DNA of 64,000 nucleotides, taken from the IMG/VR virus record IMGVR_UViG_3300040801_005898, one strand, 5' to 3'. Position numbers and translations under genes: made by a program. Positions 1 through 64,000 of this stretch are shown one piece after another; within the stretch, counting starts at the first letter, position 1, and every line of letters starts with the position of its first letter. This DNA comes from a virus. The notes under the pieces were generated by a model. It saw only the letters and a list, made by a program, of their open reading frames with translations. It had not been told where the DNA came from and did no database searches.

Positions 1-2
1 CA

Positions 3-722
3 ACACAGAATAGAGTGTTGCTGCTAGGGCCTTGTGCGGCGAGGAATTTATCCTCGTTGCAGCAACTTTTAGAGATTTGTCATGCTTTATGGCAAGATGT
101 TTTTGAGTGCAATACTAATCGCTTTTTGGCAGAATATCCTAACTATTTGCAACAGATAGCAGATTTGATTCCCCGGTACGATAAACCTATCCCCGGAACT
201 GGATTTAATCTTCAAGAGCTATCTGAAGACCAAGTAGTTAGGTTTTTCTTTATTGATTCTCCTGATATTCCAGACACAGAATCGATCGCTCAATTACTAC
301 AATCAAATTTGTCGCAAGATATCCGCTTGGTTGCTCCTCAAATTGTGGAGTTGCACCAGGCAGAATATGAATCCACAGAAGCAGAAATAAAAATGCCGTC
401 ATGGGGCGATGACATTAGTGACTGGACTCCACCGGTGGAATCTTGTGGAGATAGTCGAATTGATACGATCGCTGCTCTTGTTTCTGCTTTTAAGATTCAC
501 GGGGGGTTAAAGATTTGGGAGTCTTTCGATCGAGAATCTATTTCCCTTCTGATCCAACAATATAACGAGCATCAGACATTGCCAGAAGATAGGCGTAACA
601 AGTATGTTGCAAAAATGCAAGAAGAGTACAAACGAGAAAATGCTGATATTTATAAGAAGGCAATGGGATTAGATGCTGAAAGTATGAGCAAATGGTTTAA
701 AAAAAATGTTTCGACAAACTGA
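3..722 (+). CDS. hypothetical protein, 5'-truncated by the window edge
   Basis: Frame is open from position 3 through the ORF-track start (15) to TAA at 722; no recognisable motif. Confidence 0.7.
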   Translation, partial: TQNRVLLLGPCAARNLSSLQQLLEICHALWQDVFECNTNRFLAEYPNYLQQIADLIPRYDKPIPGTGFNLQELSEDQVVRFFFIDSPDIPDTESIAQLLQSNLSQDIRLVAPQIVELHQAEYESTEAEIKMPSWGDDISDWTPPVESCGDSRIDTIAALVSAFKIHGGLKIWESFDRESISLLIQQYNEHQTLPEDRRNKYVAKMQEEYKRENADIYKKAMGLDAESMSKWFKKNVSTN

Positions 723-1065
723 TAATGTAGCGATCGCTCCTGCGGTAACATCTGAATACAACAAAATAGGCACTTCCAAACCATTCAATAATCCGGTTAA
801 TGGTTTTGTGTTTATTGCCAGAAATGACCAGGATAAATATGGTCTGGTTGCCGCTACTGCTGAATTGCCGATTAGAGAAAAAATCAAATCTGCTGTAGTA
901 GGAGATGAGGGGGATGGAGTTTATAGCTTCCAGACCACTTCCGCATTTGATGGGACTGAATCTTTGAGGATAGCTGGTAGAATTTTTACGTTTGCTGTTA
1001 ATATTAATGAATTGCAGTCTGGGGAATTTTACTGCGATCGCGATACTGTTTATTTTAAGGTTTAA
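706..1065 (+). CDS. hypothetical protein (119 aa, beta-rich), possibly virion-associated
   Basis: ATG start; overlaps the upstream gene and stops 2 nt before the next ATG, as in an operon. Confidence 0.7.
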   Translation: MFRQTDNVAIAPAVTSEYNKIGTSKPFNNPVNGFVFIARNDQDKYGLVAATAELPIREKIKSAVVGDEGDGVYSFQTTSAFDGTESLRIAGRIFTFAVNINELQSGEFYCDRDTVYFKV

Positions 1066-1067
1066 TT

Positions 1068-4000
1068 ATGTTAGTTCTAAGAGAAGACGCGCAAAAGATA
1101 ATAACTGAATCTCAAATCAAAAGGATGACAGAGTTACTGCTTTCCTCTAAGGATTTTTACGATGAAGATGTCAAAATTTTGGAATTTGCGATTAATGATA
1201 ATGGTTCTATGTCAGGAAACTTTAAAGACTTGGACAATAACCGGGTTTTTGAGTTTGCTATAAATGGTCAAGATATTAGCTATAAACCTAGAATTAAAGG
1301 GCGTAGAGATTCTAGTAATTGGGACGACAATCGACTTTTGCTTCAATGGGAGGTTGAGTCTAAAATTTATCTTAAGCGGTTTCCAGAATCGCGGTTTGAT
1401 GCTCGTAAAAAGCGGGGCAAGGTAAAGAAGAAGCCAAAGTGTTCTGGTATTAGTTATAACTGCGGCAAACGGTGTTTGGGAGTTGATTTGAACTGCCGGG
1501 TTAGCCAACGGAATAATAAAAGCAAACAGCGTTTAGAAAACCTTCAAGAGCTAGCTAAAAAGCATAAAGCTGGTGAGGTAGGGCCGTTTTATGCTAACAG
1601 CGGGAAAAAGGCTAAAGAAGTTGAGGAGATGAGGAAGTCTGCTTATGAAGAGTCTATTAAGCGCAGGGAAACGGCAAGGGCTAAACGGAGGAGCAAGAAA
1701 GAGTCTGAAAATATTCAGCGTGGTAAAGAATCGGTAAAGAAGCGGAAGGCAGAAAAGGATAAAGGTAGCGATCGCGATCTATCTGAAAATGCTAAACGGG
1801 GCAAGAAATTAGTCGAAAAGAAAAAGGTTGAAAAATCGGCTAATGCTGAACCGTCTTCGCAAAGTCAACTTGTAAAAAATACTTCTTCAAAATCGTCATT
1901 ATCAACATCTAAAATTAAATCTAAAAGAGTCAAAAATGGTTTCCCTATGGTGACAACCAATATGATTGAAAATGACGCTAGAGGAAGATTTTTTAGAAGG
2001 TGGGAAAGAGAACAGCCTAAAATCCCTGGCAAAAAAGGTGATTTTACTGTTTTGAATGAAGACGGTAAAAGAAAAGAAATTTCTGGCGATAAATATGCCG
2101 ATTTGCTTGGCGTTGCTAAAAATGAACAGTCAGACGAAAATCCAGAATTACCTTATCATGTATATTCTCTTAAAACTGGTGAAAAGGTAATGAGAAAATT
2201 CGGTGACGAAAAAGATGCTGGATATGCTGCATCTTTGTTAATCAACTCTGGGATTGATCTTAAAAAAGAGCAATTTACGAATCGAGAAGAGGATGCTATA
2301 GTTGGCATTGCAAACGCTGTTAAAAATAAACAATATGATTTGTCGCTTGATGATGTTCGGCATGGAAGATTTCAGCAAGAAACTACCAAGGAAAGCAAAG
2401 AAGTCCAAAAGCAAAAGATAGAATCTAAACTGGCTGATACTAAAAAAAGGCTAGTATCTATTCGTGAAAAAGAACAAGATGGTATCCCCCGTGGAGTTTG
2501 GGATGTAGAAGACAAGCATATTTTGGAATACGATTTACGATATTACGAAGAACAATCAGCTAAACTTAACAGCCAAATTGTTGAACAAAGCGATCGCCCC
2601 ACAGAGAAACTATCCCCCACTGCGCAAAAAGGTAAAGAAGCGGTTAAAGAATGGAAAAAATCTAATAAAAAAGAACTAACTAATAAAAAGATATATCAAG
2701 AGCCTCCCAAGAAAACAATAGATGACCTTGAGAACAAACAGAAAGAAGGCGCAAGATACACTTCTAAAAATCCGTTTACACAAAAAGACAGCACGGAACT
2801 TCAACGCAGCAAAGATGGTTTTTCTTTTAATCCAAAAAATTCAGAATCTAAGTTGTGGAATACGTTAGAGAAGTTGGGAAATGATGAATGGCGAAAAGAT
2901 TTTGATAACGCCCCTAACGTGCCGCTAAAAAATGGATATGTTAAAAATAAAGGGTCTAATACAGGTGGGGGACCTGGTAAGTTGGGCAGAAAATTAAATA
3001 TTGCAAATACCAATCCAGAACGTTGGAAAGGAGGTGGAGGATATAGAATTGTAGATGCAAATACTCACTATGACCTTGATTTTAAAAGCAAGAAGTTATC
3101 TGATTTAAAACCAATATTAAACTATCTTGAGTCTTTGGATATTGACTTTGATAATCCAGAAAGATTAGCTTTTGGAAACCGCAATTTAGAAGGGGAAATT
3201 TTAAGAAAATTAGCAGCCAATTTAGAAGCAGATGATTTAGAGAGAAAAAAACAAAGCGATCGCTCCATAGAAACATTGTCTCCCACTGCGCAAAAAGGTA
3301 AAAAAGCGGTTGAAGAATGGAAAAAATCTAAAAAAAAAGAGATAACTAAAGGTGGAGAATATCAAGAACCAGCGACATCTGTAACAATTAAAAATCAAAG
3401 CGATTCTAAATATATTGCAGACATCAAAGTATTAAACCCTAAAAATGAGAAAATATTTAAACCTGCCGCATTTGAAGACCCAAACGACCCCAGATATACT
3501 CCCAAGCTAACCAGCAAGGAAATTAAAGACTTAAAAATCAAACTCTCAGAGGAAAAACAAGGGCTGACAGGAGGAGAACTTGCCAGGGTTAAATCTCATC
3601 GTACTTTGGGGGCAAATGGTGATTATATCAAGGCAAAAGGTGTCTCAAATCCTAAATTGCTGTTTAGTTCGGTAGATGAAAAGGAAAAAGCGATCGCGGA
3701 CTACCAGAATAATCTCGACAAAACCATCAGAGAGAAGACAGGTAAGCCATTCGATGAGAACTCCGACAACCACAATTATTGGCGGTATATAGCGCAGATA
3801 ACCCGTGATGAGCAGATAAAGACTTTTGAGGATGATTCTAATGATGTTGCGATAGAAGCCAGTCCCATCACGGTTAAGGCAGCAAAAAAACTGGTTGGCA
3901 GAAAAGATAACATGGTAGAAAGGGGTGGAAATGAACAGTTAAGCGTAAGTGGATGGAATGAATTTAATAAGATTGTGGCTAAAGACAACAATCTACCCAC

Positions 4001-5846
4001 ACCTTTGAAGCAAGAGTTGATAAATAATGCCAAGGAAGGAAAGGTTACTAATGCCCAAGGAAAGGCTGAGTACATTGCAGATATCAAATCTCTTGATAAG
4101 GATGAACAGAAACAGTTTGAACCCCACCCTTATTTTGACAATCCAGACGACCCCAGATATACTCCCAAGCTAACCCGCAAGGAAATTGACAACCTAAATA
4201 TCTCAGTCTTAGATGCAAAAGAAGGCATAGATAGTACCGAGTTTGCTCATGTAAAAGTCGATCGCACGCTAGGAGGAAATGGCGATTATAGTTATGCGTC
4301 CAGCAGAAATGCTGTCCAAAATCCTAAGTTACTATTCAGTTCGGTAGATGAGAAGGAAAAAGCGATCGCGGATTACCAGAATAATCTCGACAAAACCATC
4401 AGAGAGAAGACAGGTAAGCCGTTTGATGAGAGCTCCAATAACCGAGATTATTGGCGGTACATGGCGCAGATAGCACGGGACGAACAGATAAAGACTTTTG
4501 AGAATGAGTCTGTCAGTGTTGCCAAAGAAGCTAATCCTTACATGATTAAAGCAGCAGAAAAGCTGGTTGGCAATGAATACAACATGAGAGAATTTAAAGG
4601 CAAAAAAGAGCTAACCGAACGTGGATGGAAAGAGTTTTACGAGATTGTTCAAAAAGACCAGAATTTACCCAAACCCTTGAAGCAAGAGTTGATAAATAAC
4701 GCTACAGGAGGAAAGAGAGGTGGTGTCCAATCAGGAGAGGTAGAAAACCGTTTAACAAACAAAACTAAAACTTCTGAGAAATTAGAAAAGTTGGCATTAA
4801 ACCGAATTGAAAAAACAGAAAGTCAGTTAGAGGAAATAGCCGATCGCAAGCAAAACACTTCTCGCCGCGCTAACAAGGCTGACTATGCTAGAGAAAAGGT
4901 TACTAGGACTAAAACTAATGCTGAAACCTTGGTTAAGCTTGCTAGAGCAAACAAGGAAAATCGACTTTCCTCCGGGTTAAAAAATGTTTCCCAACTCAAA
5001 CAGTTAGAGGTAGTTGAGGAATTAGACCAGACTTTTGACAGTAATTTTACTTCAATTCATAATAGGTTAGAAGATGCTTTTGATGATACTGAGAAAAAGC
5101 AGGTTTTGAGTCAAATAGAAGTTAAAGATGTAAACGATTTGATTGGTGTTCTTAAGGAATATCGGCAGTACAAAAAAGATGCTCCAACTATGAGCAAAGT
5201 TGAAAGTATGGAGAGGGAACTAATAGGCAATAAGAATGCTGGTATTGACTATTTCCCCACTCCCCCCAAAGTGGCAAATAGAGTAGTAGAAAAAGCTGAT
5301 ATTAAACCGGGAATGACAGTATTAGAACCTAGCGCGGGAAACGGGGCGATCGCTGATGCAGTCCGACAATCTACTCCCTCTGCCAGGATTGCTACCAATG
5401 AGATTAGCGGTCAGCTTGTGGACATCTTGGAAGCAAAAGGATATAGCAACACTCAAAAAGACTTTTTGTCAATGCCTACAGGCCAAAAGTACGATCGCAT
5501 TGTAATGAATCCACCGTTTGGAAAAGGTACTGCCGGCACAGACCAAGCACATATCCGCCACGCTTATGAGATGCTTTCTCCTAATGGCCGTTTGGTTGCT
5601 GTTGCTTCTGAGGGGAGTTTTTCTCGGAGCGATCGCAATGCCCGAGACTTTCAGCAGTGGGTTGAGAGCATAGGTGGTGAGGTTGAAAAAGTGGAACCGG
5701 GAGCGTTTAAGTCTTCCATCAATCCCACTGGCACGGCAACCCGGATCGTGACTATTAATAAGGGCGATCGCCGCGACTCAGAAAATATCCGCCACGGTAA
5801 AATATTGGTTAAGGCATATCAAATGCAGAAAATGTTGAGAAGTTGA
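1068..5846 (+). CDS. large polyvalent protein (1592 aa) with C-terminal N6-adenine-type DNA methyltransferase domain
   Basis: C-terminal motifs YFPTP, VLEPSAGNGAI and VMNPPF; N-terminal leader plus Cys cluster (C-x6-CG-x2-C-x6-C); internal repeats. Confidence 0.85.
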   Translation: MLVLREDAQKIITESQIKRMTELLLSSKDFYDEDVKILEFAINDNGSMSGNFKDLDNNRVFEFAINGQDISYKPRIKGRRDSSNWDDNRLLLQWEVESKIYLKRFPESRFDARKKRGKVKKKPKCSGISYNCGKRCLGVDLNCRVSQRNNKSKQRLENLQELAKKHKAGEVGPFYANSGKKAKEVEEMRKSAYEESIKRRETARAKRRSKKESENIQRGKESVKKRKAEKDKGSDRDLSENAKRGKKLVEKKKVEKSANAEPSSQSQLVKNTSSKSSLSTSKIKSKRVKNGFPMVTTNMIENDARGRFFRRWEREQPKIPGKKGDFTVLNEDGKRKEISGDKYADLLGVAKNEQSDENPELPYHVYSLKTGEKVMRKFGDEKDAGYAASLLINSGIDLKKEQFTNREEDAIVGIANAVKNKQYDLSLDDVRHGRFQQETTKESKEVQKQKIESKLADTKKRLVSIREKEQDGIPRGVWDVEDKHILEYDLRYYEEQSAKLNSQIVEQSDRPTEKLSPTAQKGKEAVKEWKKSNKKELTNKKIYQEPPKKTIDDLENKQKEGARYTSKNPFTQKDSTELQRSKDGFSFNPKNSESKLWNTLEKLGNDEWRKDFDNAPNVPLKNGYVKNKGSNTGGGPGKLGRKLNIANTNPERWKGGGGYRIVDANTHYDLDFKSKKLSDLKPILNYLESLDIDFDNPERLAFGNRNLEGEILRKLAANLEADDLERKKQSDRSIETLSPTAQKGKKAVEEWKKSKKKEITKGGEYQEPATSVTIKNQSDSKYIADIKVLNPKNEKIFKPAAFEDPNDPRYTPKLTSKEIKDLKIKLSEEKQGLTGGELARVKSHRTLGANGDYIKAKGVSNPKLLFSSVDEKEKAIADYQNNLDKTIREKTGKPFDENSDNHNYWRYIAQITRDEQIKTFEDDSNDVAIEASPITVKAAKKLVGRKDNMVERGGNEQLSVSGWNEFNKIVAKDNNLPTPLKQELINNAKEGKVTNAQGKAEYIADIKSLDKDEQKQFEPHPYFDNPDDPRYTPKLTRKEIDNLNISVLDAKEGIDSTEFAHVKVDRTLGGNGDYSYASSRNAVQNPKLLFSSVDEKEKAIADYQNNLDKTIREKTGKPFDESSNNRDYWRYMAQIARDEQIKTFENESVSVAKEANPYMIKAAEKLVGNEYNMREFKGKKELTERGWKEFYEIVQKDQNLPKPLKQELINNATGGKRGGVQSGEVENRLTNKTKTSEKLEKLALNRIEKTESQLEEIADRKQNTSRRANKADYAREKVTRTKTNAETLVKLARANKENRLSSGLKNVSQLKQLEVVEELDQTFDSNFTSIHNRLEDAFDDTEKKQVLSQIEVKDVNDLIGVLKEYRQYKKDAPTMSKVESMERELIGNKNAGIDYFPTPPKVANRVVEKADIKPGMTVLEPSAGNGAIADAVRQSTPSARIATNEISGQLVDILEAKGYSNTQKDFLSMPTGQKYDRIVMNPPFGKGTAGTDQAHIRHAYEMLSPNGRLVAVASEGSFSRSDRNARDFQQWVESIGGEVEKVEPGAFKSSINPTGTATRIVTINKGDRRDSENIRHGKILVKAYQMQKMLRS
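1767..3340 (+). repeat. three dispersed linker repeats within the 1592-aa ORF, each starting at a HIP1 site
   Basis: SDRDLSENAKRGKKLVEKKK (~1767), SDRPTEKLSPTAQKGKEAVKEWKKS (~2589), SDRSIETLSPTAQKGKKAVEEWKKS (~3255). Confidence 0.8.
3411..4700 (+). repeat. tandem ~210-aa domain duplication
   Basis: YIADIK...DPRYTPKLT...NPKLLFSSVDEKEKAIADYQNNLDKTIREKTGKPFDE...PLKQELINNA occurs at ~3411-4030 and ~4071-4700. Confidence 0.95.
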
Positions 5847-6050
5847 TAACCAAGATGTGACTTATCGACAATTTTAAAAACCCCATTTGCCAATATCAAA
5901 CCCATATTCTTTCTGATGGTAAATGGTTCGATTTTTGCTGCCGCATTAGGGTGGTGGGGTGTTTTTGTGTATCCCGTGGATGCTTCTAAAGCGATCGCGT
6001 GTCTGCGGGGAACCCACATCCACTGGCTGCTAATATTTGATTGCGCTTTT

Positions 6051-6443
6051 TTAGTCTAATGTAGAACCTTGAAACTTTATTTCATCTAGTAGCGAAGACA
6101 ATTTTCTATATACTTTTTTCCCACTGCCTGATGTAGGGATTTGCAGTTGCAGTTGCGGATATTGGTTTAAGGCATCGACAACTTTTTTCAATACCTCGAT
6201 TTGGTATTGGAGGTCGTTGACACTAACTTTAAATTTGGCTTTTGTTTTGTACCGACGAATTTCGGTAATTGTTGATTTTGTCAAAGGGTTCGTCCAAGTT
6301 ATCCACTGAGAGATTTTTACCGTGGAAGTCTTTATGTCCCCGTCAAAAATTCGGCGATCGGTTATGAATAAATCATAAGTCCCCCTTGGTTTTGGATTTT
6401 TGTTTACTTCCTCAAAATCTGGCAGCATTTTTGCAATTTCCAT
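6051..6443 (-). CDS. hypothetical protein (130 aa)
   Basis: ATG-started ORF with plausible composition. Confidence 0.65.
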   Translation of the reverse strand: MEIAKMLPDFEEVNKNPKPRGTYDLFITDRRIFDGDIKTSTVKISQWITWTNPLTKSTITEIRRYKTKAKFKVSVNDLQYQIEVLKKVVDALNQYPQLQLQIPTSGSGKKVYRKLSSLLDEIKFQGSTLD

Positions 6444-6481
6444 TTTTTTGTTAGTGCTAGTTGTTGTTTTGATGGCACCCT

Positions 6482-6578
6482 ACTGTTGACAGGGTTGGCG
6501 GTGCAAGCTTTACTGTTGACATCTTAATGGTGCGCACCGCGCACCCTACTAACTGTTGGCATCTACTAACTGTTGACA
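6482..6578. repeat. four copies of ACTGTTG(A/G)CA (pseudo-palindrome TGT-NN-ACA); candidate operator or iterons
   Basis: Copies at 6482, 6512, 6552 and 6569 in an intergenic region. Confidence 0.7.
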
Positions 6579-6604
6579 CCATTGGGGGCTATTTTACGGC
6601 AGAC

Positions 6605-6730
6605 TTAACTGCCTTTTTCGCGTTTCACCATCTCAAGTAATGCCTGCCGGGCATTGTCTGTCCAATTGGGGATGGCCCGAATTTCTTCGAGCAACTCGGC
6701 AGAAATTCTTAACAAAAATTGGCCCGTCAT
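6605..6730 (-). CDS. small ribbon-helix-helix-like regulator (41 aa or longer, not in ORF track)
   Basis: Manual translation MTGQFLLRISAELLEEIRAIPNWTDNARQALLEMVKREKGS*; alternating hydrophobic beta-strand then two helices. Confidence 0.55.
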   Translation of the reverse strand: MTGQFLLRISAELLEEIRAIPNWTDNARQALLEMVKREKGS

Positions 6731-6795
6731 TCGTTTTTCGCTTTTTTGGGGCTGCCTATAATGATACCCGCAAATATGCTTGAGGTAAGTCGATT

Positions 6796-7722
6796 TTAAT
6801 CTGTTTCAGAGATTGTCTGTTGATTTCCTGGGGGAGGTTGTGGAGCGATCGCTTTCCTCCTCAAAACATCTGGCAACTCAGTTTTAGGAGGCTTAACCTC
6901 TTCCACCACCTTAAACCCACCACCGCGAGTTAGTTTGCACGCCAAATCCACAAAATACAGGGATGGTTTGTCCTCTCCTTTCTTCCACGGGGGAACTGAA
7001 GGTTTATCCCAATTAACTCTATGAGTTTTGGGTTTTAGAGATTTAATTAGCTTGTTTTCGTCATCTATCTTGCGCAGTTTTTTGCGAGATTTAGGGTTTC
7101 GAGGAATAGTAACTTTTCCCGGCCTGGCAGAATTGTAGAGACCTCGCATTTTAAATTTGTTGGTTTTTGCATTATCTGGAGTAATTTCTGCAAATCCCCA
7201 AAGCGATAAAATCTGACATCTTCCCCCAAAAGAAATCGGGTGAACTTTTAATAAAAGTTTGGTTGGAAAAGTCTGTTCTAAAAACGATTCCCAAACTTTA
7301 CCGTGGTGGGTTTGAGGAAAGACTGGATAATTATCGCCATTAACAGAAGCGGTAATATCATCTCCTTCTCTTGAGACCTTGCAGACAATCTCTCCCACCG
7401 CCTGATAATAATCCTTTTTAGACTTATTAGGCTTTGCTGGTTTCTTAGGCTTTTTGGGCTGAGGCTGAGATTGCTTTGCCTTTTTACGCTTTTTCTTCTT
7501 GCGCTTTTTACCAGGGTTTAGTTGAGGACGATTAAACCCTTTAGGTTTTTTTTCCGTTAATTCCGTGGCGGACCCGAGTATCTCATTCTGTTTCACCAGC
7601 ATTGCATTGCGAACATCCTCTAATGGTTTGCGGATAGAAGGTTTTGCATTCTTCATCCCTTCCAAAATATCGTTTAGTTGCTCAATCCTTTTTTGTATTT
7701 TTTGTATGCTTAATTCGGGCAT
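6796..7722 (-). CDS. hypothetical basic protein (308 aa)
   Basis: Long ORF; N-terminal coiled coil and Lys-rich linker. Confidence 0.75.
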   Translation of the reverse strand: MPELSIQKIQKRIEQLNDILEGMKNAKPSIRKPLEDVRNAMLVKQNEILGSATELTEKKPKGFNRPQLNPGKKRKKKKRKKAKQSQPQPKKPKKPAKPNKSKKDYYQAVGEIVCKVSREGDDITASVNGDNYPVFPQTHHGKVWESFLEQTFPTKLLLKVHPISFGGRCQILSLWGFAEITPDNAKTNKFKMRGLYNSARPGKVTIPRNPKSRKKLRKIDDENKLIKSLKPKTHRVNWDKPSVPPWKKGEDKPSLYFVDLACKLTRGGGFKVVEEVKPPKTELPDVLRRKAIAPQPPPGNQQTISETD

Positions 7723-7765
7723 TTTCTGTTAATATTTGTTTAGTAAAAGCAACACAGATTTTGTC

Positions 7766-8788
7766 ATGTATGTAGTAATTTATCATAAGATGTCACGTCG
7801 CGCTAATTGTCCCGATGGTTTTGCAGCAGCGTGGGTTGTTTGGCGGCGACTACAGAAAGATGCACGGCGCTGCCTGAGAAATGCCGAGAATTACGACAAA
7901 CAAGCGATCGCCGAACCAGAAAACGCCCATGTTTGCCGCCAAAGTGCTAAAGCATTAAGAGAAATGGCAGCAAAACTGGCAAATCCTCAATTATGGGGTT
8001 GCACTTACGAGGATAAACCACCCGAGATAGCACCTGGCAGCGAGGTCATTATTGTTGATTTCAGCTTCCCTTTGACCACCTTACAGCAATGGGCAAAGTT
8101 GCCTCGAACTACTGTCAAAGTCATCGACCACCACGTTACCTCTATGAATGATTTGGCAAGCTTTAGCAACGCAATTTTCGATGTCAAGGAATGCGGGGCA
8201 ACATTAGCATGGAAACACTTTTTCCCAAATGAACCGATGCCGGCATTTTTAGAGTTTGTACGCGATCGCGACCTGTGGAGGAAAAATGCCGATTCTCCCT
8301 GGTGGGGATTTTCTCTCCCAGAGACAGCATATTTTCACGAAGCAATGGGAAAAATGGGCCGCGATTTTGATTTGTTTGACAAATTAGCAGAGATGGACTT
8401 GGGCCAATTAAGAGAGTTTTTATTACCCAAAGGGAAAGATTTGGTCGATAAGAAAATTGCTATGGCCGAACAAATCACCAAGACTCGGGCCAAACTCAAA
8501 AAATTCTACGATTATGAGCCGGTGGCCGTAGTCCGGTTAGAAAATCCCGCAGAAGAAAGAATCCACTCAGATGTGGGGGCGTGTATGCTCCACCATTTTC
8601 CAGAGGCTAAGTTTGCCGCCATTTTTTCCAGCCAAGGTAAATGCTCTTTGAGAAGTTTGGCAGTGGGCAATAATTTTGATGTGGAGGCGATCGCTAAACG
8701 TTATGGAGGTGGGGGGCATCGCAACGCTGCCGGGTTTGTGCCGCAAGTTAGCGGATTTTCTTTAAATTTAGCGACACTCAAGAGGTAA
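7766..8788 (+). CDS. DHH/DHHA1-family phosphoesterase
   Basis: Motifs YH..NCPDGFAAAW, IVDFS, VIDHH, DRDLW and GGGHRNAAG; likely start MYVVIYH at 7766. Confidence 0.9.
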   Translation: MYVVIYHKMSRRANCPDGFAAAWVVWRRLQKDARRCLRNAENYDKQAIAEPENAHVCRQSAKALREMAAKLANPQLWGCTYEDKPPEIAPGSEVIIVDFSFPLTTLQQWAKLPRTTVKVIDHHVTSMNDLASFSNAIFDVKECGATLAWKHFFPNEPMPAFLEFVRDRDLWRKNADSPWWGFSLPETAYFHEAMGKMGRDFDLFDKLAEMDLGQLREFLLPKGKDLVDKKIAMAEQITKTRAKLKKFYDYEPVAVVRLENPAEERIHSDVGACMLHHFPEAKFAAIFSSQGKCSLRSLAVGNNFDVEAIAKRYGGGGHRNAAGFVPQVSGFSLNLATLKR

Positions 8789-8790
8789 GT

Positions 8791-8922
8791 TTGGCCAATA
8801 TAAGTTTTTCTCATTAATTAAACTGCATTGTCTCCAGAATACTAATCGATTAGGGGTTGACACTCATGGGTATATGAGTCTAATGTGGGATTGTCAGAGA
8901 AAAGCAGAGGACAAAACAATGA
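8791..8922 (+). repeat. 132-bp direct repeat, copy 1 (promoter + operator + RBS + ATG cassette)
   Basis: Near-identical to 9558-9689; contains TTGACA, palindrome ACTCAT-N6-ATGAGT, GAGG and ATG. Confidence 0.95.
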
Positions 8923-9155
8923 TTGTAGCATCAGGAAAATATTATCAAGTCCGGTTAGTGACTGTGCCGGGCAGTCGCCATGAAATAGACTTGTGTCATA
9001 CAGCAGGAGATAAAACTTATCATTTTAGCGAACAACAAAAAGGTTTCAAAACTTTAGTTGACGTTGACAATGAAACTGTTGACAAAATAAGCGAAAAAGT
9101 GCTTGCTAACTATCATTATTACAGGAAAAACAGAGGAAAAAAGAATAACAATTAA
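8919..9155 (+). CDS. hypothetical protein (78 aa, start MIVASGK)
   Basis: ATG and GAGG RBS supplied by repeat copy 1; followed by a terminator. Confidence 0.7.
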   Translation: MIVASGKYYQVRLVTVPGSRHEIDLCHTAGDKTYHFSEQQKGFKTLVDVDNETVDKISEKVLANYHYYRKNRGKKNNN

Positions 9156-9180
9156 TTTTACCTTTGAAACAAATCCAATT

Positions 9181-9218
9181 AAACCGGAGGATTGCTAGAA
9201 CCTCCGGTTTTTTATTTT
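9181..9218 (+). terminator. intrinsic terminator
   Basis: AAACCGGAGG/CCTCCGGTTT 10-bp stem followed by a T-rich tract. Confidence 0.85.
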
Positions 9219-9291
9219 TAGCGGTTGTTTTCCCAACAAATGACACTCAGCAGTAAGTAAAATATGATAGAAAATTGCAATTTTAAAAACT

Positions 9292-9570
9292 ATGTCTAAA
9301 CGACTTGCCAAAACACCAGAGGCAAAAGCAAAGCAAGTAAAACACTTGCGCCCTAAGCCCAAAAAGAAAAATCCCACATCAACTAAGAGGAATTTATCTC
9401 TTACCAAAGGGCAACTAGCTAAGTTGGAGGCGATCGCTTCCAACCCGCAAGCAAAAGAAAAGGTGCTTCAGTTGTTGCCGCCTGCTTATCGGACAGACTT
9501 AGAAACTGGAGAACCATTAGAAACGTGGCAGGCCATAATTAGAAATTATATCGAAACTTGGCCAATATAA
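9292..9570 (+). CDS. putative RHH/CopG-like regulator
   Basis: Basic N-terminus, RNLSLTKGQLAKLEAIA...WQAIIRNYIE pattern; promoter ATGACA-N17-TATGAT at 9240-9268. Confidence 0.55.
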   Translation: MSKRLAKTPEAKAKQVKHLRPKPKKKNPTSTKRNLSLTKGQLAKLEAIASNPQAKEKVLQLLPPAYRTDLETGEPLETWQAIIRNYIETWPI

Positions 9571-9689
9571 GTTTTTCTCATTAATTAAACTGCATTGTCT
9601 CCAGAACACTAATCGATTAGGGGTTGACACTCATGGGTATATGAGTCTAATATAGAATTATCAGAGAAAAGCAGAGGACAAAACAATGA
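9558..9689 (+). repeat. 132-bp direct repeat, copy 2
   Basis: Matches 8791-8922 at offset 767 with about 5 mismatches. Confidence 0.95.
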
Positions 9690-9940
9690 ATATGGACAAC
9701 CTAGACTTAACAGCAACTTTAGAAAATTTAAAAGAGAACATCAGAACCTACGAATCAGATACATTCTCAGCCACCGCCGAGAACCTCACCGAAGAAGAGG
9801 CAGATAAAATACTAGCCTTTCTATTAAACCAATTAACAAAAAACAAATACGACGGGATAGATATGCAAATAGCACTAGAACAAAGCCGAACTAAATGCCC
9901 CACTACCAGCGAATCCTTTCCCCCAGAGACGGAACAGTAA
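9686..9940 (+). CDS. hypothetical protein, probably C-terminally scrambled
   Basis: ATG from repeat copy 2; the last ~18 codons are the antisense of the PAPS-reductase fragment. Confidence 0.55.
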   Translation: MNMDNLDLTATLENLKENIRTYESDTFSATAENLTEEEADKILAFLLNQLTKNKYDGIDMQIALEQSRTKCPTTSESFPPETEQ

Positions 9941-10047
9941 ACTTGGCGATCGCTTTTATCGAGCCATTCCTCAATAAGAGCGATCGCCTTTTTCTCTTTA
10001 GCGTTTATCCACGGCGATAAGAAACCGCTGCCAAAATTAATCGCCAT
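9886..10047 (-). pseudogene. N-terminal fragment of a PAPS-reductase (CysH-like) family gene
   Basis: MAINFGSGFLSPW...VYCSVSGGKDSLVVGHLVR contains the PP-loop SGGKDS; protein-like sequence ends after about 54 aa. Confidence 0.75.
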
Positions 10048-10118
10048 ATTTTTTCACCGTATGGATGGGCATGGCACACATCCTTTTAAAATCTGGATGC
10101 CAGGATCTAAAAAGTGGT

Positions 10119-10160
10119 ATTTGAGAGTTTGGGATAAAAAATAATCCCAAACTCTCAAAT
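10119..10160. repeat. perfect 17-bp inverted repeat with 8-nt loop
   Basis: ATTTGAGAGTTTGGGAT / ATCCCAAACTCTCAAAT. Confidence 0.9.
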
Positions 10161-10284
10161 GATGAAGCAACCAAAAATGTTAAAAGTTTAATAAATATAT
10201 GTCAAGTTGCTTCATCGTCTAATAAAGAGTCAGTTATTAATGCAGCAATAAAAAGAAGGCTGTAGTAAATAACTGTGATAAAAT

Positions 10285-10611
10285 ATGAAAAACAAATTAG
10301 AACCATTAACCATGAACAAAAAACAAATTGTCGGAAAAACAATTAAATGGACTTCCGGGGGAAAACAAAAAACCGGAACCGTTATGGGAATAATTCTCCC
10401 AAATCACGATGTGTTGATAGATTTCCCGTTTTTAAATGATGTACCTACAGCAAGAATCACAAGGCTCGGCTCTTTGACTAGCATCAATAATAGGTTGCTA
10501 GTCAAAGTAACTACGCCCACAGGACTAGCAGCCTATTATGGCCCGCTAGTCCCAGTAGAAAATGTCAAGCAAAATATCTGGCTACCAAAAAATGCTGAAG
10601 TTATAAAGTAG
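10285..10611 (+). CDS. hypothetical protein (SH3/KOW-like beta pattern)
   Basis: IVGKTIKWTSGGKQKTGTVMGI pattern. Confidence 0.65.
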   Translation: MKNKLEPLTMNKKQIVGKTIKWTSGGKQKTGTVMGIILPNHDVLIDFPFLNDVPTARITRLGSLTSINNRLLVKVTTPTGLAAYYGPLVPVENVKQNIWLPKNAEVIK

Positions 10612-10686
10612 CCTAAAATCAAAAATGGCGGGGCAAATAGTTAAGAGGCCCCGCCATGTCCCTGTATGTTGGAAGGAGACAATAAC

Positions 10687-10887
10687 ATGATAGCTGAAAA
10701 AATTGTGGAAATGTCAATGTCTCCACATGAATTTTTGATAAAACACCAACTCAGTCAAGAAAAGATGGCTGAGTTAATAGGGGTAAATACCCGGACAGTC
10801 CAAAGATGGCTGTCTGGTGAAAGAAACCCCAGCACGATAACCTTGAAGATGTTGGCAATGACCGACAGGTTACTGGAACTAGAATAA
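10687..10887 (+). CDS. XRE/Cro-family HTH regulator
   Basis: LSQEKMAELIGVNTRTVQRWLSGERNP; GGAG RBS upstream. Confidence 0.9.
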   Translation: MIAEKIVEMSMSPHEFLIKHQLSQEKMAELIGVNTRTVQRWLSGERNPSTITLKMLAMTDRLLELE

Positions 10888-10908
10888 CCTTTATCATAAA
10901 CCTTTTTT

Positions 10909-10938
10909 AAAACCACGGTCTTAGGCCGTGGTTTTTTT
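10909..10938 (+). terminator. intrinsic terminator
   Basis: AAAACCACGG/CCGTGGTTTT stem plus T-tract. Confidence 0.85.
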
Positions 10939-10965
10939 ATTTTTGCCAAACTATTCTTAATACAT

Positions 10966-11003
10966 AGCGTTACTTAAGTTGTTTGAACGACTTAAGTAAC
11001 GCT
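10966..11003. promoter_or_regulatory. 14-bp inverted repeat upstream of the transfer-like operon; candidate operator or cis site
   Basis: AGCGTTACTTAAGT / ACTTAAGTAACGCT; the AGTAACG motif recurs at ~11009 and ~11134. Confidence 0.6.
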
Positions 11004-11108
11004 TTAGAAAGTAACGTTAATTCGGGTGAATCAAGTTTCGACAAATGAAGCGATCGCTCTCAAACATCCCATCTTTGGTTTGTTTCGAGTCAGAAAAACT
11101 GATTTTGC

Positions 11109-11558
11109 TTGCTTGGTAAACCGAAACGAGTAGTAACGTTAACAACCATGACACAAGTAGTAGAAGTTATCACTAATCGCGGCCACAGCATTCGGGCAAC
11201 TCATTTAAAAAAGATAGGCCCGGTGGCTATGCAAAAAGTGGACTTGTGGAGAAAGTTTCGACAGATAAAATCCAATTTTTCCCGGCCCACCTTAAATAGA
11301 TGGTGCGATCGTTTTTTGAAACACGATCCTATCTACAATGCTGCCTACTTCTTAATGGCATCAAATGAAAAATTCTCAAGGCTTGATGGACAAGGGGTGA
11401 AATTGCACCCTTATCAAGTCCAAAGCCTAACAGGACTTTTCTTTTGGAGCCTAAAAACTGAACGAGTTGGGGAGAAAGAATTTTTGCTTTTTCTCCAGCA
11501 AAACCCAGTGGATTATCGAATTTACCCAGACTTGTCTCAGTTAATGGAGGAAAGATGA
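11109..11558 (+). CDS. hypothetical, possible DNA-binding protein
   Basis: ORF overlapping the next gene by ATGA. Confidence 0.6.
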   Translation: MLGKPKRVVTLTTMTQVVEVITNRGHSIRATHLKKIGPVAMQKVDLWRKFRQIKSNFSRPTLNRWCDRFLKHDPIYNAAYFLMASNEKFSRLDGQGVKLHPYQVQSLTGLFFWSLKTERVGEKEFLLFLQQNPVDYRIYPDLSQLMEER

Positions 11559-12139
11559 ACGCTCAAGATTTAGCAGATGAATTAAACTTGCCGGCAGCAA
11601 CAATTACTGCCGCAGTAAAAAGTGCAAATGCGGACCCTAGCAATTTCGACAAAAAAATAGGCGATCGCGTCCGTTCGATGGTTGCGCAAACAGCAGCACA
11701 GCAGAACAAAGACGTGCCCAAGAAAATAGCTGCCGGCACTCAGACTAAAAAGGAGAAAAAGGAGGAGGACTCGTCAGGCGACAAAACAGAAATAGAGAAT
11801 TATCAGGATGCTGTATTTGCAATCCGAGAACGCCAGACACAGCAAAAGTTGGATCGAGTGCGTGAGCGAGGCTCTTTTGTTGGCTCTCTACTGGCAGTTG
11901 AGGAGTTTAAAGCGGAATTGGAAGGCTATGCCGTAACTCGCACCGAGTTAGCTCAATTGTTGACAACCCGAGACAATGAGTTTGTCAATCAATTACTGGG
12001 GGACTCACTAAAGCCTTCCCAACTTCTTCCTGCTGTTTACCACGAAAGTCATCAGGATCAGGATTCAAAACCTGCAAATCTGTTGGAAGCATGGGAACAA
12101 AAAGCCGGGCTGAACGGGCTGAATTGGAATTACGAATAG
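11555..12139 (+). CDS. N-terminal HTH plus coiled-coil protein
   Basis: MNAQDLADELNLPAATITAAVKS (MerR/IF2N-like HTH pattern) followed by a coiled coil. Confidence 0.7.
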   Translation: MNAQDLADELNLPAATITAAVKSANADPSNFDKKIGDRVRSMVAQTAAQQNKDVPKKIAAGTQTKKEKKEEDSSGDKTEIENYQDAVFAIRERQTQQKLDRVRERGSFVGSLLAVEEFKAELEGYAVTRTELAQLLTTRDNEFVNQLLGDSLKPSQLLPAVYHESHQDQDSKPANLLEAWEQKAGLNGLNWNYE

Positions 12140-12270
12140 AAATAGAAAAGTTAAAAGTTGTTGCTGCTGAGAAACAAAAACCTTGGTGGCAAAAACTGAC
12201 AAGACAAATTAAAGACTTCAGGGGGCATGACTCCTCTGAAGCAATGACCGAAATTATGCGAGGACTATGA
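12091..12270 (+). CDS. small protein (59 aa, not in ORF track)
   Basis: Manual translation MGTKSRAERAELELRIEIEKLKVVAAEKQKPWWQKLTRQIKDF...GL*. Confidence 0.45.
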   Translation: MGTKSRAERAELELRIEIEKLKVVAAEKQKPWWQKLTRQIKDFRGHDSSEAMTEIMRGL

Positions 12271-12327
12271 TATGCAAAGATTTTTGCGATCGCGCATTTG
12301 GAGTTGTGAATATCTGATGAGGCTAGC

Positions 12328-12972
12328 ATGATTACAGACCAAAATCCAATCAAAGCACCACCGTGGCTGATGACTTCAGTCTGGCTTGGCTCTGGAATGC
12401 TGTTTTTATTTTTAGCAGTTGGAGTATTGGGAAATTTATTTGCCCCCAGAGGGGCGGTTACTCAGTTGCCAGAAACTTTAACTAACACTCCGGCAACCGT
12501 AGAACCAACATCTCCGGTGGAAAAACAAACCAGGGAGATTACTCTGGAAGTATTGCGGACTCAATGCCAATACAACCTTAAAGGAGAAATTGCAGAAGTT
12601 AATGAGGTACTCGTTACGATGCGAGGAATCCGGTGGTTGATTTACGCACAAAAAGAAGCACCACCACTGGGGCTGACAACTTACGAGTTTCTGATGGAAA
12701 ATTATGTGGCGACTGTAGAAAAAATATATGACATTAGTAATTACGGAAGTTTCAACCCATTACCAAAGCAGTCTCGGGAACTCCGAGATTTGTTAGGAAC
12801 AGTGGAAGACATAACCTGGGCATTAACTTCTGGGACTAATTTCAGACATCCCAACGTTTCGTTGGTGGAACTAAACACCCAACTACAAGACTGTCAAGCT
12901 GCGGCAAGAACGCATAATAGCGTTTTGCAAGACGATATGGGCAGAGCAGGATTTGGAGGTCAACTGCCATGA
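12328..12972 (+). CDS. single-pass membrane protein with helical C-domain
   Basis: Hydrophobic stretch VWLGSGMLFLFLAVGVLGNLF near the N-terminus. Confidence 0.75.
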   Translation: MITDQNPIKAPPWLMTSVWLGSGMLFLFLAVGVLGNLFAPRGAVTQLPETLTNTPATVEPTSPVEKQTREITLEVLRTQCQYNLKGEIAEVNEVLVTMRGIRWLIYAQKEAPPLGLTTYEFLMENYVATVEKIYDISNYGSFNPLPKQSRELRDLLGTVEDITWALTSGTNFRHPNVSLVELNTQLQDCQAAARTHNSVLQDDMGRAGFGGQLP

Positions 12973-14201
12973 ACAAAGTTGAGGGAGCGATCGCTCTTGC
13001 CGCTTCTATCACGGGAGTAATTTCTCTGAGCAACCTGCAAGCTCCAAGACAATGCCAAGTTATATGGCAAGGAGAAACTCCCGCTATATATTCCCCACCT
13101 CCTGATAAAACTGCTGGTATTGTAGCGGCAATCGGATTTGTGGCTTTGGGCGTTATGGGAGCGCGATCGCTCAAGAACCCAGAAACAACTCTCCCTTCTG
13201 CAACAAATATTCAATCGCAGAGATTAGGCCCCTCCAATCTACCCGCAATAACACAAGACTCAAATCAAGAAAATGTAGAAAACATTCAACCCCAAAACAA
13301 AAATTCAAGTATAGAATTTGAGTCAGAAAAACATCAGGAATTATGGAGAAAGCTAACATCTCCTGGTTACGAATGGTTGCTACAATTGTTGTTAACTAAA
13401 CCGTTGTTAGTTTGGGGCGAACAATGCAGCGGTAAAACTCAATTTTCTAGTTTTTTAGCAATGCTAAGAATGTTGTTTTTCAAGCATAAAGTTAGCGTTG
13501 CCGATCCGCACTCTCACCAAAACGAATGGCCTAGCAGTTTTGAGGTTTACGGAGCATCTTATAATTACGGCCAAGTAAACAATAGATTGACTGCTTATTA
13601 CCAGAGGTTAAAAAATGGGAATATGCCTCATACCTCCATTTGGGATGAGGTAACTAATTACCAAGAGTGTTGCGACGAAAAACTAGCGGGGCGCTTTCTC
13701 AAATCAATTTTAAGCGATGTTCGCAAACCGCCGGAATTTCCAATCTTGTTAAGCCATTCTAATACTTTAAGTTCTTTAGGTGGCGGGAAAGGTGGGGTTA
13801 AAACAATGCAAGTTCGCGGTCTAGTAGAGGTAAACTTACGAGCAAAAAGAGACGAATTGGGAAACTTAAAACCTGCTTTGAAAGGCTCTATAACTGGACT
13901 CCAATTAGACGAAAAAGGCGATGCTATAACTCAACAAATTGAGTTAGAACCGTGGATGCAGTATTCTTGGTTGGAAAGAGAGTTTGGGGAGATTTCCAAA
14001 ATGCCCGAATTGAATGTAGAAAAACAGCAACTTGAAACAGCATGGAACCAACAGGAGAAACAGCGAGTTAAACAACTTGCTAAAGAAGGATTTACTCAGA
14101 CTGAAATAATTAAAGAAGTTTGGGGCGTTTCTCCTGGTGAAAGTTCTCGATATCAAGATGCTGTTGAGAAATTCAAAACTTACAATATTGAGGAGGATTA
14201 A
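12969..14201 (+). CDS. membrane-anchored P-loop ATPase (FtsK/HerA/VirD4-like) with C-terminal wHTH-like region
   Basis: Two N-terminal hydrophobic segments, Walker A GEQCSGKT, Walker B IWDE, C-terminal GFTQTEIIKEVWGV. Confidence 0.8.
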   Translation: MNKVEGAIALAASITGVISLSNLQAPRQCQVIWQGETPAIYSPPPDKTAGIVAAIGFVALGVMGARSLKNPETTLPSATNIQSQRLGPSNLPAITQDSNQENVENIQPQNKNSSIEFESEKHQELWRKLTSPGYEWLLQLLLTKPLLVWGEQCSGKTQFSSFLAMLRMLFFKHKVSVADPHSHQNEWPSSFEVYGASYNYGQVNNRLTAYYQRLKNGNMPHTSIWDEVTNYQECCDEKLAGRFLKSILSDVRKPPEFPILLSHSNTLSSLGGGKGGVKTMQVRGLVEVNLRAKRDELGNLKPALKGSITGLQLDEKGDAITQQIELEPWMQYSWLEREFGEISKMPELNVEKQQLETAWNQQEKQRVKQLAKEGFTQTEIIKEVWGVSPGESSRYQDAVEKFKTYNIEED

Positions 14202-14204
14202 CTC

Positions 14205-14456
14205 GTGGGAGAAATTTGGCGTTTTTTGTGGGGTAAACTGTCGTCAGGAGACCCTATTTCAATAGCTGTTGCTGCCATGCTCATCATTCTAACGGGCAGC
14301 TCGGTAGTTGCCTTTGCGCATGGCATGGATGGTCGATGTCGGGTTAATAAATTTGACATTAATGACGCGGCAGATTACGGATGCAGCACTGGGTTGTTTT
14401 TAAGAGGTTTCTTTGAAAACATTCCCACATTTGATTCGGTTAAAAACCAACCTTAA
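14205..14456 (+). CDS. small membrane protein
   Basis: TM segment ISIAVAAMLIILTGSSVVAFA. Confidence 0.6.
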   Translation: MGEIWRFLWGKLSSGDPISIAVAAMLIILTGSSVVAFAHGMDGRCRVNKFDINDAADYGCSTGLFLRGFFENIPTFDSVKNQP

Positions 14457-14469
14457 AAAAAGAGGAAAA

Positions 14470-14658
14470 ATGACAAATAAAGAAGATTTTCAAACACCAT
14501 TAAGTAAGTTGGAAGAAGCATCTATCAAAATTTTGATAGGCATGATGCAATATGAAAACTTCGGGACTCTCCGAGACTACTATGCTTCGCAGTCTGTTTT
14601 AGCGGCAAAAAGGCTACTTAAAGAATGCGATCGCGTATCTCAACAACAAGATGAATAA
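14470..14658 (+). CDS. small hypothetical protein
   Basis: ATG with GAGG RBS. Confidence 0.55.
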   Translation: MTNKEDFQTPLSKLEEASIKILIGMMQYENFGTLRDYYASQSVLAAKRLLKECDRVSQQQDE

Positions 14659-14663
14659 AGCTG

Positions 14664-15203
14664 ATGAATAAAGCTTTTGAAATGTTCGTAAATTTCTGTG
14701 TTGTCATAGTTTTACTTTTTCTGATAACAGGCATTAGTGCAGGAGCATTAGAAAATAAGCCTTTTGCTCCGGGCCCCGCCCTTGCTTTTATTCTGAGATT
14801 AACTGGCAGGATAGAACTGGCAACCGATTTGGCAGCAGGTCGCAAAGAACCAAGCGATCGCCCCTTTACCGGATTAATCCAAGACCGCGCTGCCGATATT
14901 CAGAAAGAAACTGACAATTTTGTGGAAAAGTTGCCAAAGACTGAAGATGGCAAAGTTGAAACTCGCGCTTTAAATTGTCCCCAAGGTGCTTATGCTGCAA
15001 ACGTTCCCCAGGTATCGGCAGACAAAATAGGTTTAGCACAAGGACAATCTCTAAGGTTTCTGTGGGATGTTCAAAAAATCTGGGGAAATCCTCACTGCGT
15101 GGCAAGGAAAGAATGGCGGTATTTTTTTGATAACGGAAAGGTGGCGATCGCTACTGAGTCGGGAGGTAAGGTAAATGTCAAAATTGTCGGAATTAACTTC
15201 TAA
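14664..15203 (+). CDS. secreted or membrane-anchored protein
   Basis: N-terminal signal or TM segment FVNFCVVIVLLFLITGISAGA. Confidence 0.7.
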   Translation: MNKAFEMFVNFCVVIVLLFLITGISAGALENKPFAPGPALAFILRLTGRIELATDLAAGRKEPSDRPFTGLIQDRAADIQKETDNFVEKLPKTEDGKVETRALNCPQGAYAANVPQVSADKIGLAQGQSLRFLWDVQKIWGNPHCVARKEWRYFFDNGKVAIATESGGKVNVKIVGINF

Positions 15204-15900
15204 AACTGCTTTGCTAGTTCTGGAACGCATCGAGCAAAAACTGGATGAGGTAAAAGAACGAGAAGAGCAAAAAGAAATGCGGCAAACGATAACTTTATTC
15301 TATTGGGGCATATTTATTTGCTGCCTTTGGATTGCTGTTGTGGGGCCAGCTTTTTACGGAGTTAAAAATGCTGTTGCCAATTTTCCCAACGGGGTCAATA
15401 TTGAATGGAATTTATTTCCCAGAATCAATTGGCAAGGCATCGACTTACCTCCTTTTACTTCCAGCAAGAAAACCGAGATGCCCAAGCCCGGCAATTTTTC
15501 TAATCCAGTTCCTAATGCCAAAAGAATTAGCTCTCGTTTTGGCTACCGAAGTCATCCGGTGTTGGGAGGCCGCCGATTTCATAATGGAATAGATTTAGCA
15601 GCCCCTACCGGAACTCCAATATTGGCATCTTTGCCGGGAAAGGTTGTTGCTGCGGGTTGGTTATCAAATGCTTGTGGGAACGGGTTAAAAATTGAACATC
15701 CTAATAAATTTACTACTTCCTACTGCCACCTTGATAAAATTAATGTCAAAAAAGGAGTTTCTGTTAATATCAGTTCCACCCTTGGAACGGTAGGAAGCAC
15801 TGGCAGAAGTACGGGGCCGCATCTACATTTTACGGTTCGTAAGGATGGTAAACTTGTTAATCCTGAAACCTATTTTCGATTTGATTTAAAAGGGCAATAG
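15175..15900 (+). CDS. M23-family peptidoglycan endopeptidase with N-terminal TM anchor
   Basis: HNGIDLAAP (HxxxD), YCHL and STGPHLHF (HxH). Confidence 0.92.
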   Translation: MSKLSELTSKTALLVLERIEQKLDEVKEREEQKEMRQTITLFYWGIFICCLWIAVVGPAFYGVKNAVANFPNGVNIEWNLFPRINWQGIDLPPFTSSKKTEMPKPGNFSNPVPNAKRISSRFGYRSHPVLGGRRFHNGIDLAAPTGTPILASLPGKVVAAGWLSNACGNGLKIEHPNKFTTSYCHLDKINVKKGVSVNISSTLGTVGSTGRSTGPHLHFTVRKDGKLVNPETYFRFDLKGQ

Positions 15901-15901
15901 T

Positions 15902-16093
15902 ATGGCAGAAAACTGGATAGAAATCAATAAGGCGATCGCTAAATACGGAAGACAAATTATCAACGGCTGTACTGTCAAACATGATAGAGGTATAATTTAC
16001 ATTGACATCGATAGCGATCGAGGCAGCCTAGAAAACAATGTTTTTCACCAAGCGGAATCAAAACTTAACTCACAGGAGAAACGACATGATTAA
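15902..16093 (+). CDS. small hypothetical protein
   Basis: Tightly packed ORF in the operon. Confidence 0.55.
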   Translation: MAENWIEINKAIAKYGRQIINGCTVKHDRGIIYIDIDSDRGSLENNVFHQAESKLNSQEKRHD

Positions 16094-16232
16094 CATTCCT
16101 AGAGCCTCATGGCGAGAACTGACCCGGCTAATTATTAAAATGTCAGTTATTCCAGAGAAACAAAACCAACTAATCCAAGAATGCTTGGACTTATTGGAGG
16201 CAATAGAACGCGATAATATGCACCAAGATTAA
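16086..16232 (+). CDS. small hypothetical protein
   Basis: ATG with AGGAG RBS; overlaps the previous stop. Confidence 0.5.
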   Translation: MINIPRASWRELTRLIIKMSVIPEKQNQLIQECLDLLEAIERDNMHQD

Positions 16233-16233
16233 T

Positions 16234-16845
16234 ATGGAACGTATTAAGCAAGTTGCACTTTTATGCTGTTCTGTGGGAGTCATTATTGGCTCCCAGTCTT
16301 TCCAAGATTATTGGAAGACAGCGATCGCTCCCCATCTACCAGAAATCCCTATCAAGGTAATGGGCACGACAGAACAAGCATCTAACGCTGCTGCTGGTGA
16401 TTTTGACAAGGCATATCAAATTATCCGTAAGGTTGAGGGGGGTTATTCCAAACACCCAGACGACACCGGAGGAGAGACGTACAAAGGAATCACTATAGCT
16501 GTTGCAAAAAAATGGGGATATGACAGACCGCAAGATTTGAGCGATACCAAAATCAAACAAATTTACCTTAAAGATTACTGGGAAAAGTCAGGAGCTAACA
16601 ACCACCCTTGGCCGCTAAATTTAGCGATTTTCAATAGTTATGTTAATAGCGGGCGTAAATGGAAAATCCCTGCTACCGGCACTCCCCAAGAAAAAGCGCT
16701 TGCATACCTTCAGCAGCAAACAGATTTTTACGATCGCATCATTACTAACGATCCTAGTCAAAGGGTTTTTAGTCGCGGATGGAAAAACCGCAGCAAAATT
16801 ATCAAAGAAGCAATTAGAGGAACTAAAACACAGAGGTATTTATGA
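16234..16845 (+). CDS. glycosyl hydrolase family 108 lysozyme with N-terminal signal or anchor
   Basis: EGGYSKHPDDTGGETYKGIT, YLKDYWE, F.RGWKNR. Confidence 0.9.
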   Translation: MERIKQVALLCCSVGVIIGSQSFQDYWKTAIAPHLPEIPIKVMGTTEQASNAAAGDFDKAYQIIRKVEGGYSKHPDDTGGETYKGITIAVAKKWGYDRPQDLSDTKIKQIYLKDYWEKSGANNHPWPLNLAIFNSYVNSGRKWKIPATGTPQEKALAYLQQQTDFYDRIITNDPSQRVFSRGWKNRSKIIKEAIRGTKTQRYL

Positions 16846-17024
16846 ACCCAATTCAACTTTTTACTGCCGCGATCGCTGTTGTTACATTTATTAGCACCTT
16901 GCTGATAAACCCGGTTTTTGGCAAAGAGGAAAAACCCATTGTTCCTGGCAAAGGCAGGGAGGGAACAAGCAACGAATATTCGTTGCAACAAACAAGCAAT
17001 CAGCCTCAAAAACAGCTATACTGA
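16842..17024 (+). CDS. small secreted or membrane peptide
   Basis: Signal-like N-terminus; ATGA overlap with the lysozyme gene. Confidence 0.55.
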   Translation: MNPIQLFTAAIAVVTFISTLLINPVFGKEEKPIVPGKGREGTSNEYSLQQTSNQPQKQLY

Positions 17025-17091
17025 AAGGGCGAAACTCCTCCAAAGAGTCGCGGGATATCCGCAAAGCAACATTATTAGGAGACAAGACATT

Positions 17092-17310
17092 ATGAAATTA
17101 CCATTTCAAATTGGCGATCGCGTGATAGATAAAATAATAAAAGATCGCTCAAGCTATGGCACTGTTGTCAGCGTCAAAGATAAAATCGAAGTTCTGTGGG
17201 ATACTGGCGGACAATCAAGTTATCCCGCAAAAGAACTGCAACTCGTCCCGACAGCGGATAATGCAAACTGGAAACACTGCAACAGTCTAAAAGAGTTTCC
17301 CCGTATTTAA
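17092..17310 (+). CDS. small SH3/KOW-like protein
   Basis: FQIGDRV...GTVVSV...IEVLWDTG; AGGAG RBS upstream. Confidence 0.65.
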   Translation: MKLPFQIGDRVIDKIIKDRSSYGTVVSVKDKIEVLWDTGGQSSYPAKELQLVPTADNANWKHCNSLKEFPRI

Positions 17311-17364
17311 GCTTAATCAAGCTTTGGTACAGATATCATATTAATTGAAATCCTCCACTTTTAT

Positions 17365-17395
17365 ATCCTCGGTCTTTCGCCGGGGATTTTTTTTG
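17365..17395 (+). terminator. intrinsic terminator
   Basis: ATCCTCGG/CCGGGGAT stem plus T-tract. Confidence 0.75.
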
Positions 17396-17469
17396 TTAAA
17401 ATATCTAATAGAGAGCAATCAAAATAACAGGAGTTTTTATGCTAAAATCTGAATACAAAGCAACCATTA

Positions 17470-17853
17470 GTGTATTTAATCATAAAAATTATTTTAACAG
17501 GAAAAATAGTCCCCAAGGCACGCCCTCGCTTTGGCAAGGGGAAATCCTACCTCCCTAAAAACTACCGCAACTGGAAAAATGGGTCTGTTTGTTACATGAT
17601 GGTATCCTTGCCCCCAGATTTTCAAACGTTTGAAAAGGCGATCGTTTCCATCAGATTCAAGGGGAACCATAACAGAAATGCAGACCTTGATAATCTCAGC
17701 GGGGCAATCTTGGATGCGCTAGTAGATGCGGGAATTTTGATAGACGATCGCCTCTCTGTAGTTCAAGAATTGCACGTTTATTTTGAGGATTCAAAAATAC
17801 CCCCAACCACAGAAATTAGTCTAAGGGAAGTTTTTACACCGGACAAAAAATAA
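17470..17853 (+). CDS. rusA: RusA-family Holliday junction resolvase
   Basis: PKARPRF...YRNWK...DLDNLSGAILDAL..G...DD. Confidence 0.88.
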   Translation: MYLIIKIILTGKIVPKARPRFGKGKSYLPKNYRNWKNGSVCYMMVSLPPDFQTFEKAIVSIRFKGNHNRNADLDNLSGAILDALVDAGILIDDRLSVVQELHVYFEDSKIPPTTEISLREVFTPDKK

Positions 17854-17885
17854 GCGCTTTTTGTGATAAAATGGTAGTCAAGCAC

Positions 17886-18766
17886 GTGCGATTCGTTGGG
17901 CCAAAGAAGCCATTAAGCAACATGGCCCGTCCCTAATAATAATGAGTGCCCCATAAGGAGAGCCTGTATTGTTACCGGGATAACTCATATTTTCATGTAG
18001 GTTAAATTCCTATCCCCTTGGTTAAGGGGTGACTCCGATGGTCAGGTTGTCAAGGAGTAGCGTTCTTGCCTCTCGGTGCATGGCCATAATGTAGGATAAA
18101 GCCCAAGGATTAGGGCCGAAGCCGCTAGGGAAGTCTAATATGGATAAGCACATGAATCTTATAAACTGTCGTTACTCCAGTCCGGGGTAATTATCCTTGT
18201 ATGCGGTGTAAAAACCCGCCCCGAAGCCAAAATGGTACGGTTCGTTTGCCCTTGGTCATTGTGTTTTGGTCCAAGTTTAACTGGTAGAACCCGGCAGAAT
18301 TAAGAGTCCTAAGTTAGACATGAAATGAAATATGGGAACGAAGTAACCCCTCTTGTCCTCCTGAAACATGGTAGGGAAAGCTTAACCACATGGACATTAG
18401 GAATAAGGATGCCCCAAAAAGCAAATGCCAATAGGAAAGCTATTTGGATAAGCTGACGTGGGACAGGTAACTAGGAGAGCAATTACGTTAATAAACTGAA
18501 TAATGCCCAAAACGTACTCAGGAAACTGACTAGCGTGGGATGCTATGTAATGCGTACAGTGTGCAAAAGACTGACATCTGTAATTGTCCAGATGGAGAGG
18601 CGAACACAATACGTCGAACGGTTGGCAGCCATCAAGGCGGTTACATAATGAAAAGTTGAAAGCAGAAAGCCATAATCACCTAGTCCAGGAGCCGTATGAG
18701 TTGGAAACTCTCATGTACGGTTTTGAAGTAGAGGCGAGGGGTTGAAATGCCCCCGTCGACTATAAC
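17886..18766 (+). mobile_element. ORF-less group II intron (IIB-like), 881 nt
   Basis: 5' GTGCG; domain V GAGCCGTATGAG..GAAA..CTCATGTACGGTTT at ~18688-18723; domain VI ending TATAAC; EBS1 GTGTTT (18261) complementary to IBS1 AAGCAC; no RT ORF. Confidence 0.88.
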
Positions 18767-18783
18767 TATCCCCAAAACAAAAA

Positions 18784-19599
18784 ATGCTAACATTAGAAAA
18801 CGTAAAGGATTTTTGTGCCGAAAAAGGCATTTCAGTTAACAACCTTTTACCTCCTCAAGAGGATTATGCTGAAAGATTATTACAGAAGTACACTTGGCAG
18901 ACCAGCGCTAGATATATAGCCTTGGTCTGCCATAAAGACTATGGTAAAAAAAGCAGTCTAGCGAAAAGTTTAGAGAGATTCTACAAATCTCCATTGGGAC
19001 AAGATTTCAAAAAACCAGGGACAAACGAAGAAGAGTGCAATATTGCTTTTAAAAAGAACCGCATTCAAAATACAAATTTGCCAGATACAGAAGTTTTGGC
19101 AAATATAGAAAATCTTCTTCATAAAGGAATAGCAGTACAAAAAATTGCAGACAGATATGGTTTGAGCGCAAGAAAAGTCCTCAAAGTTCGGGACCAACTA
19201 ATAACGACACATCCCGAATTAATAAATCAAAGAAAGAGAAAAAATGCTTCAAACATGAAGCATTATGGTCGAAAATCGGCCATCAAATCAGAACTTATAA
19301 AACAGAACGATATATCCTTTACTTTACTAAGCGAAAGGATTAAAGCTGCCTGTAGAACAGTGATGAGCGCATGGGAAGAGATGCTTATCACCGGGGAAGC
19401 GAATCAACTGCTTTTAACCCAAGAGCAATTAACGGGAAAGCTTCTTTTCACAAACCACAGAAAGTTATCGCCAAAAGAGGTATCTTGGGCGCAACAAAAT
19501 CTTAAGCAAGGATGGACAACAGAAAGCATAGCTTATGCCATGCGCGTGAATAAGAATTGTCTGCTAAAATACCTAATAGACAATTCTTACACCAGATAA
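18784..19599 (+). CDS. hypothetical protein with HTH-like segments
   Basis: VQKIADRYGLSARKV and TTESIAYAMRVNKNCL HTH-like patterns. Confidence 0.7.
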   Translation: MLTLENVKDFCAEKGISVNNLLPPQEDYAERLLQKYTWQTSARYIALVCHKDYGKKSSLAKSLERFYKSPLGQDFKKPGTNEEECNIAFKKNRIQNTNLPDTEVLANIENLLHKGIAVQKIADRYGLSARKVLKVRDQLITTHPELINQRKRKNASNMKHYGRKSAIKSELIKQNDISFTLLSERIKAACRTVMSAWEEMLITGEANQLLLTQEQLTGKLLFTNHRKLSPKEVSWAQQNLKQGWTTESIAYAMRVNKNCLLKYLIDNSYTR

Positions 19600-19604
19600 A
19601 AATA

Positions 19605-22028
19605 ATGAGTGATGATTTTCCAAGCTTGACAGGGCCATTGGTCTGTTGTCGTAGCTACAGCCGTCAAAAACATAATGGCGATCGTGAAACATGGATAGAG
19701 ATATGCAACAGAACGATTGATGGATTACAACGGTTAGGCAAGCTGACCGACAACGAAGCAAAATTGCTTTATGAAATGCAGGTTAATCTTCTTGCCATGA
19801 GTTCCGGTCGTTGGCTTTGGGTAGGAGGCACTGAATGGAGCGATTGCCCTGAAAATTACAGCGGGGCATATAATTGTAGCTCCACCAACATTAAAAACTG
19901 GGAATCTTTTGGCCTATTGATGAACCTGGCAATGATGGGTTGTGGCACCGGTGCGGTGTTGCTGCCTGAATACCTAGAATCTCTGCCAGTTATCAAGAAC
20001 AAGCTTAAAGTTACCGTATTGCAAGATTTGGGTCAAGTACCCAAAAGCGATCGCCTAGAACAAACCAAGATCAAATCTCACCCAGACGGGACAGTAGATA
20101 TCTGGGTAGGAGATTCCCGCCAAGGATGGGTCGAGTCTTACCAAAAATTGCTAGAACTCAGCAGCGACGACTCTTTCATCGAGGGAGAAATAAAAATTGC
20201 CATTCACTTAGAAAATGTGAGGCCCTCAGGCGAACGGCTGGAAGGATTCGGAGGGGTGGCAAACCCGGTTAAGTTATCCCAAATGTACGAACGGGTTGCT
20301 AAAGTTCTGAAAAAAGCAGTAGGCAGACAGGTTAACTCTTTAGAAGCTTGCTTGCTAATAGATGAAGCGGCTGTTTGTGTTGTGGCAGGAAATGTCCGCC
20401 GTAGTGCCGGCATGAGACAATTTGCCCAACAGGACAGGTGGGGAGAAACCGCAAAAAACAACCTCTGGCAACCCGGAGAAGACGGAACGTGGCGCATCGA
20501 CCCGGAACGAGACGCATTGCGCATGGCAAACCACTCCCGAATTTTCCACCGCAAACCTACTCTTGATGAAGTAGTGGAGGCAGTGCGCAAGCAATTTTAT
20601 TCTGGAGAAGGAGCAATTCAATGGGCAGGTGAGACATTAGCTCGTGCTAATGCAGATTTGCTGGATAGCGATCGCTTCAAGCAAAACTTTCTCGCCAAAT
20701 ATTCCGGAGGAGGAGCAAATGCCGCAAAAGGATATTTGTCACTACGCTACCTAGAAGAAACAAACTCCGAGATAAGCGATCGGGAATTGAAACACCGAAT
20801 GAAACGGGTGGGTTTGAATCCTTGTGGCGAGATTATCGGCAGCGACTATCACTGCAATTTGTCAGAAGTTCATCTTAATCGAATAGATCCGTTTGATTTT
20901 GACACTCAGGAAAAAGCGTTTACCGCAGCGGGCCTCGCTGTCGCATCTTTGTTGCAACACAAATTTGCAGTACCTCGCTACCAAGAAAGTCGAGAGTTAG
21001 ACCCCATTGTGGGAGTGTCTTTTACCGGGCTGTTTGACTTCTTTGTTAATGCTTTTGGGGCAGAGTGGTTGCATTGGTGGGAAACAGGATTATCCAAAGA
21101 TTTTATAACCGACAATCTTTCACCCCAGATGGTCAAACTATTGAATCTATTTGGAGTAGATGAAGTAGGCTATGAGGAAAACTATGCAGCTCTCAATGGT
21201 GGATATCGACTCGGGTGGGTATTTTCCGATTGTACCCAATGGTTTCTAACTCGTTGGAAAAAGATTGCGCAATATGCAATTTGGGCATATTGCGATCGCC
21301 ACGGTTTAAAACGTCCGAACCGCTACACCTGTGTCCAACCTGCCGGCACTAAATCTCTGCTTACCGGTGCATCTCCGGGTTGGCATCCTCCCTTCGGAAA
21401 ACGTTACATCCGTCGCATAACTTTTGCCAAAAACGATCCAGTCGCGCTGGCTTGTTTGGATGCTGGCTATTCCGTAGTGCCGGGGCAGTCAGATAAAGAC
21501 GAAAACGGAGTTTTGTTAACAAACCCTTACGATCCACGGGTTACAGAATGGCTGGTAGAAGTTCCCGTAGAAATGCCTTGGGCAAATTTGCCAGGTGTGG
21601 AAAACATAGAGATTGAGAAGTTTGGGGCACTAGCTACCTTTGATTTTTATATGCAAGTTCAGAAACATTGGACTACCCACAACACCAGCGCCACTATTTT
21701 GTTTGAAGAAAACGAGATAGAGCCGTTGGGGCAGCGGATATATGAAGCCATTCGAGATGATGAAGGTTACATCTCTGCTGCTCTATTAGCTAAAAGTAAC
21801 GCACCATTTCCCCGGTTGCCGTTTGAGGCGATCGATAAGCCAACTTATGATAAAATGGTGGAAAATATAGAAAAGCGATCGCGTACTGATGGAAATTTTA
21901 ATATTTGGGTAGCAGAATATTCTAAAGGAAAAGCGATCGCTCCTCAAGATTCTGCTTGCGAGGCATTAAAATGTAAAATGAATGCCGCAAAGCCAAACCA
22001 TAAAGAATATATGCCAAATTCCATCTAG
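19605..22028 (+). CDS. nrdJ: adenosylcobalamin-dependent ribonucleoside-triphosphate reductase (class II, monomeric)
   Basis: NPCGE, CNLSEVHL, TCVQPAGTKSLLTGASPGWHPP, C-terminal redox Cys pair; no intein seen; likely start 19605. Confidence 0.95.
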   Translation: MSDDFPSLTGPLVCCRSYSRQKHNGDRETWIEICNRTIDGLQRLGKLTDNEAKLLYEMQVNLLAMSSGRWLWVGGTEWSDCPENYSGAYNCSSTNIKNWESFGLLMNLAMMGCGTGAVLLPEYLESLPVIKNKLKVTVLQDLGQVPKSDRLEQTKIKSHPDGTVDIWVGDSRQGWVESYQKLLELSSDDSFIEGEIKIAIHLENVRPSGERLEGFGGVANPVKLSQMYERVAKVLKKAVGRQVNSLEACLLIDEAAVCVVAGNVRRSAGMRQFAQQDRWGETAKNNLWQPGEDGTWRIDPERDALRMANHSRIFHRKPTLDEVVEAVRKQFYSGEGAIQWAGETLARANADLLDSDRFKQNFLAKYSGGGANAAKGYLSLRYLEETNSEISDRELKHRMKRVGLNPCGEIIGSDYHCNLSEVHLNRIDPFDFDTQEKAFTAAGLAVASLLQHKFAVPRYQESRELDPIVGVSFTGLFDFFVNAFGAEWLHWWETGLSKDFITDNLSPQMVKLLNLFGVDEVGYEENYAALNGGYRLGWVFSDCTQWFLTRWKKIAQYAIWAYCDRHGLKRPNRYTCVQPAGTKSLLTGASPGWHPPFGKRYIRRITFAKNDPVALACLDAGYSVVPGQSDKDENGVLLTNPYDPRVTEWLVEVPVEMPWANLPGVENIEIEKFGALATFDFYMQVQKHWTTHNTSATILFEENEIEPLGQRIYEAIRDDEGYISAALLAKSNAPFPRLPFEAIDKPTYDKMVENIEKRSRTDGNFNIWVAEYSKGKAIAPQDSACEALKCKMNAAKPNHKEYMPNSI

Positions 22029-22062
22029 CATATTTTTTGTTAACAAATTGTAGTTTCAAGGC

Positions 22063-22098
22063 AAAATCTCCCAGTTCAAACATGAGCCGGGAGATTTT
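22063..22098. terminator. intrinsic terminator (possibly bidirectional)
   Basis: AAAATCTCCC/GGGAGATTTT stem. Confidence 0.75.
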
Positions 22099-22109
22099 CG
22101 CTAAATATT

Positions 22110-23048
22110 ATGAAAGCAGAATTAGTAAAAAGATTGTTTCGGGCGATCGCTTCTGATGATAAGCAGGCAGTAAACAAACTGCTCAAAATAGCGATCGCCA
22201 CCGAAAGAAACAATGGCCACACCCGGATAGCCGATGAGTTAGAGCAGATTCTCGATCGCTGCTCTTATGGCGTATTGTCAGAGTTGACATCAGAATCAGC
22301 ATCTTTAATAAATGTTTGTTGTGGCGATCGCTTAAAAAATTGGATGGTTTTGTCAGATGCGATCGAGTCAAAGTTTGCTCAAATCGAAAAAGAGTATGCA
22401 GCAAGGGAAAGGCTGCAAAATGTAGGTTTACCTTACCTTCAAAGAATACTTTTGTACGGACCGCCAGGGTGCGGGAAGAGCTTGGGGGCTGAAAGGTTGG
22501 CTAAAAATCTAGGGCTACCTTTGCTAAAAGTTCAACTAAGCCAACTCATTGATTCATATTTAGGCAATACTGCAAAAAACATAAAAACAGTTTTTGAGAT
22601 AGCAAATAAAAACCCATCAGTATTGTTCTTAGATGAATGCGATGCTCTAATGTGGAGCAGGAGTTCTGACAGCGGTGAAAATGTTCGGGAGATGAAACGA
22701 ACTGTCAATACTTTGCTGCAAGCGTTAGATGAATTTGAGTCCCAAGATGCTATGATCGTTGCAGCAACAAATTTAGAGTCTTCTCTCGATTTTGCAATTT
22801 GGAGAAGGTTCGACGAAACAATTTTTATGCCAAAGCCTAATGCTGCTGAGATTGAAAAAATGTTAAGCAAGTTGCTTGACAAAAATCATGGATGGGAAGC
22901 CTGGTTGCCAAAACTAAATGGTTATTCTCATGCGGAAATTGTCAAAGTATGCCAAAAGGCGAGAAAATTAGCATTTTTTGATAATTGTGCCGTTTCCCAA
23001 AAACACTTGGCTAATGCAATAGCAGTAATTGAAATTAAAGGGCAATAA
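22110..23048 (+). CDS. AAA+ ATPase resembling the IetA partner of S8-peptidase systems
   Basis: Walker A GPPGCGKS, Walker B LFLDECD, AATN, WRRFD; N-terminus MKAELVKRLFRAIAS...ER..GH..IA.ELE. Confidence 0.85.
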   Translation: MKAELVKRLFRAIASDDKQAVNKLLKIAIATERNNGHTRIADELEQILDRCSYGVLSELTSESASLINVCCGDRLKNWMVLSDAIESKFAQIEKEYAARERLQNVGLPYLQRILLYGPPGCGKSLGAERLAKNLGLPLLKVQLSQLIDSYLGNTAKNIKTVFEIANKNPSVLFLDECDALMWSRSSDSGENVREMKRTVNTLLQALDEFESQDAMIVAATNLESSLDFAIWRRFDETIFMPKPNAAEIEKMLSKLLDKNHGWEAWLPKLNGYSHAEIVKVCQKARKLAFFDNCAVSQKHLANAIAVIEIKGQ

Positions 23049-23189
23049 AGATGCAATGTGGCAGATTTCCAATTTTTGTGCTATGCTGATCTACAAGCAT
23101 TTAGCAGATTCCTAGAAGTCGCCAGGCGTTCGATAAAGGACCCTATTTTTATCAATGATGCCATTAGGCGTTCAGCACCTTAATTTTAC

Positions 23190-23229
23190 TTGACAAATTG
23201 ACCAAACTCCTGTAATATTGGTTTGTCAA
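23190..23229 (+). promoter_or_regulatory. sigma70 promoter flanked by an inverted repeat
   Basis: TTGACA(23190)-N17-TAATAT(23213); TTGACAAA/TTTGTCAA inverted repeat. Confidence 0.7.
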
Positions 23230-24443
23230 CTTCAAGCAAGGAAAATGTTGTGAAAAGACAACTTAACTTGTTTAGCGATCGCGCTCTAACTTGGCAAGAG
23301 CAACTACAAATAACGAAAGACAGTCTAAACAGTTACGGCAAAGACTATGACCGTTGGTTATTTTGCTTTAGCGGTGGTAAAGATTCCACCGCTACTGTAA
23401 CAATAGCAGACCACCTGTTCAACACAGGAGAAGTCAAAAAGCCCAAAGAACTCCACTGCATCTATGTAGATACGAGACAGGAACTTTTGCCACTACAGGA
23501 GTCAGCGCAACTAATCCTCAAAAAGCTATCCGATAATGGATGGCAAACTCATGTTGCGATGCCAGAGTTGGATAAAAGATTTTTGGTGTACATCCTGGGG
23601 CGTGGTGTCCCACCTCCCAACAATTCCACGTTCCGTTGGTGTACCGAAAAATTGAAACTAGCCCCGATAAAAGAAACCCTGAACAGGCTACAAGCTGACA
23701 AAGAAAAAAGTTTAATGGTCACTGGAATAAGAATGGGGGAAAGTGCAGTACGCGATCGCCGCATTCTCTATTCTTGCAGTAAAAACGCGGGAGAATGCGG
23801 TCAGGGTTGGTTTCAAAAGATGGGAAACGAATCAGATGAATATGACACCCTAGCCCCCATCCTGACCTGGCGGGTTTGTCAAGTTTGGGAGTGGCTTGTC
23901 TTGGCAGAATTAGAACACGGGTATCCGACATCATTACTGGCAGAAGTTTATGGCGGGGACGAAGCGATCGAGAAAGAGACCAGAACCGGGTGTGTCGGAT
24001 GCCCATTGGCAACCCAAGACACTGCGCTAGATAACCTGGTAAAACTAGACAAGTGGAAATATCTACAGCCATTAACTAAGCTGCGTTCTCTCTACACTGA
24101 GTTGAGAAGTTTCGATCGCCGTCTCCAAAAGACAAAACCAGAGATATTGAAAAATGGCAGTATTGGCAAAAACCCAGGGAGAAAAGGACCGCTAACCTTA
24201 GAAACTAGAAAATGGGCATTAGACCGGGTATTGGCTATCCAAGAGGAAATAAATTTTGTAGCGCAAAAAGAAAATCGCGATCGGGTTGACATTTTAACAT
24301 CAGAAGAGGAAAATAGGATTAGAGAATTAATAAGCTGTCGCACATGGCCGAATGGTTGGACCGGTGACGAGCCTGTGGGCAATAAGTTGTTTGGCCAATA
24401 TTATCAAGACGGCAGCTATCAACCTACTATTTTTGAGGTATAA
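23223..24443 (+). CDS. PAPS-reductase family protein, DndC-like
   Basis: FSGGKDS, GVPPPNNSTFRWCTEKLK, GIRMGES..R, RTGCVGCP; likely start GTG 23250. Confidence 0.85.
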   Translation: MSTSSKENVVKRQLNLFSDRALTWQEQLQITKDSLNSYGKDYDRWLFCFSGGKDSTATVTIADHLFNTGEVKKPKELHCIYVDTRQELLPLQESAQLILKKLSDNGWQTHVAMPELDKRFLVYILGRGVPPPNNSTFRWCTEKLKLAPIKETLNRLQADKEKSLMVTGIRMGESAVRDRRILYSCSKNAGECGQGWFQKMGNESDEYDTLAPILTWRVCQVWEWLVLAELEHGYPTSLLAEVYGGDEAIEKETRTGCVGCPLATQDTALDNLVKLDKWKYLQPLTKLRSLYTELRSFDRRLQKTKPEILKNGSIGKNPGRKGPLTLETRKWALDRVLAIQEEINFVAQKENRDRVDILTSEEENRIRELISCRTWPNGWTGDEPVGNKLFGQYYQDGSYQPTIFEV

Positions 24444-24444
24444 A

Positions 24445-24609
24445 ATGAAAAGTGAATTTCGCAATTGTTTGGCATATTGGGTAGAAAGAGTGTTTGATGA
24501 GGCGATCGCTCTAGTAAACAAACTTGACGTATGGCAGCAAAAACGAGCGATCGAGAAAACTCGCGCAAAATTAGAAAAACAATTCATATCTCAAAAAAAG
24601 GAGCTATAA
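24445..24609 (+). CDS. small hypothetical protein
   Basis: ATG immediately after the upstream stop. Confidence 0.5.
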   Translation: MKSEFRNCLAYWVERVFDEAIALVNKLDVWQQKRAIEKTRAKLEKQFISQKKEL

Positions 24610-24620
24610 TTAACCTGATG

Positions 24621-24692
24621 GGGCGTATAGCTTAAAGGATAAAGCACCGGGTTTCTACCCCGACAATCTAGGTTCGATTCCTAGTACGCTCG
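24621..24692 (+). tRNA. trnR: tRNA-Arg(UCU), no encoded CCA
   Basis: Acceptor GGGCGTA/TACGCTC, D arm GCTT/AAGC, loop TT-TCT-AC, T arm CTAGG-TTCGATT-CCTAG; TATAAT 10 nt upstream. Confidence 0.92.
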
Positions 24693-25663
24693 TGAGTTTG
24701 GACAGAAAATTGGTAAAAGTTATAGAGTTATTTGCCGGTGGTGGAGGATTTCGCTTAGGACTGCCTCCAGATGCCGAAATTGTTTTGGCAGTGGAGATAG
24801 ACCCAGAAATCGCCACTGTTTACGCTCGCAATTTTGACCCTCAAAATTTACGGGTCGATGACATTACAAATATTGATTTTACGCCATACAAAGGAGTCGA
24901 TTTAATTGTTGGCGGGCCGCCTTGTCAAGACTATTCAGTTGCCAACAACAAAGGAGACCGAACAAGCGATCGCTCTCAACTAGGTATGCAAATGTTGAGA
25001 GCGATCGAAGAGGCAAATCCCAAAACATTCATCTTAGAAAACGTCCGTAACTTTGGAGCAAGCCAAGTTTGGGCAAAGTTCCAAAAGCGATGTTTAGCTT
25101 TGGGATATAAAGTTGCTTGCGGGGTACTAAAAGCGGCAGATTATGGAGTACCTCAGAGCAGAAAAAGGTTTATTGCGGTAGGGACTCTTGATAAAAAACC
25201 GCCTCAACTCCCATTCCCCACTCACGATAAAGAAGGAGGATTCTTATTTAAGCATTGGGAAGGATGGTGGGACGCGATCGCTGACTTAAAGATTCCCAAG
25301 CAAGACTTAGCCCCATTTCAGCAAAATGCAATGTCTGGAAACTTGAGGCAGAAGATACTTAAAGGAGCGATCGTGCTAATTCCCCGAGTTGGATTCAACC
25401 CTAAAGACGGGTTGTTTCATCGAGACAAGTGGGAACCGGCATTTACTGTCAGGGCGTTCGGCCATAAACGGGGACATTGGGCAAAGTTTAATGTTGTCAC
25501 ATCAGAAGCCTCTTATCTTGCTTCTCCTCGATGCTTGGCAAGATGGCAAACTTTCCCAGATAGTTATGTTTTGCCCGATAATTCTTTACTGGCAGGGAAA
25601 GCGATCGGTAATGCAATTCCCCCACTGCTGGCAAAAGCTATTTTTGATGCAAATTTCAAGTAA
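24692..25663 (+). CDS. DNA cytosine-5 methyltransferase
   Basis: LFAGGGG, GGPPCQ, ENV, PQSRKR and GNAIPP motifs. Confidence 0.95.
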   Translation: MSLDRKLVKVIELFAGGGGFRLGLPPDAEIVLAVEIDPEIATVYARNFDPQNLRVDDITNIDFTPYKGVDLIVGGPPCQDYSVANNKGDRTSDRSQLGMQMLRAIEEANPKTFILENVRNFGASQVWAKFQKRCLALGYKVACGVLKAADYGVPQSRKRFIAVGTLDKKPPQLPFPTHDKEGGFLFKHWEGWWDAIADLKIPKQDLAPFQQNAMSGNLRQKILKGAIVLIPRVGFNPKDGLFHRDKWEPAFTVRAFGHKRGHWAKFNVVTSEASYLASPRCLARWQTFPDSYVLPDNSLLAGKAIGNAIPPLLAKAIFDANFK

Positions 25664-25694
25664 AACAAAAGCCGCGATTACCCAAATCGCGGCT
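25662..25694 (-). terminator. intrinsic terminator closing the minus-strand ncRNA unit
   Basis: AGCCGCGATT/AATCGCGGCT stem; T-tract on the minus strand. Confidence 0.85.
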
Positions 25695-25707
25695 ACTGAA
25701 GTGTCGA

Positions 25708-25827
25708 TGGAACAGGCCGGACTCGAACCGGCAAACCTCCCGCCCCGAACGAGATGCAGAATTGAACTGCTGGTTTACCAACACCTAAAAAAGGTGCGGG
25801 CGCTCTGCCATTTTGAGCTACTGTCCC
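25708..25827 (-). ncRNA. tRNA-Ala-like RNA with a 52-nt structured insert replacing the anticodon loop
   Basis: Acceptor GGGACAG/CTGTTCC+A (G3.U70, A73), D stem GCTC/GAGC, anticodon stem CCCGC/GCGGG, T arm GCCGG-TTCGAGT-CCGGC. Confidence 0.8.
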
Positions 25828-25829
25828 AA

Positions 25830-26144
25830 AAGTTGAGAGAGAAGTTGCACGCTCCTCTCTTACCCAGTTACCATTTCCGGGGCGCATTTATGATTCAGCG
25901 CGGCTTGCTGCAGAAGCTCTGGTTTTACCCAAAAGATTATCAGCAAGGTAACTAACCGTTCGACTTGTATTCCCCGGAGATAGTGCTATTTTTCGGAGCC
26001 GTCGCTCGCACGAGGGAAGTCTAGGCGTTTGCATCCCTAAATTTTAACCCTAACCGTTTCTCTGTCTTTTAAACGGCCTACGAATCTGCTAGGGTAATTG
26101 TAAAGCCCGACTTTACTTTCTGAAAAACATACTCATCAATTAAG
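25830..26144 (-). ncRNA. putative structured ncRNA upstream of the tRNA-like element
   Basis: Multiple perfect helices and a 7-bp pseudoknot, no ORF, promoter directly upstream. Confidence 0.6.
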
Positions 26145-26150
26145 CTGAAA

Positions 26151-26179
26151 AGCATATAATTCAAGTCTAGCAAAGTCAA
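26151..26179 (-). promoter_or_regulatory. sigma70 promoter
   Basis: TTGACT-N17-TATGCT on the minus strand. Confidence 0.7.
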
Positions 26180-26318
26180 GCTTTTTTGCCTTTAACCGAC
26201 GCAACTGACCAAATCACTTGTCAAAGGCCATAGTTTTCTCAATATCAATTTTAATGATAGCAGAGATTATCAAGATTCGCAACCGGTAAAGTCTTTATCT
26301 TTGTCAAAGCCGTGAAGG

Positions 26319-26993
26319 TTAATCTAGATTTATCAAAGTAGTTTCGTTTAACTCGTTAATCAACTCTCGGCATAAATCATTTGCCACTAACGTGTGGTTT
26401 TTTTGTATGTTTGACAAGATACGCTTTGATAGCCTTTGTGCATAAGGCAAACTCATAACAGAAATTATGCCATAATGCTCAAAAACTTTGTTAAAAACCT
26501 CCACTCGATCGCCCCAGTACAAAAAAGCGCTAACAAAACTTGTTTGCGTTTTCGGATTGCCAGTAGTAGGCTCTATGAAATGTATTCGGTTTGTCCAAAT
26601 ACATTGAGCATTTGCTTTTTTCGCGTGAGGAGCGGTACGTTCTGTTCCGAGGCAACCAACAGGAACAAGGGCGATCGCTTCTTTGATGTTGCCAACTTCT
26701 AGTTGCCGATTAATTTCCTCTATCCACCCAGAGGGATCGCTATACGGCGGATTAATAAAGGCATTTTTTTCCCAATGATGCAGCAATCCATTCTTTTTGG
26801 GCGTGTAAAATTTTATTGCATTAGTGGGATTGTCCTCCGCCGTACATGGGTCTGTGTGAATTTGTCCTTCAAATACTTCCCGCACCAATGTCAAAATATG
26901 CTCTGGTGTTTGCCAGCAGTCTTTAACTGTTACTGGTGTTGGCTTAACCTCGTATTCAAGGCCGTCAATTGTTAACTGAATATGTTCCGTCAT
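26319..26993 (-). CDS. phage-type DNA N6-adenine methyltransferase
   Basis: DCWQTP, TDPCT, FINPPYS, RIHF. Confidence 0.9.
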   Translation of the reverse strand: MTEHIQLTIDGLEYEVKPTPVTVKDCWQTPEHILTLVREVFEGQIHTDPCTAEDNPTNAIKFYTPKKNGLLHHWEKNAFINPPYSDPSGWIEEINRQLEVGNIKEAIALVPVGCLGTERTAPHAKKANAQCIWTNRIHFIEPTTGNPKTQTSFVSAFLYWGDRVEVFNKVFEHYGIISVMSLPYAQRLSKRILSNIQKNHTLVANDLCRELINELNETTLINLD

Positions 26994-26994
26994 T

Positions 26995-27987
26995 TCACCT
27001 CGTTAATTTTTGAGCGCAAGTAGGACCATAACCTAATTGCTTGCTAATTTTGCTTTTTAACCAGCCGCCACAAAAAAAGCATCTCTCTTTATTTTGATAA
27101 TACCAGACTTTCACCTTATCCGTGCCCCAGTCTTGAAACAATTCGTACAAACGGATTATTTCTGACAAAGTGCGATCGCACTGTCTCTCTATTTCTGGAA
27201 TTGCCAACTCCCGACCAAGCCACTTGTTTTTAAACAGAATTATTGCAGTATGAGTTGTGGCAGGTGATTTAGATTTTTCATTTTGCAGACAAGTTATTTT
27301 TATATTTCCCTCTTTCCTCTCAAACCAATAAAAGTAGCCATCATATTGCAGTTTTATTTCTGGATATCCGCCATGTTTGAAATGTGGCGGATATAGCATT
27401 TTTTCTATTTCTGACAATAATTGAGAAGAAATGCGCTTTTGATATTCATCTTTGAGACCGCTATAAAAGTTGGTGAGGTCTTCCATGGCCAAACGGTGCG
27501 CCCAATACAATTGCTTTTCTGAAAGCGTGTACCCATCTGCTACCGCGTCCCAAAGACTTTCTCCAAATTTCCCGTCTAAATAACGAGTATAGTTTGCTGC
27601 TTCCTCATCACTTAGCAAAGTTACAATTTCTGGTTGGTCATAGTTCTCGATTTTTAGCGATCGCTTTTCTCCCCTACTCCTAATTAAGTAAAAATGCAGC
27701 AGAAACAAGTAGTAGTTTTTGGGATTAATATCGGGAAATAGTTTGAGGGCGACCGCTACTTCTTTTAGATATGTCTTATCTTCCAGTCTAAATATTTCAG
27801 CGATCGCCTCCTCATCCATCAGTGGAGTATTAACTTCAATACCGCAATAGGTAATAGTCCGAGTTTTTGCTCTAAGCCACATCCGACGTCGCCCTTCCTC
27901 ACCGCCCAAGACAGCAGAACCAGGTAAAGGGCCTGGCTTATTGCCACCTAATACTGCATCGTACTTTCTGGGTTGTTTCTGTGTCAT
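26995..27987 (-). CDS. hypothetical protein with C-terminal Zn finger (DUF6011-like)
   Basis: CFFCGGWLKSKISKQLGYGPTC; N-terminal PRKYDAVLGG...AVLGG.EG motif. Confidence 0.75.
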   Translation of the reverse strand: MTQKQPRKYDAVLGGNKPGPLPGSAVLGGEEGRRRMWLRAKTRTITYCGIEVNTPLMDEEAIAEIFRLEDKTYLKEVAVALKLFPDINPKNYYLFLLHFYLIRSRGEKRSLKIENYDQPEIVTLLSDEEAANYTRYLDGKFGESLWDAVADGYTLSEKQLYWAHRLAMEDLTNFYSGLKDEYQKRISSQLLSEIEKMLYPPHFKHGGYPEIKLQYDGYFYWFERKEGNIKITCLQNEKSKSPATTHTAIILFKNKWLGRELAIPEIERQCDRTLSEIIRLYELFQDWGTDKVKVWYYQNKERCFFCGGWLKSKISKQLGYGPTCAQKLTR

Positions 27988-28101
27988 TGCTGAAAAACTT
28001 GTAAGTTTGGTTTTAAACTCGATGAGGTTAATACTGAGAAAGTTAAAGAATCGTTGCTTCGAGCCTCGCTAGTAATAGAATGCTTGGGACCGATGCACCG
28101 G

Positions 28102-28368
28102 TTAGCTTTGCTTTGACTTTTCTTGCCTCTTTGTCTCTTGGGGTGAGCGATCGTTGCGTTGGTCTTCCCCGTCGTCGTCCGGTTCGTAGTTCCTGACGGT
28201 TCGATTGAGTGGGTACATTTTTGGAGCTACGGATCCTAAAAAATACTCAATTGCAAACGCTCCAAGGTTTGAAGTAGTTCGACCTTGCTCTCTTGCTAAA
28301 GATTCAAGGGTGACATAAACCTCGTTGGGTAAGGAAATATAGACTTTTTTTGTTTCCAGATTAGCCAT
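28102..28368 (-). CDS. ribbon-helix-helix (CopG-like) regulator
   Basis: KKVYISLPNEVYVTLESLAREQGRTTSNLGAFAIE. Confidence 0.85.
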   Translation of the reverse strand: MANLETKKVYISLPNEVYVTLESLAREQGRTTSNLGAFAIEYFLGSVAPKMYPLNRTVRNYEPDDDGEDQRNDRSPQETKRQEKSKQS

Positions 28369-28443
28369 TTTGCATCTTTATTTTAATAGCTGCCAATACT
28401 ATCCCATTCTACCTCTGAATAGCCAGGGATAATGGAGCATCGA

Positions 28444-28515
28444 ATATTAAGAATTGTTAAGACTTGTTAAGACTTTTGTTTAAGGGTTGCAAGAACAATC
28501 CCTTGCGGTTAAGCT
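28444..28515 (+). promoter_or_regulatory. promoter with upstream 10-bp phased repeats
   Basis: TTGTTAAGAC x2 plus degenerate copies (28444-28484); TTGCAA(28487)-N17-TAAGCT(28510). Confidence 0.6.
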
Positions 28516-28701
28516 AAGGATTAGCCGTTAATTGGACGTGGATAGTTTTAGATTAACCATCGTCTAACCGGCAAACGTCCGCACAAAACCTGTCCCCCAA
28601 CTGTCTCCAACAACCCCTAGAACCCCTTGGTATAGGCGCGTATCTCGGAGGGTGACGAGACAAGACAGCAGCGGGCTAACAACGTCCCCTATAGACCGCC
28701 T

Positions 28702-28869
28702 ATGCACAATCCTTTTTATATCGACAAACGGGAAGCGGCCCAAGTGTTGGGCCGTTCTTCCCAAACAATTTATAACTGGCAAAACCTGGCCATCGAAACT
28801 CTGGACGATTTCGCCAAAGCGGTAATCTATCAGGCCCAACATCATAAAGGAAAATTCAACGCCTACTAA
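28702..28869 (+). CDS. small HTH (excisionase/AlpA-like) protein, not in ORF track
   Basis: Manual translation MHNPFYIDKREAAQVLGRSSQTIYNWQNLAIETLDDFAKAV...AY*. Confidence 0.75.
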   Translation: MHNPFYIDKREAAQVLGRSSQTIYNWQNLAIETLDDFAKAVIYQAQHHKGKFNAY

Positions 28870-29165
28870 ATGCAAACTCAAGCCAAACCTCAAACCTTTT
28901 TCTTAGAGAAACAGACTCTTTAGCTAAAGCAATTACTAGGGGCATTGTTGCCTCTGAGGGTTACTTTTTGTCCGCTAAAAAATACCTTTTGGACAAAGAC
29001 GAGTTAACCTTTGACGATGCCCTAACCGTTTTAATCACTCTCCAGTACAGCCATTATCGCGGCTGTCTCCATCGTCAATTAACAGATGTCGCGGTTCGTC
29101 GGTTACGGAAAGCGATCGATATGCTGACCGACCCGATGCTTGACAAGTACCTGTTACCGGTCTAG
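28870..29165 (+). CDS. hypothetical protein, probably frameshifted near 28900
   Basis: ATG at 28870 follows the previous TAA; the frame of 28968..29165 is open back to ~28900, where a T5 run lies. Confidence 0.45.
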
Positions 29166-29517
29166 CAGTTAACCGCTTGTCAGCACCAAAAAAAAAGGCC
29201 AGAGATGATGTCTTTGGCCCTTTAATATTTGCTATTTCAGGTAAGGAAAATAAAAAAAACCGAATCCTACTCTAACGATACCATCCGTCAATTATTAATC
29301 GACCTAGAGAAAATGCAGCACTATCTCTTGATGGTTAAAGCTGCCGCTTTGGCGTTTGGCGGGTACTTTAACAAATACTGGATTCTTTAGAAATATTAGC
29401 TAAAGCTAGATTGCATAGATATTATGCCAGTACCTCAACCAGCTAATTAATTCTCGTTTCACTGCCCGCGTCCAAGGCATCATATCGGCGGTCAAATGTT
29501 CAACTAATAAGATAGAT

Positions 29518-30600
29518 ATGAGTGCATTTATTACGGAAAAAGCAGAAAAAGTGGCGATCGCTAAAACTATCGCAAACCAATTCAAGAACGAACTAGGTTT
29601 TGTAAATAGAGCAGCGTTAGAAGTGGCAAGCGAACGCAACGAATTAATCGTTAACAATTTAGGCTTTGTCCATTTTCACCACAGAAAAGACGGACAAACT
29701 ACTATTTACGAACTGGCAGTTGATAAGAAATGTCACGGTCAAGGTTGGGGAAGACTATTGTTTTTTAAAGTGTTGTGCGCCGCAATAGAAAAAGGTCAAT
29801 CATCTATTTTTTTGAAATGCCCTACGGATAATTCAAGCAACAGTTTTTATTCAAAACTAAGTTTTATTTTAGAAAAAGTAATTCCTGGAAAAAAGCGATC
29901 TTTAAATTGTTGGAGATACAAAATACAAACTCCGCTACTTTTTTACTGTGGTGATGGAGGTAGAAATAAGTACGGCAAAATTGCGTTGCGGCAAAATTGG
30001 CAGGTAGGTTATAAATCCGACGAATCCAAAGTTCGTTCTCATAAAGTCTCGATGTTGGACAATAATTTTAAAGATTATAACCATCAACAGCATCTTGAAG
30101 AAATAAAGTTTCACAAACCATTAATCGCAACAGCTTTAGATGTAACAAAAACTGTTGATTTGTCGGTAGTTTTAAATCAAGCTCAAGAAATTTCAAATTA
30201 TTGCGGCAGAGTGATTCTTATTCCTAAGTGCATTTTTGAACTACCAACCAACTTTAGCTATTGGTTGGGATATTCAATTCCTACATCCTATGGAGGAACG
30301 TTGGTCCCTGTATCGTTTTTTAACAAACCAACACACCTGTTAGGGGGAAGTCCTCAAGACCAAATTTTTTATGCGAGCAAACTTAAAAATGTAGTTTCTT
30401 TGGATGGAAATAGGGCAATGCAATTATCAAAATATGGGAAAAGCATTTATCCGGGAACTACAAGGTCTGGGAAAAAGATAGTTGAAGGATGCTATCCATC
30501 TTTTGAACTTTCACTAATAAAACAGCGAGAATTTTGGAATAATCAAAAGCTAGTTAAATGGCATTGGCTTGACGAACCTTTATTTCAAAGTTTATTATAG
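29518..30600 (+). CDS. GNAT acetyltransferase fused to a DUF6610-like TIM-barrel domain
   Basis: N-terminal IYELAVDKKCHGQGWGR (GNAT motif A); C-terminal MLDNNF, VILIPK, GYSIPTSYGG, HLLGGSP and SLDGN. Confidence 0.75.
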   Translation: MSAFITEKAEKVAIAKTIANQFKNELGFVNRAALEVASERNELIVNNLGFVHFHHRKDGQTTIYELAVDKKCHGQGWGRLLFFKVLCAAIEKGQSSIFLKCPTDNSSNSFYSKLSFILEKVIPGKKRSLNCWRYKIQTPLLFYCGDGGRNKYGKIALRQNWQVGYKSDESKVRSHKVSMLDNNFKDYNHQQHLEEIKFHKPLIATALDVTKTVDLSVVLNQAQEISNYCGRVILIPKCIFELPTNFSYWLGYSIPTSYGGTLVPVSFFNKPTHLLGGSPQDQIFYASKLKNVVSLDGNRAMQLSKYGKSIYPGTTRSGKKIVEGCYPSFELSLIKQREFWNNQKLVKWHWLDEPLFQSLL

Positions 30601-30658
30601 AAACACTTTTGCCAGCTAATCTCCATTCTTCACTTTCTCTAATGCCTAAAACAATAGC

Positions 30659-30706
30659 GAGATGGCCAGATTAAGTTTGGTAACGCGGCTGGCCATCTCT
30701 TTTTTT
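30659..30706 (+). terminator. intrinsic terminator
   Basis: GAGATGGCCAG/CTGGCCATCTC stem plus T-tract. Confidence 0.85.
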
Positions 30707-31060
30707 AAAAGCTGGACATTTATATTTAAGTCCAACTTGCAAATGTCCACTTTTACTAAAAATGTAAAAAATGCAATTGGCCGGGCCAAAATTAGCGTTT
30801 AAGAACTAAAACCTATTTACTTACAAGGGTTATAGCCCTTCAAAGGTAAAATCATTTGATAAATAAAAATTTGTTTTTAAGCGCTATCGTGATAAAAAGA
30901 AAGGTAGTAGTTGCTTTTTTAATTAACTACTATCAGGGCCTACAAAAGCTAACCCCAAAAAATATGCACTTAGCCCCATTGCAGTCGCAAAGGCCGCACA
31001 ATTTTGATTTGCTGGTAGTGCCCAGTAATGTCCAGAATGTAGATAAGCGAACACTAAAAT

Positions 31061-31543
31061 TTGTCCGCATACCTCCGAGGAAACACAGTGTCAGACTGTA
31101 ACAACAGCGCAAAAATCTGGGTAGCGATCGCTTACGGCGACACCTTAGCCCAAGCATCTGCAAACTACCTAAATATCTTTGCTGCGGAGCATTATCCGTG
31201 GCACAGATGCCAAACCGACACCGGGAGCGTATTTACTCCTGGATGGCAATTTTCGGTTAGCGGGGCATTCATGCCTCAAGATGCGGAGTTCGATCCAAAG
31301 CGCGAACTCCAGCAGATAAGACAGCTAACCCAAAATTTTTATACAGGAAGGTTAGTCCCACTTCCAGATTTACATAAATCTGCCATGACAATTGTCGATA
31401 AACAGTTGCAGGCAATTTACAAAGACGAGAATTTGTGGAGACTATCTTCTCCTATGTCGGAACCGGAAAAAAGGCAATGGCACGATCGCTTTTTATGGAA
31501 CGAGCGATCGACTGTGATACGAGAAGAAATGAAAATTGGCTAG
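31061..31543 (+). CDS. hypothetical protein
   Basis: 160-aa ORF with plausible composition. Confidence 0.6.
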   Translation: MSAYLRGNTVSDCNNSAKIWVAIAYGDTLAQASANYLNIFAAEHYPWHRCQTDTGSVFTPGWQFSVSGAFMPQDAEFDPKRELQQIRQLTQNFYTGRLVPLPDLHKSAMTIVDKQLQAIYKDENLWRLSSPMSEPEKRQWHDRFLWNERSTVIREEMKIG

Positions 31544-31624
31544 ATATTTTTGAACTGACGGTGTTTGCCTTAACTCCAAACAAAAACGAAAAGCAAAGCA
31601 AAACAAAACAAAACTAAATCAACA

Positions 31625-32323
31625 ATGGTTAAAACAATGGTTAAAACAAGCGAAAAACCGACAATATCTGTATTTGGTGCCAAACCCAAAGAAGCTATTT
31701 TAGTTCCAGAAATTCCCATCGTCGTTCGCAACAATTGTCAATCGGGGCAATGGACGATAGGAGACACTGATTACGGTTCCAAATGTTCCATGACAGTCCT
31801 CAAATTTAGTAAGTTTTTTGGCAACATGGGGCAGACTTCTAATACCTTATGGGGACAATTGTGGTTTGTGGCCGAATCCGGCGAATTACCCCAAGGAGTT
31901 GTTATGGCAACATATATAAAATCTCGTTCTTTAGGAGATTTTAATCGTTTAGTTGCCTCAGTTCAATCGCGGGGAGTGGAGCCGGCGGTAGGGATTTTTA
32001 TACCCGAATTTGTAAAGCACTCCGGCCAGAAACCAGACGAAAATGGGGTAGTAAAACCCATCAATTATTACAGCTTAAAATGGCAGTGGAAAGAGCGAAC
32101 TGATTGGTCGGCGATCGAGCAAGCGGCAGTAGTTTTAGATGACGAAACCAATCAATCGCGCATCATAGATTTAGAAGGAACTCGGCAAATGGTTTGCTTA
32201 GATAATTTGCCGCCATCGGAAATTGCTAGCTTGATGGGCGCTCATAACGATAACGATTTAGAGGTTCCAAGTTTAAATCCTAGCGAAAATGCTGTTTTAC
32301 CTTCCACTGATCCTGACTTTTAA
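31625..32323 (+). CDS. putative ssDNA-binding protein
   Basis: Beta-rich with aromatic residues, acidic tail (…STDPDF), located directly upstream of the Rep gene. Confidence 0.5.
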   Translation: MVKTMVKTSEKPTISVFGAKPKEAILVPEIPIVVRNNCQSGQWTIGDTDYGSKCSMTVLKFSKFFGNMGQTSNTLWGQLWFVAESGELPQGVVMATYIKSRSLGDFNRLVASVQSRGVEPAVGIFIPEFVKHSGQKPDENGVVKPINYYSLKWQWKERTDWSAIEQAAVVLDDETNQSRIIDLEGTRQMVCLDNLPPSEIASLMGAHNDNDLEVPSLNPSENAVLPSTDPDF

Positions 32324-32334
32324 ACTCGAATAGT

Positions 32335-32371
32335 AGCGATCGCCTTTAATTCAAGAGCGATCGCTCTTTTT
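32335..32371 (+). terminator. terminator whose stem is formed by two HIP1 sites
   Basis: AGCGATCGC-CTTTAATTCAAGA-GCGATCGCT followed by CTTTTT. Confidence 0.7.
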
Positions 32372-32470
32372 AACCCTGGTAACAGCCTGGTTTAGTTTAA
32401 CAGTTAAATCTGTTTGAATAGATTGGAATCTTCGTCGTTTTAACACGGAGAGGATGTCAATTAGCAAAAA

Positions 32471-32496
32471 AAAGGGGGGATATTTATCCCCCCTTT
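32471..32496. other. G6/C6 hairpin upstream of rep (possible origin element)
   Basis: AAAGGGGGGAT/ATCCCCCCTTT perfect 11-bp stem. Confidence 0.45.
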
Positions 32497-32547
32497 AAAA
32501 ATATTAATCAATCATTAATTCTGAAACAGCAAACAATTGATTCTATT

Positions 32548-35500
32548 ATGACACAAAATAATCATTCCGTCACAAAAAGTTTAATCCAAGAAGTCCTTGA
32601 TTCTAAGAAAAAGAAAAAAGGCCGCTATTATCGTTGTCCAGTTTGCGACGATTATAATCTCTGGGTAACAAACCGCAAGTTTGGTTGCGCTGCCGGCGAC
32701 GACTGGAATATGGTAAGGGTTGGAATACTTAAAAAAGCGGGACTTTGGGAAGACTACAAGAGCGATCGCTCCCAAACCTACCAGCAAAGGTACGACGCGC
32801 CACCTCAGTATCTTTCTGAGGAAGTAAAAGCAGAACTGGCCCAAAGCTGGCGGCCTGGTTCTGACCCAGAATTAAATAAAGATGACCCATCAACTTATCC
32901 AAGGGAAATAGTATGGGCACTTAACTTTTCCAGCATCAAAGGAGAAGGATACATTCGAGGGTTTTTGCATAACTCCTATTATCACGGGAGTATGGAAGGT
33001 TGGATTTCCACAATGGGAAATGGCGATCCATCTTGTAACCAATTTAAGCCAACCATTCCTTACCAAAAGCGCGATATCAAAAGCGCAAAAAGATGCACTT
33101 TTTGGCTGCTAACTTATTTGGCCACTGGCCAAATACCCCGTGGATGGCAACAATATCTTCAGCTATTTGGTGGGGATAGTGCAAAATATTTAACATCTCG
33201 GAAAGGATACGGGGCCCTGATTCCCAAAATCCCTTATCAGGGCCCGACATATTGGGAAAATATCAAGGCAGATAAGTCCATTCCTTTAGAAGGTTTGGAA
33301 GGCGCAAAGAAGACAGCGGCAAATTTATTTTGCTTGGGAATCCCATCTATCGGTTTTTGCGGCGTAGAGATGTGGGGGATAAAAGAAACCGCCGAACAAA
33401 AAGCAGACTTAACGCACGATCGCGAGATTCTCCCAGAAGCGGCAGAGTTGATACGCGATCGCCAAGACTACACGATTAAATTTGATGCAGACTGTTTGAG
33501 AAAGCCGGGAGTATTGCGGGCAATAATTCATCACGGCCTGGCAGCGCAAAAAATTGGTGCGACAGTTTATGTTGCTCTTTGGGATGAGAAATATGGAAAG
33601 GGGATTGATGATGTTATCGCTTCGGGCCATGATGCAAGCTATGGGGGAGGCATTGTCAGAAAGCTGCCTTTTGCCCAATTTCTCAAAGAAAATCCCCTGC
33701 CCGAACAGGAGGAAATGCAAACAACTTTCAAAAGTTTTGCCTATAAGCTGTTTCAGAATTTTAGAGGGGCGTGCCAAAAAGAAGTAGAGAGAACCATCGC
33801 TAAGGCAGAAAGAAAAACTGAGATATCAGATACCGGAAAAATTACGGAATACAAGGGGAGCGATCGCCTTAAAACTTGGTACGAGTTAAAAACGCCGCTA
33901 AACCTCGACACAAGTTTTACTGGAAGCGGCAAATCCCATGCTTGCGGGAGCCTAAATACCGATCGCTTCGATGCTGAACGAATTATCTATCTCCACTCTC
34001 AACACGCCAATCCCCCCACTGAATCTTTGGGAAAGTGGGACGACTTGCCGCCTCGCCACAACGGGTTGATAGCATCTGGCAGGAAAAATCCCGATGGTTC
34101 CCCTCATATTTCATGGCCTTGCCAAGGACAAACCCCCAACATTCCCGGAAATTGCAAATATGCGCATCTATTTGTCGCGGGGCAAGAAAAAAACGTGCCC
34201 CATGAGGATTTAAAAGCAATTTGCAATAATTGTGAATTCGGCAAAAAACTTGACAAAGATGGGAAGGTAGAAAGTCATCTCTGCGCAACGGACGAAGGAG
34301 AAGGATACGGCTACAAGCTGGCAAGAGCGAGGGCGCTGCTTTCTCCAAATCTTAGAGCGCACCCTGCATCCCTCCCCCCTGACGATGACTACTCCCAAAC
34401 GGTGTTATTTTGGGACGAATTTGACACTCAATTTAGCAACAGTAAGTCTTTCTCTGTTACTAAAAACAAAATCATTCAAGATTTTGCCGAATTAGAACTT
34501 AAAGATAATGCCTTGTTTGGGGAATTGACTCCCATACGCCTCGTGCTATTAGAAATTTTTGCATTAGACAAAATACCTCGCTACGGGTATAGCGATCGCG
34601 AACTCAGACAAAGATTTAAAGCGAAAATCTCTGAATCAAACCCGACATTATTTGCGACAGAATCCGAATGGTGGGATATGGCGGTTGTCTGTACTACTCG
34701 GCTATTTTCCATAAATTTAGAAAAGGAAATAGCAGCGAAAGGATTAGACAATTTACAATTCCCTTTGCAATGGATGTCAGATTTTTTGCGCATATTAAGA
34801 AACGAAAGTCATGGGGCGATGACCTTCGATAAAGACGCTTTGACATTGACAATTCGAGATGACAAAGCGAATAACATCATCAAATCAGCAAAACTTAATA
34901 TATTTGCCGATGCCACTGCCGATCCAGGTTTGGTGGCGCAAGTTTTAGGAGTAAGCAGAGATGAGTTAAACATAATCCGAGAAATAACTCCACGACATGA
35001 CAATCTCAAAATTGTACAGGTAGATTTTGAGAGGCATATTACGAAGGGCGATCGCTCTAACGAATTAAATCATCGCCTCGATGCCGCCCATAAAACGCTT
35101 CGAGAAAAATACAAGAGCCAATTGGTAACGTTTAACTACAAAACAAATGCGGCAGAAGGGGACTTAATCCAATTTGCCGACAACCGGGGTATTAATCACG
35201 CTGAAAAGAAAAAAGCTCTTTGTACTGTAGGCGATCCGTATGTTCATCGAGGAGCGATCGCTGTTCGGTTTCAAATATCTTTTGGGCGATCGCCCAACTT
35301 AGATGGCAGTGACAAAGAGTTTGAGGACTATTACACAAACTACTGTCAGGCAGAAGTAGTGCAGATGGTAGGTCGTCTCCGCGCTGCCAGAAGGCAGAAG
35401 GAAGATTTAACCTATTACCACTTTGGCAATTTGGATCTGTCGTTTTTACAAGAGGCATTACCGGGATGCCAATATCAAAGAATTATGGCCAAAGACTTAA

Positions 35501-36012
35501 CTCCCGATGCCGCCCCACGAGATATTCGATTTAAGGTTGATTTGATAGAATCGGCGATCGATTTAGTCAAAAATGGCGTGACAGTCACCCAATCAGTTTT
35601 GGCCCAAAAACTGTCGGTAACACAAGGGGCCATTAGTAAGTTTGCTCGAAAATTGGCGGGGGGTTGGTGGTTCATAAAAGCATTATTCCAAACTCTATTA
35701 GATAGCTTTTCTAGAGGTTGGAATAATTTAGAAACAATGCTGGAAGTGCTGACAGAAGAGGAACGCGACTGGCTGGATGGTTATCTCGAACCTTATCTTG
35801 AGGTCGCGTTCCACGGGAAAAATTCTCCAGAAGAAGAAACCCTAATCTTAGGGTTCAATACTTTACTAAAACACCTCAAACCTGGTAGAGTTTTTGCTCT
35901 AGTTAGATCGTTAAGCATTGAACGGCAGTTTCAATTGTTGAAATATTTGATTCAAATAACTGGATTAGATATAATAGACTTATCGCCGCATTTGCATTTC
36001 TTAACAACTTGA
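32548..36012 (+). CDS. DUF3854 primase/Rep protein with Zn finger, helicase-like domain and C-terminal HTH
   Basis: CPVC..C Zn finger; EGAKKT, KFDAD, KGIDD (Toprim-like DUF3854); TGSGKS and WDE; VTQSVLAQKLSVTQGAISK. Confidence 0.85.
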   Translation: MTQNNHSVTKSLIQEVLDSKKKKKGRYYRCPVCDDYNLWVTNRKFGCAAGDDWNMVRVGILKKAGLWEDYKSDRSQTYQQRYDAPPQYLSEEVKAELAQSWRPGSDPELNKDDPSTYPREIVWALNFSSIKGEGYIRGFLHNSYYHGSMEGWISTMGNGDPSCNQFKPTIPYQKRDIKSAKRCTFWLLTYLATGQIPRGWQQYLQLFGGDSAKYLTSRKGYGALIPKIPYQGPTYWENIKADKSIPLEGLEGAKKTAANLFCLGIPSIGFCGVEMWGIKETAEQKADLTHDREILPEAAELIRDRQDYTIKFDADCLRKPGVLRAIIHHGLAAQKIGATVYVALWDEKYGKGIDDVIASGHDASYGGGIVRKLPFAQFLKENPLPEQEEMQTTFKSFAYKLFQNFRGACQKEVERTIAKAERKTEISDTGKITEYKGSDRLKTWYELKTPLNLDTSFTGSGKSHACGSLNTDRFDAERIIYLHSQHANPPTESLGKWDDLPPRHNGLIASGRKNPDGSPHISWPCQGQTPNIPGNCKYAHLFVAGQEKNVPHEDLKAICNNCEFGKKLDKDGKVESHLCATDEGEGYGYKLARARALLSPNLRAHPASLPPDDDYSQTVLFWDEFDTQFSNSKSFSVTKNKIIQDFAELELKDNALFGELTPIRLVLLEIFALDKIPRYGYSDRELRQRFKAKISESNPTLFATESEWWDMAVVCTTRLFSINLEKEIAAKGLDNLQFPLQWMSDFLRILRNESHGAMTFDKDALTLTIRDDKANNIIKSAKLNIFADATADPGLVAQVLGVSRDELNIIREITPRHDNLKIVQVDFERHITKGDRSNELNHRLDAAHKTLREKYKSQLVTFNYKTNAAEGDLIQFADNRGINHAEKKKALCTVGDPYVHRGAIAVRFQISFGRSPNLDGSDKEFEDYYTNYCQAEVVQMVGRLRAARRQKEDLTYYHFGNLDLSFLQEALPGCQYQRIMAKDLTPDAAPRDIRFKVDLIESAIDLVKNGVTVTQSVLAQKLSVTQGAISKFARKLAGGWWFIKALFQTLLDSFSRGWNNLETMLEVLTEEERDWLDGYLEPYLEVAFHGKNSPEEETLILGFNTLLKHLKPGRVFALVRSLSIERQFQLLKYLIQITGLDIIDLSPHLHFLTT

Positions 36013-36125
36013 CACTCCCCGGTCTAAAGACGCGGGGATTCTTGGTTCACAGACTTGCCATCACCAAGCAGGATTTCTCCAACCAAGCCAGAGGGCGAAT
36101 CTCCTGAAGCGTAAATTCCAGCGTA
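36009..36125 (-). mobile_element. IS200/IS605-family right end with tnpB 3' remnant (non-autonomous)
   Basis: Minus strand encodes GIYASGDSPSGLVGEILLGDGKSVNQESPRL* (TnpB C-tail pattern), then subterminal hairpin CCCCGCGTCTTTAGACCGGGG and end GTGTCAA. Confidence 0.8.
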
Positions 36126-36216
36126 CTCCTTATTGGCGAGCAAATTTAGCATTAGTGCGCCAGCATAGATTAAGATTTATTTTAAATTTTATTAGATTTA
36201 TTTTAAATTCGGAAGG

Positions 36217-36644
36217 TTAAATAAGGGGTTCTTCAGGTAAGTTTTCCTCTTCGACAGGAGTTCCAAACCACCCATTATTTTTTAAATATTCCTCATCAAC
36301 CAACTGTTGATACCAGATTGCCGGAAGCATTTGCTGTAGGTTTACCTTTGCATTCCTGTAGGTATTTATTTTGTTTGCACGTCAATAACCTCTTGGAGGG
36401 TAATATAACCCGCATCAACAAAAAACTGTAAAAAATCATCGAATAAATGCTTGTCTGCGTTTTGATGGATTGGGAAGGATTCTGATTCGATTGGCAATCT
36501 CACTTCCCCTGTAGTTGGGTGAATTATCGGGGAAGCATAATATTTTGTTATCTTTTGGGAATCAGGATTGGTTAGTTCCCAGAAAAGTTTTTTTAAGATG
36601 TTTGCTCTTTCTAAATTCGAAACAGGGACGTACAAAATGGTCAT
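36217..36644 (-). CDS. tail-associated protein, apparently frameshifted at ~36368
   Basis: ORF stops at ACA AAA TAA; the -1 frame continues INTYRNAKVNLQQMLPAIW...EEPLI*. Confidence 0.55.
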
Positions 36645-36687
36645 CTTCTCGTTTCCTCGTGTTTTATCATTAAAAGTGAGACTTGGC

Positions 36688-38265
36688 TTAATTAGTCGTT
36701 ATATTCCAACTTCCTTTGGCTTCGAGATTAGTAATAGCTGCCAATCCATCGAAACCTCCACTGCTACTATCTGGTGCGGCATTCCCTGTCCCACCTAAAT
36801 TTAGCGCCCCTGATGTTTTTCCCGCTAAATCAAAAGCTACCAGAATCTCATTGATAGCAGCAGCAGTTAATAAATTGTTTTGCAAATAACAAATATTCAA
36901 AATGTTTGTTACTGCGAACCCTAACTCTACTCCCGTTATTTGATTATCATTTAATTGGATTTCAAATAAACTAGGGCAGTTTATTAATGTTGGGATATTA
37001 CCATTTATTTGATTATCATACCCTCGTAGTCTCAGTAATCCACTACTTGCCAATGAAGGTAAAGCATCCGCTATTTGATTATTATAAAAATACAGATAAT
37101 CTAAATCAGGGTTGGTGTCTGTTAAAGGGTTCCCAAACCGAGTTAAAGCAGAGTTGAACGCATAAAAATATTGAAGTCTGGGGCAATTTTGAGGAAAATT
37201 CAAAGCCCCATTCAACCGTGAATTATCCGAAACTTCTATCCGTTTTAAAGAAGCGCCATCTAAAAGAGGGAAATCTCCTGTAAACAAATTATAGTCTAAA
37301 TCTAATTTATCAAGAGACGGCGCACTAATTGATGAAAAGTCTGGCAAAAAGCCACATAAATCATTAGAATTTAAGTAAATATTTGTTACATTAGTTAAGT
37401 CATTTAATTTTGAACTTATAGTGCCTTTTAGATTCTCTCCTTGTATGGCAAATATCCCCGTTAGTAGAGAAGGATTGGCTATTTTTAAAGTTAACCAATC
37501 TTCTTCAAGAGCAAAAGGAAATTGCATATTTTGAAACATACTGGAATCCCACCTAGCTCCCGCTTCTGATGTTTGATCCATGTGTGATACTACAAAAACA
37601 GAATTACTGGAAAAGGAGAGTCTGATGATGTAATCATCATAAGGCCCGTCAATAATCCTGTCTGAAATATTTGAAATTATAGTATTAATTTCCGAATTAT
37701 CCGTCAAAATTAACATATCGAAAAAGTCAACTCCAAACGGCAACTCTGTGTCTCCAGATGCAGCAGTGTAAAAATTACCATGCGTAATTCCACTCCAAGT
37801 AGAAGCAATGCAATAATAAACTTGATTATGGGGCAAAGAAGCATTTAAAACATCATTGCTTAAATCATGTCTTAAGTGCGGTTGAGAACCATTGGTTTTA
37901 ACTACTTCTCCAGATTCAATAATAGCAGGCTGCATATTTGGTGTTGATTGACTCGCAGTATAACCGTTACCAGATTGGTCTTCAATTGACACAATCAACC
38001 CGTCATTTGAACCAGTAAAAATTTGAGCGGAGGTTTCATCAAAGCGATGTTCGGCATTGAAACCAATACCTGATTCCAGATTTCCCCCACTTTCTCTAAT
38101 TTGGCAACACGCTGTATTCGTAGATTTTAATTTAGTAAAAGAATATGCGGCGATTACAGTAGTTAAAGATTCCAGCCAAAAAGTCACATCAGAAAATGCA
38201 GGATAAATTAAATTACTACCTGCGTATATTTTTTTTACTTCTTTTAAATTAGGCATTATTTTCAA
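36688..38265 (-). CDS. tail-associated leucine-rich-repeat protein
   Basis: About 8 LxxLxLxxNxxxGxxP repeats; N-terminal K.YAGSNL.Y. and AAYS..KL motifs typical of fibre proteins. Confidence 0.8.
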   Translation of the reverse strand: MKIMPNLKEVKKIYAGSNLIYPAFSDVTFWLESLTTVIAAYSFTKLKSTNTACCQIRESGGNLESGIGFNAEHRFDETSAQIFTGSNDGLIVSIEDQSGNGYTASQSTPNMQPAIIESGEVVKTNGSQPHLRHDLSNDVLNASLPHNQVYYCIASTWSGITHGNFYTAASGDTELPFGVDFFDMLILTDNSEINTIISNISDRIIDGPYDDYIIRLSFSSNSVFVVSHMDQTSEAGARWDSSMFQNMQFPFALEEDWLTLKIANPSLLTGIFAIQGENLKGTISSKLNDLTNVTNIYLNSNDLCGFLPDFSSISAPSLDKLDLDYNLFTGDFPLLDGASLKRIEVSDNSRLNGALNFPQNCPRLQYFYAFNSALTRFGNPLTDTNPDLDYLYFYNNQIADALPSLASSGLLRLRGYDNQINGNIPTLINCPSLFEIQLNDNQITGVELGFAVTNILNICYLQNNLLTAAAINEILVAFDLAGKTSGALNLGGTGNAAPDSSSGGFDGLAAITNLEAKGSWNITTN

Positions 38266-41200
38266 ACCAAAAAGTAGATTGTGTTTGGATCGGGAGAAAC
38301 CAGATCATCATAATCTTCTGGAGAAATTATTACTATATTATGAACCTGCAACGCTCCAGCAATTCCTGTTACATCAGAGGTTATCTCCGAACCTGTTCCC
38401 CCACCGCCACCTGCCGCTACTTCATCAATCGCTGCCTGCAATTCCGTTGCAGCTAATCCCGAAGAGGAATTGTCATAAGTTATCGTGGTCGCTAATTGAT
38501 TTCCGGTGTGGTTCTCTCTTGCTAAAAGAAAAGCAGAATTTAATACTGCGGAATCTCCCAATCCCAAGGTCGTTCGAGCTGTTGCGCTATCTGGATCGTC
38601 AAGTAAATTTCTTGAAAAAGAGGTTATGGGGGCTAATGCCGCAGTCCCCAATCCCGTAAAATAAGGAACTGTGTCAGTAGTTGATGCTAGGTCAGCGATC
38701 GCGTCTAGCTCTACGCTAAACCCTTGAATATCCGCTCCTATCTCTACCCCCAATTCTGTTCTTGCTGCGGCAGCATCAATCGCAGCAAGAACCCCGGAAC
38801 TGTAAGTAGAAATTGTTGTATCCACCTCAGAAGAAAGATTTGGAGCATCTGTTATCTGATAGATCCAATCTTCATTTTTTATTGGCAAATTGTCAAAATC
38901 TTGTTGGGTTATCGCAATAACCCCCTTTATCTCAATACCTCCTACTATTCCCGTAGCGTCAGAGAGGATTGCTTTTGAGAGACCTAGATTCGCAATGGCT
39001 GTGGAAGCATCATTACCCCCTGTACCGCCACTTTCTATTTCAAGGGGGGAGATTCCAGAGATATTGCCGCCCGTAATGGAAATGCTGTTTGAATTTTGAG
39101 TTGAAATATCCCCTAATCCTAAAGTCGTTCTTGCTGTGGCAGCATTTGTATCGCTTAACAACCCCTGCGCATAGGTTGAGATTGGCAACAAACTTGCTGT
39201 TCCCGCCCCTGTGAATAAAGGTAATTGGTTTGCGGATGAGGTCAGCCCTGCGATCGCATTCAACTCTAAAGAAAAAGCCTGAACATCAATATCAACAACT
39301 AAATTAAGCAAAGACCTAACTTGGGCCGCCGTTAAATCTTCTGGGTCGCCAGTTCCGGTGGTAATTCTACCTTTAATGGTAGATTCTGCCATGTCAATTA
39401 ATTTAGAATTACCAACAACCCCATCAGCTATCGTTAAAACAGAATTGCCAGTAACCTCTCCAGTATGAGTTGCGTTGGTGATTTTAGCAGTGTTGGCAGC
39501 AACCGCAGTATTATTTGCCACTTCAGTATCGAAGTCAGAAATTGTGGCTGCGAACTGCGTCCCTGTGTGGTTTGCTCGTGCCAACAGCACCGCATCCGTG
39601 GAATTAGCAGTCGCCCCAGTCTCCACATTTATAATTCCCAATACCTGACTGGCAGTCAAATCTTGAGGATTTCCACCAAGTTCGGAGCCTTTAATTGTCC
39701 CCGCGGTCATTGCTGCCAGTTTTGAGTTATTCACAACATTTGCCGCGATCGCTGCTACCCCGTCAACATTTGAGCTACCGTTAAAAGTCACGTCCCAAGT
39801 AATGTCGCCGCTACTGCTGATAGTTCTCGGTGTTTCTAACGCGGTGGCGGTGGCGGCATTACCAGAGATATTGTCAATGAGAACTGTGCCTACTTGACCG
39901 TTGACAGAACTTACTTCCCCAGGAGACAAAAGCTCTTGCCAGTCAGTCAATAGCGTTGGATCGTTACCTTGAAGGATGTAGCTGGTGCTAGTATCTGTTC
40001 TAATTGCAACATCTCCCACCTCAGCGGTTAAGCCAAGCATTTCTAGCTCGCTGGTCACAACATGAGTATCAACGATCGCGATCGCTGGAATATTTGCTTG
40101 TAGAATTTTTGAGTTAGCATCTAGACTGGCATATCCGTTGGGCTGCCCTTTTGCTGCTTTATCTTGATAATTGGATAAATCTTCCGCACCGGTATAATCG
40201 ATCGCTGCTGACGCTATTTGGACATTTAAAACCTGGGTGCTAGCTGGCGTTACTGCCCAAATTGCCTGTCCGTTATGGAAAAAATCATTATCTGTTATTT
40301 GTTTACCAGGCCGCAAAATGAAGCTGTACTTAGGTGGAGAAATTGTTAAATCTGGCGGTTCCCCAACTCCACAATAAATGTTAATGTTTATTGATTCGTC
40401 AGTGCTGAAGCTGATATATCGCTGATTTGTCACCAAATCCTCTGGCACAACAATAATCGGCACATCTCCCACCTCATAGGGCACAATTGCACCCCACGTT
40501 CCCGGTCTTGGTGGCTTGACAACTTCTTCCACCGCTTCAATGGTTCCATCTGCCGCCCGCTTCAAATATCCTACAGTAGCGATCGCCGCCACTTCCCCCA
40601 GGTTTGTCGGGATATTCCCCAGTTCCCCCCAATCTATCTGAGGAGCGATCGCCCAGGTTCCCCCATCCCTTCTCAGCAACCCATCTCCTGTCAAGGTTGC
40701 GACACCTATTCCCTCCAAATTTGTTGGGATGCCGCTTAGTTCCTCCCAAGCAATAGAATTTGCAACCTGCCAACTATTTAACCCGGTTTTTTTGAAATAA
40801 CCCGTATTGGCATTGTCGCCAATAGTGGACAATGCGGACAGACTAGGATGAGATGCTTGTTTCCCGTCAATAGTTGTTTGGAGGTTGGTAATATCGGCGA
40901 TCGTCAAAGATTCCCTTAATTCCCAAATATCTGCACCGGAATGATAAAGGAAACCTTGCAATGCCGATATTGATAAAGCTTCAAAATCTAGCAAAAATGT
41001 CGGTTTCGACTCTACGTCATCCCAGTTTACGGGGGATTCTAGCGGAATATTTGTAATTTGGGAAAAATCTATTACTGCCCCGACAATTAATGAGGCAAAT
41101 TCGGCTTGAAAAGCGGTTCCCCAATCAGTTATCTCTGCCGTCGTTATGGTTATGCTGCCAGAAGCGATCGCGCCCACATCTGCCGCAGTTAGGTTCACGA

Positions 41201-41582
41201 TGCCAGTTTGGCCGTTGACGCTATCTACCGGTGCTGACGGGAAAACTAGGTTTACAATTTGACTGGCATCGATAGACTGCGTAGGTAGCCAGCCAACTCC
41301 CCAAGAGTTTAAATCTGTTATCTGTGTGGAGTCGTGAGTGTGGTTTTGGGTGGCTAAATTGTTGGCGGCGTAATTTACAACAAAATTGCCAACCAAATCT
41401 ACCCAATGAAAACCTGGATTTATTCCAGAGTTAATGCCAATAGTTCCCGGAGGTAAGTCACCGCTTTTATAGACGAAAATGCCTCCCCAATCAAAATCCT
41501 CGACAATGACTGGTTTATCTGGAATCAACTTAGAATTATTGAATCCTTGTAATGCCGTGATATTTGCTAAAACGCCGCTCAT
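38262..41582 (-). CDS. phage tail fibre protein
   Basis: Repeated VDSVNGQTG, LARANHTGTQ, AARTTLGL; C-terminal I..EDYDDL...DPNTIYF repeat. Confidence 0.85.
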   Translation of the reverse strand: MSGVLANITALQGFNNSKLIPDKPVIVEDFDWGGIFVYKSGDLPPGTIGINSGINPGFHWVDLVGNFVVNYAANNLATQNHTHDSTQITDLNSWGVGWLPTQSIDASQIVNLVFPSAPVDSVNGQTGIVNLTAADVGAIASGSITITTAEITDWGTAFQAEFASLIVGAVIDFSQITNIPLESPVNWDDVESKPTFLLDFEALSISALQGFLYHSGADIWELRESLTIADITNLQTTIDGKQASHPSLSALSTIGDNANTGYFKKTGLNSWQVANSIAWEELSGIPTNLEGIGVATLTGDGLLRRDGGTWAIAPQIDWGELGNIPTNLGEVAAIATVGYLKRAADGTIEAVEEVVKPPRPGTWGAIVPYEVGDVPIIVVPEDLVTNQRYISFSTDESININIYCGVGEPPDLTISPPKYSFILRPGKQITDNDFFHNGQAIWAVTPASTQVLNVQIASAAIDYTGAEDLSNYQDKAAKGQPNGYASLDANSKILQANIPAIAIVDTHVVTSELEMLGLTAEVGDVAIRTDTSTSYILQGNDPTLLTDWQELLSPGEVSSVNGQVGTVLIDNISGNAATATALETPRTISSSGDITWDVTFNGSSNVDGVAAIAANVVNNSKLAAMTAGTIKGSELGGNPQDLTASQVLGIINVETGATANSTDAVLLARANHTGTQFAATISDFDTEVANNTAVAANTAKITNATHTGEVTGNSVLTIADGVVGNSKLIDMAESTIKGRITTGTGDPEDLTAAQVRSLLNLVVDIDVQAFSLELNAIAGLTSSANQLPLFTGAGTASLLPISTYAQGLLSDTNAATARTTLGLGDISTQNSNSISITGGNISGISPLEIESGGTGGNDASTAIANLGLSKAILSDATGIVGGIEIKGVIAITQQDFDNLPIKNEDWIYQITDAPNLSSEVDTTISTYSSGVLAAIDAAAARTELGVEIGADIQGFSVELDAIADLASTTDTVPYFTGLGTAALAPITSFSRNLLDDPDSATARTTLGLGDSAVLNSAFLLARENHTGNQLATTITYDNSSSGLAATELQAAIDEVAAGGGGGTGSEITSDVTGIAGALQVHNIVIISPEDYDDLVSPDPNTIYFLV

Positions 41583-41983
41583 GTCAAAATTCCCAAAATC
41601 ATCAATATCCCTTGAGACTGCTGTGCTGCTTCGCTATCGAATAACGCTAGCCACTCCGTCGTGTTGTCCCAGTTTTCTAGCCATTCATCCATTGTGTCAA
41701 TGTCAAAATAGCCAAATCCTTGAGTGTTTATGTCAGGAGAATTGCAAGTTAAGCGATCGCCTTTTTCTAACCAAATCTTCCAATTTCCTACAACTGTTTG
41801 TTGAGGTTCTAAATTGACTTGATATTCTAAATAGTTGTCATTTATTAGCAAGTCAAATTTAACTGGAATGTTGGAATTATTAGCGATCGCCCCCTTGAAC
41901 ACTAACAAATCTTGCGGCGATTCGTAAGTGGTAGGTGAGGGGATAACGATTGTTTTAGTTGGAAGTTCCAACATATTCCGCAA
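41579..41983 (-). CDS. small tail-module protein, paralogous to 43070..43507
   Basis: Similar beta-sandwich pattern (..A...N...KI.L..GD.L). Confidence 0.65.
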   Translation of the reverse strand: MRNMLELPTKTIVIPSPTTYESPQDLLVFKGAIANNSNIPVKFDLLINDNYLEYQVNLEPQQTVVGNWKIWLEKGDRLTCNSPDINTQGFGYFDIDTMDEWLENWDNTTEWLALFDSEAAQQSQGILMILGILT

Positions 41984-42800
41984 AAACCTCCAAAATAGGC
42001 TTTGACTCCCAATTCGCAGTATATAATCCTGGATTCTTGTCCGAGTCTCTAGCTACCGGCATTGCAGTATGTGGTCCGTCACGCAACCACCAGTACCCTA
42101 TTGATTCTATACCGTGATTTTCAAAAAATTTTAAATATTTACGAGTTTTTAAAGCCTGTTTTCCAAGGTCTTTTTCATATACTCCCATTTCAGTTATCAA
42201 AACTTTAGCGCCCATTTTTTTATATTTTTTAATTAGCTGACTAAAGATAACTAAATTCATGGGAGTTCCAATATCCCAAAATTGAAACCCAATTGAATCT
42301 AGCAACCCTTCCTTTATTAAAGGTTCTACAATTTTAGAAAAAGCAATTTGCCTTGTGGCAAAATGTCTTATTATTTGATGCTCTGCAAAAATTATTTCGC
42401 TTTCAGTATTTTCTTTGAGCCAAGTACAAATCTCTTTAATTAAAGGAAAAGAATAAAAGTCTCTTAATTCTGTTTTACGAAAAGCTTCATTAAAAGCAAT
42501 AACTTTAGCGGGGAACGTGTCTTTATATCTTTTGATTGTTCTTTCTACAAAAAACACTTCTTTTACTATTTTTTGCTGTTCTGCTGGAGTCTGGTTTCTT
42601 CCCTTCTTCTTTAAATAAGAATAGATTGCCCGATGGTTTGCAGTGGGAAGATAATCAAGCAGAATTGGGGTAAAATCTTTGTAATTTTCAAAATTGTTGT
42701 TTTCATTGATCGCGCTTTTTGGAAACCAAAAATCAGGGAAATATTTTTTTTGGCAGTTGTCAATATTATTCTTCTTGGGTAAGTGAAAGCCTATTAGCAT
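41955..42800 (-). CDS. glycoside hydrolase, GH10/clan GH-A-like TIM barrel
   Basis: Acid/base motif FNEA, D.IGFQ, nucleophile motif ITEMGV, W..RD, GLY..NW..KP. Confidence 0.7.
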   Translation of the reverse strand: MLIGFHLPKKNNIDNCQKKYFPDFWFPKSAINENNNFENYKDFTPILLDYLPTANHRAIYSYLKKKGRNQTPAEQQKIVKEVFFVERTIKRYKDTFPAKVIAFNEAFRKTELRDFYSFPLIKEICTWLKENTESEIIFAEHQIIRHFATRQIAFSKIVEPLIKEGLLDSIGFQFWDIGTPMNLVIFSQLIKKYKKMGAKVLITEMGVYEKDLGKQALKTRKYLKFFENHGIESIGYWWLRDGPHTAMPVARDSDKNPGLYTANWESKPILEVFAEYVGTSN

Positions 42801-42818
42801 AATTTTTAAGTTAAATAT

Positions 42819-43064
42819 TTAGGTGTGGTCCCACCAAGACTCAAGGTTTCCTTTTACAAAATAGCCATTGCCATCATCTGACGCAACAAATTCTGGCTCG
42901 TCACCTAGGGTAGAACCAGAATAATAGACGTACCATGATGGTATATTTGCCCCATTATGGTCTAAAACCATTATGGGTATTCCTGGAATCAAACTTGTGC
43001 TAGGTATAGCCTTTAATTCAGTTAATGTTTCTCTAAATCCTGGACCTAAATCAACTAAAGCCAT
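42819..43064 (-). CDS. small tail-module protein
   Basis: Likely start MALVDLG at 43064. Confidence 0.6.
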   Translation of the reverse strand: MALVDLGPGFRETLTELKAIPSTSLIPGIPIMVLDHNGANIPSWYVYYSGSTLGDEPEFVASDDGNGYFVKGNLESWWDHT

Positions 43065-43069
43065 TGTTT

Positions 43070-43507
43070 TTAAAATAACACTGAAAAATTTAATGTTAAG
43101 TTGGTATCTAAAGAGGGAGAAGTATTTGATCCTTGAGATGCAAATGTTTCTCCCCAATTGTTAGCAAATGCTTCTCCCCAGTTAGTAGTAAATGCTTCTG
43201 CAAAACTTATACTGGAAGTATTTCCAGATGATGTCGATGCTAAAATCGCATCACCATTATCCAAATTTATCTTGTTTAAAGCTACAGCGATCGCTCTGTT
43301 ATTTGCTGCGTTGGTTCCAAGAACGGGCGTTTGAAATTCTACAGGAGATTCCACTCCGCCAATACGAGTCCACAAAGATATGGTAGCATCCTCGGCCCCT
43401 TGGTTGCAAACTGTGGCGTTAAAGATTAGCTCTTGCCGTGATGCCGTATAAATTTCGGTCTTTTCTGCCGGGATATTTCGTTGATAAGTCTTGAATGGAT
43501 ACGCCAT
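43070..43507 (-). CDS. small tail-module protein
   Basis: TAATG overlap with the tape-measure stop; paralogue of 41579..41983. Confidence 0.7.
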   Translation of the reverse strand: MAYPFKTYQRNIPAEKTEIYTASRQELIFNATVCNQGAEDATISLWTRIGGVESPVEFQTPVLGTNAANNRAIAVALNKINLDNGDAILASTSSGNTSSISFAEAFTTNWGEAFANNWGETFASQGSNTSPSLDTNLTLNFSVLF

Positions 43508-46500
43508 TAACCGTACTGCATTTTCATAGTTTTTTCCAACACCCCGTCAAGAGTTTTGAGAGTCTGGTTTTTCATTTGGGCCATCAGGTCTTGAGTGTCG
43601 CCTGCGGTAGCCGTATTATTTATTGTAATGTCTCCGACACCAGATTTACCAATATTTTTGATTTCTGTTGCAATTTTCCGAACTTCCCCTCCAATTGAAG
43701 ATAGAAGAGAGCGATCGCCCTGCTGACTTTGTGCATTGGAATTGATTGGCTCAACATTGATTTTTGAAGTCGGTAGCTTAATCATATTCAATGAAAAATT
43801 ATCTCGAATTGCTTCTTTTTCTACTCGTTTCATTTCTCGTTCATATTCTTTGTCTATACGTTTTTGGTCAATAACGTTATCTAGTTTAAACCGCTTTTTG
43901 CGATTCGCAGAATTGGGGTCAGGTTCATAAGCATTGATTTTTGGCATAGACCTAACTTCATCCCATAACGCCATTTCTTCTTGTGTCCAACCTTCGTTTT
44001 GCATTTTTTTGCGCAATTCTTTCTCTATCCCTCCATTCTCGTACCATTCATTTACACCATTCCACATTTCCATTTGACGTTTTTGCTCTCTTAAATGGTC
44101 TTGTTGATATTGAGGGTATTTATTAATATCTATTTGGTCCCAATAATCTTTGTTAAATTCTTCTGTAGATGTCCAGGGTTTTTGCTCAACAGCAGAAGGA
44201 TTTTCAATTGTTTTAGGTAGTCGAGTAGTACGATCTCTTACTTCATCAACCTCTTCTCGTACTCTTTCCATTATCTTTCTCGTTTCTTCTAATTGCCTTG
44301 CACGCTCTTTATCTTCTGGTGTTTCAATATAATTTTTTTCGGTAGGTATAATAGGACTTACCATTATTCCTTTGTGTTTATTTGATAAACCATCAGACTC
44401 GTTGTTAGAATCGGCTGATGTCTTGTTAATTTTTTGCCCTAAAATATCGATTTCTTGAGAAATAACCTTTTTAAGAGCACCAAACTCGTTGCCTATTTCA
44501 GAGGTTACTTTATTAGCGCTCTTATCAAATTCTGATTGAATACTGCTAACCATATCTGCAACTTTAAAATTGAAATCAAAGAGATCGTCAAAAGATTTTC
44601 CTTGTTTTATCTTTTCCATCATTACTCTTTTTATTGTTGGGTTATCGTAAGATTCTGCTAATCTCAATTGAGCTTTCCTGCTTGCGATAATGTTGCTTAT
44701 TTCATCTTCGATAATTTTAGCTTTTATCTGTTGCCCCATCACATATCTTTGCCCTAAAATTAGTCCTCTTTGTCTTCCCAAGGCATCTACTTCCATCTGT
44801 CTTGCTCTTAGTTCTAGTTCAGCAGCGATGATTTGTTCGTTAGACGCATTAGGGTCTGCTTTGGTTTTAGCAAGGTTAGCCTGTGCCTCGGCAATTTGTG
44901 CGGTGGCGTGGATTCTGGCAATTTCGTTTTCTATTTCTGCTCTTTCTTGAGAAATCTGCATTTGTCGAATTTCAATTTCTAATGCCTGTTGCTTGAGTTG
45001 CTGTTGGTATTCTAATGCTTGAATTTCGTATTTAGCAGCAGCTTCTTTAATTTGTTGTCGCTTGCGATCGCTTTTTTCCAACTTTTCTGCTATCTCAAAC
45101 TCGTTGCGAACTAAACTGACCAAAGAATTGTTAAGAGACTGCCGGGTGGATACCAAGGTGCTTTGTTGGTCTAAGACTTGCTTGTTAAAATTACTGGGGT
45201 TTAACTGTTTTTCCATTTCCTGCACCGTAGCGGTAACTTCATTGCGAGCTTTTGCCACTTTTGTGTCAAGCATTTGCTCAAATTTTTCCCGCTGCAAGTC
45301 TAGCAGTCTGATTTCGAGTTCGGTAGTCTGTTTGAGGGAATTGCGTATTTTTTGCTGATGCTCCTCTTGCCGCCGGGGGTCATCGAATTTGATTTGGTTT
45401 AAGTCTCGGTGCAGCCGCAACTGTAATTCCAACTGCTTCTTAGTATTTGTGTACTCTTCCGCCAGCGCCCTTCTTTTTAGTTGGTTCCGGTCCAACGTTC
45501 CGTCACCGAATGCAACCAGCTGCCGAGTTAGTTTTTGAAATTCTAGCTCTGATAACTTGATGACATCCATTGCGGTTTGCATTTTGCGTTCGGCGATCGC
45601 TATGGTCTTATCAATATATTCCACATGAGCTTTTTCTCTTTCTTGAGCAATCTTGGTTATCTCAGATTCTAACTTTTGCCTATTTTCTGCACTTTTAGCC
45701 AAGCGACCGTAATGCTCTTCAACTAATTTTTGTCTTTGGCTCAAATTGTTAATAGTTTGCTGGAGTTTTTTAGATTCATATTGCTCCTCTCCTATTGCCC
45801 CCGACATGATGGATTTTTCTAAACTCATTGTTTGGTAGTTAGATAGTTCGTCTAATAATTTGACGCTATTATCAAAATACCTTTCCGCCGCACCATTGGC
45901 TTCTTCAAAAGTTTTCGCTAAAGCCATTTCTAAGTTTTGTCTGGTTTCTGGGTTTAAGGTGTCTCTTAATCGTTTTTGTATCAGCGATCGCCTTTTGTTT
46001 AATAATTGTAATTCTTCGTTAAATGTTTGTTGGTTGTAATTGCGCTGGCTTACCAAACCTTGAGCTAATTGAGAACTCAGCAAAGCAGTTTCGTGATTAG
46101 ATGCTGATTCTATTAACTTGATTCTTGCATCAAAATACTTTTGCTCTTCATTCAGCATTTCAATGTTAATTTTAGAAATTTCTATTTGCAATTTCTGTTT
46201 TTCTTCTAAGGTTAGAGTAGTTTCGGTTTCCAGTTTTTCTTGTAGCATCTCTAACTTAGCATTTAGCTGAGATTTAGTCGCATTGTATTGGTCTTGATAA
46301 TATTCTATAGATGAAATGCGCTCATAATTGTACGCTTCTTCTTGGACGACACTAACTTTTTGATAAAAGCTTTCTATTAGCTTCATTTCCTCATCAAATA
46401 ACTTTTGTCTAGCGGTTTTCTGCTCTACTTCAAGTTGCGCTATTTGAGCGACTAAATCTTGTTTTTCGCTAGCAGTTAGTTGGGATTCTTTTTGGAGTCT

Positions 46501-49500
46501 GTCTTGAATCAATTTGATGCGATCGCTTAAATTCTTAGCAGTTTCTCGATACGTTTCTTGGTAATATTTTGCACTTTTTAGCTTGCCAAGTTCGTGAGCA
46601 GAATTTTTAATAGCAGACTCTTTTTCAAAATTTTTAGTAAGCAAGTCTATCTGGGAATCAAATAACTTTTGCCTAGCGGTTTTCTCTTCTAATTCTATTT
46701 TAGCAAGCTGCACTTGCATTTTCTCCCGCTCTTCCACAGTCAAAGGTTCTTCTTTTGCCAATTCGGATTTAATTAATTGCAAGCGATCGCTCAAATATTG
46801 GCTAGTGGTTTCGTATTCTTTTTGATTGGCTTTTGCGCTGTTAATTTGATTGGTTTGGCGAGCAACATCTTGCAATTTAATTTCGTTTTGTTGCGCTTCA
46901 GATAGCAGTTGCATTCGAGAGTCAAAGAACGATTTTCTTGCTTGCTTATCTTCTTGCTGTAACTGACCTAACTGACTTCTTAATTGATTCCGCCGCTTCT
47001 CGCTAATTTTAGGATTTTCTAGCTCGGCAAATATTTCTCCAATTTGGTTGTTTCTTGTTCCTTTTATTAAATCAAACTCTTGAGATAGAAAGTCAGCTTG
47101 GCTTGTTATACCTCCAGTTGCCAATTGCCCTGCTAAAACATTTTTTTCTACTTCTCCATATTCTTTAATTAAACTTAATCGAGCTTCAAAATATTTGCGG
47201 TCAGATTCTATCGATTCTAAGTCAATCTTTTCCAGTTCTGACATTAAGTCTTTCCTGGCTTCAATACTCAACTCTCTACCACCAGTAAGTTGTTTTCTGA
47301 TAAGGTTATATCTGTCTTGCGCGTATTTATCTGTTAATTTTAGTTCATCTTCTAAATAAGTCGATTCTAATATTTCTCCTTCTGCTCTATCCTTATCTAA
47401 AAGTACTTTACTGCGGTCTAAAGATGCTTTAAGGTCTTTTTCTAGTGCTTGATAAAACTGCTGTTGTGCTTGGCGTTCTTTCTCATATAGCGCCATCTTT
47501 TCGGCAATTAGTTTTTCTCGCCCTTCAATATCTTGTGTGTTTAAAGAGTTGATTTGTTTTGTTAATAATTGGCGCTGTTTTGCATAAGACTCGCTGAGAA
47601 TATTCTTTTTGGTTGTCTCGTGATTAACCAACCCGGTCATTCCTGCCTCAAATCGGTTCTTTTCTACTGCTAAAGTTTCTTGTGCATCTTCCTCAATGTC
47701 TGCCCTGCTGAGTTCGTACCACTTGCGAGTTTCTTCTGCTACGGTGGCGGTAATTTGATTTTCTAAATTGGCGACTTCGTTTTGAAATTTGGCAACGCTT
47801 TTAAGGTCATCCATCCGCCACGCCTCGTCAAGTTTTCTCTGGGTAGCCCGCTTTTTGTTTAGCATATCTTCCCGTTGAAGTTCTACCGTGCGGGCGTGCA
47901 ACGTTACTTTGTTAATTTCTCCCGTTGCTGCCTCCGCCTCCAGTTCTTTTTGGCGGCGGGAGATGCGATCGCTTACCTCTGCTGCCTGTTTATCGATTAA
48001 CCCTAAAATTGCTTTATAGGCAGCTTCGATTTGCCCGGTAGTGGCTTCAACTTGAGTTTCGGTTACTTTGGTTATTTTTTCTATAGCTTCTTCTGCCGAT
48101 ATTTGCCCTAGTTCGTACAGTTGACTGTTAAGTTTAGTTACATTCTCAAGATTTTTCTTAAATAATTCTGCATCACCTGTTGGATTTTGGATTGCGCTCC
48201 AAGCTAAATCTGCATTATCTCCGATCTGCTTTAACATATTTCCTGCTAGAGGAAGGTCTCTTGGCTGAATGCTTGTATATTTCTCTTGCAAAGTTTCATT
48301 GGCTTTTATTTCTTTATCAATAGCTTCTATTTGTCCTTTGAATGCTTGAGAAAAAGAGTTAGAGTCGCCTATTTCTGACATTACATTTTGAACAAAACTT
48401 TTTTCTTTTCTGAGTTTTAAATATTCCGATAAGTCTTCTTTAGTTACCCTTGCATTTTTTATTATTTCATTTTTTCTATATTTTATGCTTTTGTCTGTTA
48501 ATGCTGTTGAATTTGCTATTTCTACGTTTTCCTCAACATACTTTTGGATTCTTTCCAATGATTTGCTGGTAAGTTTTGAATCTTCTCTTACTGCCGTATC
48601 AGACAAATTAGCTTGCTGCATTTTTGTTTCCAATATTTCTTTTTCAATTTTTAATGTTTTTAATCTTTCCTCTAGTATCTTTTTGTTATAAGTTATTTCT
48701 TCATATTGTTTTTGAGACAGCGCAATGCCATGTTTTCTTTCCTCGTTAGTTTCTTCCAATATTTTTTTCATTTTGCCCATAGCTATTGCTGATTCTTGGT
48801 CTGTTTCTGCAAGTTTTTTCCTGCTATCTTCTAAGTCCTGCAAAAGTCTAGGTCGTGTTACAAAAGTTTTCCATGCAAAACCTACTGCTTGTATCGCCGC
48901 AGCTAAGACTAATAATGGGGCAACCATTCCTATAATACCCGCGATCGCGCCTGCTAAACCTTTCGCCATTACAATTGACATTTTTAAAAATGTTGGAAGT
49001 TTGGCAAAAGCTGAATTTGCTTTTATTCCTAAAGTTGCAAATTTATTACCAAGTCCTTGCACTTTTAACCCCAAAAAGTTTATTGTTTTGCCTATCACTC
49101 TCATTCTAACGTTGGTCCTGCTTATTCTATCTCCCAAACCAGCTATTTTATTCCCTAATCCTTGAACTTTTCCAGCAGTTCTCCCGCTAAAAATTTGAAG
49201 TTTTGCTTCTGGATTAGCTGACAAATAGCTATAATAGTCTTTACGATTTTTTTCCATTGCCTGTCTAGCAACAGTTTTGTCATTTTCTGTAGAGTTAGGG
49301 TCTTTTTTGACTTTGTTAAACGTTTTTACGGAGTTTGTAAACAAATAATCTAATCTAAGAGCGTGCATTCTTTTGCCTACTGTTTCTAAGCTATAAGCAG
49401 TTTTGTTGGCATGAAGAGAAATATGTTGGAAAAAACTTCCAACGACAGGAAGTTTGGCAATTGCTTGAGTAAAATTAGCTAACCCACTGAAAGTATTAAT

Positions 49501-52500
49501 CAGCACTGGCAACAATTTTTCTAATGTCAATGTAAGATTAAAGAAAGTATGTTGCACGAACCGGACAATTGCTGCATCCCTAGCAAAACTAGTGGCTAGC
49601 AACCCTAATGTCACTATAACTGCAGTCACCGCACCACTGAATCCAGTTGTCAGAAAATCTTTTAGCGCTACTAAAGACTCTCCAAATGCTTTTAAGTTAG
49701 ACCCTAAAAACTCCATTAATTCTGTTTGAGAGGTTAAAGCATTAAAAGCTTTGAATAACCCATAAATAGTTCCTGTCAGCAAAACAGTTTTTAGTGCCCA
49801 AGCTCTAAACATTGCTGAAATATTTCTAACTACTATATTCAGTAAAGAAGTATTTTGCGTCGCCGCAATATTTGCAGTTACATAATTTTGAAGCGCAAAA
49901 CTAATACTATTAATGGCTGCTTGTCCAGATGCTAGAGTTCTTGGATTAAGACCTAATGAGGCCAGTCGGTTATTAGCCATAGCTCCTAACCCCTGAATAC
50001 CGATGGGTAATGCCCCGATCGCTTTGGTTATTAGGTTTAATGCGCCAGCGCCCCGGATAATTCCTCCTAACCCCGCACCTTGGATAGCTAGTCCTGAGAT
50101 GGCTGGCAAAACTGCTGTTAATGCCGGTGCTAATGGTCCAAGAACTCCTAAAAATCGAGTTAAGGCAGTTGTCATCCCTGGAATAAATGCCATGTTTTTC
50201 CCTAATGTTAAGAATGCTGCCGCACCGCCACCTAAGTTTTTAGACAGAAATCCAAATTGATTAATTAATGGCAAGGTTCGCACTGCTAGCAAGCTCATCA
50301 ACCCACCCACTCCTGGCAAAACTCTAGTCAACATCCCAAACATTCCAGAAAATATCGATATTCCTGATGTTAGCACTTTAAACTGAATTGCTGCCTTGAT
50401 CAATGGAGAGCCAAGTCCAGTAACAAAACCTACTAATGTTTTAAAAGCGTCAATAAATGGCTGTAATATTCTTAATGTATTTTTAACTGAATTTCTGACT
50501 ATTTCTATAATATTTGCGATCGATTCCAATACAAATAAACCTGTTTCTCCACCGCCTTTGCCTACTATCACTGAAACCAGTTCTTTGATAGTGTCGATTA
50601 CTCCTTTAAACGCTCGGTTAGTAACAGCAGCAACTTTATGGGCAAACTCCATTATTTTCTGCTGAGAACCAACCAAATAAGTGTAAAGTTTATCTAGCTC
50701 TGCTCTGAAAGTCTCAAATAAAGGTCGTCCGCTAATTCTCTGAACCTCTTGGAAAAAATCAAGAATATTTGAAGTTAAGCCAGAAACGTTTTTAGATGCA
50801 ATTTCCTGTCCTTGAACCAAAGATGACAATCTTTCTTGAAGGTTCTCTATTAGTTTTCCTTCCAATTTCCATTTTTTGATTGTGGGGTTTCTTACATCTA
50901 AAGTCTTAGCAAGTAAAGAATCGTTGGTGATGTCACCCATTAGTATCGACCTGATTTCTTGGGTTGCTTGGTTAGCAGGCAAGTTGATAGTCGAAAGACC
51001 TGAAGCAAAAGAAACGGTTAAATCTATGGCATCTTGTAAAGACGCTCCTATTCCTCCCATCATGCCAGTTACGATAGAGAAAGGTTCTATCAAGTCGGAA
51101 CTTGTAAAGGTCGCTAGGTCAAGCGATCGCTTTCTTAACGATTCTATAGAACGCTCAATTAATGGTTTTGTCTGAGCAAAAGAATCCAACCCATTAATTT
51201 GTCTGCCTGAAGTCTTGTCAACTAGCTTGTTTGTTGCGATAATTCCAGATTGAATACGAAGTATCTGTTGCTCCAACTCAGTATTTTGTCTGATAACTGT
51301 AGCGATCGGGTTTTGTTGGGCAAACATTGTGATAATTGAGAATCCTTGCTGTATCATAAACAGCGCGTTCCCTAAGTTCATAAAGCTATTAACGACTCTA
51401 CCAACTACCGTCATTTTCTGCCAAAATGCTCCTGCGGCATCGGTGGCCATGACAAGATTGTTTGCTACGTTACTAACAAAACCCGTGACTTGAGCAAATC
51501 TTTGTGGAACTTGCTGTATTCTTTGGGCAGTACCTAATATCTGATTGTCAAAAGCATCAAAAAATGGGTAAATTGACTCCATAAATCCGCTTAAAATACC
51601 TTTCCCTACCGATGCTCCTATGGTTCGTCCGCTTTGCTTAAATATATCTGCGATCGCGCCATTAGTTTGTACATTCCACGTTTCTACTTGCTCGACAATT
51701 TTTAGCCCTTTGGCAAATTGCGGGAATTGTGATAATTGAGAAAAGGCATTTTTAGCAACATTTAAAGTTTTAGTAAATCCACTTTGATAATTTTTTGTGG
51801 TGGTGTCGATTTCTTTATTAATAATACTTCTTACCATACTCATTTCTTTTTGAGTAAGGGTTGCATCATTTCTTAACCTTTTCACTAATGCCGTTAATGG
51901 GCTAGCCTTCTCTGCACCACTGGCATATTGAAAATTAAATTGCTGTAGTGCGCTTAGTCTTTTATTCAATTTAGCGATCGTATCATTAACACCTCTTTGT
52001 TCGCTACGGCTACCAATATTTCTTTGAGATTCTAAAAGCCTGATTTGTTCGCTAACTGCCTGATAATACTGTCTGCTATGTTTTCCTAGATTACTGTCAA
52101 TTAATGCCTCCATAAGTTCGGGTTCAGCACTTTTGCCCAACCGCTTAAAAATCATTTTTTGTTTGTCCCTAGAAAAACTTTTTCTACCTAGCGACAGTAA
52201 ATATTCTTGTTGGGTACTATCATCTAGGGTAGGTCGCAATAGTTGTGCTTCCATAAATCGTTTTTTATCAGCACGAAGAAAATTATCGCCTGTTAGTTCT
52301 TGCCGCCATCTTTTGAGCCTTTCTGATTCCCTTGCGGCTCTATCAATTCCTTTTTGCAATTGTTTTATCTCTGATTCAATACCAGAACGTTGTCTAGTGA
52401 TTTCTTCATCAGGCATATCAAAAAGGTTTGCTCTATCTCTTTTTATTTGCTGAAGTTCATTGTCTGTTTGCCTAAATTTAGCTTGAGCATCTATTCTTTT

Positions 52501-54921
52501 TGACATTCCGTAAAAACCTCGGAAATGGTTTTTAATAGCAAAGTCAATTGCCTTAGACGCCATTCTATTGATATCTTTAATTACTTTTTGATTGTTTTTT
52601 ATCTCTGAAGGAGCAACTTTTTGAATATCGGTAACAATGCCAGATATAGCATCTTCAGATATTTTGTTAATTTTGTTTTTTAAATTTTTAATTTTATTTT
52701 TTATTTTTAAGTCTCTAGTTGGCGAAGCGGCAAATTCTCTTTGGGCTTCTTGCAGTTGATTAACCAAGTCTTTTCTTTGTTCAAAAAGTTGATAACTCTT
52801 ATCTGTAGCAGAAATTTTAAATAAGCTTGGCAGTTCATTATCAACAAAATTTTTCGCTTTACTAGATGCTTGCCTTCTGGCTTCTGGCAAGTCAATAAAT
52901 TGATTTGCATTGGCGTTTTCGTAAGCAGCACGGATGGCATTATCTCTTAATCTTCCAGATTTTCGCAACCCAGACCCGCCGACTCCTTCTCTAAATGCTG
53001 TTTTTACTCTAGTGTCTGTTACGTCTATAAAATTAATATATGCTTCTAATCTGCCTTTTTCTCGTATTAGTTGTCTGCGTCTGTTATTTAAGTAAGTCAT
53101 GTCTAGCTTTTTAAGTTGCTGCTGCAACTTTTCTATTTTTTGGTTGCCCGCGCCATAAATAGAAGATTGCTCTCTAATATAATTTTGAACTTTAGAAAAA
53201 ATGCTTCTAGCGTCTTCTCCTAAAGCATTAGCAACTCTTTCAATCGGTTCCGGCAGTTTGTCAAAAACTTTGCTTTTTAAGCTAACCATCCATTCTGGGG
53301 TCTGTTGCGCCAGAAATTCTCCTACTGCGTTTATGCTTGTGCCAGCTAAATTAGTAAGCATACTTTCTGCTATATTTTTGCCCACAGTATTATTTAAAAT
53401 TAGCCCTAGATTCTCTATAGGACTAGATGACAAACTTTCCAAACCCATATCTGCAATAGAACCAAAAATTTTACCTGAAACCCCGGAACCCCTTAATTTA
53501 TCAATGTTTTGGAATAAAGAAGCAAGACCGGGTACTTGGTTTAACTTGCTATTGCCAAGAAGATTGTTGATACCTTCTGATGCTTGTTTAAAACCTGGTA
53601 AACCTGACAACATATTTGTTATTGGTTCAACACCTAGTATATCGTATAAAAACCTTGAAGCCGATCCTCTACCTTCTATCATCCTCCCTATTGTTTCTGT
53701 TATCGGTGATGCTGCTAAAAAAGGACTAGAAAACTTGGAAATATTCTTTAAAAAGTCTGTAGTACCTAATTGGTTTACAATTCTTTGAGAAAAATCTTCT
53801 AAAAAAGGTTGGATTTTTCTTTCTACAGTTGTAGTTTGCTCATACCCAGATGCACCGAATAATTCAGCATCAAGATACTGCAAGCCAGACCTTTGTATGC
53901 TGGGGGAGGCATTTTTAATAGTTTTTGAAATTATTTTCTCTATACCCGGTCCAATTTGCTGATCTAATGCTTCAAAGTAAAAACCTAATGCATTGGTAGC
54001 CATTTTTTTGACAACTCTGGAAGCTAAATATTCGGTGGCATATTCTTTTCCAATATTCAAAATATCATTAGATAACCCACTTGTCGATCTCAAGTTTATT
54101 TGCTTCAAACCTTGCTGCAATAAACTAGGCAACCCAGACATTTGTGGAATAGCTTGCATTGAGCTTATTGGCGCTAATCTATCGATAAATGTTAATAATG
54201 AAGGGTTTATCTTACCAAATAGCTTTGCGGTAGTTAGCAGCGTAGGAGCGATGTCTTTTGATAGACCTGGTAAACCACGGGTTTTGACTTGTTTACCAAA
54301 AAGTTCTGCATCTATGCCTGTTATGCTCGATCGCAGTCCTCTGGCGAGCGGCTTTTTTAACTTATTAACAATTTCTTTTTCTATGTCAGTGCGGTCACTA
54401 AATCCTAATAGTCCCTTGCCCCCCGCATAGCCTATGTCTGCCATTCCTCTTAGCACGTCTGAAAGTTTGACATTAGTTTGTAATGTTTGTGCAGCTTGTT
54501 TATGAATTTGAGAATAAAAGGTACTAATTGATTTAAAAGGAAGTAAAGATGGTGCTGTAATTTTTTGATTAAAAGTAGTAACCGCTTGATTTGTTGCTCG
54601 GAATAAACTTCTAGTCAATGTATCCATAGTAAACTGAACAACGCCGCTAATTGACCGCGTTATTTTTTGAGCGCTATTTACTGCAATATTATTAAGATTA
54701 GAGAATAGATTTGTAGCGCTTTGGGTTAAAGCGTCAATCGATTGTATTCCACTGCCAATCAAACCAGAAAATATTTTACCAATAGAAGAAGATGTTTTAT
54801 TAGCAGCAGCAACTACACCGGACAGATGAGCATGAATATCCCTGAACACATTAGTAGTGTTGTTGATACCATTAAAAACTATATCAATTGGTTGACTGTT
54901 AATGTTGTTAGTGAATACCAT
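43507..54921 (-). CDS. giant tape-measure-like protein (3804 aa)
   Basis: Helical Ala/Gly-rich central region with hydrophobic segments, long coiled-coil C-terminal half, upstream of tail fibre genes. Confidence 0.8.
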   Translation of the reverse strand: MVFTNNINSQPIDIVFNGINNTTNVFRDIHAHLSGVVAAANKTSSSIGKIFSGLIGSGIQSIDALTQSATNLFSNLNNIAVNSAQKITRSISGVVQFTMDTLTRSLFRATNQAVTTFNQKITAPSLLPFKSISTFYSQIHKQAAQTLQTNVKLSDVLRGMADIGYAGGKGLLGFSDRTDIEKEIVNKLKKPLARGLRSSITGIDAELFGKQVKTRGLPGLSKDIAPTLLTTAKLFGKINPSLLTFIDRLAPISSMQAIPQMSGLPSLLQQGLKQINLRSTSGLSNDILNIGKEYATEYLASRVVKKMATNALGFYFEALDQQIGPGIEKIISKTIKNASPSIQRSGLQYLDAELFGASGYEQTTTVERKIQPFLEDFSQRIVNQLGTTDFLKNISKFSSPFLAASPITETIGRMIEGRGSASRFLYDILGVEPITNMLSGLPGFKQASEGINNLLGNSKLNQVPGLASLFQNIDKLRGSGVSGKIFGSIADMGLESLSSSPIENLGLILNNTVGKNIAESMLTNLAGTSINAVGEFLAQQTPEWMVSLKSKVFDKLPEPIERVANALGEDARSIFSKVQNYIREQSSIYGAGNQKIEKLQQQLKKLDMTYLNNRRRQLIREKGRLEAYINFIDVTDTRVKTAFREGVGGSGLRKSGRLRDNAIRAAYENANANQFIDLPEARRQASSKAKNFVDNELPSLFKISATDKSYQLFEQRKDLVNQLQEAQREFAASPTRDLKIKNKIKNLKNKINKISEDAISGIVTDIQKVAPSEIKNNQKVIKDINRMASKAIDFAIKNHFRGFYGMSKRIDAQAKFRQTDNELQQIKRDRANLFDMPDEEITRQRSGIESEIKQLQKGIDRAARESERLKRWRQELTGDNFLRADKKRFMEAQLLRPTLDDSTQQEYLLSLGRKSFSRDKQKMIFKRLGKSAEPELMEALIDSNLGKHSRQYYQAVSEQIRLLESQRNIGSRSEQRGVNDTIAKLNKRLSALQQFNFQYASGAEKASPLTALVKRLRNDATLTQKEMSMVRSIINKEIDTTTKNYQSGFTKTLNVAKNAFSQLSQFPQFAKGLKIVEQVETWNVQTNGAIADIFKQSGRTIGASVGKGILSGFMESIYPFFDAFDNQILGTAQRIQQVPQRFAQVTGFVSNVANNLVMATDAAGAFWQKMTVVGRVVNSFMNLGNALFMIQQGFSIITMFAQQNPIATVIRQNTELEQQILRIQSGIIATNKLVDKTSGRQINGLDSFAQTKPLIERSIESLRKRSLDLATFTSSDLIEPFSIVTGMMGGIGASLQDAIDLTVSFASGLSTINLPANQATQEIRSILMGDITNDSLLAKTLDVRNPTIKKWKLEGKLIENLQERLSSLVQGQEIASKNVSGLTSNILDFFQEVQRISGRPLFETFRAELDKLYTYLVGSQQKIMEFAHKVAAVTNRAFKGVIDTIKELVSVIVGKGGGETGLFVLESIANIIEIVRNSVKNTLRILQPFIDAFKTLVGFVTGLGSPLIKAAIQFKVLTSGISIFSGMFGMLTRVLPGVGGLMSLLAVRTLPLINQFGFLSKNLGGGAAAFLTLGKNMAFIPGMTTALTRFLGVLGPLAPALTAVLPAISGLAIQGAGLGGIIRGAGALNLITKAIGALPIGIQGLGAMANNRLASLGLNPRTLASGQAAINSISFALQNYVTANIAATQNTSLLNIVVRNISAMFRAWALKTVLLTGTIYGLFKAFNALTSQTELMEFLGSNLKAFGESLVALKDFLTTGFSGAVTAVIVTLGLLATSFARDAAIVRFVQHTFFNLTLTLEKLLPVLINTFSGLANFTQAIAKLPVVGSFFQHISLHANKTAYSLETVGKRMHALRLDYLFTNSVKTFNKVKKDPNSTENDKTVARQAMEKNRKDYYSYLSANPEAKLQIFSGRTAGKVQGLGNKIAGLGDRISRTNVRMRVIGKTINFLGLKVQGLGNKFATLGIKANSAFAKLPTFLKMSIVMAKGLAGAIAGIIGMVAPLLVLAAAIQAVGFAWKTFVTRPRLLQDLEDSRKKLAETDQESAIAMGKMKKILEETNEERKHGIALSQKQYEEITYNKKILEERLKTLKIEKEILETKMQQANLSDTAVREDSKLTSKSLERIQKYVEENVEIANSTALTDKSIKYRKNEIIKNARVTKEDLSEYLKLRKEKSFVQNVMSEIGDSNSFSQAFKGQIEAIDKEIKANETLQEKYTSIQPRDLPLAGNMLKQIGDNADLAWSAIQNPTGDAELFKKNLENVTKLNSQLYELGQISAEEAIEKITKVTETQVEATTGQIEAAYKAILGLIDKQAAEVSDRISRRQKELEAEAATGEINKVTLHARTVELQREDMLNKKRATQRKLDEAWRMDDLKSVAKFQNEVANLENQITATVAEETRKWYELSRADIEEDAQETLAVEKNRFEAGMTGLVNHETTKKNILSESYAKQRQLLTKQINSLNTQDIEGREKLIAEKMALYEKERQAQQQFYQALEKDLKASLDRSKVLLDKDRAEGEILESTYLEDELKLTDKYAQDRYNLIRKQLTGGRELSIEARKDLMSELEKIDLESIESDRKYFEARLSLIKEYGEVEKNVLAGQLATGGITSQADFLSQEFDLIKGTRNNQIGEIFAELENPKISEKRRNQLRSQLGQLQQEDKQARKSFFDSRMQLLSEAQQNEIKLQDVARQTNQINSAKANQKEYETTSQYLSDRLQLIKSELAKEEPLTVEEREKMQVQLAKIELEEKTARQKLFDSQIDLLTKNFEKESAIKNSAHELGKLKSAKYYQETYRETAKNLSDRIKLIQDRLQKESQLTASEKQDLVAQIAQLEVEQKTARQKLFDEEMKLIESFYQKVSVVQEEAYNYERISSIEYYQDQYNATKSQLNAKLEMLQEKLETETTLTLEEKQKLQIEISKINIEMLNEEQKYFDARIKLIESASNHETALLSSQLAQGLVSQRNYNQQTFNEELQLLNKRRSLIQKRLRDTLNPETRQNLEMALAKTFEEANGAAERYFDNSVKLLDELSNYQTMSLEKSIMSGAIGEEQYESKKLQQTINNLSQRQKLVEEHYGRLAKSAENRQKLESEITKIAQEREKAHVEYIDKTIAIAERKMQTAMDVIKLSELEFQKLTRQLVAFGDGTLDRNQLKRRALAEEYTNTKKQLELQLRLHRDLNQIKFDDPRRQEEHQQKIRNSLKQTTELEIRLLDLQREKFEQMLDTKVAKARNEVTATVQEMEKQLNPSNFNKQVLDQQSTLVSTRQSLNNSLVSLVRNEFEIAEKLEKSDRKRQQIKEAAAKYEIQALEYQQQLKQQALEIEIRQMQISQERAEIENEIARIHATAQIAEAQANLAKTKADPNASNEQIIAAELELRARQMEVDALGRQRGLILGQRYVMGQQIKAKIIEDEISNIIASRKAQLRLAESYDNPTIKRVMMEKIKQGKSFDDLFDFNFKVADMVSSIQSEFDKSANKVTSEIGNEFGALKKVISQEIDILGQKINKTSADSNNESDGLSNKHKGIMVSPIIPTEKNYIETPEDKERARQLEETRKIMERVREEVDEVRDRTTRLPKTIENPSAVEQKPWTSTEEFNKDYWDQIDINKYPQYQQDHLREQKRQMEMWNGVNEWYENGGIEKELRKKMQNEGWTQEEMALWDEVRSMPKINAYEPDPNSANRKKRFKLDNVIDQKRIDKEYEREMKRVEKEAIRDNFSLNMIKLPTSKINVEPINSNAQSQQGDRSLLSSIGGEVRKIATEIKNIGKSGVGDITINNTATAGDTQDLMAQMKNQTLKTLDGVLEKTMKMQYG
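45600..47700 (-). repeat. ~88-aa periodic repeats in the tape-measure protein
   Basis: LSDRLQLIKSEL..TARQKLFD and LSDRIKLIQDRL..TARQKLFD are 264 nt apart; further degenerate copies flank them. Boundaries approximate. Confidence 0.75.
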
Positions 54922-55068
54922 TTTTGTTAAATATTGTAATTCTTATTAGTTTGATGGCAGTGACAAAGAATGCAAATACAATCTGGCCCACTTTCCCGTT
55001 TTTTGCGCATTGTTTCGCTTATCTTTTACATTTCCCACATTTCCCACATTTTAGCAGCTACAATCAAA

Positions 55069-56898
55069 ATGAAACCAATTTTTAAAAAATCAACGATGGA
55101 AACAGCATTTTCCTCCTCGCACGCGAAAAAAATGGCCCAAATTACGGCCCTTGTGGAAGCTATTTTTTTAGATTTGGCCCCTTCCTTGAGCCGTTTTAAT
55201 ATTAAGCTTTTGAAACTAAAACACTATAAAAACGGCAATGTTGAAGGTTTTTGTCAAGAGCAGACTACGAGGTTAATTTTTAAGTTTTTTCTTGACGACA
55301 ATGGTATTACATACGAAGCATATTTTAATAATGTTAAAGATGCTTTTTTGACTGACCAAAAGTTATTACTTCAATCGTGGAAGGAATCATCTTGCGCTTA
55401 TAATGACAAATGCAATTGTCAAAGAACTGATTCTTTATCGACAAATAAACGAACCTGTCAAAAATTACCGTGTGGTGATAGTTGCATATCGACTCAATAT
55501 ACTTGTCGTTTAAACGGCAGCAACCAACCAAACAAGAAGTCGATAACTAGACTCAAAGCATTAAATCACATTGCTAAACAGGTTCAGCAAAAAAGGGGAA
55601 GAACATCGACTAATTTACCAAGCCTAACTCCTCAATCTCGTGTAATCTTGCCAGAAATAGCTAAAAATAATATTTCCTTGAAAGCGATCGCGTTGTCTTC
55701 CGGCGTACCTAAAGCAAAGGTGGCTGAAACATTAAACTTGTTTGCCGATGGCGTTTCTTCTATGGAGTTAGCTAGTCAGCTACAAGTTCCCAAAGAAAAA
55801 GTAGCTCAAATACTGGAAGGAGTTAGTCAGGTTTTACCCAAGAACGACCCCGAACTTGCCGTGGAAAAAGCCCTGCAAGAAAATTCGTTTGATAATCCAC
55901 ATCAGAAAGGAAGAGATGTGGATGAGGATGTGGATGTGGATGAGGATGTGGATAATAAAAAGCGCAAAGACTCCAGTGGCGATTCTATTCCATGTGGCAA
56001 TTCCTTCATATCGGCAAAATATACTTGTCGCCAAAAACAAACTAAAATTCGCTTATCTCCTGTTGCCAAAAAGGCGATGAGGAAAGGAAGAGCAAGGTAT
56101 TTAACCACAAAAAAAATATCTAAACTTCCTATTTTTCAGCAATATGAAAATAACTTGAAAAAGACAGGAAAAATCTTGAGAAATAATCCAGAAGCTATTG
56201 AAGATATGAAGTTAGGCAGATACGCGGAAAAACCAAGGAAAACTGATAAAAAGCAGTTGACGTTTTTTTTAGCAGGATTGTCTGATAAAGAATCACAAGT
56301 TGAAAATGGTTATAGATATCTTAAAAAACAGTTTGATAGAGAAGGGTTTTCTAGAAAAACTGAGTTATTTTCAATGACTCAAGAAGAATCAAACAGAGGA
56401 AAACCAAAAGCTATTTTAAGCGTAGTAGCTGGAAACTTAAGCAAAGGGAAAAATCCTGATGCCGAGAAAATAGCAAAGCATATTTTGGAATGGAAAAAGA
56501 AAAATCCACACGCTAAAATAAATTTAGTGGGTCATAGTGGAGGAGGACTAACCGGCAAAGATGTTGCTTATATCTTATCTGAAGCAGGAGTGGATAAAAA
56601 CAATGTTAAAACAATGACATTAGGCACTCCTTATTTAGATATTTATCCCCAAAAAAATGCCATTAAAAATATTGTCAATAAAGATGATTTATCTAACAAA
56701 GTTCCTGTTAGGAATGAACGGTTACAAGAAATCAAAGACAGACCAAATGTTGAAAAAAACATAGAAAATGACTCTAGGTCTCATTCGCTTACTAGCTATG
56801 TTTCGCCCCGTTTTAAAACAGAAGATAACCGATATATTAAAAACCCTGCTTACAAAAAAGTGACTGATGAAATGCGAAACTTCTTTGAATTTAGTTAG
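55069..56898 (+). CDS. leader/Cys-cluster protein with C-terminal alpha/beta-hydrolase (lipase-like) domain
   Basis: NLVGHSGGG nucleophile elbow, TLGTP, candidate Asp (NKDD) and His (SHSL); two CG-x2-[CF]IS-x4-C modules; likely start 55069. Confidence 0.8.
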   Translation: MKPIFKKSTMETAFSSSHAKKMAQITALVEAIFLDLAPSLSRFNIKLLKLKHYKNGNVEGFCQEQTTRLIFKFFLDDNGITYEAYFNNVKDAFLTDQKLLLQSWKESSCAYNDKCNCQRTDSLSTNKRTCQKLPCGDSCISTQYTCRLNGSNQPNKKSITRLKALNHIAKQVQQKRGRTSTNLPSLTPQSRVILPEIAKNNISLKAIALSSGVPKAKVAETLNLFADGVSSMELASQLQVPKEKVAQILEGVSQVLPKNDPELAVEKALQENSFDNPHQKGRDVDEDVDVDEDVDNKKRKDSSGDSIPCGNSFISAKYTCRQKQTKIRLSPVAKKAMRKGRARYLTTKKISKLPIFQQYENNLKKTGKILRNNPEAIEDMKLGRYAEKPRKTDKKQLTFFLAGLSDKESQVENGYRYLKKQFDREGFSRKTELFSMTQEESNRGKPKAILSVVAGNLSKGKNPDAEKIAKHILEWKKKNPHAKINLVGHSGGGLTGKDVAYILSEAGVDKNNVKTMTLGTPYLDIYPQKNAIKNIVNKDDLSNKVPVRNERLQEIKDRPNVEKNIENDSRSHSLTSYVSPRFKTEDNRYIKNPAYKKVTDEMRNFFEFS

Positions 56899-57021
56899 TG
56901 TCGCGATCGCTAATGAGCCAACCAATTTACTGCCATCGAAAGTTGCTGCCTCACACAGGAATTTTTGGCATAATGCTAAAAATTAAAGGGTGTAACCCCT
57001 CTATCTTGCGTACAATCTTTA

Positions 57022-57225
57022 ATGAATAAACATGAGTATCAGGCTTTACTCTGGCATAAAAATGAAGAGGGAATTTGGCTGCGAGCCAAAATGGATTTTT
57101 GCAGCAATATGAAAAAAGTCACTTTTCTTGATGTTGAATGTCGCTTAAGTGTTATTTTAGAAGCTATACCTGTTCAAAGGATTGTTCTTCATTCCATTTT
57201 GGGGCATTTTGCATTAGCACAATGA
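57022..57225 (+). CDS. small hypothetical protein
   Basis: ATGA overlap with the next gene. Confidence 0.45.
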   Translation: MNKHEYQALLWHKNEEGIWLRAKMDFCSNMKKVTFLDVECRLSVILEAIPVQRIVLHSILGHFALAQ

Positions 57226-57827
57226 TCAAAAAATCATCAAAATTATCAGAAGGAGCCAAAGAGAAAATGCGGCAAGCCAAAAGATATGACAAAGCGGCAA
57301 TCCATCACACTTGGACATTTGGCATCTTAATCGTTACCTTTTGTTTGGCGGCATTTTTCCCTTGGCCCGGATTTAAAGTCATATTGACTTTGGCTACGCT
57401 GTGGGCAACTTTTACTCCTGACGGCCTTAATCAAGAAAATAGCGACGAGGCTGCTTTGTCAAACATTGTTTTTGTAGTTCGCAATTTGGCACTGGGAGTA
57501 TTTGCTTTAATAGCAGGTTTTCTTAAGCCGGTCTTTTTTACATATCTTGGGATTGGACTGATGAGTTTATTACTCATGTCTTTTTGCGGCTATTTTTTGC
57601 TGCAAGACGAAAAACATAAAAACAAGCTGGCTGCAACGTACACAAAGGCACAACTAGAACTTTCAGAAAGTCCCAATGACCCCATGCTTCGATACGCTGC
57701 ATTACAAGCAGGCAGGGAATATTATGCAGCGTGCCGGGGCGATGGCACGATAACCGTTTACGATGAAACGGCGATAAATAACGACATCCAAGCTTGTTTG
57801 GGCGATCGCTCAAATACAAACAAATAA
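57222..57827 (+). CDS. multi-pass membrane protein (moron-like)
   Basis: About 4 hydrophobic segments; likely start 57222; own terminator. Confidence 0.75.
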   Translation: MIKKSSKLSEGAKEKMRQAKRYDKAAIHHTWTFGILIVTFCLAAFFPWPGFKVILTLATLWATFTPDGLNQENSDEAALSNIVFVVRNLALGVFALIAGFLKPVFFTYLGIGLMSLLLMSFCGYFLLQDEKHKNKLAATYTKAQLELSESPNDPMLRYAALQAGREYYAACRGDGTITVYDETAINNDIQACLGDRSNTNK

Positions 57828-57884
57828 GGCCAAATAACTTTTTGCTATCTGCCCCATTTTTTAAATAGGATTTTGTTCGATTGG

Positions 57885-57912
57885 CTCCCCTGATAAAAGG
57901 GGAGTTTTTTAT
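57885..57912 (+). terminator. intrinsic terminator
   Basis: CTCCCCT/AGGGGAG stem plus T-tract. Confidence 0.8.
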
Positions 57913-57913
57913 T

Positions 57914-58192
57914 TTAAGGCATTATTGCTGGTTTGGGGCGATCGCTTTGGAGCAACCCCATTATTTCTACATCCTCTCCGTACAAATGCCGCAAATAAAA
58001 CTCTGCGGCTTCCTGTAGGAACAGCGATCGCTTTTTACCAGTTTGGTCTATGGCAATTCCAATGTCTTGGAAAAGTTTTAAGGAAGTAGCCTTTTTTTCT
58101 TTGGGACGTTTTCCTGCTACAAATTTCCCTTTGTTGTTTCGTTCTACTGCACTTGCCCCAATGTGGGGTTTTTTGATTTCTTTTAGGCTCAT
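57914..58192 (-). CDS. RHH-like regulator
   Basis: KATSLKLFQDIGIAIDQTGKKRSLFLQEAAEFYL. Confidence 0.7.
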   Translation of the reverse strand: MSLKEIKKPHIGASAVERNNKGKFVAGKRPKEKKATSLKLFQDIGIAIDQTGKKRSLFLQEAAEFYLRHLYGEDVEIMGLLQSDRPKPAIMP

Positions 58193-58308
58193 AATTAGTG
58201 TTTTTGGTGGTTATTTTTATTTTACCGCGTTGACCCGGCCATAATGGTATGCTTCCCACCAACCGGGCCACCGGGCTACACCAACTGCAAATAGGGGGTG
58301 TCGCCCCC

Positions 58309-58337
58309 TTGACAAACCGCGTTGACCTCGCTACAGT
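58309..58337 (+). promoter_or_regulatory. sigma70 promoter with recurring GTTGACC motif
   Basis: TTGACA-N17-TACAGT; CCGCGTTGACC and GTTGACCTCGC each occur twice between 58225 and 58420. Confidence 0.65.
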
Positions 58338-58476
58338 AGTGGTATGGGGCAAGAGGAACGGGACACACGCCAACGGGACGGGCCAATTGCTACTGCACAT
58401 TAAAATAGGTTGACCTCGCAGTTTGTTTTGCATTTACTTGCGGAAGCCAACCTTCTCAAACTAAGGACATTTTATC

Positions 58477-59463
58477 ATGGGAAATATCATCCAAACGCTT
58501 ATTCAAGAGCAGCTAGAAAAAGTGGCCAACTTAGAGGCCGAACTAGCCACTGAACAACAACACCTAACAGAGTTAGAAACTTCTGCCGTTGCTTGGGCAG
58601 CAGCAGAAGCCGCACAACGCAAAATAGAGGAGGGCAATCGGGAATTGGAAGAGGCGATCGCTCAAATGCACCCAGACATTGCAGCAATGTATCGGGGAGA
58701 CAATAATTCTGTAAAAAGCGATCGCTCCTCAGAAATAGAAGATGCACACTCTCTCCAAAATGGCAAAAGCGAAGTTGGTTCAACAGATAGTCTGGCAAGT
58801 GTTAACCCGGTAGATGACGAAGACAACTTAAAAGATTGGTTTGAGATAGAAGAAATCGAAGAAATAGAAATTGAAGAGATAGAAGACGAAAACAAGTGGG
58901 TCCGGATTACCTCTTATGATAAAGCCGAAAATGGACCAACTGGCCATGCTGTGTATTTTCGTTATGCAGATGCAGAAGGAGGCTATAGCGCGATCGCTTT
59001 AATTAAAGAAGAGCGTGCTTCTGACGAGGACGAGAAAGAAGATGACCCCCGGTCTTGGGCAATAGAGGCTTTTTTTGATTCTTTTGATTCCGCACTTATT
59101 GAGGCTCAAAACTATATGAGCCGAATCTTAGAAGGGGAATTTGATGAGCCTGAAATAGATGAGTCTGGAATAGATGAATCTGAATCTAAGGTAGATGAAT
59201 CTGAATCTAAGGTAGATGAATCTGATTATCCTAATGAAGATATCCGACGGGCGATCGCTAAAGTCTTCAAAGGGCAAAAGATTGACCGTGTGGAGAAAAA
59301 AGTGCTGCAAGATGCGGCATATCTTGTGGGAGCATCGACAGAAGGAACTAAAGAAAACGTTGCGGATGCGATCCGCAATTCTGATGCCGTACAAAACGGC
59401 GTAGTCATTTCCGGGAAATTTGTTTTCCCAGGGGAGCTTGAAGCAGAAGCAAAAAAAGCGTAG
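58477..59463 (+). CDS. highly acidic protein with N-terminal coiled coil
   Basis: EIEEIEEIEIEEIEDE and DES repeats; C-terminal small helical domain. Confidence 0.8.
   Translation: MGNIIQTLIQEQLEKVANLEAELATEQQHLTELETSAVAWAAAEAAQRKIEEGNRELEEAIAQMHPDIAAMYRGDNNSVKSDRSSEIEDAHSLQNGKSEVGSTDSLASVNPVDDEDNLKDWFEIEEIEEIEIEEIEDENKWVRITSYDKAENGPTGHAVYFRYADAEGGYSAIALIKEERASDEDEKEDDPRSWAIEAFFDSFDSALIEAQNYMSRILEGEFDEPEIDESGIDESESKVDESESKVDESDYPNEDIRRAIAKVFKGQKIDRVEKKVLQDAAYLVGASTEGTKENVADAIRNSDAVQNGVVISGKFVFPGELEAEAKKA
59143..59226 (+). repeat. 15/21-bp tandem coding repeats (DE-rich)
   Basis: GATGAATCTGAATCTAAGGTA x2 plus degenerate copies. Confidence 0.85.
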
Positions 59464-59469
59464 CCCCCA

Positions 59470-59505
59470 AAGTTGAGGAAGCAAGTGGCAAGGCTTCCTC
59501 AACTT
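59470..59505. terminator. 13-bp perfect hairpin
   Basis: AAGTTGAGGAAGC/GCTTCCTCAACTT. Confidence 0.65.
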
Positions 59506-59549
59506 CAATAAAAGGGGGCAAGACAATCCCACCGTTCCAAAAAGGAGAG

Positions 59550-60641
59550 TTGGTACAAAACTCCCAGGGGAAAGTAGGGGAGGTGGTAGGCTGTCTAAAA
59601 AAGGACGAGGATGGCGAATTGGTGTCCGGTTCTTCAGTATCAAAGCTAACCACACTTTCTGGGAACCCGCCAGCAAACTCCGCCAATACAGCTACGGGGA
59701 TAAGCACAGAACCCCTAGAAAATGGGGAGGCTACGATACCCGCCGATATACATAAAGTGTATTGCCCCAAGACTCACCGGGTAGGGGATATTGTCTCCGG
59801 TGAACCTTGGGAAGGAAGGCTATGGGTTGTCTGGCCGGGTAAAGCAGAGCCAGAAGCAGTGTTAAGAACGACCCTGTGGAAAGTGGGCGATCGCTTGTTT
59901 GACACGATTGGAAATCCTTGCAAAATTGTGGGGTTTGCCCCTCCCGATTTTGCCAAAGTAAAATGGGAGGAAAACGACAGAGAAAACTATATTATTTTCT
60001 CTAAACTCAGTTTAGTACGACCACATAAAAAACCAGAGGCAAAACCAGCAGAGCCAAATCCCAATCTCATTGATTTACACAAATTAATAGAGGAAACTCA
60101 ATCTGTGTTGGAAAGCGCCGGGTATGAGTGGGAAATAGAAGAACTCTTAACTAAGTTCCCAGAAGTCAAGATAAAAGCGATCGCATCTGGGAACACAGTT
60201 GGGGAAGTACATTTTTTCCCGAAAGAAATGTACGAAGAATATTACCCAGACCTAGAAGTATGCTTTGCAGGTGGAATTTGGAAGAATTACTTCTGGGCAA
60301 TTAGCCCGGAGTTATATGATTCTGATTGTTTAGTCAGAGAAATAGAAGAAATTGCTATTTCTTCTGTCAATCTGTGGCAAGTTGTAGATTTGCCACTTGA
60401 CGATATCAATTTCCGGCATTATGTCGGTCGTCAGCTAATAATGCAAAATATTTGCCACGATTACAAAATTGACTCAGAAACACTTTCGCTGTTTGTGCCG
60501 CACGACAGCAATCTTAGTGCGGCACACGCAGTTGTTTCCTCCATTATGAAGAAAGTCAACAACTATCAACGGGATATCCCCGCTAAAGGAAGCGATCGCA
60601 TTTCCCAGTTAAAGCTATTCCCGTGGGAAGAGGCTGACTGA
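59550..60641 (+). CDS. hypothetical protein (363 aa)
   Basis: Long ORF with SH3-like GD.V patterns. Confidence 0.7.
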   Translation: MVQNSQGKVGEVVGCLKKDEDGELVSGSSVSKLTTLSGNPPANSANTATGISTEPLENGEATIPADIHKVYCPKTHRVGDIVSGEPWEGRLWVVWPGKAEPEAVLRTTLWKVGDRLFDTIGNPCKIVGFAPPDFAKVKWEENDRENYIIFSKLSLVRPHKKPEAKPAEPNPNLIDLHKLIEETQSVLESAGYEWEIEELLTKFPEVKIKAIASGNTVGEVHFFPKEMYEEYYPDLEVCFAGGIWKNYFWAISPELYDSDCLVREIEEIAISSVNLWQVVDLPLDDINFRHYVGRQLIMQNICHDYKIDSETLSLFVPHDSNLSAAHAVVSSIMKKVNNYQRDIPAKGSDRISQLKLFPWEEAD

Positions 60642-61007
60642 AAGGTTATCACTATAAAACAACCTTGGGCGTGGCTCATCGCCCAAGGTATCAAGGACAT
60701 AGAAAATCGCTGTTGGCAAACAAACTACCGTGGACAAATTGCAATTCACGTCGGCAAATCCAACAGCGATATTAAAGACCAAATGGTGATAAAATCAATA
60801 GAAAGAAATGGTGTAAGCATTCCTTCTATAGAGGAAATGCGATCGCAGCAAGGACAAATAATTGCCGTAGCTGACCTAACAAAAATAACAGATAACAGCC
60901 CCAGTGTGTGGGCGATCGCTGGTCAGTTCCATTGGCAACTAGAAAACGTCCGTAGCATTTCCCCAATTATAGCCAAAGGTCAATTAGGACTTTGGAATTA
61001 TCCTTAA
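60642..61007 (+). pseudogene. ASCH-domain gene lacking a start codon (in frame behind the upstream TGA)
   Basis: KVITIKQPWAWLIAQGIKDIENR.W.T.YRG.IAIH...KGQLGLW begins right after TGA 60639-60641. Confidence 0.8.
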
Positions 61008-61009
61008 GA

Positions 61010-61613
61010 GCGATCGCCCGTGTCCGTGGCGAACAAATAACGGCGATATTCAGATCGCCTCTCCCAACCTTTGAAGTGGCGAAAACCTAGCTTGGTTTTC
61101 GTAAATTCCATGAGCGATTTATTCCACGCTCGCGTATCTTTGAAATTTATCCAGCAGGTGTTTGAGGTCATCAAAAAATGCCCTCAACATACTTTCCAAA
61201 TCCTCACGAAGCGACCGCGAAGGATGCTGGAACTATCCCCGCAATTAACCTGGCATCCGAATATTTGGATGGGGGTGTCGGTAGAGTCACAAAAATACTG
61301 CGATCGCATCGATATTCTCAAACAAATCCCCGCTACCGTCCGGTTTCTTTCTTGCGAACCCCTGTTGGGACCGTTAGATTTAAACTTAGACGGTATTCAG
61401 TGGGTTATTGTTGGAGGCGAGTCGGGAGCGAAACACCGCCCCATGAAAGAGGAATGGGCGTTGGATATTCGAGACCAGTGCCAATTAGCAAAAGTACCCT
61501 TTTTCTTTAAGCAGTGGGGTACTGTAAAACCGAAAAACAGGACATTGGAAAATAAATTTTGGGATGAAATGCCCCGGTCCCGATTCGCAGAACAAAAAGC
61601 AGCTAATCATTAA
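61010..61613 (+). pseudogene. DUF5131 (phage Gp37/Gp68) gene, 5'-truncated
   Basis: W.KP..VFVNSMSDLFH, QILTKR, GVSVE, FLSCEPLLG, WVIVGGESG, FFFKQWG; the N-terminal Cys-triad region is absent. Confidence 0.8.
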
Positions 61614-61615
61614 TT

Positions 61616-62538
61616 ATGGAAAAAGTAAAATCGGTAATTGGTAGAATAGGAGGTAAAGCGAGGCTAGCATCGTGGATTACTTCTTACCTCAAAAAGTATG
61701 AATGGATGTTCTACCGCGAACCTTTTGTCGGTAGCGCCGCAGTTTATTTCCAACTCTATAACGAAGGAGTATTTAGGGCGATTGCTTCTCAAGGTATCAA
61801 CATTCCCAGGGTAGTTTTGAATGATGCCGACAACCGAATTGTTAACCTGTTCAAAGTATGTCGCGAACGCCCAGACGAACTAGCAAGAGCGATCGATTTG
61901 ACTTGACTCCCTATTCTCGCTCCGAACATAAACTAGCTTGCGAAAACAATGCCAAAAATGAACTAGAAAATGAACTAAGAATGGCAAGACAATTTCTGGT
62001 TCTTAATCAGCAAAGTTTCTCTTGCAGGGATGACGGAGGATGGAGCTACTCTTTGCAAACTCAATTATCGCAATCAAGGAAAAATATTGCGGTGTGGAAC
62101 CGGTTGCCGGAGAAAATAAGCAAAATCACCGCAGCCCTAAAAGAGTGTTATTTGGAGAGTGACGATGCGATCGCTGTCATTAAAAGGTGGGCAACTCCAA
62201 ATACCTGTTTTTACTGCGATCCACCGTATGTTGGGACCGAATATTATTACCGACATAACAGGGGTGGCTCTAAAAAGCAATTAGAAATGCACGAGCAACT
62301 TGCCGCAATCTTAAGCAATATCCCTGCTGCTTGCGTGGCAGTTTCCTATTATCCCCATGAAATGCTAGATGTTTGGTACCCAGAGGAAAAATGGGAACGC
62401 CATTATAAAAATGTTGTCGTTTCTAGCGGGTATCAAAAAAGAACCAGCAAACCTCGCAAAACCGAACTGCTGCTGGTAAGGAAACAGTCAGACGCGATCG
62501 CCCCCAATTTCACTCAGCTTTCGCTTTTTAAACATTAA
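61616..62538 (+). pseudogene. D12-class (Dam-like) N6-adenine methyltransferase split by a 5-bp duplication
   Basis: GGKARLA, EPFVGS, LND in frame 1 and YCDPPY in frame 2; TTGAC-TTGAC at 61898-61907. Confidence 0.9.
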
Positions 62539-62557
62539 AACTAAAGAAGATTAAAAA

Positions 62558-62821
62558 ATGCAAACAGAAATAACCCTACAAAATTACATCGATTTGTTGA
62601 AGAAGCTACAAATTGAAAGTGGCTATGCGCACCAAAAAACTTATGGATGTGTTACTGAATACAAGTATCCAAAATGGAACCCAAGTTACTTTTTCAAGGT
62701 CGATTGGACCTATCGCATCACAGGCAAAGGCAAACCTGTGTTGAGTTACGATGAGACAAAAAGCAAATCACCATTAGAACTAATTGGTGTAAGCTTACAA
62801 ACAAGTCAGCAACGCATTTAG
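62558..62821 (+). CDS. hypothetical protein
   Basis: ATG-started ORF. Confidence 0.6.
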   Translation: MQTEITLQNYIDLLKKLQIESGYAHQKTYGCVTEYKYPKWNPSYFFKVDWTYRITGKGKPVLSYDETKSKSPLELIGVSLQTSQQRI

Positions 62822-62856
62822 CATAAACGCAACGGAAGATGTAGCAATTTTTTTTG

Positions 62857-63198
62857 CTACATCTTTTTTTCTATCTTTTCAGTAATTTCTCTTACCTGGT
62901 TATTGATATTTTCCAATAAATCATTAGACCGATAACCAGAATTTTTAACAAATCGAGAATCAGTTATAGAATTTTCCTGCAATTCATATAAAGCTTTCAA
63001 TGTTTCATTAATGTCTTCAACATTTTTGTTGAGGTTTTCCAGCATATCCATGATGACAGGCATCTTTGTACTTTCAATTTTATCTACTTTTCGATTTCTA
63101 TCAGAAGTCTTCTTTTGAAGCAACCCGGCCAAGAATGCCCCAAGGAATACACCTGCTGCGGTCGCCAGTTGTGCAAAAGTTTCTAAATCTATATCCAT
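62857..63198 (-). CDS. N-terminal TM plus coiled-coil protein (holin- or XhlA-like)
   Basis: LATAAGVFLGAFLAGLL followed by a coiled coil; GGAG RBS upstream. Confidence 0.55.
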   Translation of the reverse strand: MDIDLETFAQLATAAGVFLGAFLAGLLQKKTSDRNRKVDKIESTKMPVIMDMLENLNKNVEDINETLKALYELQENSITDSRFVKNSGYRSNDLLENINNQVREITEKIEKKM

Positions 63199-63207
63199 AT
63201 TGACTCC

Positions 63208-64000
63208 TTAATAATATTTGCTGTTTAAAACACCTTTTAGCAACTGACCGCTGTTATTTAAAGCTTCGTTTAGCCACAAATAAAATGCTGCTTCGGCAAA
63301 ATGTAAAGCAACAAACAAATCGTCATTTTTTTGCTTTCCTCGTTGCCATTTACCATCGCGTTTTTCTCTATTGGTCAAATGTCTGAAAGGCGAGTTTTCC
63401 GAATTATTTGCTCTCCAAACATCCCAAGTTTGCGGCAATCGATAAAGAGGCATTCCGTTCATGTCTCGTAATAAGAAGCCATACAGCACTGCGTCAAAAA
63501 ATTTAGAACTACGCAACCCGAAACAAGGATATTCAATGCCTCCATCTCGAACAATAATTTTTTTAAGAGGCTCTAATTGAGTATCTTTTTGATCCGCCAA
63601 TTGTAAATTTTTGACTTGACGGCATAAACCCATAGCAGATTCGCGATCTGGTTCGTTATCGATAAACCCGCCTTGCACCTTAAAGAAAGCGAACGCTTCT
63701 ACAATCTCGCTTCTAGATATGTCCCCGCAAAACTTTACCTCTTTAACGGCAGACTCAACCAAATCTGGGATACTTTTATCTCGGGTATTTTTTGGCAAAT
63801 AATAGGACACGACTGCCATCCAGTCACAATTTCTACCGCAATCTATCCCCACAAGGGTAGCGTCAGGGGACCGTTGCGGCACGGGTAAGCCGATGCACTC
63901 TTCTATATTAGCAAAAGTCAAACTAACTCGCAAATTCTCGGAAGGATGGCCCAACATCTGCTGCTGCCAGTCGGTAGAGTCCAAGTATTCTATGCCCGCT
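63208..64000 (-). CDS. terL: terminase large subunit (GpA-like), C-terminal nuclease part; start lies beyond the window
   Basis: VGIDCGR, FIDNEPD, RHLT.RE...KW......NDDLFVA; frame open to the window edge. Confidence 0.7.
   Translation of the reverse strand, partial: AGIEYLDSTDWQQQMLGHPSENLRVSLTFANIEECIGLPVPQRSPDATLVGIDCGRNCDWMAVVSYYLPKNTRDKSIPDLVESAVKEVKFCGDISRSEIVEAFAFFKVQGGFIDNEPDRESAMGLCRQVKNLQLADQKDTQLEPLKKIIVRDGGIEYPCFGLRSSKFFDAVLYGFLLRDMNGMPLYRLPQTWDVWRANNSENSPFRHLTNREKRDGKWQRGKQKNDDLFVALHFAEAAFYLWLNEALNNSGQLLKGVLNSKYY

Follow-up and report, generated by a model that had tools for sequence, protein, structure and literature searches.

Two genes lying far apart on a stretch of viral DNA 64,000 nt long (the window, meaning the whole stretch analysed) code for proteins that begin alike and carry unrelated enzymes behind this beginning. 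The locus raises the question of what the common N-terminus is and what it does for the virus. The preliminary description of the DNA proposed a modular capsid-loading and processing system, with the leader as packaging tag and RxD as maturation-protease cleavage site, used to inject effectors.

The two genes and their common N-terminus

Both genes exist as first described, one at 1068-5846 (1592 aa, here P0001) and one of about 610 aa ending at 56898 (P0002), and the strings quoted from them are present (Table 1). The N-termini of P0001 and P0002 were 24% identical over 135 aa when compared pairwise in BLASTP (E=3e-10). Four proteins of PaV-LD each match both of them in tblastn, with E values down to 2e-25 against P0001 and 9e-9 against P0002, and a profile of the region recovered 109 cluster representatives. 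The alignment on which the claim of a like beginning depended is significant, and the N-termini are homologous, with similarity well above chance. The common region covers aa 12-165 of P0001 and aa 46-205 of P0002, N-terminal in both. The leader strings SGNFKDLDNNRVFEFAINGQDISY (P0001) and EGFCQEQTTRLIFKFFLDDNGITY (P0002) can be read in the translations, as can LLLQW and LLLQSW, respectively. The Cys cluster that follows RFDA and RTDS is C125-x6-C132-G-x2-C136-x6-C143-R in P0001 and C162-x5-C168-G-x2-C172-x6-C179-R in P0002. Residues G50, D111, C125, C132-G133, C136, and C143 (P0001 numbering) are all found in both proteins in correct order and spacing.

P0001 consists of the N-terminal module, a Lys-rich linker, a large middle part with no assigned domain, and a C-terminal N6-adenine methyltransferase (Pfam MTS, 7.3e-9; phrog_15406 'DNA methyltransferase', 1.3e-68). 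The middle part has an internal duplication of aa 802-992 and 1023-1216, visible also as a nucleotide repeat 3471-4043/4134-4715 with 77% identity. No helicase domain was found among the Pfam and PHROG matches of P0001.

The start of P0002 from the first ATG is the longest possible one; alternative starts are at 55069 (609 aa, used in the preliminary description) and 55096 (600 aa). The latter was called as start on another contig whose upstream sequence is the same, and the homologue P0003 (583 aa, 54% identity) begins at about residue 55 of P0002. The true start is likely one of these two. The family profile finds the module of P0002 with independent E 1.9e-25 in a local hmmsearch, P0002 itself being one of the rows of the profile. 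Directly upstream of the hydrolase domain is a second, degenerate knuckle with two cysteines behind RKDS, and the same arrangement is in P0003. The hydrolase cargo was recognized in aa 490-590 by Lipase_3 (3e-5), DUF915 (1e-4), and DUF676 (0.013), so that both cargo types named at the outset, N6-methyltransferase and alpha/beta hydrolase, stand. A similar hydrolase domain is carried by the multi-knuckle proteins P0082, P0090, and P0111.

Table 1. Features of the window and the evidence for them.
Feature	Coordinates	Strand	Evidence or remark
Two genes at the end of the operon closing with P0001	3..1065	+	Comparison with contig L005
P0001 gene, 1592-aa putative effector	1068..5846	+	ORF list, translation, Pfam and PHROG matches
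P0001 putative delivery module, aa 1-172	1068..1583	+	AlphaFold2 model, family alignment A5
REDA, aa 5-8, candidate N-terminal propeptide site (site 0)	1080..1091	+	Equivalent in 26/87 modules
RRDS, aa 79-82, candidate site 1, loop after beta sheet	1302..1313	+	Kept in 59/87 modules
RFDA, aa 109-112, candidate site 2, upstream of knuckle	1392..1403	+	D111 in 87/87 modules
P0001 4-Cys knuckle (C125, C132-G133, C136, C143)	1440..1496	+	Invariant columns in A5
P0001 N6-adenine DNA methyltransferase cargo, aa ~1340-1575, NPPF motif	5085..5792	+	Pfam MTS, PHROG
Tape measure homologue of PaV-LD and CL131, 3804 aa	43507..54921	-	tblastn; divergent from P0002 gene
P0002 gene, second putative effector	54970..56898	+	642 aa from first ATG
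P0002 putative delivery module, aa 46-205	55105..55584	+	BLASTP vs. P0001, tblastn of PaV-LD (values in text)
RTDS, aa 152-155, counterpart of invariant site 2	55423..55434	+	Alignments A1, A2, A5
P0002 4-Cys knuckle (C162, C168-G, C172, C179)	55453..55506	+	Cys pattern
P0002 second internal unit: RKDS (aa 332-335) and 2-Cys knuckle CGNSFISAKYTC (aa 342-353)	55963..56028	+	
P0002 alpha/beta-hydrolase (class 3 lipase-like) cargo, GHSGGG nucleophile elbow	56437..56739	+	Pfam

Module family, fold, and cargo

The profile of leader and Cys cluster was built from the two window modules and searched against 1.84 billion proteins, with clusters formed at 50% identity. The 109 representatives come from cyanophages and metagenomes and share invariant G, D, and C-CG-C-C columns. 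The module of about 150 residues common to both genes is previously undescribed; neither Pfam nor PHROG has a match for it, and its fold is not a known one. The module consists of a domain of one helix and four strands, the R-x-D-[A/S] motif, and a basic linker leading to a 4-Cys knuckle (C-x5-7-C-G-x2-C-x6-C) and a helix. A confident common fold was predicted for it. In the AlphaFold2 model of P0001 (87-sequence alignment, mean pLDDT 80.7) there are helix 14-25, four strands in 35-74, helix 88-104, a flexible basic linker, the knuckle hairpin 129-146, and helix 150-168. The knuckle is a predicted beta hairpin with pLDDT of about 87, and its model gave no structural match at Z>=2.

In long multi-domain proteins the knuckle unit is repeated. 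Among 130 knuckle copies, cysteines C1 and C3 are both present in 120 and both absent in 10, with no mixed copy, while C2 and C4 stay. This perfect co-variation, with its 2-Cys variants, is evidence against a site with four zinc ligands. A zinc ribbon or zinc knuckle was rejected on these grounds, and also because the spacing is not that of two CxxC-type pairs and no fold match was obtained.

According to the preliminary description, [RK]xD[AS] punctuates module boundaries. Support for the motif comes from its position and not from its frequency. The raw counts are not significantly higher than in shuffled sequences (5 vs. 2.8 expected in P0001, P=0.14; 2 vs. 0.8 in P0002, P=0.20), and P0001 sites KKDA (1369, mid-protein) and C-terminal RRDS (1568) have no comparative support. 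The significant feature is positional conservation. At site 2 (RFDA/RTDS), the family alignment (n=87) has Asp in all 87 modules, Arg in 77, and A/G/S at position 112 in 71; the RRDS/KDA site and the REDA-like N-terminal site are kept less often (Table 1). Across 83 knuckle units the Asp is at least 90% conserved, and the motif lies in linkers of low pLDDT: below 50 at residues 80-83 in the RRDS loop of P0001, and in the low-confidence linker around RFDA in both predicted models.

The cargo of the 109 representatives was catalogued. InPase was found in 9, GNAT models in at least 5, ART/PARP-type domains in several (PaV-LD ORF079R is such a fusion of module and ART), ParB_N in 3, protein kinase in 2, and alpha/beta hydrolases in several; zeta toxin, DnaJ, LPD1, and PI3/PI4 kinase had one match each. 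The head is thus constant, and the enzymes behind it vary widely.

Virion context, the R-x-D-[S/A] motif, and the role of the module

The module genes sit in blocks of virion genes, adjoining portal or tape measure. The gene of P0002 is paired divergently with that of a 3804-aa protein homologous to PaV-LD ORF088R (2e-48) and CL131 ORF049 (6e-48) in tblastn, and the same pairing is in contig L003. P0001 closes an operon whose upstream part, recovered in contig L014, is syntenic with the pre-portal block of contig L005 (11817-16226); the product of ORF 3-722 is homologous to that of the gene immediately 5' of the portal there (34% identity, E=2e-36, tblastn). Both genes are therefore located as expected for polyvalent proteins, P0002 beside the tape measure and P0001 at the end of an operon matching the pre-portal block. 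In PaV-LD, four full and four partial modules lie between portal and tape measure gene. L005 has one module protein after the capsid genes and another after the portal, knuckle proteins of L012 come after the portal, and those of CL131 (ORF044-048) and L004 are directly upstream of the tape measure homologue.

Evidence at the protein level is provided by Aphanizomenon phage CL131. Its ORF044, 045, 047, and 048, which are all four of its module or knuckle proteins, are in the LC-MS/MS proteome of purified virions, ORF048 with the top score and ORF045 with 123 PSMs (PMC6293099 Table S5). Packaging in virions is probable for P0001 and P0002 too. The CL131 virions also contain proteins that have just a short peptide, RxDA, and the knuckle, which makes the long leader dispensable for packaging. 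This weakens the view of the leader as tag, and a role of the alpha/beta leader as targeting element can be put forward only tentatively.

The motif was also searched for in head proteins of relatives. R.D[SAG] occurs within the first 32 aa of 10 out of 12 portal, capsid, and protease-scaffold proteins and in 0 out of 192 other ORFs, all drawn from four relatives (Fisher p ~2e-15). In the capsid, portal, and protease-scaffold proteins, R-x-D-[S/A/G] is placed 8-22 residues from the N-terminus. The scaffold part of the protease-scaffold proteins is enriched in it 7- to 15-fold; the counts for the protease-scaffold proteins are 12 vs. 0.83 expected in PaV-LD, 13 vs. 0.85 in L007, 5 vs. 0.52 in L005, and 9 vs. 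0.7 in Cyanobium contig L013. Among window ORFs of at least 100 aa, P0001 alone has R.D[SAG] in its first 32 residues. The capsid protein of L007 has no propeptide and begins approximately where other capsid proteins would be cut. Pbunavirus has homologous head genes, with AMDS at residues 62-65 of the capsid protein and also in portal and gp24-like protein; its solved capsid models start at residue 66, right behind A-M-D-S, and in its portal models the first 93 residues are missing. The authors of the E217 and Pa193 structures noted that disorder, and not cleavage, may account for the missing N-termini. These data support R-x-D-[S/A/G] as a motif that appears to behave as a lineage-specific maturation motif, common to module propeptide, capsid, portal, and scaffold in the relatives, and R-x-D-[S/A] is a fairly probable protease site. 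Capsid, portal, and protease genes of the window phage were not found in the window or in the recovered flanks of 8 to 10 kb, so this motif logic is carried over from relatives.

A docking motif instead of a cleavage site would also account for packaging: R-x-D-[S/A] would bind the capsid interior or core as scaffold proteins do, scaffold, portal, capsid N-arm, and effectors would have it in common, and effectors would stay at full length. The 9-13 copies that some PF09979 proteins have in their scaffold part fit this, as does the description of Pa193 gp24, the PF09979 protein, by its authors only as a scaffolding protein binding the capsid interior; the label 'head maturation protease' for PF09979 comes from PHROG alone. 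Docking is nevertheless unlikely, given that Pbunavirus capsid models begin exactly behind the motif, that in L007 the capsid protein is naturally without the segment before the motif, and that a site at N-terminal position 8-22, seen in three different head proteins, is what propeptides typically show.

Less probable again is an association with the tail, in which module proteins would enter the tail lumen or tail tip along with the tape measure protein and be delivered from that site, and the knuckle would bind tape measure or tube. The location of genes immediately before the tape measure gene, or divergent from that gene, in CL131, L004, PaV-LD, the window, and L003 would agree with such an association, as would the great abundance of module proteins in CL131 virions, where no major tail protein was identified; but other copies come after portal or capsid genes, the cargo enzymes have cytoplasmic targets, and capsid, portal, and scaffold proteins, which share the motif, meet the protease only within the procapsid.

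A role of the module in binding metal or DNA, as a regulatory domain of cytoplasmic, non-virion enzymes that are alike by domain shuffling only, is very improbable. The four cysteines with a basic linker do recall small nucleic-acid-binding knuckles and the window genes are outside any obvious head operon, but homologues were found in purified CL131 virions, the genes are consistently in structural-gene blocks, and the C1/C3 co-variation speaks against a four-ligand zinc site. Chance or low complexity, to which only the 24% identity could point, is refuted as the source of the likeness by the pairwise E value, the 109 members with their conserved columns, and the common fold.

The best explanation, and a reasonably probable one, is that P0001 and P0002 are capsid-packaged, protease-processed, and injected effectors of a cyanophage of the PaV-LD/CL131 lineage, analogous to the T4 CTS proteins. 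Since capsid, portal, and scaffold proteins of the lineage bear the motif of the module too, the module is probably a load-into-capsid-and-cut signal for injected enzymes. The initially proposed capsid-loading and processing system is partly supported, by the variable cargo, the virion-gene context, the CL131 homologues in virions, and the head-protein motif, lines of evidence that are indirect yet independent; the leader as packaging tag is the weaker part of the proposal.

For cleavage, targeting, injection, and knuckle chemistry, we infer the following course. The module divides into part A, the small alpha/beta domain; part B, flexible loops with between one and three copies of R-x-D-[S/A], of which the final copy is invariant; and part C, the basic linker, 4-Cys knuckle, and helix, which would remain on the cargo. 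The precursor would be incorporated into the procapsid, where a putative PF09979-type protease-scaffold protein would cut it at R-x-D-[S/A] together with capsid protein, portal, and scaffold. Cutting would take off the leader and, in multi-unit proteins, free the cargo domains from each other. The mature effector would then begin with the basic/Cys-knuckle piece and exit the capsid with the DNA.

A broader interpretation, possible although doubtful, takes R-x-D-[S/A] with the basic Cys knuckle as a transferable cassette of the whole lineage ('load, cut and inject'), the knuckle keeping cargo with the DNA or guiding it through the tail. If true, any domain behind the cassette would enter the procapsid, be released by PF09979 (polyprotein-style in multi-unit proteins), and end up in the cyanobacterium. 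With its two pairs of co-varying cysteines, the knuckle would represent a new mini-fold, and a cleavage specificity would be defined for the first time for the widespread PF09979 'head maturation protease' family, including that of therapeutic Pbunaviruses (A-M-D-S).

Comparison with known systems

P0001 and P0002 are most likely effectors of the polyvalent-protein type, a DarB-like DNA methyltransferase and a lipase/esterase, respectively. DarB of P1 is a large, capsid-delivered methyltransferase/helicase with anti-restriction function. An N6-adenine methyltransferase is in both DarB and P0001; the likeness seen is that of the methyltransferase fold, the packaging determinants are different, and P0001 has no helicase match in Pfam or PHROG, so it falls outside the DarB-like class that joins methyltransferase and SF2 helicase in one packaged protein.

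MuF polymorphic toxins and SPP1 gp7-like minor head proteins are reported (Jamet et al. 2017) to have a constant N-terminal head-incorporation domain and variable C-terminal effectors, with the gene often behind the portal. The module family shares the constant head and variable effectors and is without PF04233, for which no match was found in P0001 or P0002 at E<=0.1, nor in the 109 relatives. In contig L009, a separate MuF protein is coded beside knuckle proteins.

In T4, the N-terminal propeptide of the CTS proteins IPI, IPII, IPIII, and Alt ends in the motif of prohead protease gp21, capsid and core proteins use the same motif, different cargoes follow the tag, and injection of the mature protein accompanies that of the DNA (PMC9026906). 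The T4 tag has about 10 residues with L/I-x-E, whereas the module has R-x-D-[S/A] and a leader of up to a folded alpha/beta domain of about 100 residues. Its Cys knuckle would stay on the cargo, the unit can be repeated within one polypeptide, PF09979 and the capsid lineage are different, and the cut is predicted here. The giant-phage ejection proteins SPN3US gp245 and phiKZ gp175 are protease substrates with AXE or S/A/G-x-E motif, and propeptides of 20-254 residues with several motif copies inside are known on capsid protein, portal, and abundant ejection proteins of these phages (PMC10052503). Motif, protease, and lineage differ from those of the module, and the giant-phage cargo is mostly of non-enzymatic paralogues in contrast to the many enzymes found here.

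Polyvalent proteins combine domains of the MTase, ART, InPase, GNAT, ParB, kinase, and LPD types, and both packaging and injection have been predicted for them (PMC5512222). From this repertoire, one domain was recognized in P0001 (the methyltransferase, beside about 1150 residues with no assignment) and one in P0002 (the hydrolase). As in polyvalent proteins, the methyltransferase of P0001 matches several PHROG families with profiles 1,259-3,925 positions long. The module is absent from the polyvalent-protein paper (Iyer et al. 2017, PMC5512222), where 'cysteine', 'cyanophage', and 'Planktothrix' have 0 occurrences. Processing of polyvalent proteins was ascribed to embedded metallopeptidase domains (PMC5512222), whereas in the module family a candidate prohead-protease motif is placed between the domains.

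Shared N-terminal module of P0001 and P0002

The methyltransferase protein P0001 and the lipase-type protein P0002 begin alike (BLASTP E=3e-10, 24% identity over 135 residues), as claimed in the preliminary description. All motif strings quoted there were present in the two proteins, and their cargoes are indeed an N6-adenine methyltransferase and an alpha/beta hydrolase. The raw count of [RK]xD[AS] in P0001 and P0002 was not above that in shuffled sequences and was rejected as stand-alone evidence.

Coordinates of features in the window and in the loci compared
Feature	Coordinates	Length or residues	Description
P0001	window 1068-5846	1592 aa	N6-adenine methyltransferase at aa ~1340-1575
P0002	window 54970-56898	642 aa	alternative starts 55069, 55096; class-3-lipase-like alpha/beta hydrolase at aa ~490-590
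P0001 internal duplication	window 3471-4043 / 4134-4715	aa ~802-992 / ~1023-1216	77% nucleotide identity
P0002 helix-turn-helix-like segments	window ~55640-55870	aa ~225-300	two similar segments, ...GVPKAKVAETL... / ...QVPKEKVAQIL...
Direct repeat	window 8791-8922 / 9558-9689	132 nt	96% identity
Tape measure homologue	window 43507-54921 (-)	3804 aa	
Block upstream of P0001	window 3-1065 and L014 (upstream flank) 4263-8806		syntenic with L005 11817-17683, block ending in portal gene
Knuckle protein genes	L009 8935-17120		metagenomic contig, 63% GC
A-M-D-S locus	L010, AP018815.1 8071-17538		Pseudomonas phage PaGU11; PDB 9B40, 8FRS

In the alignment of 87 module sequences, G50, D111, C125, C132-G133, C136, and C143 (P0001 numbering) are invariant. 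The module was also modelled, as the preliminary description had suggested. The AlphaFold2 model (mean pLDDT 80.7) consists of a helix, a four-stranded sheet, the RRDS loop (pLDDT <50), a second helix, a linker, a Cys-knuckle hairpin, and a last helix, with RFDA inside the flexible Lys-rich linker. A separate model of the RxDA-knuckle-helix unit reproduced the hairpin at pLDDT of about 87, and the RxDA region was again unstructured. No family in Pfam or PHROG covers the module. For the whole module, the best Foldseek match against PDB had E of 0.1, ESM Atlas gave TM<=0.40, and the best VIA wide match (Z 5.0) was below the noise level stated for the tool, with generic alpha+beta rolls of the VirB8/cystatin/NTF2 type at the top. 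The knuckle alone returned nothing at Z>=2. BFVD returned proteins of PaV-LD and of Nodularia phages, entries fitting ORF045 and half of ORF048 of Aphanizomenon phage CL131 in length, and nothing else; convincing structural relatives were found neither in PDB and ESM Atlas nor in BFVD outside cyanophages. No fold match was found for the modelled domain, and newness of the fold is not claimed.

The RxDA-knuckle unit can stand without the alpha/beta domain, either at the extreme N-terminus of a protein or in up to six repeats inside long proteins, each ahead of another domain. Of 130 copies of the knuckle, 120 have both Cys 1 and Cys 3 and 10 have neither, with F, H or W in place of Cys 3; no copy has just one of them. 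Cys 2 and Cys 4 are kept in all copies. This pattern favours two cysteine pairs over a single zinc site with four ligands.

Two further features of these proteins were recorded. The internal duplication of P0001 contains repeated 'YIADIK...DPRYTPKLT' segments, and the helix-turn-helix-like segments of P0002 are placed between its first knuckle and the second unit. Neither region has a family match.

Module family, gene neighbourhoods and the window phage

The profile of the shared N-terminus proposed in the preliminary description was built from the two window modules only. In a search of 1.84 billion proteins it retrieved 109 cluster representatives (50% identity), and 38 of these had E <1e-10. 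Family members differ too much to share exact words, and word-indexed protein searches with either module came back empty, as did a search of IMG/VR loci with that of P0001. PaV-LD has four full modules (ORF061R, 065R, 078R, and 079R), a half module in ORF083R, and the Cys cluster alone at the start of ORF080R, 081R, and 085R. All these copies are in the stretch from the portal to the tape measure gene, and the PaV-LD modules match P0001 and P0002 independently. In a locus search with a high-GC knuckle alignment, high-GC versions were found on contigs binned with Cyanobium, and therefore the family is not confined to phages of filamentous hosts. These Cyanobium contigs (L011-L013) code for knuckle proteins, a portal that has YRLDG near its N-terminus, and a protease-scaffold homologue rich in R-x-D; they are either prophages or co-binned phage contigs.

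The catalogue of cargo domains, made with Pfam on all 109 relatives, holds InPase, GNAT, ART/PARP, ParB_N, pentapeptide repeats, protein and lipid kinases, zeta toxin, DnaJ, and LPD1, besides several alpha/beta hydrolases. In PaV-LD, ORF079R bears an ADP-ribosyltransferase. Judged by these predicted domains, the cargo set is that of phage 'polyvalent proteins', whose defining paper (PMC5512222) mentions neither a cysteine motif nor cyanophages.

Module genes are always in virion blocks of a single head lineage, with PF06381 portal, PF09979 protease-scaffold, PF09950 capsid protein, and PF13262 protein. They follow the capsid genes or portal in contigs L005 and L012 and at PaV-LD ORF061R, and stand before or facing the tape measure gene in CL131, L003, L004, PaV-LD ORF078R-085R, and at P0002 in the window. 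On contig L009, at least three consecutive proteins start with ...ARLDA-x-KRKC-STGY-CG..CIS, namely P0034, an LPD1 protein, and another that matches Peptidase_M90 weakly. Their genes are downstream of the portal and a separate MuF protein, and the stretch looks like an entire operon of knuckle-tagged effectors.

The 64-kb window is a portion of a tailed cyanophage or phage-like metagenomic contig. The phage occurs in the JGI metagenomes 3300028388, 3300040802, and 3300040803. It codes for RusA, class II ribonucleotide reductase, M23 peptidase, GH108 lysin, several DNA methyltransferases, a DUF3854 primase-type protein, and a tail fibre, with a terminase large subunit fragment at the 3' end. 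Capsid, portal, and protease genes were not found in the window or the recovered flanks, of which the upstream one (L014) stops 8 kb from the window and L019 covers 10 kb past the 3' end. L019 carries terminase and genes without assignment, and no PF09979 or PF09950 homologue. No portal gene was found within 8 kb upstream; at the place expected for it, the operon upstream of P0001 has a 119-aa ORF. The direct repeat lies in a region without an ORF >=100 aa, between a DHH-like gene and the next operon. With 3804 aa, the tape measure homologue exceeds those of PaV-LD (1584 aa) and CL131 (2131 aa); should it set tail length, the tail would be very long. Since this protein is common to PaV-LD and the window phage, PaV-LD, described as tailless or as a podovirus, may really be a siphovirus.

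R-x-D-[S/A] motif in head and virion proteins

It is the position of the motif that shows conservation. At the pre-knuckle site, D is conserved in 87/87 modules, R in 77/87, and A/G/S in 71/87. The post-sheet R-x-D site is kept in 59/87, and an N-terminal site like REDA of P0001 occurs in 26/87. R-x-D-A also precedes nearly every internal knuckle, e.g., ...ARLDALKRKC...CG..CIS. A new finding here is that, in the relatives, R-x-D-[S/A/G] marks the core head proteins too. Capsid proteins have TTRLDA (PaV-LD), EIRMDA (CL131), or DIRMDG (L005) at residues 8-12, and the native start of the L007 capsid protein is just past the point where the others carry the motif. Portals have YREDS, SRQDS, IRYDA, VRTDG, or YRLDG within the first 22 residues, and every protease-scaffold protein begins with IRLDA, IRFDS, or YRADS. 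In CL131 the capsid protein is ORF040, the portal ORF012, and the PF09979 protein ORF038; the PF09979 protein of PaV-LD is ORF071R. When 220 ORFs of >=100 aa from four phages were examined, R.D[SAG] was present in the first 32 residues of 10/12 core head proteins and two knuckle proteins; the 192 other ORFs had no case (Fisher p about 2e-15). The scaffold parts of PF09979 proteins have 12, 13, 5, and 9 copies of the motif vs 0.5-0.9 expected; the CL131 protein has three strict copies, and nine when the first residue may also be H or K. The label 'protease' of PF09979 comes from PHROG annotation only. Complex prediction of the L005 module with the L005 protease-scaffold protein scored 0.00 with a poorly folded partner, and so speaks neither for nor against binding.

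Homologues of the module proteins are present in virions. In CL131, local profile search identified an N-terminal knuckle in ORF044 and ORF047, a whole module (weak match) in ORF045, and five units in ORF048. All four are in the LC-MS/MS proteome of purified particles, where ORF048 scores highest of the 23 virion proteins; 175 PSMs belong to ORF048 and 123 to ORF045 (PMC6293099, Table S5). This is direct evidence for the homologues, not for P0001 and P0002 themselves.

Pbunaviruses have the same protease-scaffold and capsid family as the head lineage of the module phages. Their equivalent of R-x-D-[S/A] is A-M-D-S, located at residues 62-65 of the capsid protein, ~70-73 of the portal, and ~410-413 of the gp24-like protein. 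The capsid copy directly precedes residue 66, the first one in the capsid models solved for Pa193 and E217. The first 93 residues of the portal are absent from both map and proteome, and the authors propose cleavage or disorder for the missing N-termini. A-M-D-S may be an undescribed maturation cleavage motif of therapeutic Pbunaviruses.

Proposed capsid loading and known systems

Injected phage proteins govern the first minutes of infection, including anti-restriction and host takeover, and are hard to spot from sequence. The module with its motif would supply a simple sequence rule for such effectors in cyanophages of bloom-forming Planktothrix, Aphanizomenon, Nodularia, and Cyanobium, with ADP-ribosyltransferases, kinases, acetyltransferases, pyrophosphatases, lipases, and methyltransferases as the set so far. 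It also makes testable a cleavage specificity for the PF09979 family, which about 1,700 sequenced phages encode, therapeutic Pseudomonas phages among them, a cargo-loading handle, like the capsid targeting sequence of T4, to engineer cyanophages, and a new cysteine mini-domain.

The preliminary description proposed the leader as a packaging tag and RxD as a maturation protease site. This reading is partly supported, and the independent motif analysis (10/12 core head proteins vs 0/192 ORFs) strengthens it. The alpha/beta leader cannot be the sole packaging determinant, because proteins with a short peptide, RxDA, and knuckle, which look like minimal versions of the module, are also in CL131 virions. 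We infer a propeptide-type loading and processing signal in the module, including its cleavage, a targeting element, injection, and a role of the knuckle. Processing would take off aa 1-112 of P0001 and all residues through RTDS155 of P0002, whose hydrolase could be released after RKDS335. The CL131 capsid protein ORF040 would begin at P12, behind RMDA.

In T4, 10-residue capsid targeting sequences have the gp21 motif at the end (PMC9026906). AXE closes the propeptides, 20-254 residues long, that capsid, portal, and ejection proteins carry in SPN3US and phiKZ (PMC10052503). The motif on head proteins and effectors of the module phages follows the same pattern, and by this analogy R-x-D-[S/A] is probably the maturation motif of the head lineage. 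Capsid-targeted, protease-processed, and injected phage effectors are known as a kind of system; the module, the motif, and the protease lineage are new.

Follow-up and report, generated by a model that had tools for sequence, protein, structure and literature searches.

The question raised by this locus is whether a phage operon that combines a membrane-anchored ATPase with two peptidoglycan hydrolases serves lysis only, or whether it is also related to DNA translocation through the cell envelope. The operon lies in a 64-kb stretch of DNA (the window) from the virus record IMGVR_UViG_3300040801_005898, a phage of cyanobacterial mats. The operon proper spans approximately 11.1-17.3 kb, is tightly packed, shows translational coupling of its genes along the whole length, and is closed by an intrinsic terminator at 17365-17387 (9-bp stem with 5 GC pairs, T run). 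All genes, terminators and half-sites described here are on the plus strand. The surrounding genes are of the early or replication type and include a plasmid-type DUF3854 replication gene; no integrase was found in the window.

The operon is preceded by a regulatory region. The XRE-type HTH regulator reported in the first-pass annotation is indeed present (10666-10887; 73 aa, or 66 aa from the inner start preferred by gene callers; Pfam HTH_3, E = 1.5e-9), and an XRE gene with 43% identity is located upstream of the module in two contigs resembling the Planktothrix phage PaV-LD. It had been counted as part of one operon, the genes of which are real and mostly as described. However, the XRE gene has a strong intrinsic terminator of its own just downstream (10909-10935; 12-bp stem with 6 GC pairs, T run) and is therefore a separate transcription unit. 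The next element is a near-perfect inverted repeat at 10966-11003. It had been described as a 14-bp repeat, but its arms (10966-10983 and 10986-11003) are 18 nt long, 94% complementary and separated by 2 nt. The repeat is identical in the variant L021 and is not shared by the relatives L007 and L008. Two further AGTAACGTT half-sites are located at 11010-11018 and 11132-11140, and matches to the motif cluster upstream of the operon: four of the five copies of AGTAACGYT in the window are found within 10966-11140, against an expectation of 0.68 for the entire window. Judged by its sequence, the inverted repeat is likely the operator, through which the XRE protein would control the operon.

The first gene of the operon (11109-11558) encodes a basic protein of 149 aa (136 aa from the callers' start at 11148) with a net charge of +11, and the second (11555-12139) an acidic 194-aa protein, which is conserved at the same position in L007-L009 with 35% identity. 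Both had been described as HTH/coiled-coil proteins, but neither matched a family in Pfam, PHROG or NCBIfam. The 3' end of the 194-aa gene is overlapped by a 59-aa gene (12091-12270), the product of which is 52-60% identical in L007-L009, and which is also called in L021-L025. Then follows the gene of a 214-aa bitopic membrane protein (12328-12972; TM residues 20-38; 36-37% identical in L007-L009), which overlaps the start of the ATPase gene by 4 nt. Bitopic proteins hold the same position in PaV-LD (ORF128), in L068 and L069, and on two Oscillatoria plasmids described below.

The ATPase (12969-14201, 410 aa) is a P-loop protein with intact Walker A (GEQCSGKT) and Walker B (IWDE) motifs. K156 and E227 do not vary in either family alignment, nor do G150 and D226 in alignment A1. 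In the structure models (pLDDT 77.8 and 92.7), two N-terminal hydrophobic helices are followed by a disordered linker, a RecA-like core and a C-terminal HTH. The HTH had been annotated as winged-like; three helices were modelled, but no beta wing or strand. The eight best VIA-align matches of the core all belong to the FtsK-HerA superfamily: TcpA (Z 14.7), FtsK (13.1), EccC (12.8, 12.8, 12.5 and 12.5), DndH-C (12.5) and VirB4 (12.4). Since RecA-type rows start at Z 12.2, just below the last of these, the core stands out from RecA and PilT folds by a small margin (1-3 Z units); Foldseek gave TM-scores of about 0.4. The ATPase matches no Pfam model, including FtsK_SpoIIIE (PF01580), for which one family member reached 14 bits and the PaV-LD and plasmid ATPases 10-13 bits at a cut-off of 24; models of T4CP and VirB4 were not reached either. 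Among 40 distant family members, eight match DUF87/HerA (best E = 3e-6) and three match AAA_10, and a hydrophobic segment precedes Walker A in 111 of the 140 members having this motif. At the fold level, the models place the ATPase by a small margin in the FtsK-HerA superfamily, and they support the topology and fold class of a TcpA/FtsK/TraB-type membrane translocase, in line with the earlier description as a membrane-anchored FtsK/HerA-like ATPase.

Downstream of the ATPase gene, a series of small proteins is encoded: an 83-aa single-TM protein (14205-14456; TM residues 20-38; 37-40% identical in L007-L009), a 62-aa soluble protein (14470-14658, with a longer 81-aa frame from 14413; called as 62 aa in L021-L025) and a 179-aa protein with an N-terminal TM (14664-15203; TM residues 11-29; 48% identical in L007-L009). 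Two small ORFs of 63 and 48/64 aa, for which no match was found in L007 or L008, are located between the hydrolase genes (15902-16232). The operon ends with a 60-aa single-TM protein (16842-17024; TM residues 4-22) and a small soluble protein (17092-17310; 72 aa from an inner ATG in the ORF 16918-17310), called as 62-72 aa in L021 and L023. Profile searches gave no family match for the small TM proteins. As proposed before, there are several single-pass membrane proteins, with one hydrophobic segment each in the 214-, 83-, 179-, 241- and 60-aa products. On the other hand, it had been stated that the only holin-like gene is approximately 46 kb away, and this we cannot uphold: the 179-aa TM protein holds the position of the PaV-LD "holin" ORF124, an equivalence which is positional only, with no sequence match between the two, and the 83- and 60-aa TM proteins are in the operon as well.

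The 241-aa M23 endopeptidase (15175-15900; Pfam M23, E = 2.1e-32) contains the catalytic motifs HxxxD and HxH; its N-terminal helix is cytoplasmic, and it has one strong TM (residues 39-57). It shares 33.6% identity with PaV-LD ORF123 over 88% of the length, and the acidic cytoplasmic helix and the TM are conserved between the two (alignment A3). The 203-aa GH108 muramidase (16234-16845; Pfam GH108, E = 3e-22), with the catalytic motif EGGY and a PG_binding_3 tail, is 49% identical to the "endolysin" ORF122 of PaV-LD. N-terminal membrane anchors had been ascribed to both hydrolases; this is correct for M23, but GH108 has no clear anchor, its signal- or SAR-like N-terminus being short, weakly hydrophobic and under the threshold of the hydropathy scan. 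Both carry export signals of their own, and TM-M23 and the exported GH108 together provide the predicted peptidase and glycosidase activities of an anchored hydrolase such as belongs to Gram-positive conjugation systems. PHROG and NCBIfam label both domains as endolysin-type. No further peptidoglycan hydrolase was detected among the scanned ORFs of the window, which is part of a genome extending beyond it (contig of 106,896 bases on record), and none besides the M23 and GH108 homologues is annotated in PaV-LD. It was shown that PaV-LD ORF123 and ORF124 have lytic effects which need their TM domains (PMC9096620). Because these genes are homologous or position-equivalent to genes of the operon, the argument of the first-pass annotation against lysis, according to which the hydrolases open septa rather than lyse the cell, fails. 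The hydrolase end of the module probably also lyses the cell.

The core order (bitopic protein, TM-ATPase, small membrane proteins, TM-M23, muramidase) is common to PaV-LD and 13 of its IMG/VR relatives, to other cyanobacterial contigs and to a duplicated 12-kb element, and the named carriers examined are all filamentous. L007-L009 are collinear with the window operon at 35-64% identity. In L068, GH108 is replaced by an SLT domain behind a shared N-terminal stretch, while it is kept in L069 and in two G216 copies. Like the window, PaV-LD (NC_016564.1, ORF129L-ORF122L) encodes TM proteins, a TM-ATPase, small proteins, an N-terminal-TM protein, TM-M23, GH108 and, after these, a Holliday-junction resolvase in the same order, but few proteins are common to the rest of the two genomes. 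The PaV-LD ATPase is annotated as FtsK/SpoIIIE and is akin to the window ATPase family at the profile level only (hhalign probability 91%, E = 1e-6; no BLAST match). The window ATPase is distinguished from it by the C-terminal HTH and falls in a family of its own, with 606 representatives. The published work on PaV-LD covers only ORF123 and ORF124, which were treated as lysis genes (PMC9096620).

A synteny search in cyanobacterial plasmids lacking capsid genes, suggested along with the first-pass annotation, was positive for the module type. The plasmids pOSCIL6304.01 and pOSCIL6304.02 of Oscillatoria acuminata PCC 6304 contain, in the same order and orientation as in the window, genes for a bitopic protein, a TM-ATPase, two small TM proteins and anchored M23 and GH108 domains. 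In contrast to the window, the two domains are fused in one protein of 375-379 aa, the operon follows ParM, and the ATPase belongs with that of PaV-LD: it is 26% identical to PaV-LD ORF127 (E = 6.5e-45), whereas its relationship to the window ATPase is remote (hhalign probability 62%). Both plasmids also carry ParA and a DUF5906 primase-helicase, and a MOBP relaxase is annotated at another place on pOSCIL6304.02. Neither has an annotated capsid or terminase gene or a structural homologue of the window phage or of PaV-LD. Up to E = 1, neither PaV-LD nor any of three plasmids gave a VirB4/AAA_10 match.

Among known transfer systems, two invite comparison. In the first, TcpA, an FtsK-like coupling protein, has N-terminal TM helices ahead of the motor, and the Tcp locus of pCW3 encodes a peptidoglycan hydrolase, TcpG. 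The best fold match of the window ATPase is TcpA of this Clostridium perfringens plasmid (PDB 6o1x; 193 residues aligned, rmsd 3.7), but sequence identity is only about 10%, with no family-model match. Moreover, the VirB4-like TcpF and the VirB6-like TcpH have no counterpart here. As already noted in the first-pass annotation for relaxase and T4SS genes, neither a relaxase nor a VirB4/AAA_10 ATPase was found among the scanned ORFs of the window, and no VirB6 is present in it. TraB systems are not known to be defined by hydrolases of their own. The TraB/Spd proteins of Streptomyces mediate dsDNA transfer and intramycelial spreading (PMC4447253). The window resembles this system in the filamentous host, the FtsK-like ATPase, which is single, anchored in the membrane and equipped with a (here predicted) DNA-binding tail, the small membrane proteins, the lack of relaxase and T4SS, and a short repeated motif nearby. 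It differs in that no FtsK domain is detectable at the sequence level and in the modelled three-helix HTH, which has no predicted wing. In TraB systems, a C-terminal winged HTH binds repeated 8-bp sites (clt); in the window, a 9-mer occurs four times upstream.

Starting from what was observed (the genes present, their membrane topology, fold class and catalytic motifs, the conservation of their order and their occurrence on plasmids), we tentatively favour a conserved, plasmid-derived "envelope module" which cyanophages have in common with small integrated elements and with plasmids of filamentous cyanobacteria. It would combine a translocation motor with hydrolases and also be used for lysis in the phage. 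The ATPase would assemble as a ring motor in the cytoplasmic membrane, most likely with DNA as substrate, and the two tethered hydrolases would locally open the wall, one acting on peptide cross-links and the other on glycan strands. With the help of the 179-aa TM protein, they would be the lysis enzymes of the phage as well. That this leads to cell-to-cell spread of DNA is possible, though unlikely. Although it was published as a lysis cassette, the module probably has a wider role. It is nevertheless somewhat unlikely, but to be taken seriously, that we see a plain lysis cassette consisting of a class III-like holin, TM-M23, exported GH108 and small TM accessories, with the ATPase and the upstream genes as unrelated neighbours in inherited synteny. 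The lytic phenotypes of PaV-LD ORF123/124, the homology of both hydrolases to ORF123/122, their endolysin-type labels and the lack of other hydrolases in the scanned ORFs and in PaV-LD agree with it, and so do the many ATPase homologues with no hydrolase nearby. It is harder to reconcile with the same order on two plasmids that lack annotated capsid genes and have no evident need of a lysis cassette, and on which the hydrolases are fused, with the coupling of the whole operon, with the persistence of the order when the muramidase type is swapped, and with the location among early genes behind the XRE/operator region.

Two other readings assign a different task to the ATPase. It could be a maintenance or partition factor of an episome, acting with ParM or ParAB by tethering DNA to the membrane or clearing closing septa, while the hydrolases have a separate function. 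In pCAL6303.03, the protelomerase element L029 and both Oscillatoria plasmids, a homologue is indeed found behind ParM, others are located by ParAB, and the DUF3854 gene and the lack of an integrase in the window fit an episome. Still, we consider this improbable, since it leaves the tight, repeated coupling to anchored hydrolases and their fusion on plasmids unexplained, and lone chromosomal copies of the ATPase have no partition genes. Quite improbable is a protein translocase or energiser similar to EssC/EccC of type VII secretion, exporting or activating the tethered hydrolases or small module proteins instead of moving DNA. EccC/EssC domains rank second to sixth among the VIA-align matches, less than 2 Z units below TcpA, and are the top match in Foldseek, and the operon encodes several small soluble proteins of 48-81 aa. 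However, the ATPase has one ATPase domain, not three, no WXG- or LXG-type family match was obtained, the modelled HTH suggests nucleic acid, and the hydrolases bear their own export signals. Against the envelope module which we favour, it can be held that the conserved order could reflect inherited phage synteny and that the window ATPase is only remotely related to those of PaV-LD and the plasmids. Its closer homologues occur without hydrolase, either as lone genes in chromosomes or next to ParM, ParAB or Rep. In addition, no FtsK_SpoIIIE, T4CP or VirB4 model is reached, the fold margin is small, and relaxase, VirB4 and VirB6 are missing from the scanned ORFs of the window.

Finally, of the words sampled from the region 10600-17400, 63% were found in metatranscriptome contigs of run X4 and 37% in those of run X5.

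By gene content the window is phage-like. It carries a partial gene for the large terminase (63208-64000, phrog_675), and the N-terminal part of its 3804-aa protein is 32% identical to a region of the Planktothrix phage PaV-LD annotated as tail tape measure protein. Further genes encode a tail-tip domain, RusA, a B12-type ribonucleotide reductase and a DUF3854 replication protein. The XRE gene (10666-10887, plus strand; HTH_3, E 1.5e-9) precedes a strong intrinsic terminator (10909-10935, plus strand), beyond which lies an inverted repeat with 18-nt arms that are 94% complementary (10966-11003). Downstream, approximately 15 tightly packed or overlapping genes extend on the plus strand from 11109/11148 to 17310, and a second terminator (17365-17387, plus strand) closes this operon. 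Since a terminator intervenes and the operon ends at a terminator of its own, the XRE gene lies outside the operon to which the first-pass annotation had assigned it. The inverted repeat looks like a candidate operator ahead of the operon. Two extra half-site copies are located 3’ of it, and the half-site motif AGTAACGYT has five matches window-wide (0.68 expected), four of them falling within 175 bases at the inverted-repeat region. Words sampled from 10600-17400 were present at 63% and 37% in the assembled contigs of two microbial-mat metatranscriptomic runs (X4 and X5), so the operon is probably transcribed in nature; in runs X6-X9 the corresponding shares were small. Within the operon, a 59-aa gene (12091-12270) overlaps the 3’ end of a 194-aa gene by 49 nt in another frame, and is conserved at 52-60% in relatives versus 35% for the overlapped gene.

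One strong hydropathy segment is present in each of the 214-, 83-, 179-, 241- (M23) and 60-aa products of the operon. The M23 domain (E 2e-32) keeps the HxxxD and HxH motifs, and the GH108 domain (E 3e-22) keeps EGGY and is followed by a weak PG_binding_3 tail. Both hydrolases had been described as N-terminally anchored. This is true of the M23 protein with its strong segment, but the N-terminus of the GH108 protein is short, hydrophobic and rich in Gly, Ser and Cys, and resembles a signal or SAR sequence more than a secure membrane anchor. Searches of PADLOC and NCBIfam with the unknown operon proteins returned nothing, and an ESM Atlas search with the 214- and 179-aa proteins gave no usable lead. 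Complex prediction for ATPase residues 115-410 with M23 residues 1-62 (the cytoplasmic N-terminus plus TM) yielded no verdict on an interaction (score 0.00). In Ma-LMM01 and Pam1 the homologues of M23 and GH108, a baseplate lysin and an ordinary endolysin, were set aside; neither adjoins an annotated ATPase gene.

The 410-aa protein contains a Walker A (GEQCSGKT) and a Walker B (IWDE) motif. It has no Pfam, NCBIfam or PADLOC family match, its sole family match being an unannotated PHROG. PDB sequence searches with two profiles returned P-loop matches only, tblastn against the phage collection gave zero matches, and the ATPase alignment found no relative in IMG/VR. In the AlphaFold models two N-terminal helices joined by a hairpin are followed by a 50-residue disordered linker and a RecA-like core (mean pLDDT 77.8 over the full length, 92.7 over residues 115-410). 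The C-terminus is modelled as one long helix plus two helices; of the wHTH-like region proposed earlier, a helical HTH tail is thus retained, but the wing is not predicted. In an exhaustive structural comparison, TcpA of pCW3 ranked first (Z 14.7, 193 residues, rmsd 3.7), followed by FtsK (13.1), EccC domains (12.8-12.5), DndH-C (12.5) and VirB4 (12.4), with RecA-type proteins from 12.2; the whole-protein model gave the identical ranking. Foldseek was less decisive: its top match was 6jd5 (TM 0.43), followed by many RecA rows, and the 6jd5 chain groups with EccC/EssC ATPase domains in the exhaustive comparison. The FtsK/HerA-like assignment of the first-pass annotation therefore holds at the fold level, by a small margin, but not as family membership at the sequence level. 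Kinship with the DUF3854 replication protein of the window was also considered, and the two proteins were unrelated on comparison.

A profile search for the ATPase family yielded 606 representatives (clustered at 50% identity) at E <= 0.001, of which 99 were at <= 1e-30. A hydrophobic segment N-terminal to Walker A is found in 111 of the 140 members bearing this motif. Among 40 distant members (alignment A2) there were weak matches to DUF87/HerA (8), AAA_10 (3) and a fused GIY-YIG nuclease domain (4); the last hints that at least some of the family act on DNA-related tasks. The family was present in 36 of 401 sampled cyanobacterial genomes, all 36 of 4.1-8.5 Mb. Each named carrier seen is a filamentous cyanobacterium (Calothrix, Nostoc, Scytonema, Okeania, Microcoleaceae, Oscillatoriales, Floridaenema, Aulosira, Symplocastrum and Leptolyngbyaceae) or a plasmid or phage of one. 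Many close homologues, 63-80% identical in the core and without HTH, are lone chromosomal genes in several copies per genome. The genomes G001 and G002 (L003, L006, L013), for example, have three to five lone copies each in which the HTH tail is absent; the two inspected (L003, L006) lie among housekeeping genes, L006 with a small ORF immediately before it. Other homologues adjoin ParM, ParAB, Rep_1 with protelomerase, or DnaB. No hydrolase genes were found beside any of these lone or ParM-, ParAB-, Rep_1- or DnaB-adjacent homologues. On four plasmid-like replicons a ParM/ALP (actin-like) gene, a few small genes and a membrane ATPase gene follow each other in one orientation (L002:2994-9206; the protelomerase element L029:394-4285; and the Oscillatoria acuminata plasmids L077:9190-13334 and L078:5718-9837).

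Three metagenomic relatives (L007-L009) are collinear with the module at 35-64% identity. The best phage matches of both hydrolases are neighbouring genes in PaV-LD, where the genes run ORF129 (TM), ORF128 (bitopic), ORF127 (a TM-ATPase with an FtsK/SpoIIIE annotation), ORF126, ORF125 (TM), ORF124 (TM), ORF123 (TM-M23), ORF122 (GH108) and a Holliday-junction resolvase. ORF127 has no BLAST similarity to the window ATPase; hhalign matches it to the window-ATPase family with 91% probability (E 1e-6) over a region that takes in both Walker motifs and a VADP motif common to the two. The PaV-LD order is kept in 13 IMG/VR contigs, in two of which an XRE gene whose product is 43% identical to that of the window lies upstream of the module. 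Outside the module, few proteins are shared between the window and PaV-LD; among them are the tape-measure-like protein and parts of 1592-aa and 642-aa proteins (window 1068-5846 and 54970-56898), which match PaV-LD 52141-55524 (the ORF078/ORF079 region) with 25-38% identity. Two further ATPase subgroups have the same layout, one ending in GH108 with an integrase nearby (L069) and one ending in SLT (L068). Their muramidase genes (L069:10381-11067 and L068:3941-4621, respectively) share an N-terminal stretch 48% identical over 42 residues, and the different domains behind it look like a catalytic-domain swap.

The module also occurs on a duplicated element and on plasmids. An ATPase-M23-GH108 element of approximately 12 kb is present in two copies, 67 kb apart, on one contig of G216 (C9:3431-15474 and 70665-81761; L072-L076). 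The copies are 91-95% identical in DNA, and one is broken by a 450-aa ORF on the opposite strand. No homologues of structural genes of the window phage or PaV-LD lie within 100 kb of them. Searches of G216 with PaV-LD TerL, Terminase_6N and Phage_capsid gave zero matches, a weak negative because the same Pfam search detects neither terminase nor capsid among the window's own ORFs. A synteny search on capsid-free cyanobacterial plasmids, as the first-pass annotation had proposed, was positive: PaV-LD ORF127 and the window GH108 both match pOSCIL6304.01 and pOSCIL6304.02 of Oscillatoria acuminata PCC 6304. On both, ParM is followed by two small genes and then by genes for a bitopic protein (354-364 aa), a TM-ATPase (478-481 aa), two small TM proteins and a single protein of 375-379 aa. 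On pOSCIL6304.02 this last protein (L077:7312-8439, 375 aa) combines an N-terminal TM, M23 and GH108, which in the phages are encoded by separate adjacent genes; its counterpart on pOSCIL6304.01 (L078:10585-11724, 379 aa) bears a GH108-family annotation. The ATPase of the plasmids belongs to the PaV-LD type and is only a remote relative of that of the window (hhalign probability 62%). Both plasmids encode ParA, recombinases and a DUF5906 primase-helicase, and one of the two a relaxase of the MOBP type. No capsid, portal or terminase is annotated on either, neither has an AAA_10/VirB4 match, and pOSCIL6304.02 lacks homologues of the structural genes of the window and of PaV-LD.

The hydrolase end of the operon very likely provides the lysis function of the phage. 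In PaV-LD, ORF123 (M23 with TM) and ORF124 (a TM protein called holin) inhibited growth and damaged the envelope of E. coli and Synechocystis, acting synergistically and requiring their TM domains (Meng et al. 2022, PMC9096620). The complete PaV-LD genome has no annotated hydrolases besides ORF122 and ORF123, and no further hydrolases were found among the window ORFs scanned. The first-pass annotation had put the only holin-like gene about 46 kb away, beside terL; however, the 179-aa TM protein occupies the exact position of ORF124, and candidate holin-like genes are therefore present in the operon. The toxicity experiments leave room for another primary role, because heterologous toxicity would be expected from any exported wall hydrolase. 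In the literature searched, ORF123/124 are treated only as lysis genes, and we found no paper on the function of a cyanophage FtsK-like gene.

We tentatively favour a plasmid-derived envelope translocation module, with DNA as its probable substrate, in which the hydrolases would double as lysins. The ATPase and the hydrolases appear to work together, because the latter are fused on a plasmid, the muramidase is seemingly swapped while the order is kept, and translational coupling spans the whole set of genes. The same features speak against a plain lysis cassette plus an unrelated ATPase, as does the carriage of such a cassette by a plasmid, where it has no evident use; we regard this alternative as rather unlikely. 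In its favour, many ATPase homologues occur without a hydrolase, and the conserved order could be inherited synteny. These two points also keep the translocation reading tentative, as do the absence of sequence-level family membership and that of VirB4, VirB6 and a relaxase; the last had been noted as missing already, and again none was found among the window ORFs scanned. DNA as the substrate is pointed to by the topology of the ATPase, its best fold match, which is a conjugative coupling protein, and the predicted HTH tail. To an ATPase serving protein secretion, or partition or tethering, we give smaller weight. The pairing of a glycosidase and a peptidase on a membrane anchor is typical of Gram-positive conjugation hydrolases (CwlT, PrgK, TcpG).

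A bolder version, which we consider improbable, is a relaxase-free and VirB4-free pump that would pass dsDNA of the phage or plasmid between neighbouring cells of a cyanobacterial filament, across their septa. Once ParM or replication had brought the DNA to the membrane, the TcpA/FtsK-like ATPase would drive it across, with the septal wall opened by the tethered M23 and muramidase. This would allow the phage to advance along the trichome without lysis, which the same enzymes would bring about only when infection ends. If DNA were moved, the module would be the first conjugation-like or TraB-like system described in cyanobacteria outside T4SS and the first such system on a tailed phage, offering a route for spread of phages and plasmids within filaments, and the published PaV-LD lysis genes would have to be reread.

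Even read conservatively, the analysis brings out a large family of membrane-anchored ATPases that is uncharacterised and without a Pfam model. The ATPase-hydrolase neighbourhood recurs and is testable in completely sequenced strains, namely in the plasmids of Oscillatoria acuminata PCC 6304 and in PaV-LD/Planktothrix. New here is a second ATPase lineage, strongly divergent, that occupies the same slot and belongs to this unnamed family with its lone chromosomal and ParM-linked plasmid members. Also new are the predicted HTH tail of the ATPase, the layout of XRE gene, terminator and putative operator, and the apparent exchange of SLT for GH108 among relatives.

Finally, a near-identical variant of the window phage (L021) carries genes for Cas6 and a Cas3-like helicase-nuclease (16557-17509) directly after its AAA gene, while at the matching place in the window (after 23048) a PAPS-reductase gene is found instead. 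The Cas6 and Cas3-like genes may represent a phage-borne CRISPR-Cas module that is present in some variants only.

What the first reader, a model, noticed from the sequence alone, without database searches (positions are those of the whole stretch)
17860..18790. ORF-less group IIB intron inserted in a non-coding leader ahead of the nrdJ operon, with exon-binding pairing intact
Seen: 881-nt intron with no RT ORF. EBS1 GTGTTT (18261-18266, in a hairpin loop) pairs with the flanking AAGCAC (5 WC + 1 GU), so it still matches this site. It sits just downstream of an extended -10 (TGATAAAAT, ~17864-17872). Splicing would rebuild a 12-codon uORF ATG GTA GTC AAG CAC|TAT CCC CAA AAC AAA AAA TGC TAA that overlaps the ATG at 18784. 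Known: ORF-less group II introns in cyanobacteria can be spliced or mobilised in trans by host IEPs. Inference: splicing, possibly dependent on a host maturase, could gate expression of the 18784-nrdJ genes.
Basis: partly seen in the sequence, partly recalled or inferred. Interest (0 to 1): 0.65.

Follow-up and report, generated by a model that had tools for sequence, protein, structure and literature searches.

The report
ORF-less group II intron in cyanophage
A cyanobacterial phage carries, between two of its genes, an apparently intact self-splicing group II intron without its own protein gene; it was copied from a multi-copy family in the hosts, and instead of a gene it holds a folded RNA module that the hosts' IscB-type (HEARO) mobile elements also carry.

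Summary
Observation confirmed. Window 17886-18766 is a complete 881-nt group IIB (chloroplast-like) intron with no reverse-transcriptase ORF. It lies 32 nt after the RusA stop and 17 nt before the start of a 271-aa ORF that precedes nrdJ.

Thirteen ORF-less relatives from cyanobacterial genomes (up to 79% identical) fix both boundaries. They show covariation of EBS1, EBS2 and EBS3 with each copy's own exons. In the window, EBS1 (6 pairs) and EBS3 match the flanks. EBS2 matches only with a one-base bulge. Core motifs are intact, and one phage-specific double change in domain VI is compensatory.

The regulatory reading is not supported:
- The proposed -10 overlaps the proposed uORF start codon, so the two ideas exclude each other.
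- The downstream start codon is predicted equally accessible before and after splicing.

Most likely this is a host-derived passenger, mobilised and perhaps spliced with host maturases supplied in trans.

New here: domain IV holds a ~120-nt covarying RNA module. The module is multi-copy in two cyanobacterial families, also sits directly 3' of ORF-less HEARO (IscB omega) RNAs, and is absent from the intron's nearest relatives. An earlier report of this scan (e1-5714231) noted such a module elsewhere in this phage.

Phage group II introns are already published (PMC12350094).

The parts
17470..17853 (+). RusA-like Holliday junction resolvase gene; its stop codon lies 32 nt before the intron
   Evidence: Pfam PF05866 E 1.1e-09; PHROG RusA families
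17864..17872 (+).
   Evidence: Sequence; not reported by the promoter scan, whose hit count equals the shuffled expectation (7 vs 6.0)
17872..17878 (+). IBS2: imperfect, 6 pairs with EBS2 if base 17875 bulges out
   Evidence: EBS2 loop is identical to that of L063, whose exon gives 7 perfect pairs
17880..17885 (+). IBS1: last six bases of the 5' exon
   Evidence: 5 Watson-Crick pairs plus 1 G-U with EBS1
17886..18766 (+). ORF-less group IIB intron, 881 nt
17886..18345 (+). Domain I (approximate 3' limit); closing helix is intron 7-12 with 452-457
   Evidence: Helix canonical in 8-13 of 13 copies at each pair
18133..18143 (+). 5' strand of the helix carrying an 11-nt-type GAAA tetraloop receptor (UAUGG at 18139-18143)
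   Evidence: Flanking helix covaries (for example CG 7 / UA 6 at one pair); motif conservation
18174..18180 (+). EBS2
   Evidence: Homologous loop pairs with exon positions -7 to -16 in family members
18261..18266 (+). EBS1, in a 15-nt hairpin loop
   Evidence: Covaries with each copy's own exon across the 13 copies; 11 of 13 with 6-7 contiguous pairs
18299..18299 (+). EBS3
   Evidence: Watson-Crick with the first 3'-exon base in 13 of 13 copies; the only column of domain I to do so
18308..18319 (+). 3' strand of the receptor helix (CCUAAG at 18308-18313)
18346..18485 (+). Domains II-III (approximate limits)
   Evidence: 72-82% identity to ORF-less relatives, and 77% to an intron that encodes a 644-aa RT/maturase/HNH protein (L036)
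18486..18680 (+). Domain IV (approximate limits), no ORF
18535..18656 (+). Structured RNA module in domain IV, shared with ORF-less HEARO elements and other introns
   Evidence: Covariance model R1 112.8 bits, the only copy in the window; covarying stems; distribution
18689..18722 (+). Domain V: AGC triad at 18690-18692, GAAA loop
   Evidence: Rfam alignment; family conservation
18728..18763 (+). Domain VI; bulged branch-point A at 18759, 7 nt before the 3' splice site
   Evidence: Helix covaries; the phage-specific change at intron 850/870 (U-A to C-G) is compensatory
18767..18767 (+). IBS3: first base of the 3' exon
18784..19599 (+). 271-aa ORF of unknown function (weak HTH hint)
   Evidence: N-terminus aligns from residue 1 with two homologues; no in-frame start further upstream across the splice junction (read)
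19557..22028 (+). Class II (B12-dependent) ribonucleotide reductase, nrdJ
   Evidence: PHROG 367 E 1.7e-149; 53% identity to Cylindrospermopsis phage homologues

Best explanation
This is an apparently functional ORF-less group IIB (chloroplast-like) intron. It belongs to a multi-copy, ORF-less family of filamentous-type cyanobacteria.

Inferred origin: a host copy, bound by a host intron-encoded RT/maturase supplied in trans, reverse-spliced into phage DNA. The site offered a full IBS1 and IBS3 match and an imperfect IBS2 match, which looks like retrotransposition to an ectopic site.

Inferred behaviour: the intron lies in the transcribed orientation, in the spacer between RusA and the 271-aa ORF. 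It is transcribed within a polycistronic phage mRNA and removed by branching at A18759, probably with help from a host maturase. No reading frame needs the splice, so the intron is mainly a tolerated passenger.

Domain IV carries a separately folding ~120-nt RNA module in place of an ORF.

Shown: identity, boundaries, exon pairing, conservation, family membership, and the module's distribution.
Inferred: the route of acquisition, splicing in vivo, and dependence on a trans maturase.
For: Intron features:
- GUGCG 5' end and Rfam domain V-VI hit.
- 13-member alignment with 59-78% identity to the window copy.
- EBS1, EBS2 and EBS3 covary with each copy's own exons.
- GAAA receptor, DI closing helix, DV and DVI are conserved or covary.

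Signs of function: the window copy departs from family-invariant positions at only 4 of 196. Two of those four form a compensatory pair in DVI.

No own protein: no RT in the intron or in the 64-kb window.

Host maturases: the five host genomes tested that carry family members all have maturase-domain genes. Trans mobilisation and splicing of ORF-less cyanobacterial introns is published (PMC2882425, PMC4649490).

Phage context: endolysins, RusA, nrdJ and a tail-fibre-like protein. ORF-less and intergenic group II introns in phages are published (PMC12350094).
Against: - There is no RNA evidence of splicing.
- IBS2 pairing is interrupted by a bulge, which could reduce splicing or reflect decay.
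- No protein-encoding intron closely related in RNA sequence was found beside the maturase genes sampled; only domain V matches.
- The compensatory DVI change may predate transfer to the phage.
Confidence: 0.7

Rival explanations
1. Regulatory gate. Splicing depends on a host maturase, is needed for expression of the 271-aa ORF and nrdJ, and rebuilds a uORF that tunes translation.
For: The 3' splice site is only 17 nt from the start codon. The intron lacks its own maturase. The joined exons do give a 12-codon frame that overlaps the ATG.
Against: The start region is predicted equally accessible in unspliced and spliced RNA. The uORF has no ribosome-binding site. Its ATG overlaps the proposed -10, so promoter and uORF cannot both act. 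The promoter scan does not support that site. Intergenic insertion is common for cyanobacterial introns (PMC2882425).
Confidence: 0.1
2. Cargo carrier. The phage keeps the intron because the excised, stable lariat delivers the domain IV module. The module acts on a host or phage factor that also recognises it on HEARO/IscB elements.
For: The module is a covarying, independently closed fold. It is absent from the nearest relatives of the intron backbone. It is present in other introns and directly 3' of HEARO RNAs in many genomes. An earlier scan note (e1-5714231) reports a comparable module in a second, abundant RNA of this phage; I could not check that.
Against: No function is known for the module. 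Host introns also carry it, so the phage may simply have inherited it. There is only one copy in the window.
Confidence: 0.12
3. Inactive relic. The intron no longer splices and persists as inert spacer DNA.
For: IBS2 pairing is imperfect. No open reading frame requires splicing. Truncated relatives exist in host genomes: L034 with domain I only and L013 with domains V-VI only.
Against: All six domains and the tertiary motifs are present. Only 4 of 196 invariant positions differ, and two of them compensate each other. EBS1 and EBS3 still match the flanks.
Confidence: 0.08

Closest known systems
ORF-less TeI3 introns of Thermosynechococcus elongatus (Mohr et al. 2010, PMC2882425)
   Same: Cyanobacterial group IIB introns without an ORF. 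They are multi-copy, have diverged into families with different EBS sequences, are mostly intergenic, and are mobilised by proteins of other introns in trans.
   Different: TeI3 introns keep recognisable ORF remnants in domain IV. Here no remnant was detected, and domain IV holds a structured module. This copy sits in a phage genome.
[quoted passage not shown]
   Same: Group II introns in phage DNA. Of 20 curated cases, six are ORF-less and two are intergenic, and trans mobilisation is proposed.
   Different: The word 'cyano' does not occur in that text. The Rfam D1-D4 models used there do not match this intron. This one has host relatives up to 79% identical, which identifies the source lineage. 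Three exact-pattern scans of IMG/VR for this family found nothing.
ORF-less group II introns of Trichodesmium (Pfreundt and Hess 2015, PMC4649490)
   Same: ORF-less cyanobacterial introns that splice in vivo and may need trans-encoded maturases.
   Different: Those lie mostly inside protein-coding genes of the chromosome. This one is intergenic and in a phage.
ORF-less HEARO (IscB omega RNA, Rfam RF02033) elements of cyanobacteria
   Same: They carry the same ~120-nt module, in the slot where the protein gene would be, between the omega RNA and a terminal hairpin.
   Different: The window has no HEARO RNA. Only the module is shared, and here it is embedded in an intron.
Plastid group IIB introns (Rfam plastid D5 models)
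   Same: Domain V resembles the plastid ndhA/ndhB type (41.4 bits, below that model's cut-off). The exact domain V pattern also recovered plastid DNA present as contamination in bacterial assemblies.
   Different: Similarity is limited to domain V.

Membership tests
Group II intron | 5' GUGYG, and a 3' end of AY after domain VI | tested here: met
   GUGCG at 17886; the intron ends in AAC at 18766, and the last base is C in 13 of 13 relatives
Group II intron | Domain V with catalytic AGC triad, bulge and GNRA loop | tested here: met
   RF00029 47.4 bits against a 40-bit cut-off; family conservation
Group II intron | Domain VI with a bulged branch-point A 7-8 nt from the 3' splice site | tested here: met
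   A18759; flanking helices covary
Group II intron | EBS1-IBS1 and EBS2-IBS2 pairing with the 5' exon | tested here: met
   EBS1 forms 6 of 6 pairs. EBS2 forms 6 pairs with a one-base bulge, or 3 Watson-Crick plus 3 G-U pairs in another register. Both covary across the family
Group II intron | Catalytic self-splicing or maturase-assisted splicing | not testable with these tools
   No RNA data were available
Subgroup IIB | EBS3 in domain I pairs with the first base of the 3' exon | tested here: met
   Intron position 414 is Watson-Crick with that base in 13 of 13 copies
Subgroup IIB, chloroplast-like class | Kinship to introns that encode CL-type proteins (RT, maturase, HNH) | tested here: inconclusive
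   Domains II-III are 77% identical over 97 nt to an intron encoding a protein with RVT_N, RVT_1, GIIM and HNH domains. No class-level phylogeny was done.
Subgroup IIC | Insertion just after a terminator hairpin or attC site; short domain I without EBS2 | tested here: not met
   No terminator was reported at the site; EBS2 is present; domain I is about 460 nt
ORF-less group II intron | No RT/maturase reading frame in domain IV | tested here: met
   The longest internal same-strand (+) ORFs are 43 and 53 aa, with no Pfam hit for these or the 70-aa minus-strand ORF; tblastn with a related intron protein finds nothing
Phage-borne group II intron (PMC12350094) | Located in a phage genome | tested here: met
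   Endolysin domains, RusA, phage-type nrdJ and a tail-fibre-like protein in the window. A prophage state was not excluded.
HEARO / IscB omega RNA (RF02033) | Match to the HEARO covariance model | tested here: not met
   No HEARO hit in the window. Only the module that follows HEARO in host genomes is shared.

The most novel reading that the evidence does not exclude
The ~120-nt domain IV module is a functional RNA 'cargo' that replaces the protein gene in two unrelated kinds of ORF-less mobile RNA: group II introns and IscB/HEARO elements. The phage keeps it because it engages a shared host or phage factor, and the excised intron lariat is its delivery vehicle.
Probability: 0.12. Interest if true: 0.8.

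Novelty: new member of a known kind. Interest (0 to 1): 0.5.

Why it matters
Host-to-phage transfer of a non-autonomous retroelement is documented here with the source lineage identified. The copy came from a host ORF-less intron family up to 79% identical. It sits at a site with full IBS1 and IBS3 pairing but imperfect IBS2 pairing, so it must have used a host protein in trans. This extends the 2025 discovery of phage group II introns to cyanobacterial phages.

The family alignment also gives a ready-made comparative model (EBS1, EBS2, EBS3, tetraloop receptor) for an intron lineage that the Rfam D1-D4 models miss.

The more unusual point is the shared RNA module. It occupies the 'gene slot' of both ORF-less introns and ORF-less IscB guide-RNA elements. 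I found no paper that links the two. It is directly testable by pull-down, deletion and structure probing.

Tried and rejected
Searches that found nothing:
- The intron and a 20-kb stretch found nothing in the phage collection.
- Four exact-pattern scans of IMG/VR (domain V, 5' end, module, family core) found nothing.
- No whole genome is held for the window.
- Searches with the 271-aa protein and its alignment found no related loci in viral or metagenome contigs.
- A permissive Rfam search gave no D1-D4 match.

Ideas rejected:
- Folding the whole intron alone is uninformative (z -0.9).
- A two-sequence consensus fold paired the EBS1 loop with an internal AAGCAC. I rejected this because the internal sequence is conserved in copies whose EBS1 differs.
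- My first guess for the domain I closing helix was replaced after the tetraloop-receptor helix was found.
- I considered the module as an ORF remnant. Rejected: one-base indels between copies, no Pfam hit.
- I considered the module as a hammerhead. Rejected: the core does not fit.
- I considered the module as part of HEARO itself. Rejected: no Rfam hit in L015 or L017.
- Promoter-like matches inside the intron (18622-18676) are no more frequent than in shuffled sequence.

Full report
**What is in the sequence**

The stretch 17886-18766 starts with GUGCG. It ends with a domain V-VI pair that Rfam's group II intron model scores at 47.4 bits, above the 40-bit cut-off. The domain V helix has the AGC triad (18690-18692) and a GAAA loop. 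Domain VI has a bulged A at 18759, seven bases before the 3' end.

The longest same-strand internal frames are 43 and 53 aa (a 70-aa frame lies on the minus strand), and all three lack any Pfam hit. A 644-aa RT/maturase/HNH protein from a related cyanobacterial intron finds nothing in the 64-kb window by tblastn. The element is therefore ORF-less, and the window supplies no maturase.

**Context**

The genes around it are phage-like and all on the + strand:
- M23 and GH108 lysins;
- RusA (17470-17853);
- the intron;
- a 271-aa ORF (18784-19599);
- class II ribonucleotide reductase, an AAA ATPase, a PAPS-reductase-like protein, a tRNA and a C5 methyltransferase.

A tail-fibre-like protein lies further on. 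The reductase is at best 53% identical to those of Cylindrospermopsis phages. No DNA match exists in the phage collection.

The intron lies 32 nt after the RusA stop and 17 nt before the ATG at 18784. That ATG is the true start for two reasons. Two homologues align from residue 1. Read across the splice junction, the frame meets a stop at 17867 with no start codon in between. The intron therefore interrupts no reading frame.

**Relatives**

The first sample of 401 cyanobacterial genomes gave mostly domain V hits. It also gave one domain I homologue whose similarity starts exactly at the first base of the intron.

Searching that genome's family gave many ORF-less relatives of 716-889 nt, often several per genome. 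The best is 79% identical over intron 1-606 and 87% over 787-881.

I aligned 12 of them with the window copy. Homology ends precisely at both proposed splice sites, and the flanks are unrelated from copy to copy.

**Exon recognition**

- **EBS1.** The loop homologous to 18261-18266 pairs with the last bases of each copy's own 5' exon. Eleven of 13 copies have 6-7 contiguous pairs, although the sequences differ between copies. In the window the pairing is 5 Watson-Crick pairs plus one G-U.
- **EBS2.** A second loop (18174-18180) behaves as EBS2 across the family. In the window it is identical to that of copy L063, whose exon pairs perfectly over 7 bases. The phage exon (17872-17878) has one extra base, giving 3+3 pairs around a bulge.
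- **EBS3.** Intron position 414 (18299) is complementary to the first 3'-exon base in 13 of 13 copies. It is the only domain I column to do so. This is the EBS3-IBS3 pair that defines subgroup IIB.

**Integrity**

- A textbook 11-nt GAAA receptor (18139-18143 with 18308-18313) sits in a helix that covaries across the family.
- The domain I closing helix, domain V and domain VI are conserved or covary.
- Of 196 positions invariant in the other 12 copies, the phage copy differs at four. That is within the range of its relatives.
- Two of those four (intron 850 and 870) are partners in domain VI, changed from U-A to C-G.

Nothing suggests decay. Splicing itself could not be tested.

**The regulatory reading**

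The TGnTAAAAT match at 17864-17872 is present but has no -35. The scan does not report it, and the scan's hit count equals the shuffled expectation.

Its last two bases are the first two of the proposed uORF's ATG (17871-17873). A transcript that starts a few bases downstream of that -10 would therefore lack the uORF start and most of IBS2. The two ideas exclude each other.

A terminator-like hairpin at 17365-17387, before RusA, fits a unit that runs RusA, intron, 271-aa ORF, nrdJ.

The predicted unpaired probability around the ATG is 0.62-0.65 with the intron and 0.56 without it. Folding gives no hint that splicing unmasks the start. The gating model stays possible but has no support.

**Likely history and mechanism (inferred)**

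All five host genomes tested that hold family members also encode maturase-domain proteins, 1 to 33 matches each. None of the sampled loci is close to this family in RNA sequence beyond domain V.

Published work shows that ORF-less cyanobacterial introns are mobilised and spliced by proteins of other introns (PMC2882425; PMC4649490).

The full IBS1 and IBS3 match combined with an imperfect IBS2 match fits retrotransposition of a host copy into replicating phage DNA.

Group II introns in phages were reported in 2025, including six ORF-less and two intergenic cases (PMC12350094). The kind is therefore known. I found no cyanophage case among the papers searched. I also found none of this family in IMG/VR by exact patterns.

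**The domain IV module**

Intron 650-771 (18535-18656) has no counterpart in the nearest relatives, which have about ten bases there. Yet it is 78-82% identical to non-coding stretches in other cyanobacterial genomes that have no intron beside them.

Eight copies align with a covarying closing stem and two covarying hairpins. A covariance model built from them finds one copy in the window. It finds copies in 49 of 151 and 58 of 143 genomes of two cyanobacterial families, up to 16 per genome.

The module occurs in three settings:
- In 8 of 15 loci examined it directly follows a HEARO (IscB omega) RNA, and the two of these loci inspected for ORFs show no IscB-sized ORF after it. Eight copies from one genome show the order: omega RNA, module, terminal hairpin.
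- It also sits just upstream of domain V in other ORF-less introns: L043 and L077, L083, and by coordinates G543 and G634.
- Some copies are free-standing.

The module thus occupies the gene slot of two unrelated kinds of ORF-less mobile RNA. Its function is unknown. I found no paper linking HEARO and group II introns in this way.

An earlier report of this scan (e1-5714231) described a module shared with host HEARO elements and introns in another RNA of this same phage. I confirmed the host side of that statement. I could not read the other phage locus, which lies outside the window.

**Verdict**

The intron is a new member of a known kind. The regulatory interpretation is unsupported. The domain IV module is the feature most worth following.

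Noticed in passing
window 18146-18151 (intron 261-266): An internal AAGCAC identical to IBS1 lies in a hairpin loop just after the tetraloop receptor. It is conserved in relatives whose EBS1 differs, so in this copy alone it could compete with the exon for EBS1.
   Followed up: partly
L013:6056-6134 (Synechococcales MAG) and L034:4730-5031 (G275): Isolated pieces of related introns. L013 has domains V-VI only, downstream of vWA genes. L034 has domain I only, with no domain V within 5 kb. They are either decayed copies or split introns.
   Followed up: partly
L064, 3' flank of the intron (G635:C289): Four bases after the 3' splice site the exon carries the first ~15 bases of another copy of the same intron family. 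This suggests tandem or nested insertions. Several copies sit in the same GGGTTGA-type repeat.
   Followed up: no
L043:707-1768 and 1838-3100 (G460): A 1062-nt ORF-less intron carrying the module lies immediately upstream of an array of seven tRNA genes. A second, sequence-identical copy of the matched module and DV-DVI segments lies elsewhere in the same genome.
   Followed up: no
L001-L012: The exact domain V pattern recovered short contigs in assemblies of unrelated bacteria (for example Hydrogenophaga, Blastococcus, Photobacterium). The longer ones scanned against Rfam (L005, L011) carry plastid ycf3 and ndhA/ndhB intron motifs, so these look like plant plastid contamination in those assemblies.
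   Followed up: partly
L017:1622-1664: A 43-base run of N lies directly upstream of a free-standing module copy, downstream of two small ORFs. The masked bases may hide the start of that RNA.
   Followed up: no
window 19557-19599: The listed TTG start of nrdJ overlaps the end of the 271-aa ORF by 43 nt. The true start may be further downstream, since the Pfam and PHROG matches begin at residues 8-23.
   Followed up: no
L135-L142 (G405): ORF-less HEARO elements share a fixed layout. Homology between copies ends at a common short motif after a GC-rich hairpin, which looks like the transposon's right end.
   Followed up: partly

Follow-up and report, generated by a model that had tools for sequence, protein, structure and literature searches.

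An abundant non-coding transcript of a cyanobacterial-mat phage ends in a tRNA-like module

Between the gene for a C5 cytosine methylase (24692-25663, plus strand) and that for a Dam-type methylase (26319-26993, minus strand), both assigned by Pfam, the virus record IMGVR_UViG_3300040801_005898 has a gap of 656 nt, and the question raised by this locus is what RNA is made from the interval 25830-26179 inside it. All coordinates refer to the window, i.e., the whole stretch of 64,000 nucleotides that was analysed. A preliminary description had proposed an unannotated, pseudoknotted ncRNA, co-transcribed with a tRNA-like RNA in a promoter-to-terminator unit of ~480 nt. The virus is a cyanobacterial-mat phage: its phage-like genome encodes a PAPS reductase, an AAA ATPase, a DUF6011 protein and an Arc/RHH repressor; HIP1 palindromes (GCGATCGC), whose frequent occurrence we take to be a cyanobacterial hallmark, are frequent in the window; the closest named relative of the C5 methylase comes from an Okeania MAG; and the DNA runs that contain the stretch are metagenomes of salterns and microbial mats. 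Neither a scan for CRISPR repeats nor a Cas7-based search identified the host.

What is made from the locus is a real and abundant transcript, non-coding and ending in a tRNA-like module. In two metatranscriptome libraries from one microbial-mat sample (X4 and X5), contigs match the window without a single mismatch. The X4 contig runs over 25706-26187 (482 nt, depth 40.9), while the X5 contig runs over 25863-26187 (325 nt, depth 52.2) and covers only the leader, no X5 contig being found over the tRNA-like module. In the same libraries, contigs of the Dam gene, which lies upstream on the same strand, have depths of 3-6, and the downstream methylase has a depth of 0. The X4 and X5 signal is therefore RNA and not DNA carry-over. 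Few phage ncRNAs have expression evidence from natural communities; in these hypersaline/microbial-mat metatranscriptomes, the RNA is ~ten times more abundant than its neighbour Dam. All expression evidence for the exact sequence derives from one study, in which four RNA libraries, made from two samples, contain 81-100% of the sampled words; the two libraries beyond X4 and X5, one of them from the second sample, hold 81-89% of the sampled words of the leader.

The X4 and X5 contigs share their end at 26187. Contigs carry no strand, exact ends or local depth, so that the ends at 26187 and 25706 could be limits of assembly; the minus strand of the transcript is deduced from the 3' end of the tRNA-like module and from the asymmetry of the fold described below. 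The X4 contig crosses the junction between leader and tRNA-like module (25828/25827) without a mismatch, and no terminator lies between the two in our scan. The proposal of an unannotated ncRNA that is co-transcribed with the tRNA-like RNA is thus borne out, in that the RNA is non-coding, highly expressed and spanned by a single contig (25706-26187). The unit length of ~480 nt holds as well, but the unit boundaries do not, as the observed RNA (26187-25706) lies ~43 nt further upstream at both ends.

The upstream boundary had been placed at a minus-strand promoter, TTGACT-N17-TATGCT (26179-26151). This site matches at only 9 of 12 positions, and 8 such sites occur in 2 kb, compared with 3.1 ± 2.0 in shuffles. 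Nor do the RNA data point to a transcript that begins there: the contigs of both libraries start at 26187, which is 8 nt upstream of the proposed -35 box and 43 nt upstream of the implied start. Given these contig starts, the proposed promoter lies within the transcript, and its two hexamers sit in the 5' arm of a hairpin, H1. No good promoter was found directly upstream of 26187. A promoter scan gives a candidate at 26282-26254 (minus strand), TTGCGA-N17-TATCAT with a TG upstream (an extended -10) and a predicted start at ~26247. The only divergent relative, ~93% identical, comes from a third metatranscriptome of another study (X7); beyond 26248 its sequence departs from that of the window, yet TGC-TACAAT stands at the place of TGC-TATCAT (18/30 positions identical in a hand alignment), which, in a comparison of two sequences, may represent a kept extended -10 of the candidate promoter. 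Between the predicted start and the abundant RNA lies a second hairpin, H0 (26228-26188, minus strand; fold with a 9-bp lower and a 6-bp upper stem). The contigs of this RNA start 1 nt after H0 and 3 nt before H1.

H1 (26184-26102, minus strand) is predicted to be an 83-nt hairpin of 33 bp (17 AU, 8 GU and 8 GC) that begins 3 nt after the 5' end of the RNA. The first 93 nt (26187-26095), which contain it, have a minimum free energy of -34.8 kcal/mol (z -6.4). Over 26090-26260, the minus-strand RNA reaches -52.2 kcal/mol (z -5.6, with 0/200 shuffles as good), compared with -22.7 kcal/mol (z +0.25) for the plus strand. A strong fold on one strand and a weak one on the other argue for a strand-specific structure at the level of the RNA and not for a DNA palindrome. 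When ~6,400 windows of 100 nt from both strands are ranked by the stability of their folds, H1 comes sixth, the top five all lying at 10.06-10.56 kb. These fold predictions suggest that H1 is the standout strand-specific structure here, and it had gone undescribed: where a terminal hairpin had been reported (26116-26100), the motif is present, but it is merely part of the 3' arm of H1 and not a hairpin of its own. The anatomy of the RNA is corrected accordingly, its boundaries, its promoter and its notable structure all differing from those first described.

A hairpin within ~4 nt of the 5' end is the mark of 5'-terminal stem-loop stabilisers of bacterial RNA, such as the ompA 5' UTR, and H1 lies 3 nt from the shared X4/X5 end at 26187, an end known from contigs only. 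Like ompA-type stabilisers, H1 is predicted to be stable, would lie within ~3 nt of the 5' end and would be expected to block 5'-end-dependent attack by RNase E; unlike them, it is unusually long (33 bp), and its 5' end is deduced from contig ends only. Three other identities for H1 were rejected. A Frpo-type single-stranded-DNA hairpin promoter would drive transcription into Dam in the antisense direction, and no fold is seen on the plus strand; a 6S-like RNA has no Rfam match here, and H1 is too short and lacks a central bubble; and as to a CRISPR-repeat mimic, only 8-mers are shared. As a separate observation, the most stable 100-nt folds of the window, clustered at 10060-10560, are mostly equally stable on both strands and include a perfect 17-bp inverted repeat (10119-10160); this cluster looks like one of DNA-level palindromes, e.g., an operator or origin.

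At the other end of the RNA, the tRNA-like module (25827-25708, minus strand) is the only real Rfam match at the locus (tRNA, 43.9 bits, E 7e-8) and folds with a z of -3.6. It has 52 nt in place of the anticodon loop, and G3-U70 and A73 can be read from its sequence. The abundant RNA is fused to a tRNA-like that should be chargeable with alanine but cannot decode. The RNA contigs of both X4 and X7 contain the 52-nt insert, so that in the assembled RNA it has not been spliced out. As to a tmRNA, including its two-piece forms, ARAGORN finds tRNA-Arg only, and no tag-type ORF appeared on reading the three frames of the 52-nt insert. The X4 contig stops 2 nt beyond the discriminator base A73 (25708), at 25706, and 36 nt short of where the terminator stem ends; this is the end of a contig and not of a molecule. 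The terminator itself (25694-25662, minus strand), consisting of a 10-bp stem at 25694-25670 and a T-tail, was recovered by the terminator scan as had been described, but it does not form part of the abundant RNA, as neither X4 nor X5 has coverage below 25706. Two small differences in the X7 relative may be recorded here: it has one T fewer in a T6 run of the 52-nt insert (25792-25787), and it keeps the terminator stem (25670-25694) with a 5-nt loop that reads roughly as the reverse complement of that of the window, as if flipped (hand alignment of a 12-letter loose end).

Comparison with this relative separates retained from dispensable parts. The X7 contigs differ from the window by 4-19% over the methylase and by 5.5-8.5% over the RNA, and the contig over the RNA, 373 nt long and with 23 substitutions, aligns with 25707-25888 and then directly with 26095-26248. 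In other words, a variable block of 206 nt (25889-26094, minus strand), present in the window, is missing from the relative. In ~335 aligned nt of RNA there are four 1-nt indels and in four methylase pieces none, which is a non-coding pattern. Substitutions amount to ~7% in the RNA and to ~6% over two long methylase pieces, where they often fall at period 3; this implies ~18% (about three times as much) at third positions, so that the retained parts of the RNA look constrained. This rough estimate, based on a single sequence pair, points to constraint on the part with H0 and H1, on the segment that follows the block, and on the tRNA-like module. The segment after the block, segment B (25888-25828, minus strand; z -1.2), is composed of a linker, a hairpin at 25860-25836 and the U-rich CAACUUUU, with which the leader ends directly before G1 of the tRNA-like module. 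The hairpin, which had been reported before as a terminal hairpin, does fold as a 9-bp stem, and in X7 two insertions of 1 nt each, after 25840 and 25853, jointly add one G-C pair to it (from -11.3 to -14.6 kcal/mol). These paired insertions are weak evidence for the hairpin, since a register slip would also tolerate each of them alone.

The body of the RNA had been described as a pseudoknotted fold of long-range helices. The sequences of these helices, AGTTACC/GGTAACT (25953-25947 with 25872-25866), TTGCTG/CAGCAA (25946-25941 with 25910-25905) and TCCGGGG/CCCCGGA (25978-25972 with 25882-25876), are indeed found on the minus strand, but their number does not exceed chance: 25830-26179 holds only three perfect 7-mer complements, namely the two 7-bp helices and the 6-bp helix extended by one pair, against 4.75 ± 2.9 in dinucleotide shuffles, 77% of which contain three or more. 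The body of the transcript as then predicted, up to the tRNA-like module (25828-26145), folds no better than shuffles (z -0.15), and the 206-nt block has a z of +0.16. That block contributes the 5' strand of each pseudoknot helix and both strands of the third helix; as it is absent from the relative, the proposed fold cannot form there. With helices at chance level, no fold signal and half of each pseudoknot helix missing in the relative, the pseudoknot is not supported.

Membership in an ornate class such as GOLLD or ROOL fared no better. Rfam 15 gave no match for the leader at the gathering score, nor at E <= 10 on sub-stretches of 901, 176 and 291 nt; at the latter threshold, GOLLD, ROOL, tmRNA, RNase P, group I and 6S were all without a match. 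The locus resembles those of GOLLD and ROOL in its phage context, in adjoining a tRNA-type gene and in its high expression. Those RNAs, however, are ~600-800 nt long and have a conserved ornate fold, whereas the leader is much shorter (360 nt), matches no covariance model and has no conserved multi-helix core, and most of its body, the 206-nt block with its lack of a fold signal, is dispensable. The model in which a GOLLD/ROOL-like RNA, or a new large motif of that kind, is transcribed from 26179-26151 can still draw on the complementary segments, which exist, and on the abundance of an RNA beside a tRNA-type gene. It is nonetheless largely refuted and hardly credible, considering that the helix count is at or below chance, that neither the body nor the block with the helices has a fold signal, that the 5' strands of both pseudoknot helices are missing in the relative, that Rfam returns nothing at E <= 10, and that the RNA starts upstream of the proposed promoter.

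We then considered what else the block could be. It is not a duplicate of flanking parts or a degenerate tRNA, for which similarity scores were at the null, nor a repeat or mobile element within the window, where it matches only itself. It does contain a 48-codon ORF (26034-25888), the longest minus-strand ORF fully upstream of the tRNA-like module. This would allow the RNA to be read as a small mRNA, with the block as a cassette for a basic peptide of 48 aa and with the 5' hairpin and the 3' tRNA-like as its stabilisers, and the geometry is suggestive: the 3' edge of the block (25889-25891) falls within the stop codon (25890-25888), the block begins 60 nt before the ATG, and more distant relatives have a small protein gene in the same slot. 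The ORF nevertheless has no credible homologue among 1.84 billion representatives (best E 2e-4 and 8e-4, to long proteins), in agreement with the earlier statement that the unit contains no credible ORF. Moreover, the two AGGG motifs upstream of the ATG are ill-spaced as Shine-Dalgarno sequences (one abuts the ATG, the other lies ~13 nt before it), the peptide, in which Arg, Ser, Thr and Ala are abundant, lacks a hydrophobic segment, and the JGI gene calls for the region give only a 40-aa ORF on the opposite strand. We therefore judge a small mRNA to be improbable.

Alternatively, the block could be an intron, the X7 contig then being the spliced RNA of a relative whose DNA keeps the block: X7 was made from RNA, and the joint between 25888 and 26095 in its contig is clean (with a 2-nt microhomology). 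Against this, X4 and X5 contain the unspliced form at a depth of 41-52 with no joint, the block boundaries show neither the omega-G of group I nor the GUGYG...AY ends of group II, and no intron family matches. The depth of the X7 contig (2.5) equals that of the X7 methylase contigs (2.8-4.9), as in DNA carry-over or a uniform low signal. Based on this parity of depth, the unspliced form in X4 and X5 and the missing group I and II signatures, splicing is much less likely than a genomic indel, and we consider the intron very improbable.

The reading that we prefer, at a probability of roughly 0.5, takes 25830-26179 to be the 5' portion of a phage transcript of ~480 nt (26187-25706 on the minus strand) that is processed and protected at its ends. 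Such a transcript is best described as a precursor or carrier RNA in which a hairpin at the 5' end is followed by a variable spacer, then by a small hairpin and finally by the tRNA-like module. Transcription would probably start near 26247 at the extended -10 promoter, or else come from read-through of the Dam operon, which has the same orientation. Cleavage in the A-rich linker just after H0 would then leave a 5' end 3 nt before H1, and the tRNA 3'-processing machinery would trim the 3' end of the RNA to within 2 nt of the discriminator base of the tRNA-like module, thereby removing the terminator. Between the two ends would lie the dispensable 206-nt spacer without a conserved fold, followed by a short conserved piece with the small hairpin and a U-rich leader of the RNase P type. 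The 5'-terminal stem-loop and the 3' tRNA fold would shield both ends, which would explain the ~ten-fold excess over the neighbouring mRNA. We infer the processing enzymes and the promoter, as well as the role of the leader, which would mainly serve the expression, stability or processing of the tRNA-like module instead of acting as an ornate, ribozyme-like RNA. A processed transcript with protected ends explains the abundance and the ends of the RNA, as well as its strand-specific fold and dispensable middle. Transcription may also start inside the transcript, at TTGACT-N17-TATGCT, which would count against the processing proposed here.

The roles of the two parts could also be reversed, with the ~360-nt leader as a functional, trans-acting phage ncRNA and the tRNA-like as a signal for its 3' maturation, RNase P cutting at 25828/25827 in the style of MALAT1/mascRNA. 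H1 is strongly structured, and the leader ends in U-rich sequence right before G1 of the tRNA-like. Furthermore, the leader-only contig of X5 (25863-26187, depth 52), a library in which no contig covers the tRNA-like, fits an independent stable leader as well as it fits a carrier. The absence of the tRNA-like from X5 is weak evidence, however, since ordinary RNA-seq libraries often lose RNAs that are structured and as small as a tRNA. In addition, 206 of the 360 nt of the leader are dispensable in the relative and have no fold signal, and the leader has no target complementarity in the window, where a single 13-mer (E 0.79) is complementary only to the non-coding strand. A leader that is itself the product is thus possible, though doubtful.

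Both readings have parallels among known systems. Phage T4 species 1 and 2 RNAs are stable small RNAs that are co-transcribed with tRNAs, and 3'ETS-leuZ is a bacterial tRNA-precursor spacer that persists. Like these, the RNA described here lies in or derives from a tRNA-type precursor, accumulates and has no ORF; unlike them, to which it has no sequence relation, it has a 5' leader of 360 nt, a terminal hairpin of 83 nt and an anticodon-less tRNA-like partner. MALAT1/mascRNA and NEAT1/menRNA are eukaryotic lncRNAs with a 3' tRNA-like processing module (PMC8457004). As in those systems, a long ncRNA lies directly 5' of a tRNA-like on one transcript, and the tRNA machinery would be expected to set the junction and the ends. 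MALAT1/mascRNA is nevertheless a eukaryotic nuclear system without homology to this locus, in which cleavage at the junction is our proposal, and our tRNA-like, unlike mascRNA, has all four arms and a 52-nt domain in place of the anticodon loop; in line with this, the mascRNA model of Rfam scores it at 15.7 bits, compared with a gathering score of 42.5. In the MHV68 TMERs, a viral tRNA-like is fused to hairpin RNAs (PMC4337559). The combination of a virus-encoded tRNA-like and long hairpins on one transcript is shared, but the TMERs belong to an animal herpesvirus, are Pol III transcripts, begin with the tRNA-like and carry pre-miRNA hairpins, none of which applies to bacteria.

A more far-reaching version, which we regard as unlikely, is a bipartite phage RNA device, i.e., a hairpin-capped ncRNA whose 3' end would be made, and possibly alanylated, by way of an anticodon-less tRNA-like of alanine identity, with the leader or the whole chimera acting in trans on the host. 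If true, it would be the counterpart in a bacterial virus of MALAT1-mascRNA or of the 3' tRNA-like structures of plant viruses, and could, e.g., act as a decoy, be it for defences that target tRNAs or for the machinery of translation or tRNA processing. More generally, should the leader and the tRNA-like act together, they would be a new phage route to make or stabilise a regulatory or decoy RNA through the tRNA machinery of the host; should they not, the RNA would be an orphan, well-protected precursor of limited general interest.

The RNA has a narrow distribution. In contigs with close variants of the methylase, the RNA region is 100% identical to the window, while the cassette is absent near methylase relatives of 73-83% identity and Dam relatives of 52-63% identity. 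In more distant relatives (methylase 75%, Dam 63% identical), a gene of 76-80 aa occupies its slot, and other relatives have a different gene directly after the methylase or Dam. As other genes thus fill the slot in distant relatives, the RNA cassette is a lineage-specific accessory. Neither a distant-mode blastn search of phages and plasmids with 25650-26330 nor Dam-based searches for the locus in viral and genome contigs yielded a useful homologue of the RNA; exact-pattern scans of viral, genome and metagenome contigs with the 5' half, D-arm and T-arm of the tRNA-like returned ordinary tRNA T-arms only, and a C-terminal methylase fragment, used as a query for short contigs of the ~93% relative, found no match.

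Two features of the neighbourhood deserve mention in their own right. A tRNA-Arg(TCT) gene at 24621-24692 immediately precedes the C5 methylase gene or overlaps the start called for it; relatives with a 73-83% identical methylase (loci L001-L003) keep the two together, but not the cassette of ncRNA and tRNA-like. Further upstream, the phage genome holds a solitary CRISPR repeat (23141-23178, plus strand), one copy that is identical at 35 of 37 positions to a 37-nt repeat. In another contig, L010, the same 37-nt repeat forms an array of at least 5 units (2207-2551) beside cas genes (Pfam matches to DevT, DevR and Cas5d), and beyond the array this contig is 98-100% identical to 23142-23254 and 23317-25748 of the window. 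The 62 nt between those two parts (23255-23316), just inside the start of the PAPS-reductase ORF, are missing from L010, and the PAPS-reductase gene call is 406 aa in the window and 318 aa in L010. The solitary repeat might act as a Racr-type RNA anti-CRISPR (PMC10651486), be what is left of an array in a CRISPR-Cas-carrying variant, or have caused a chimeric assembly.
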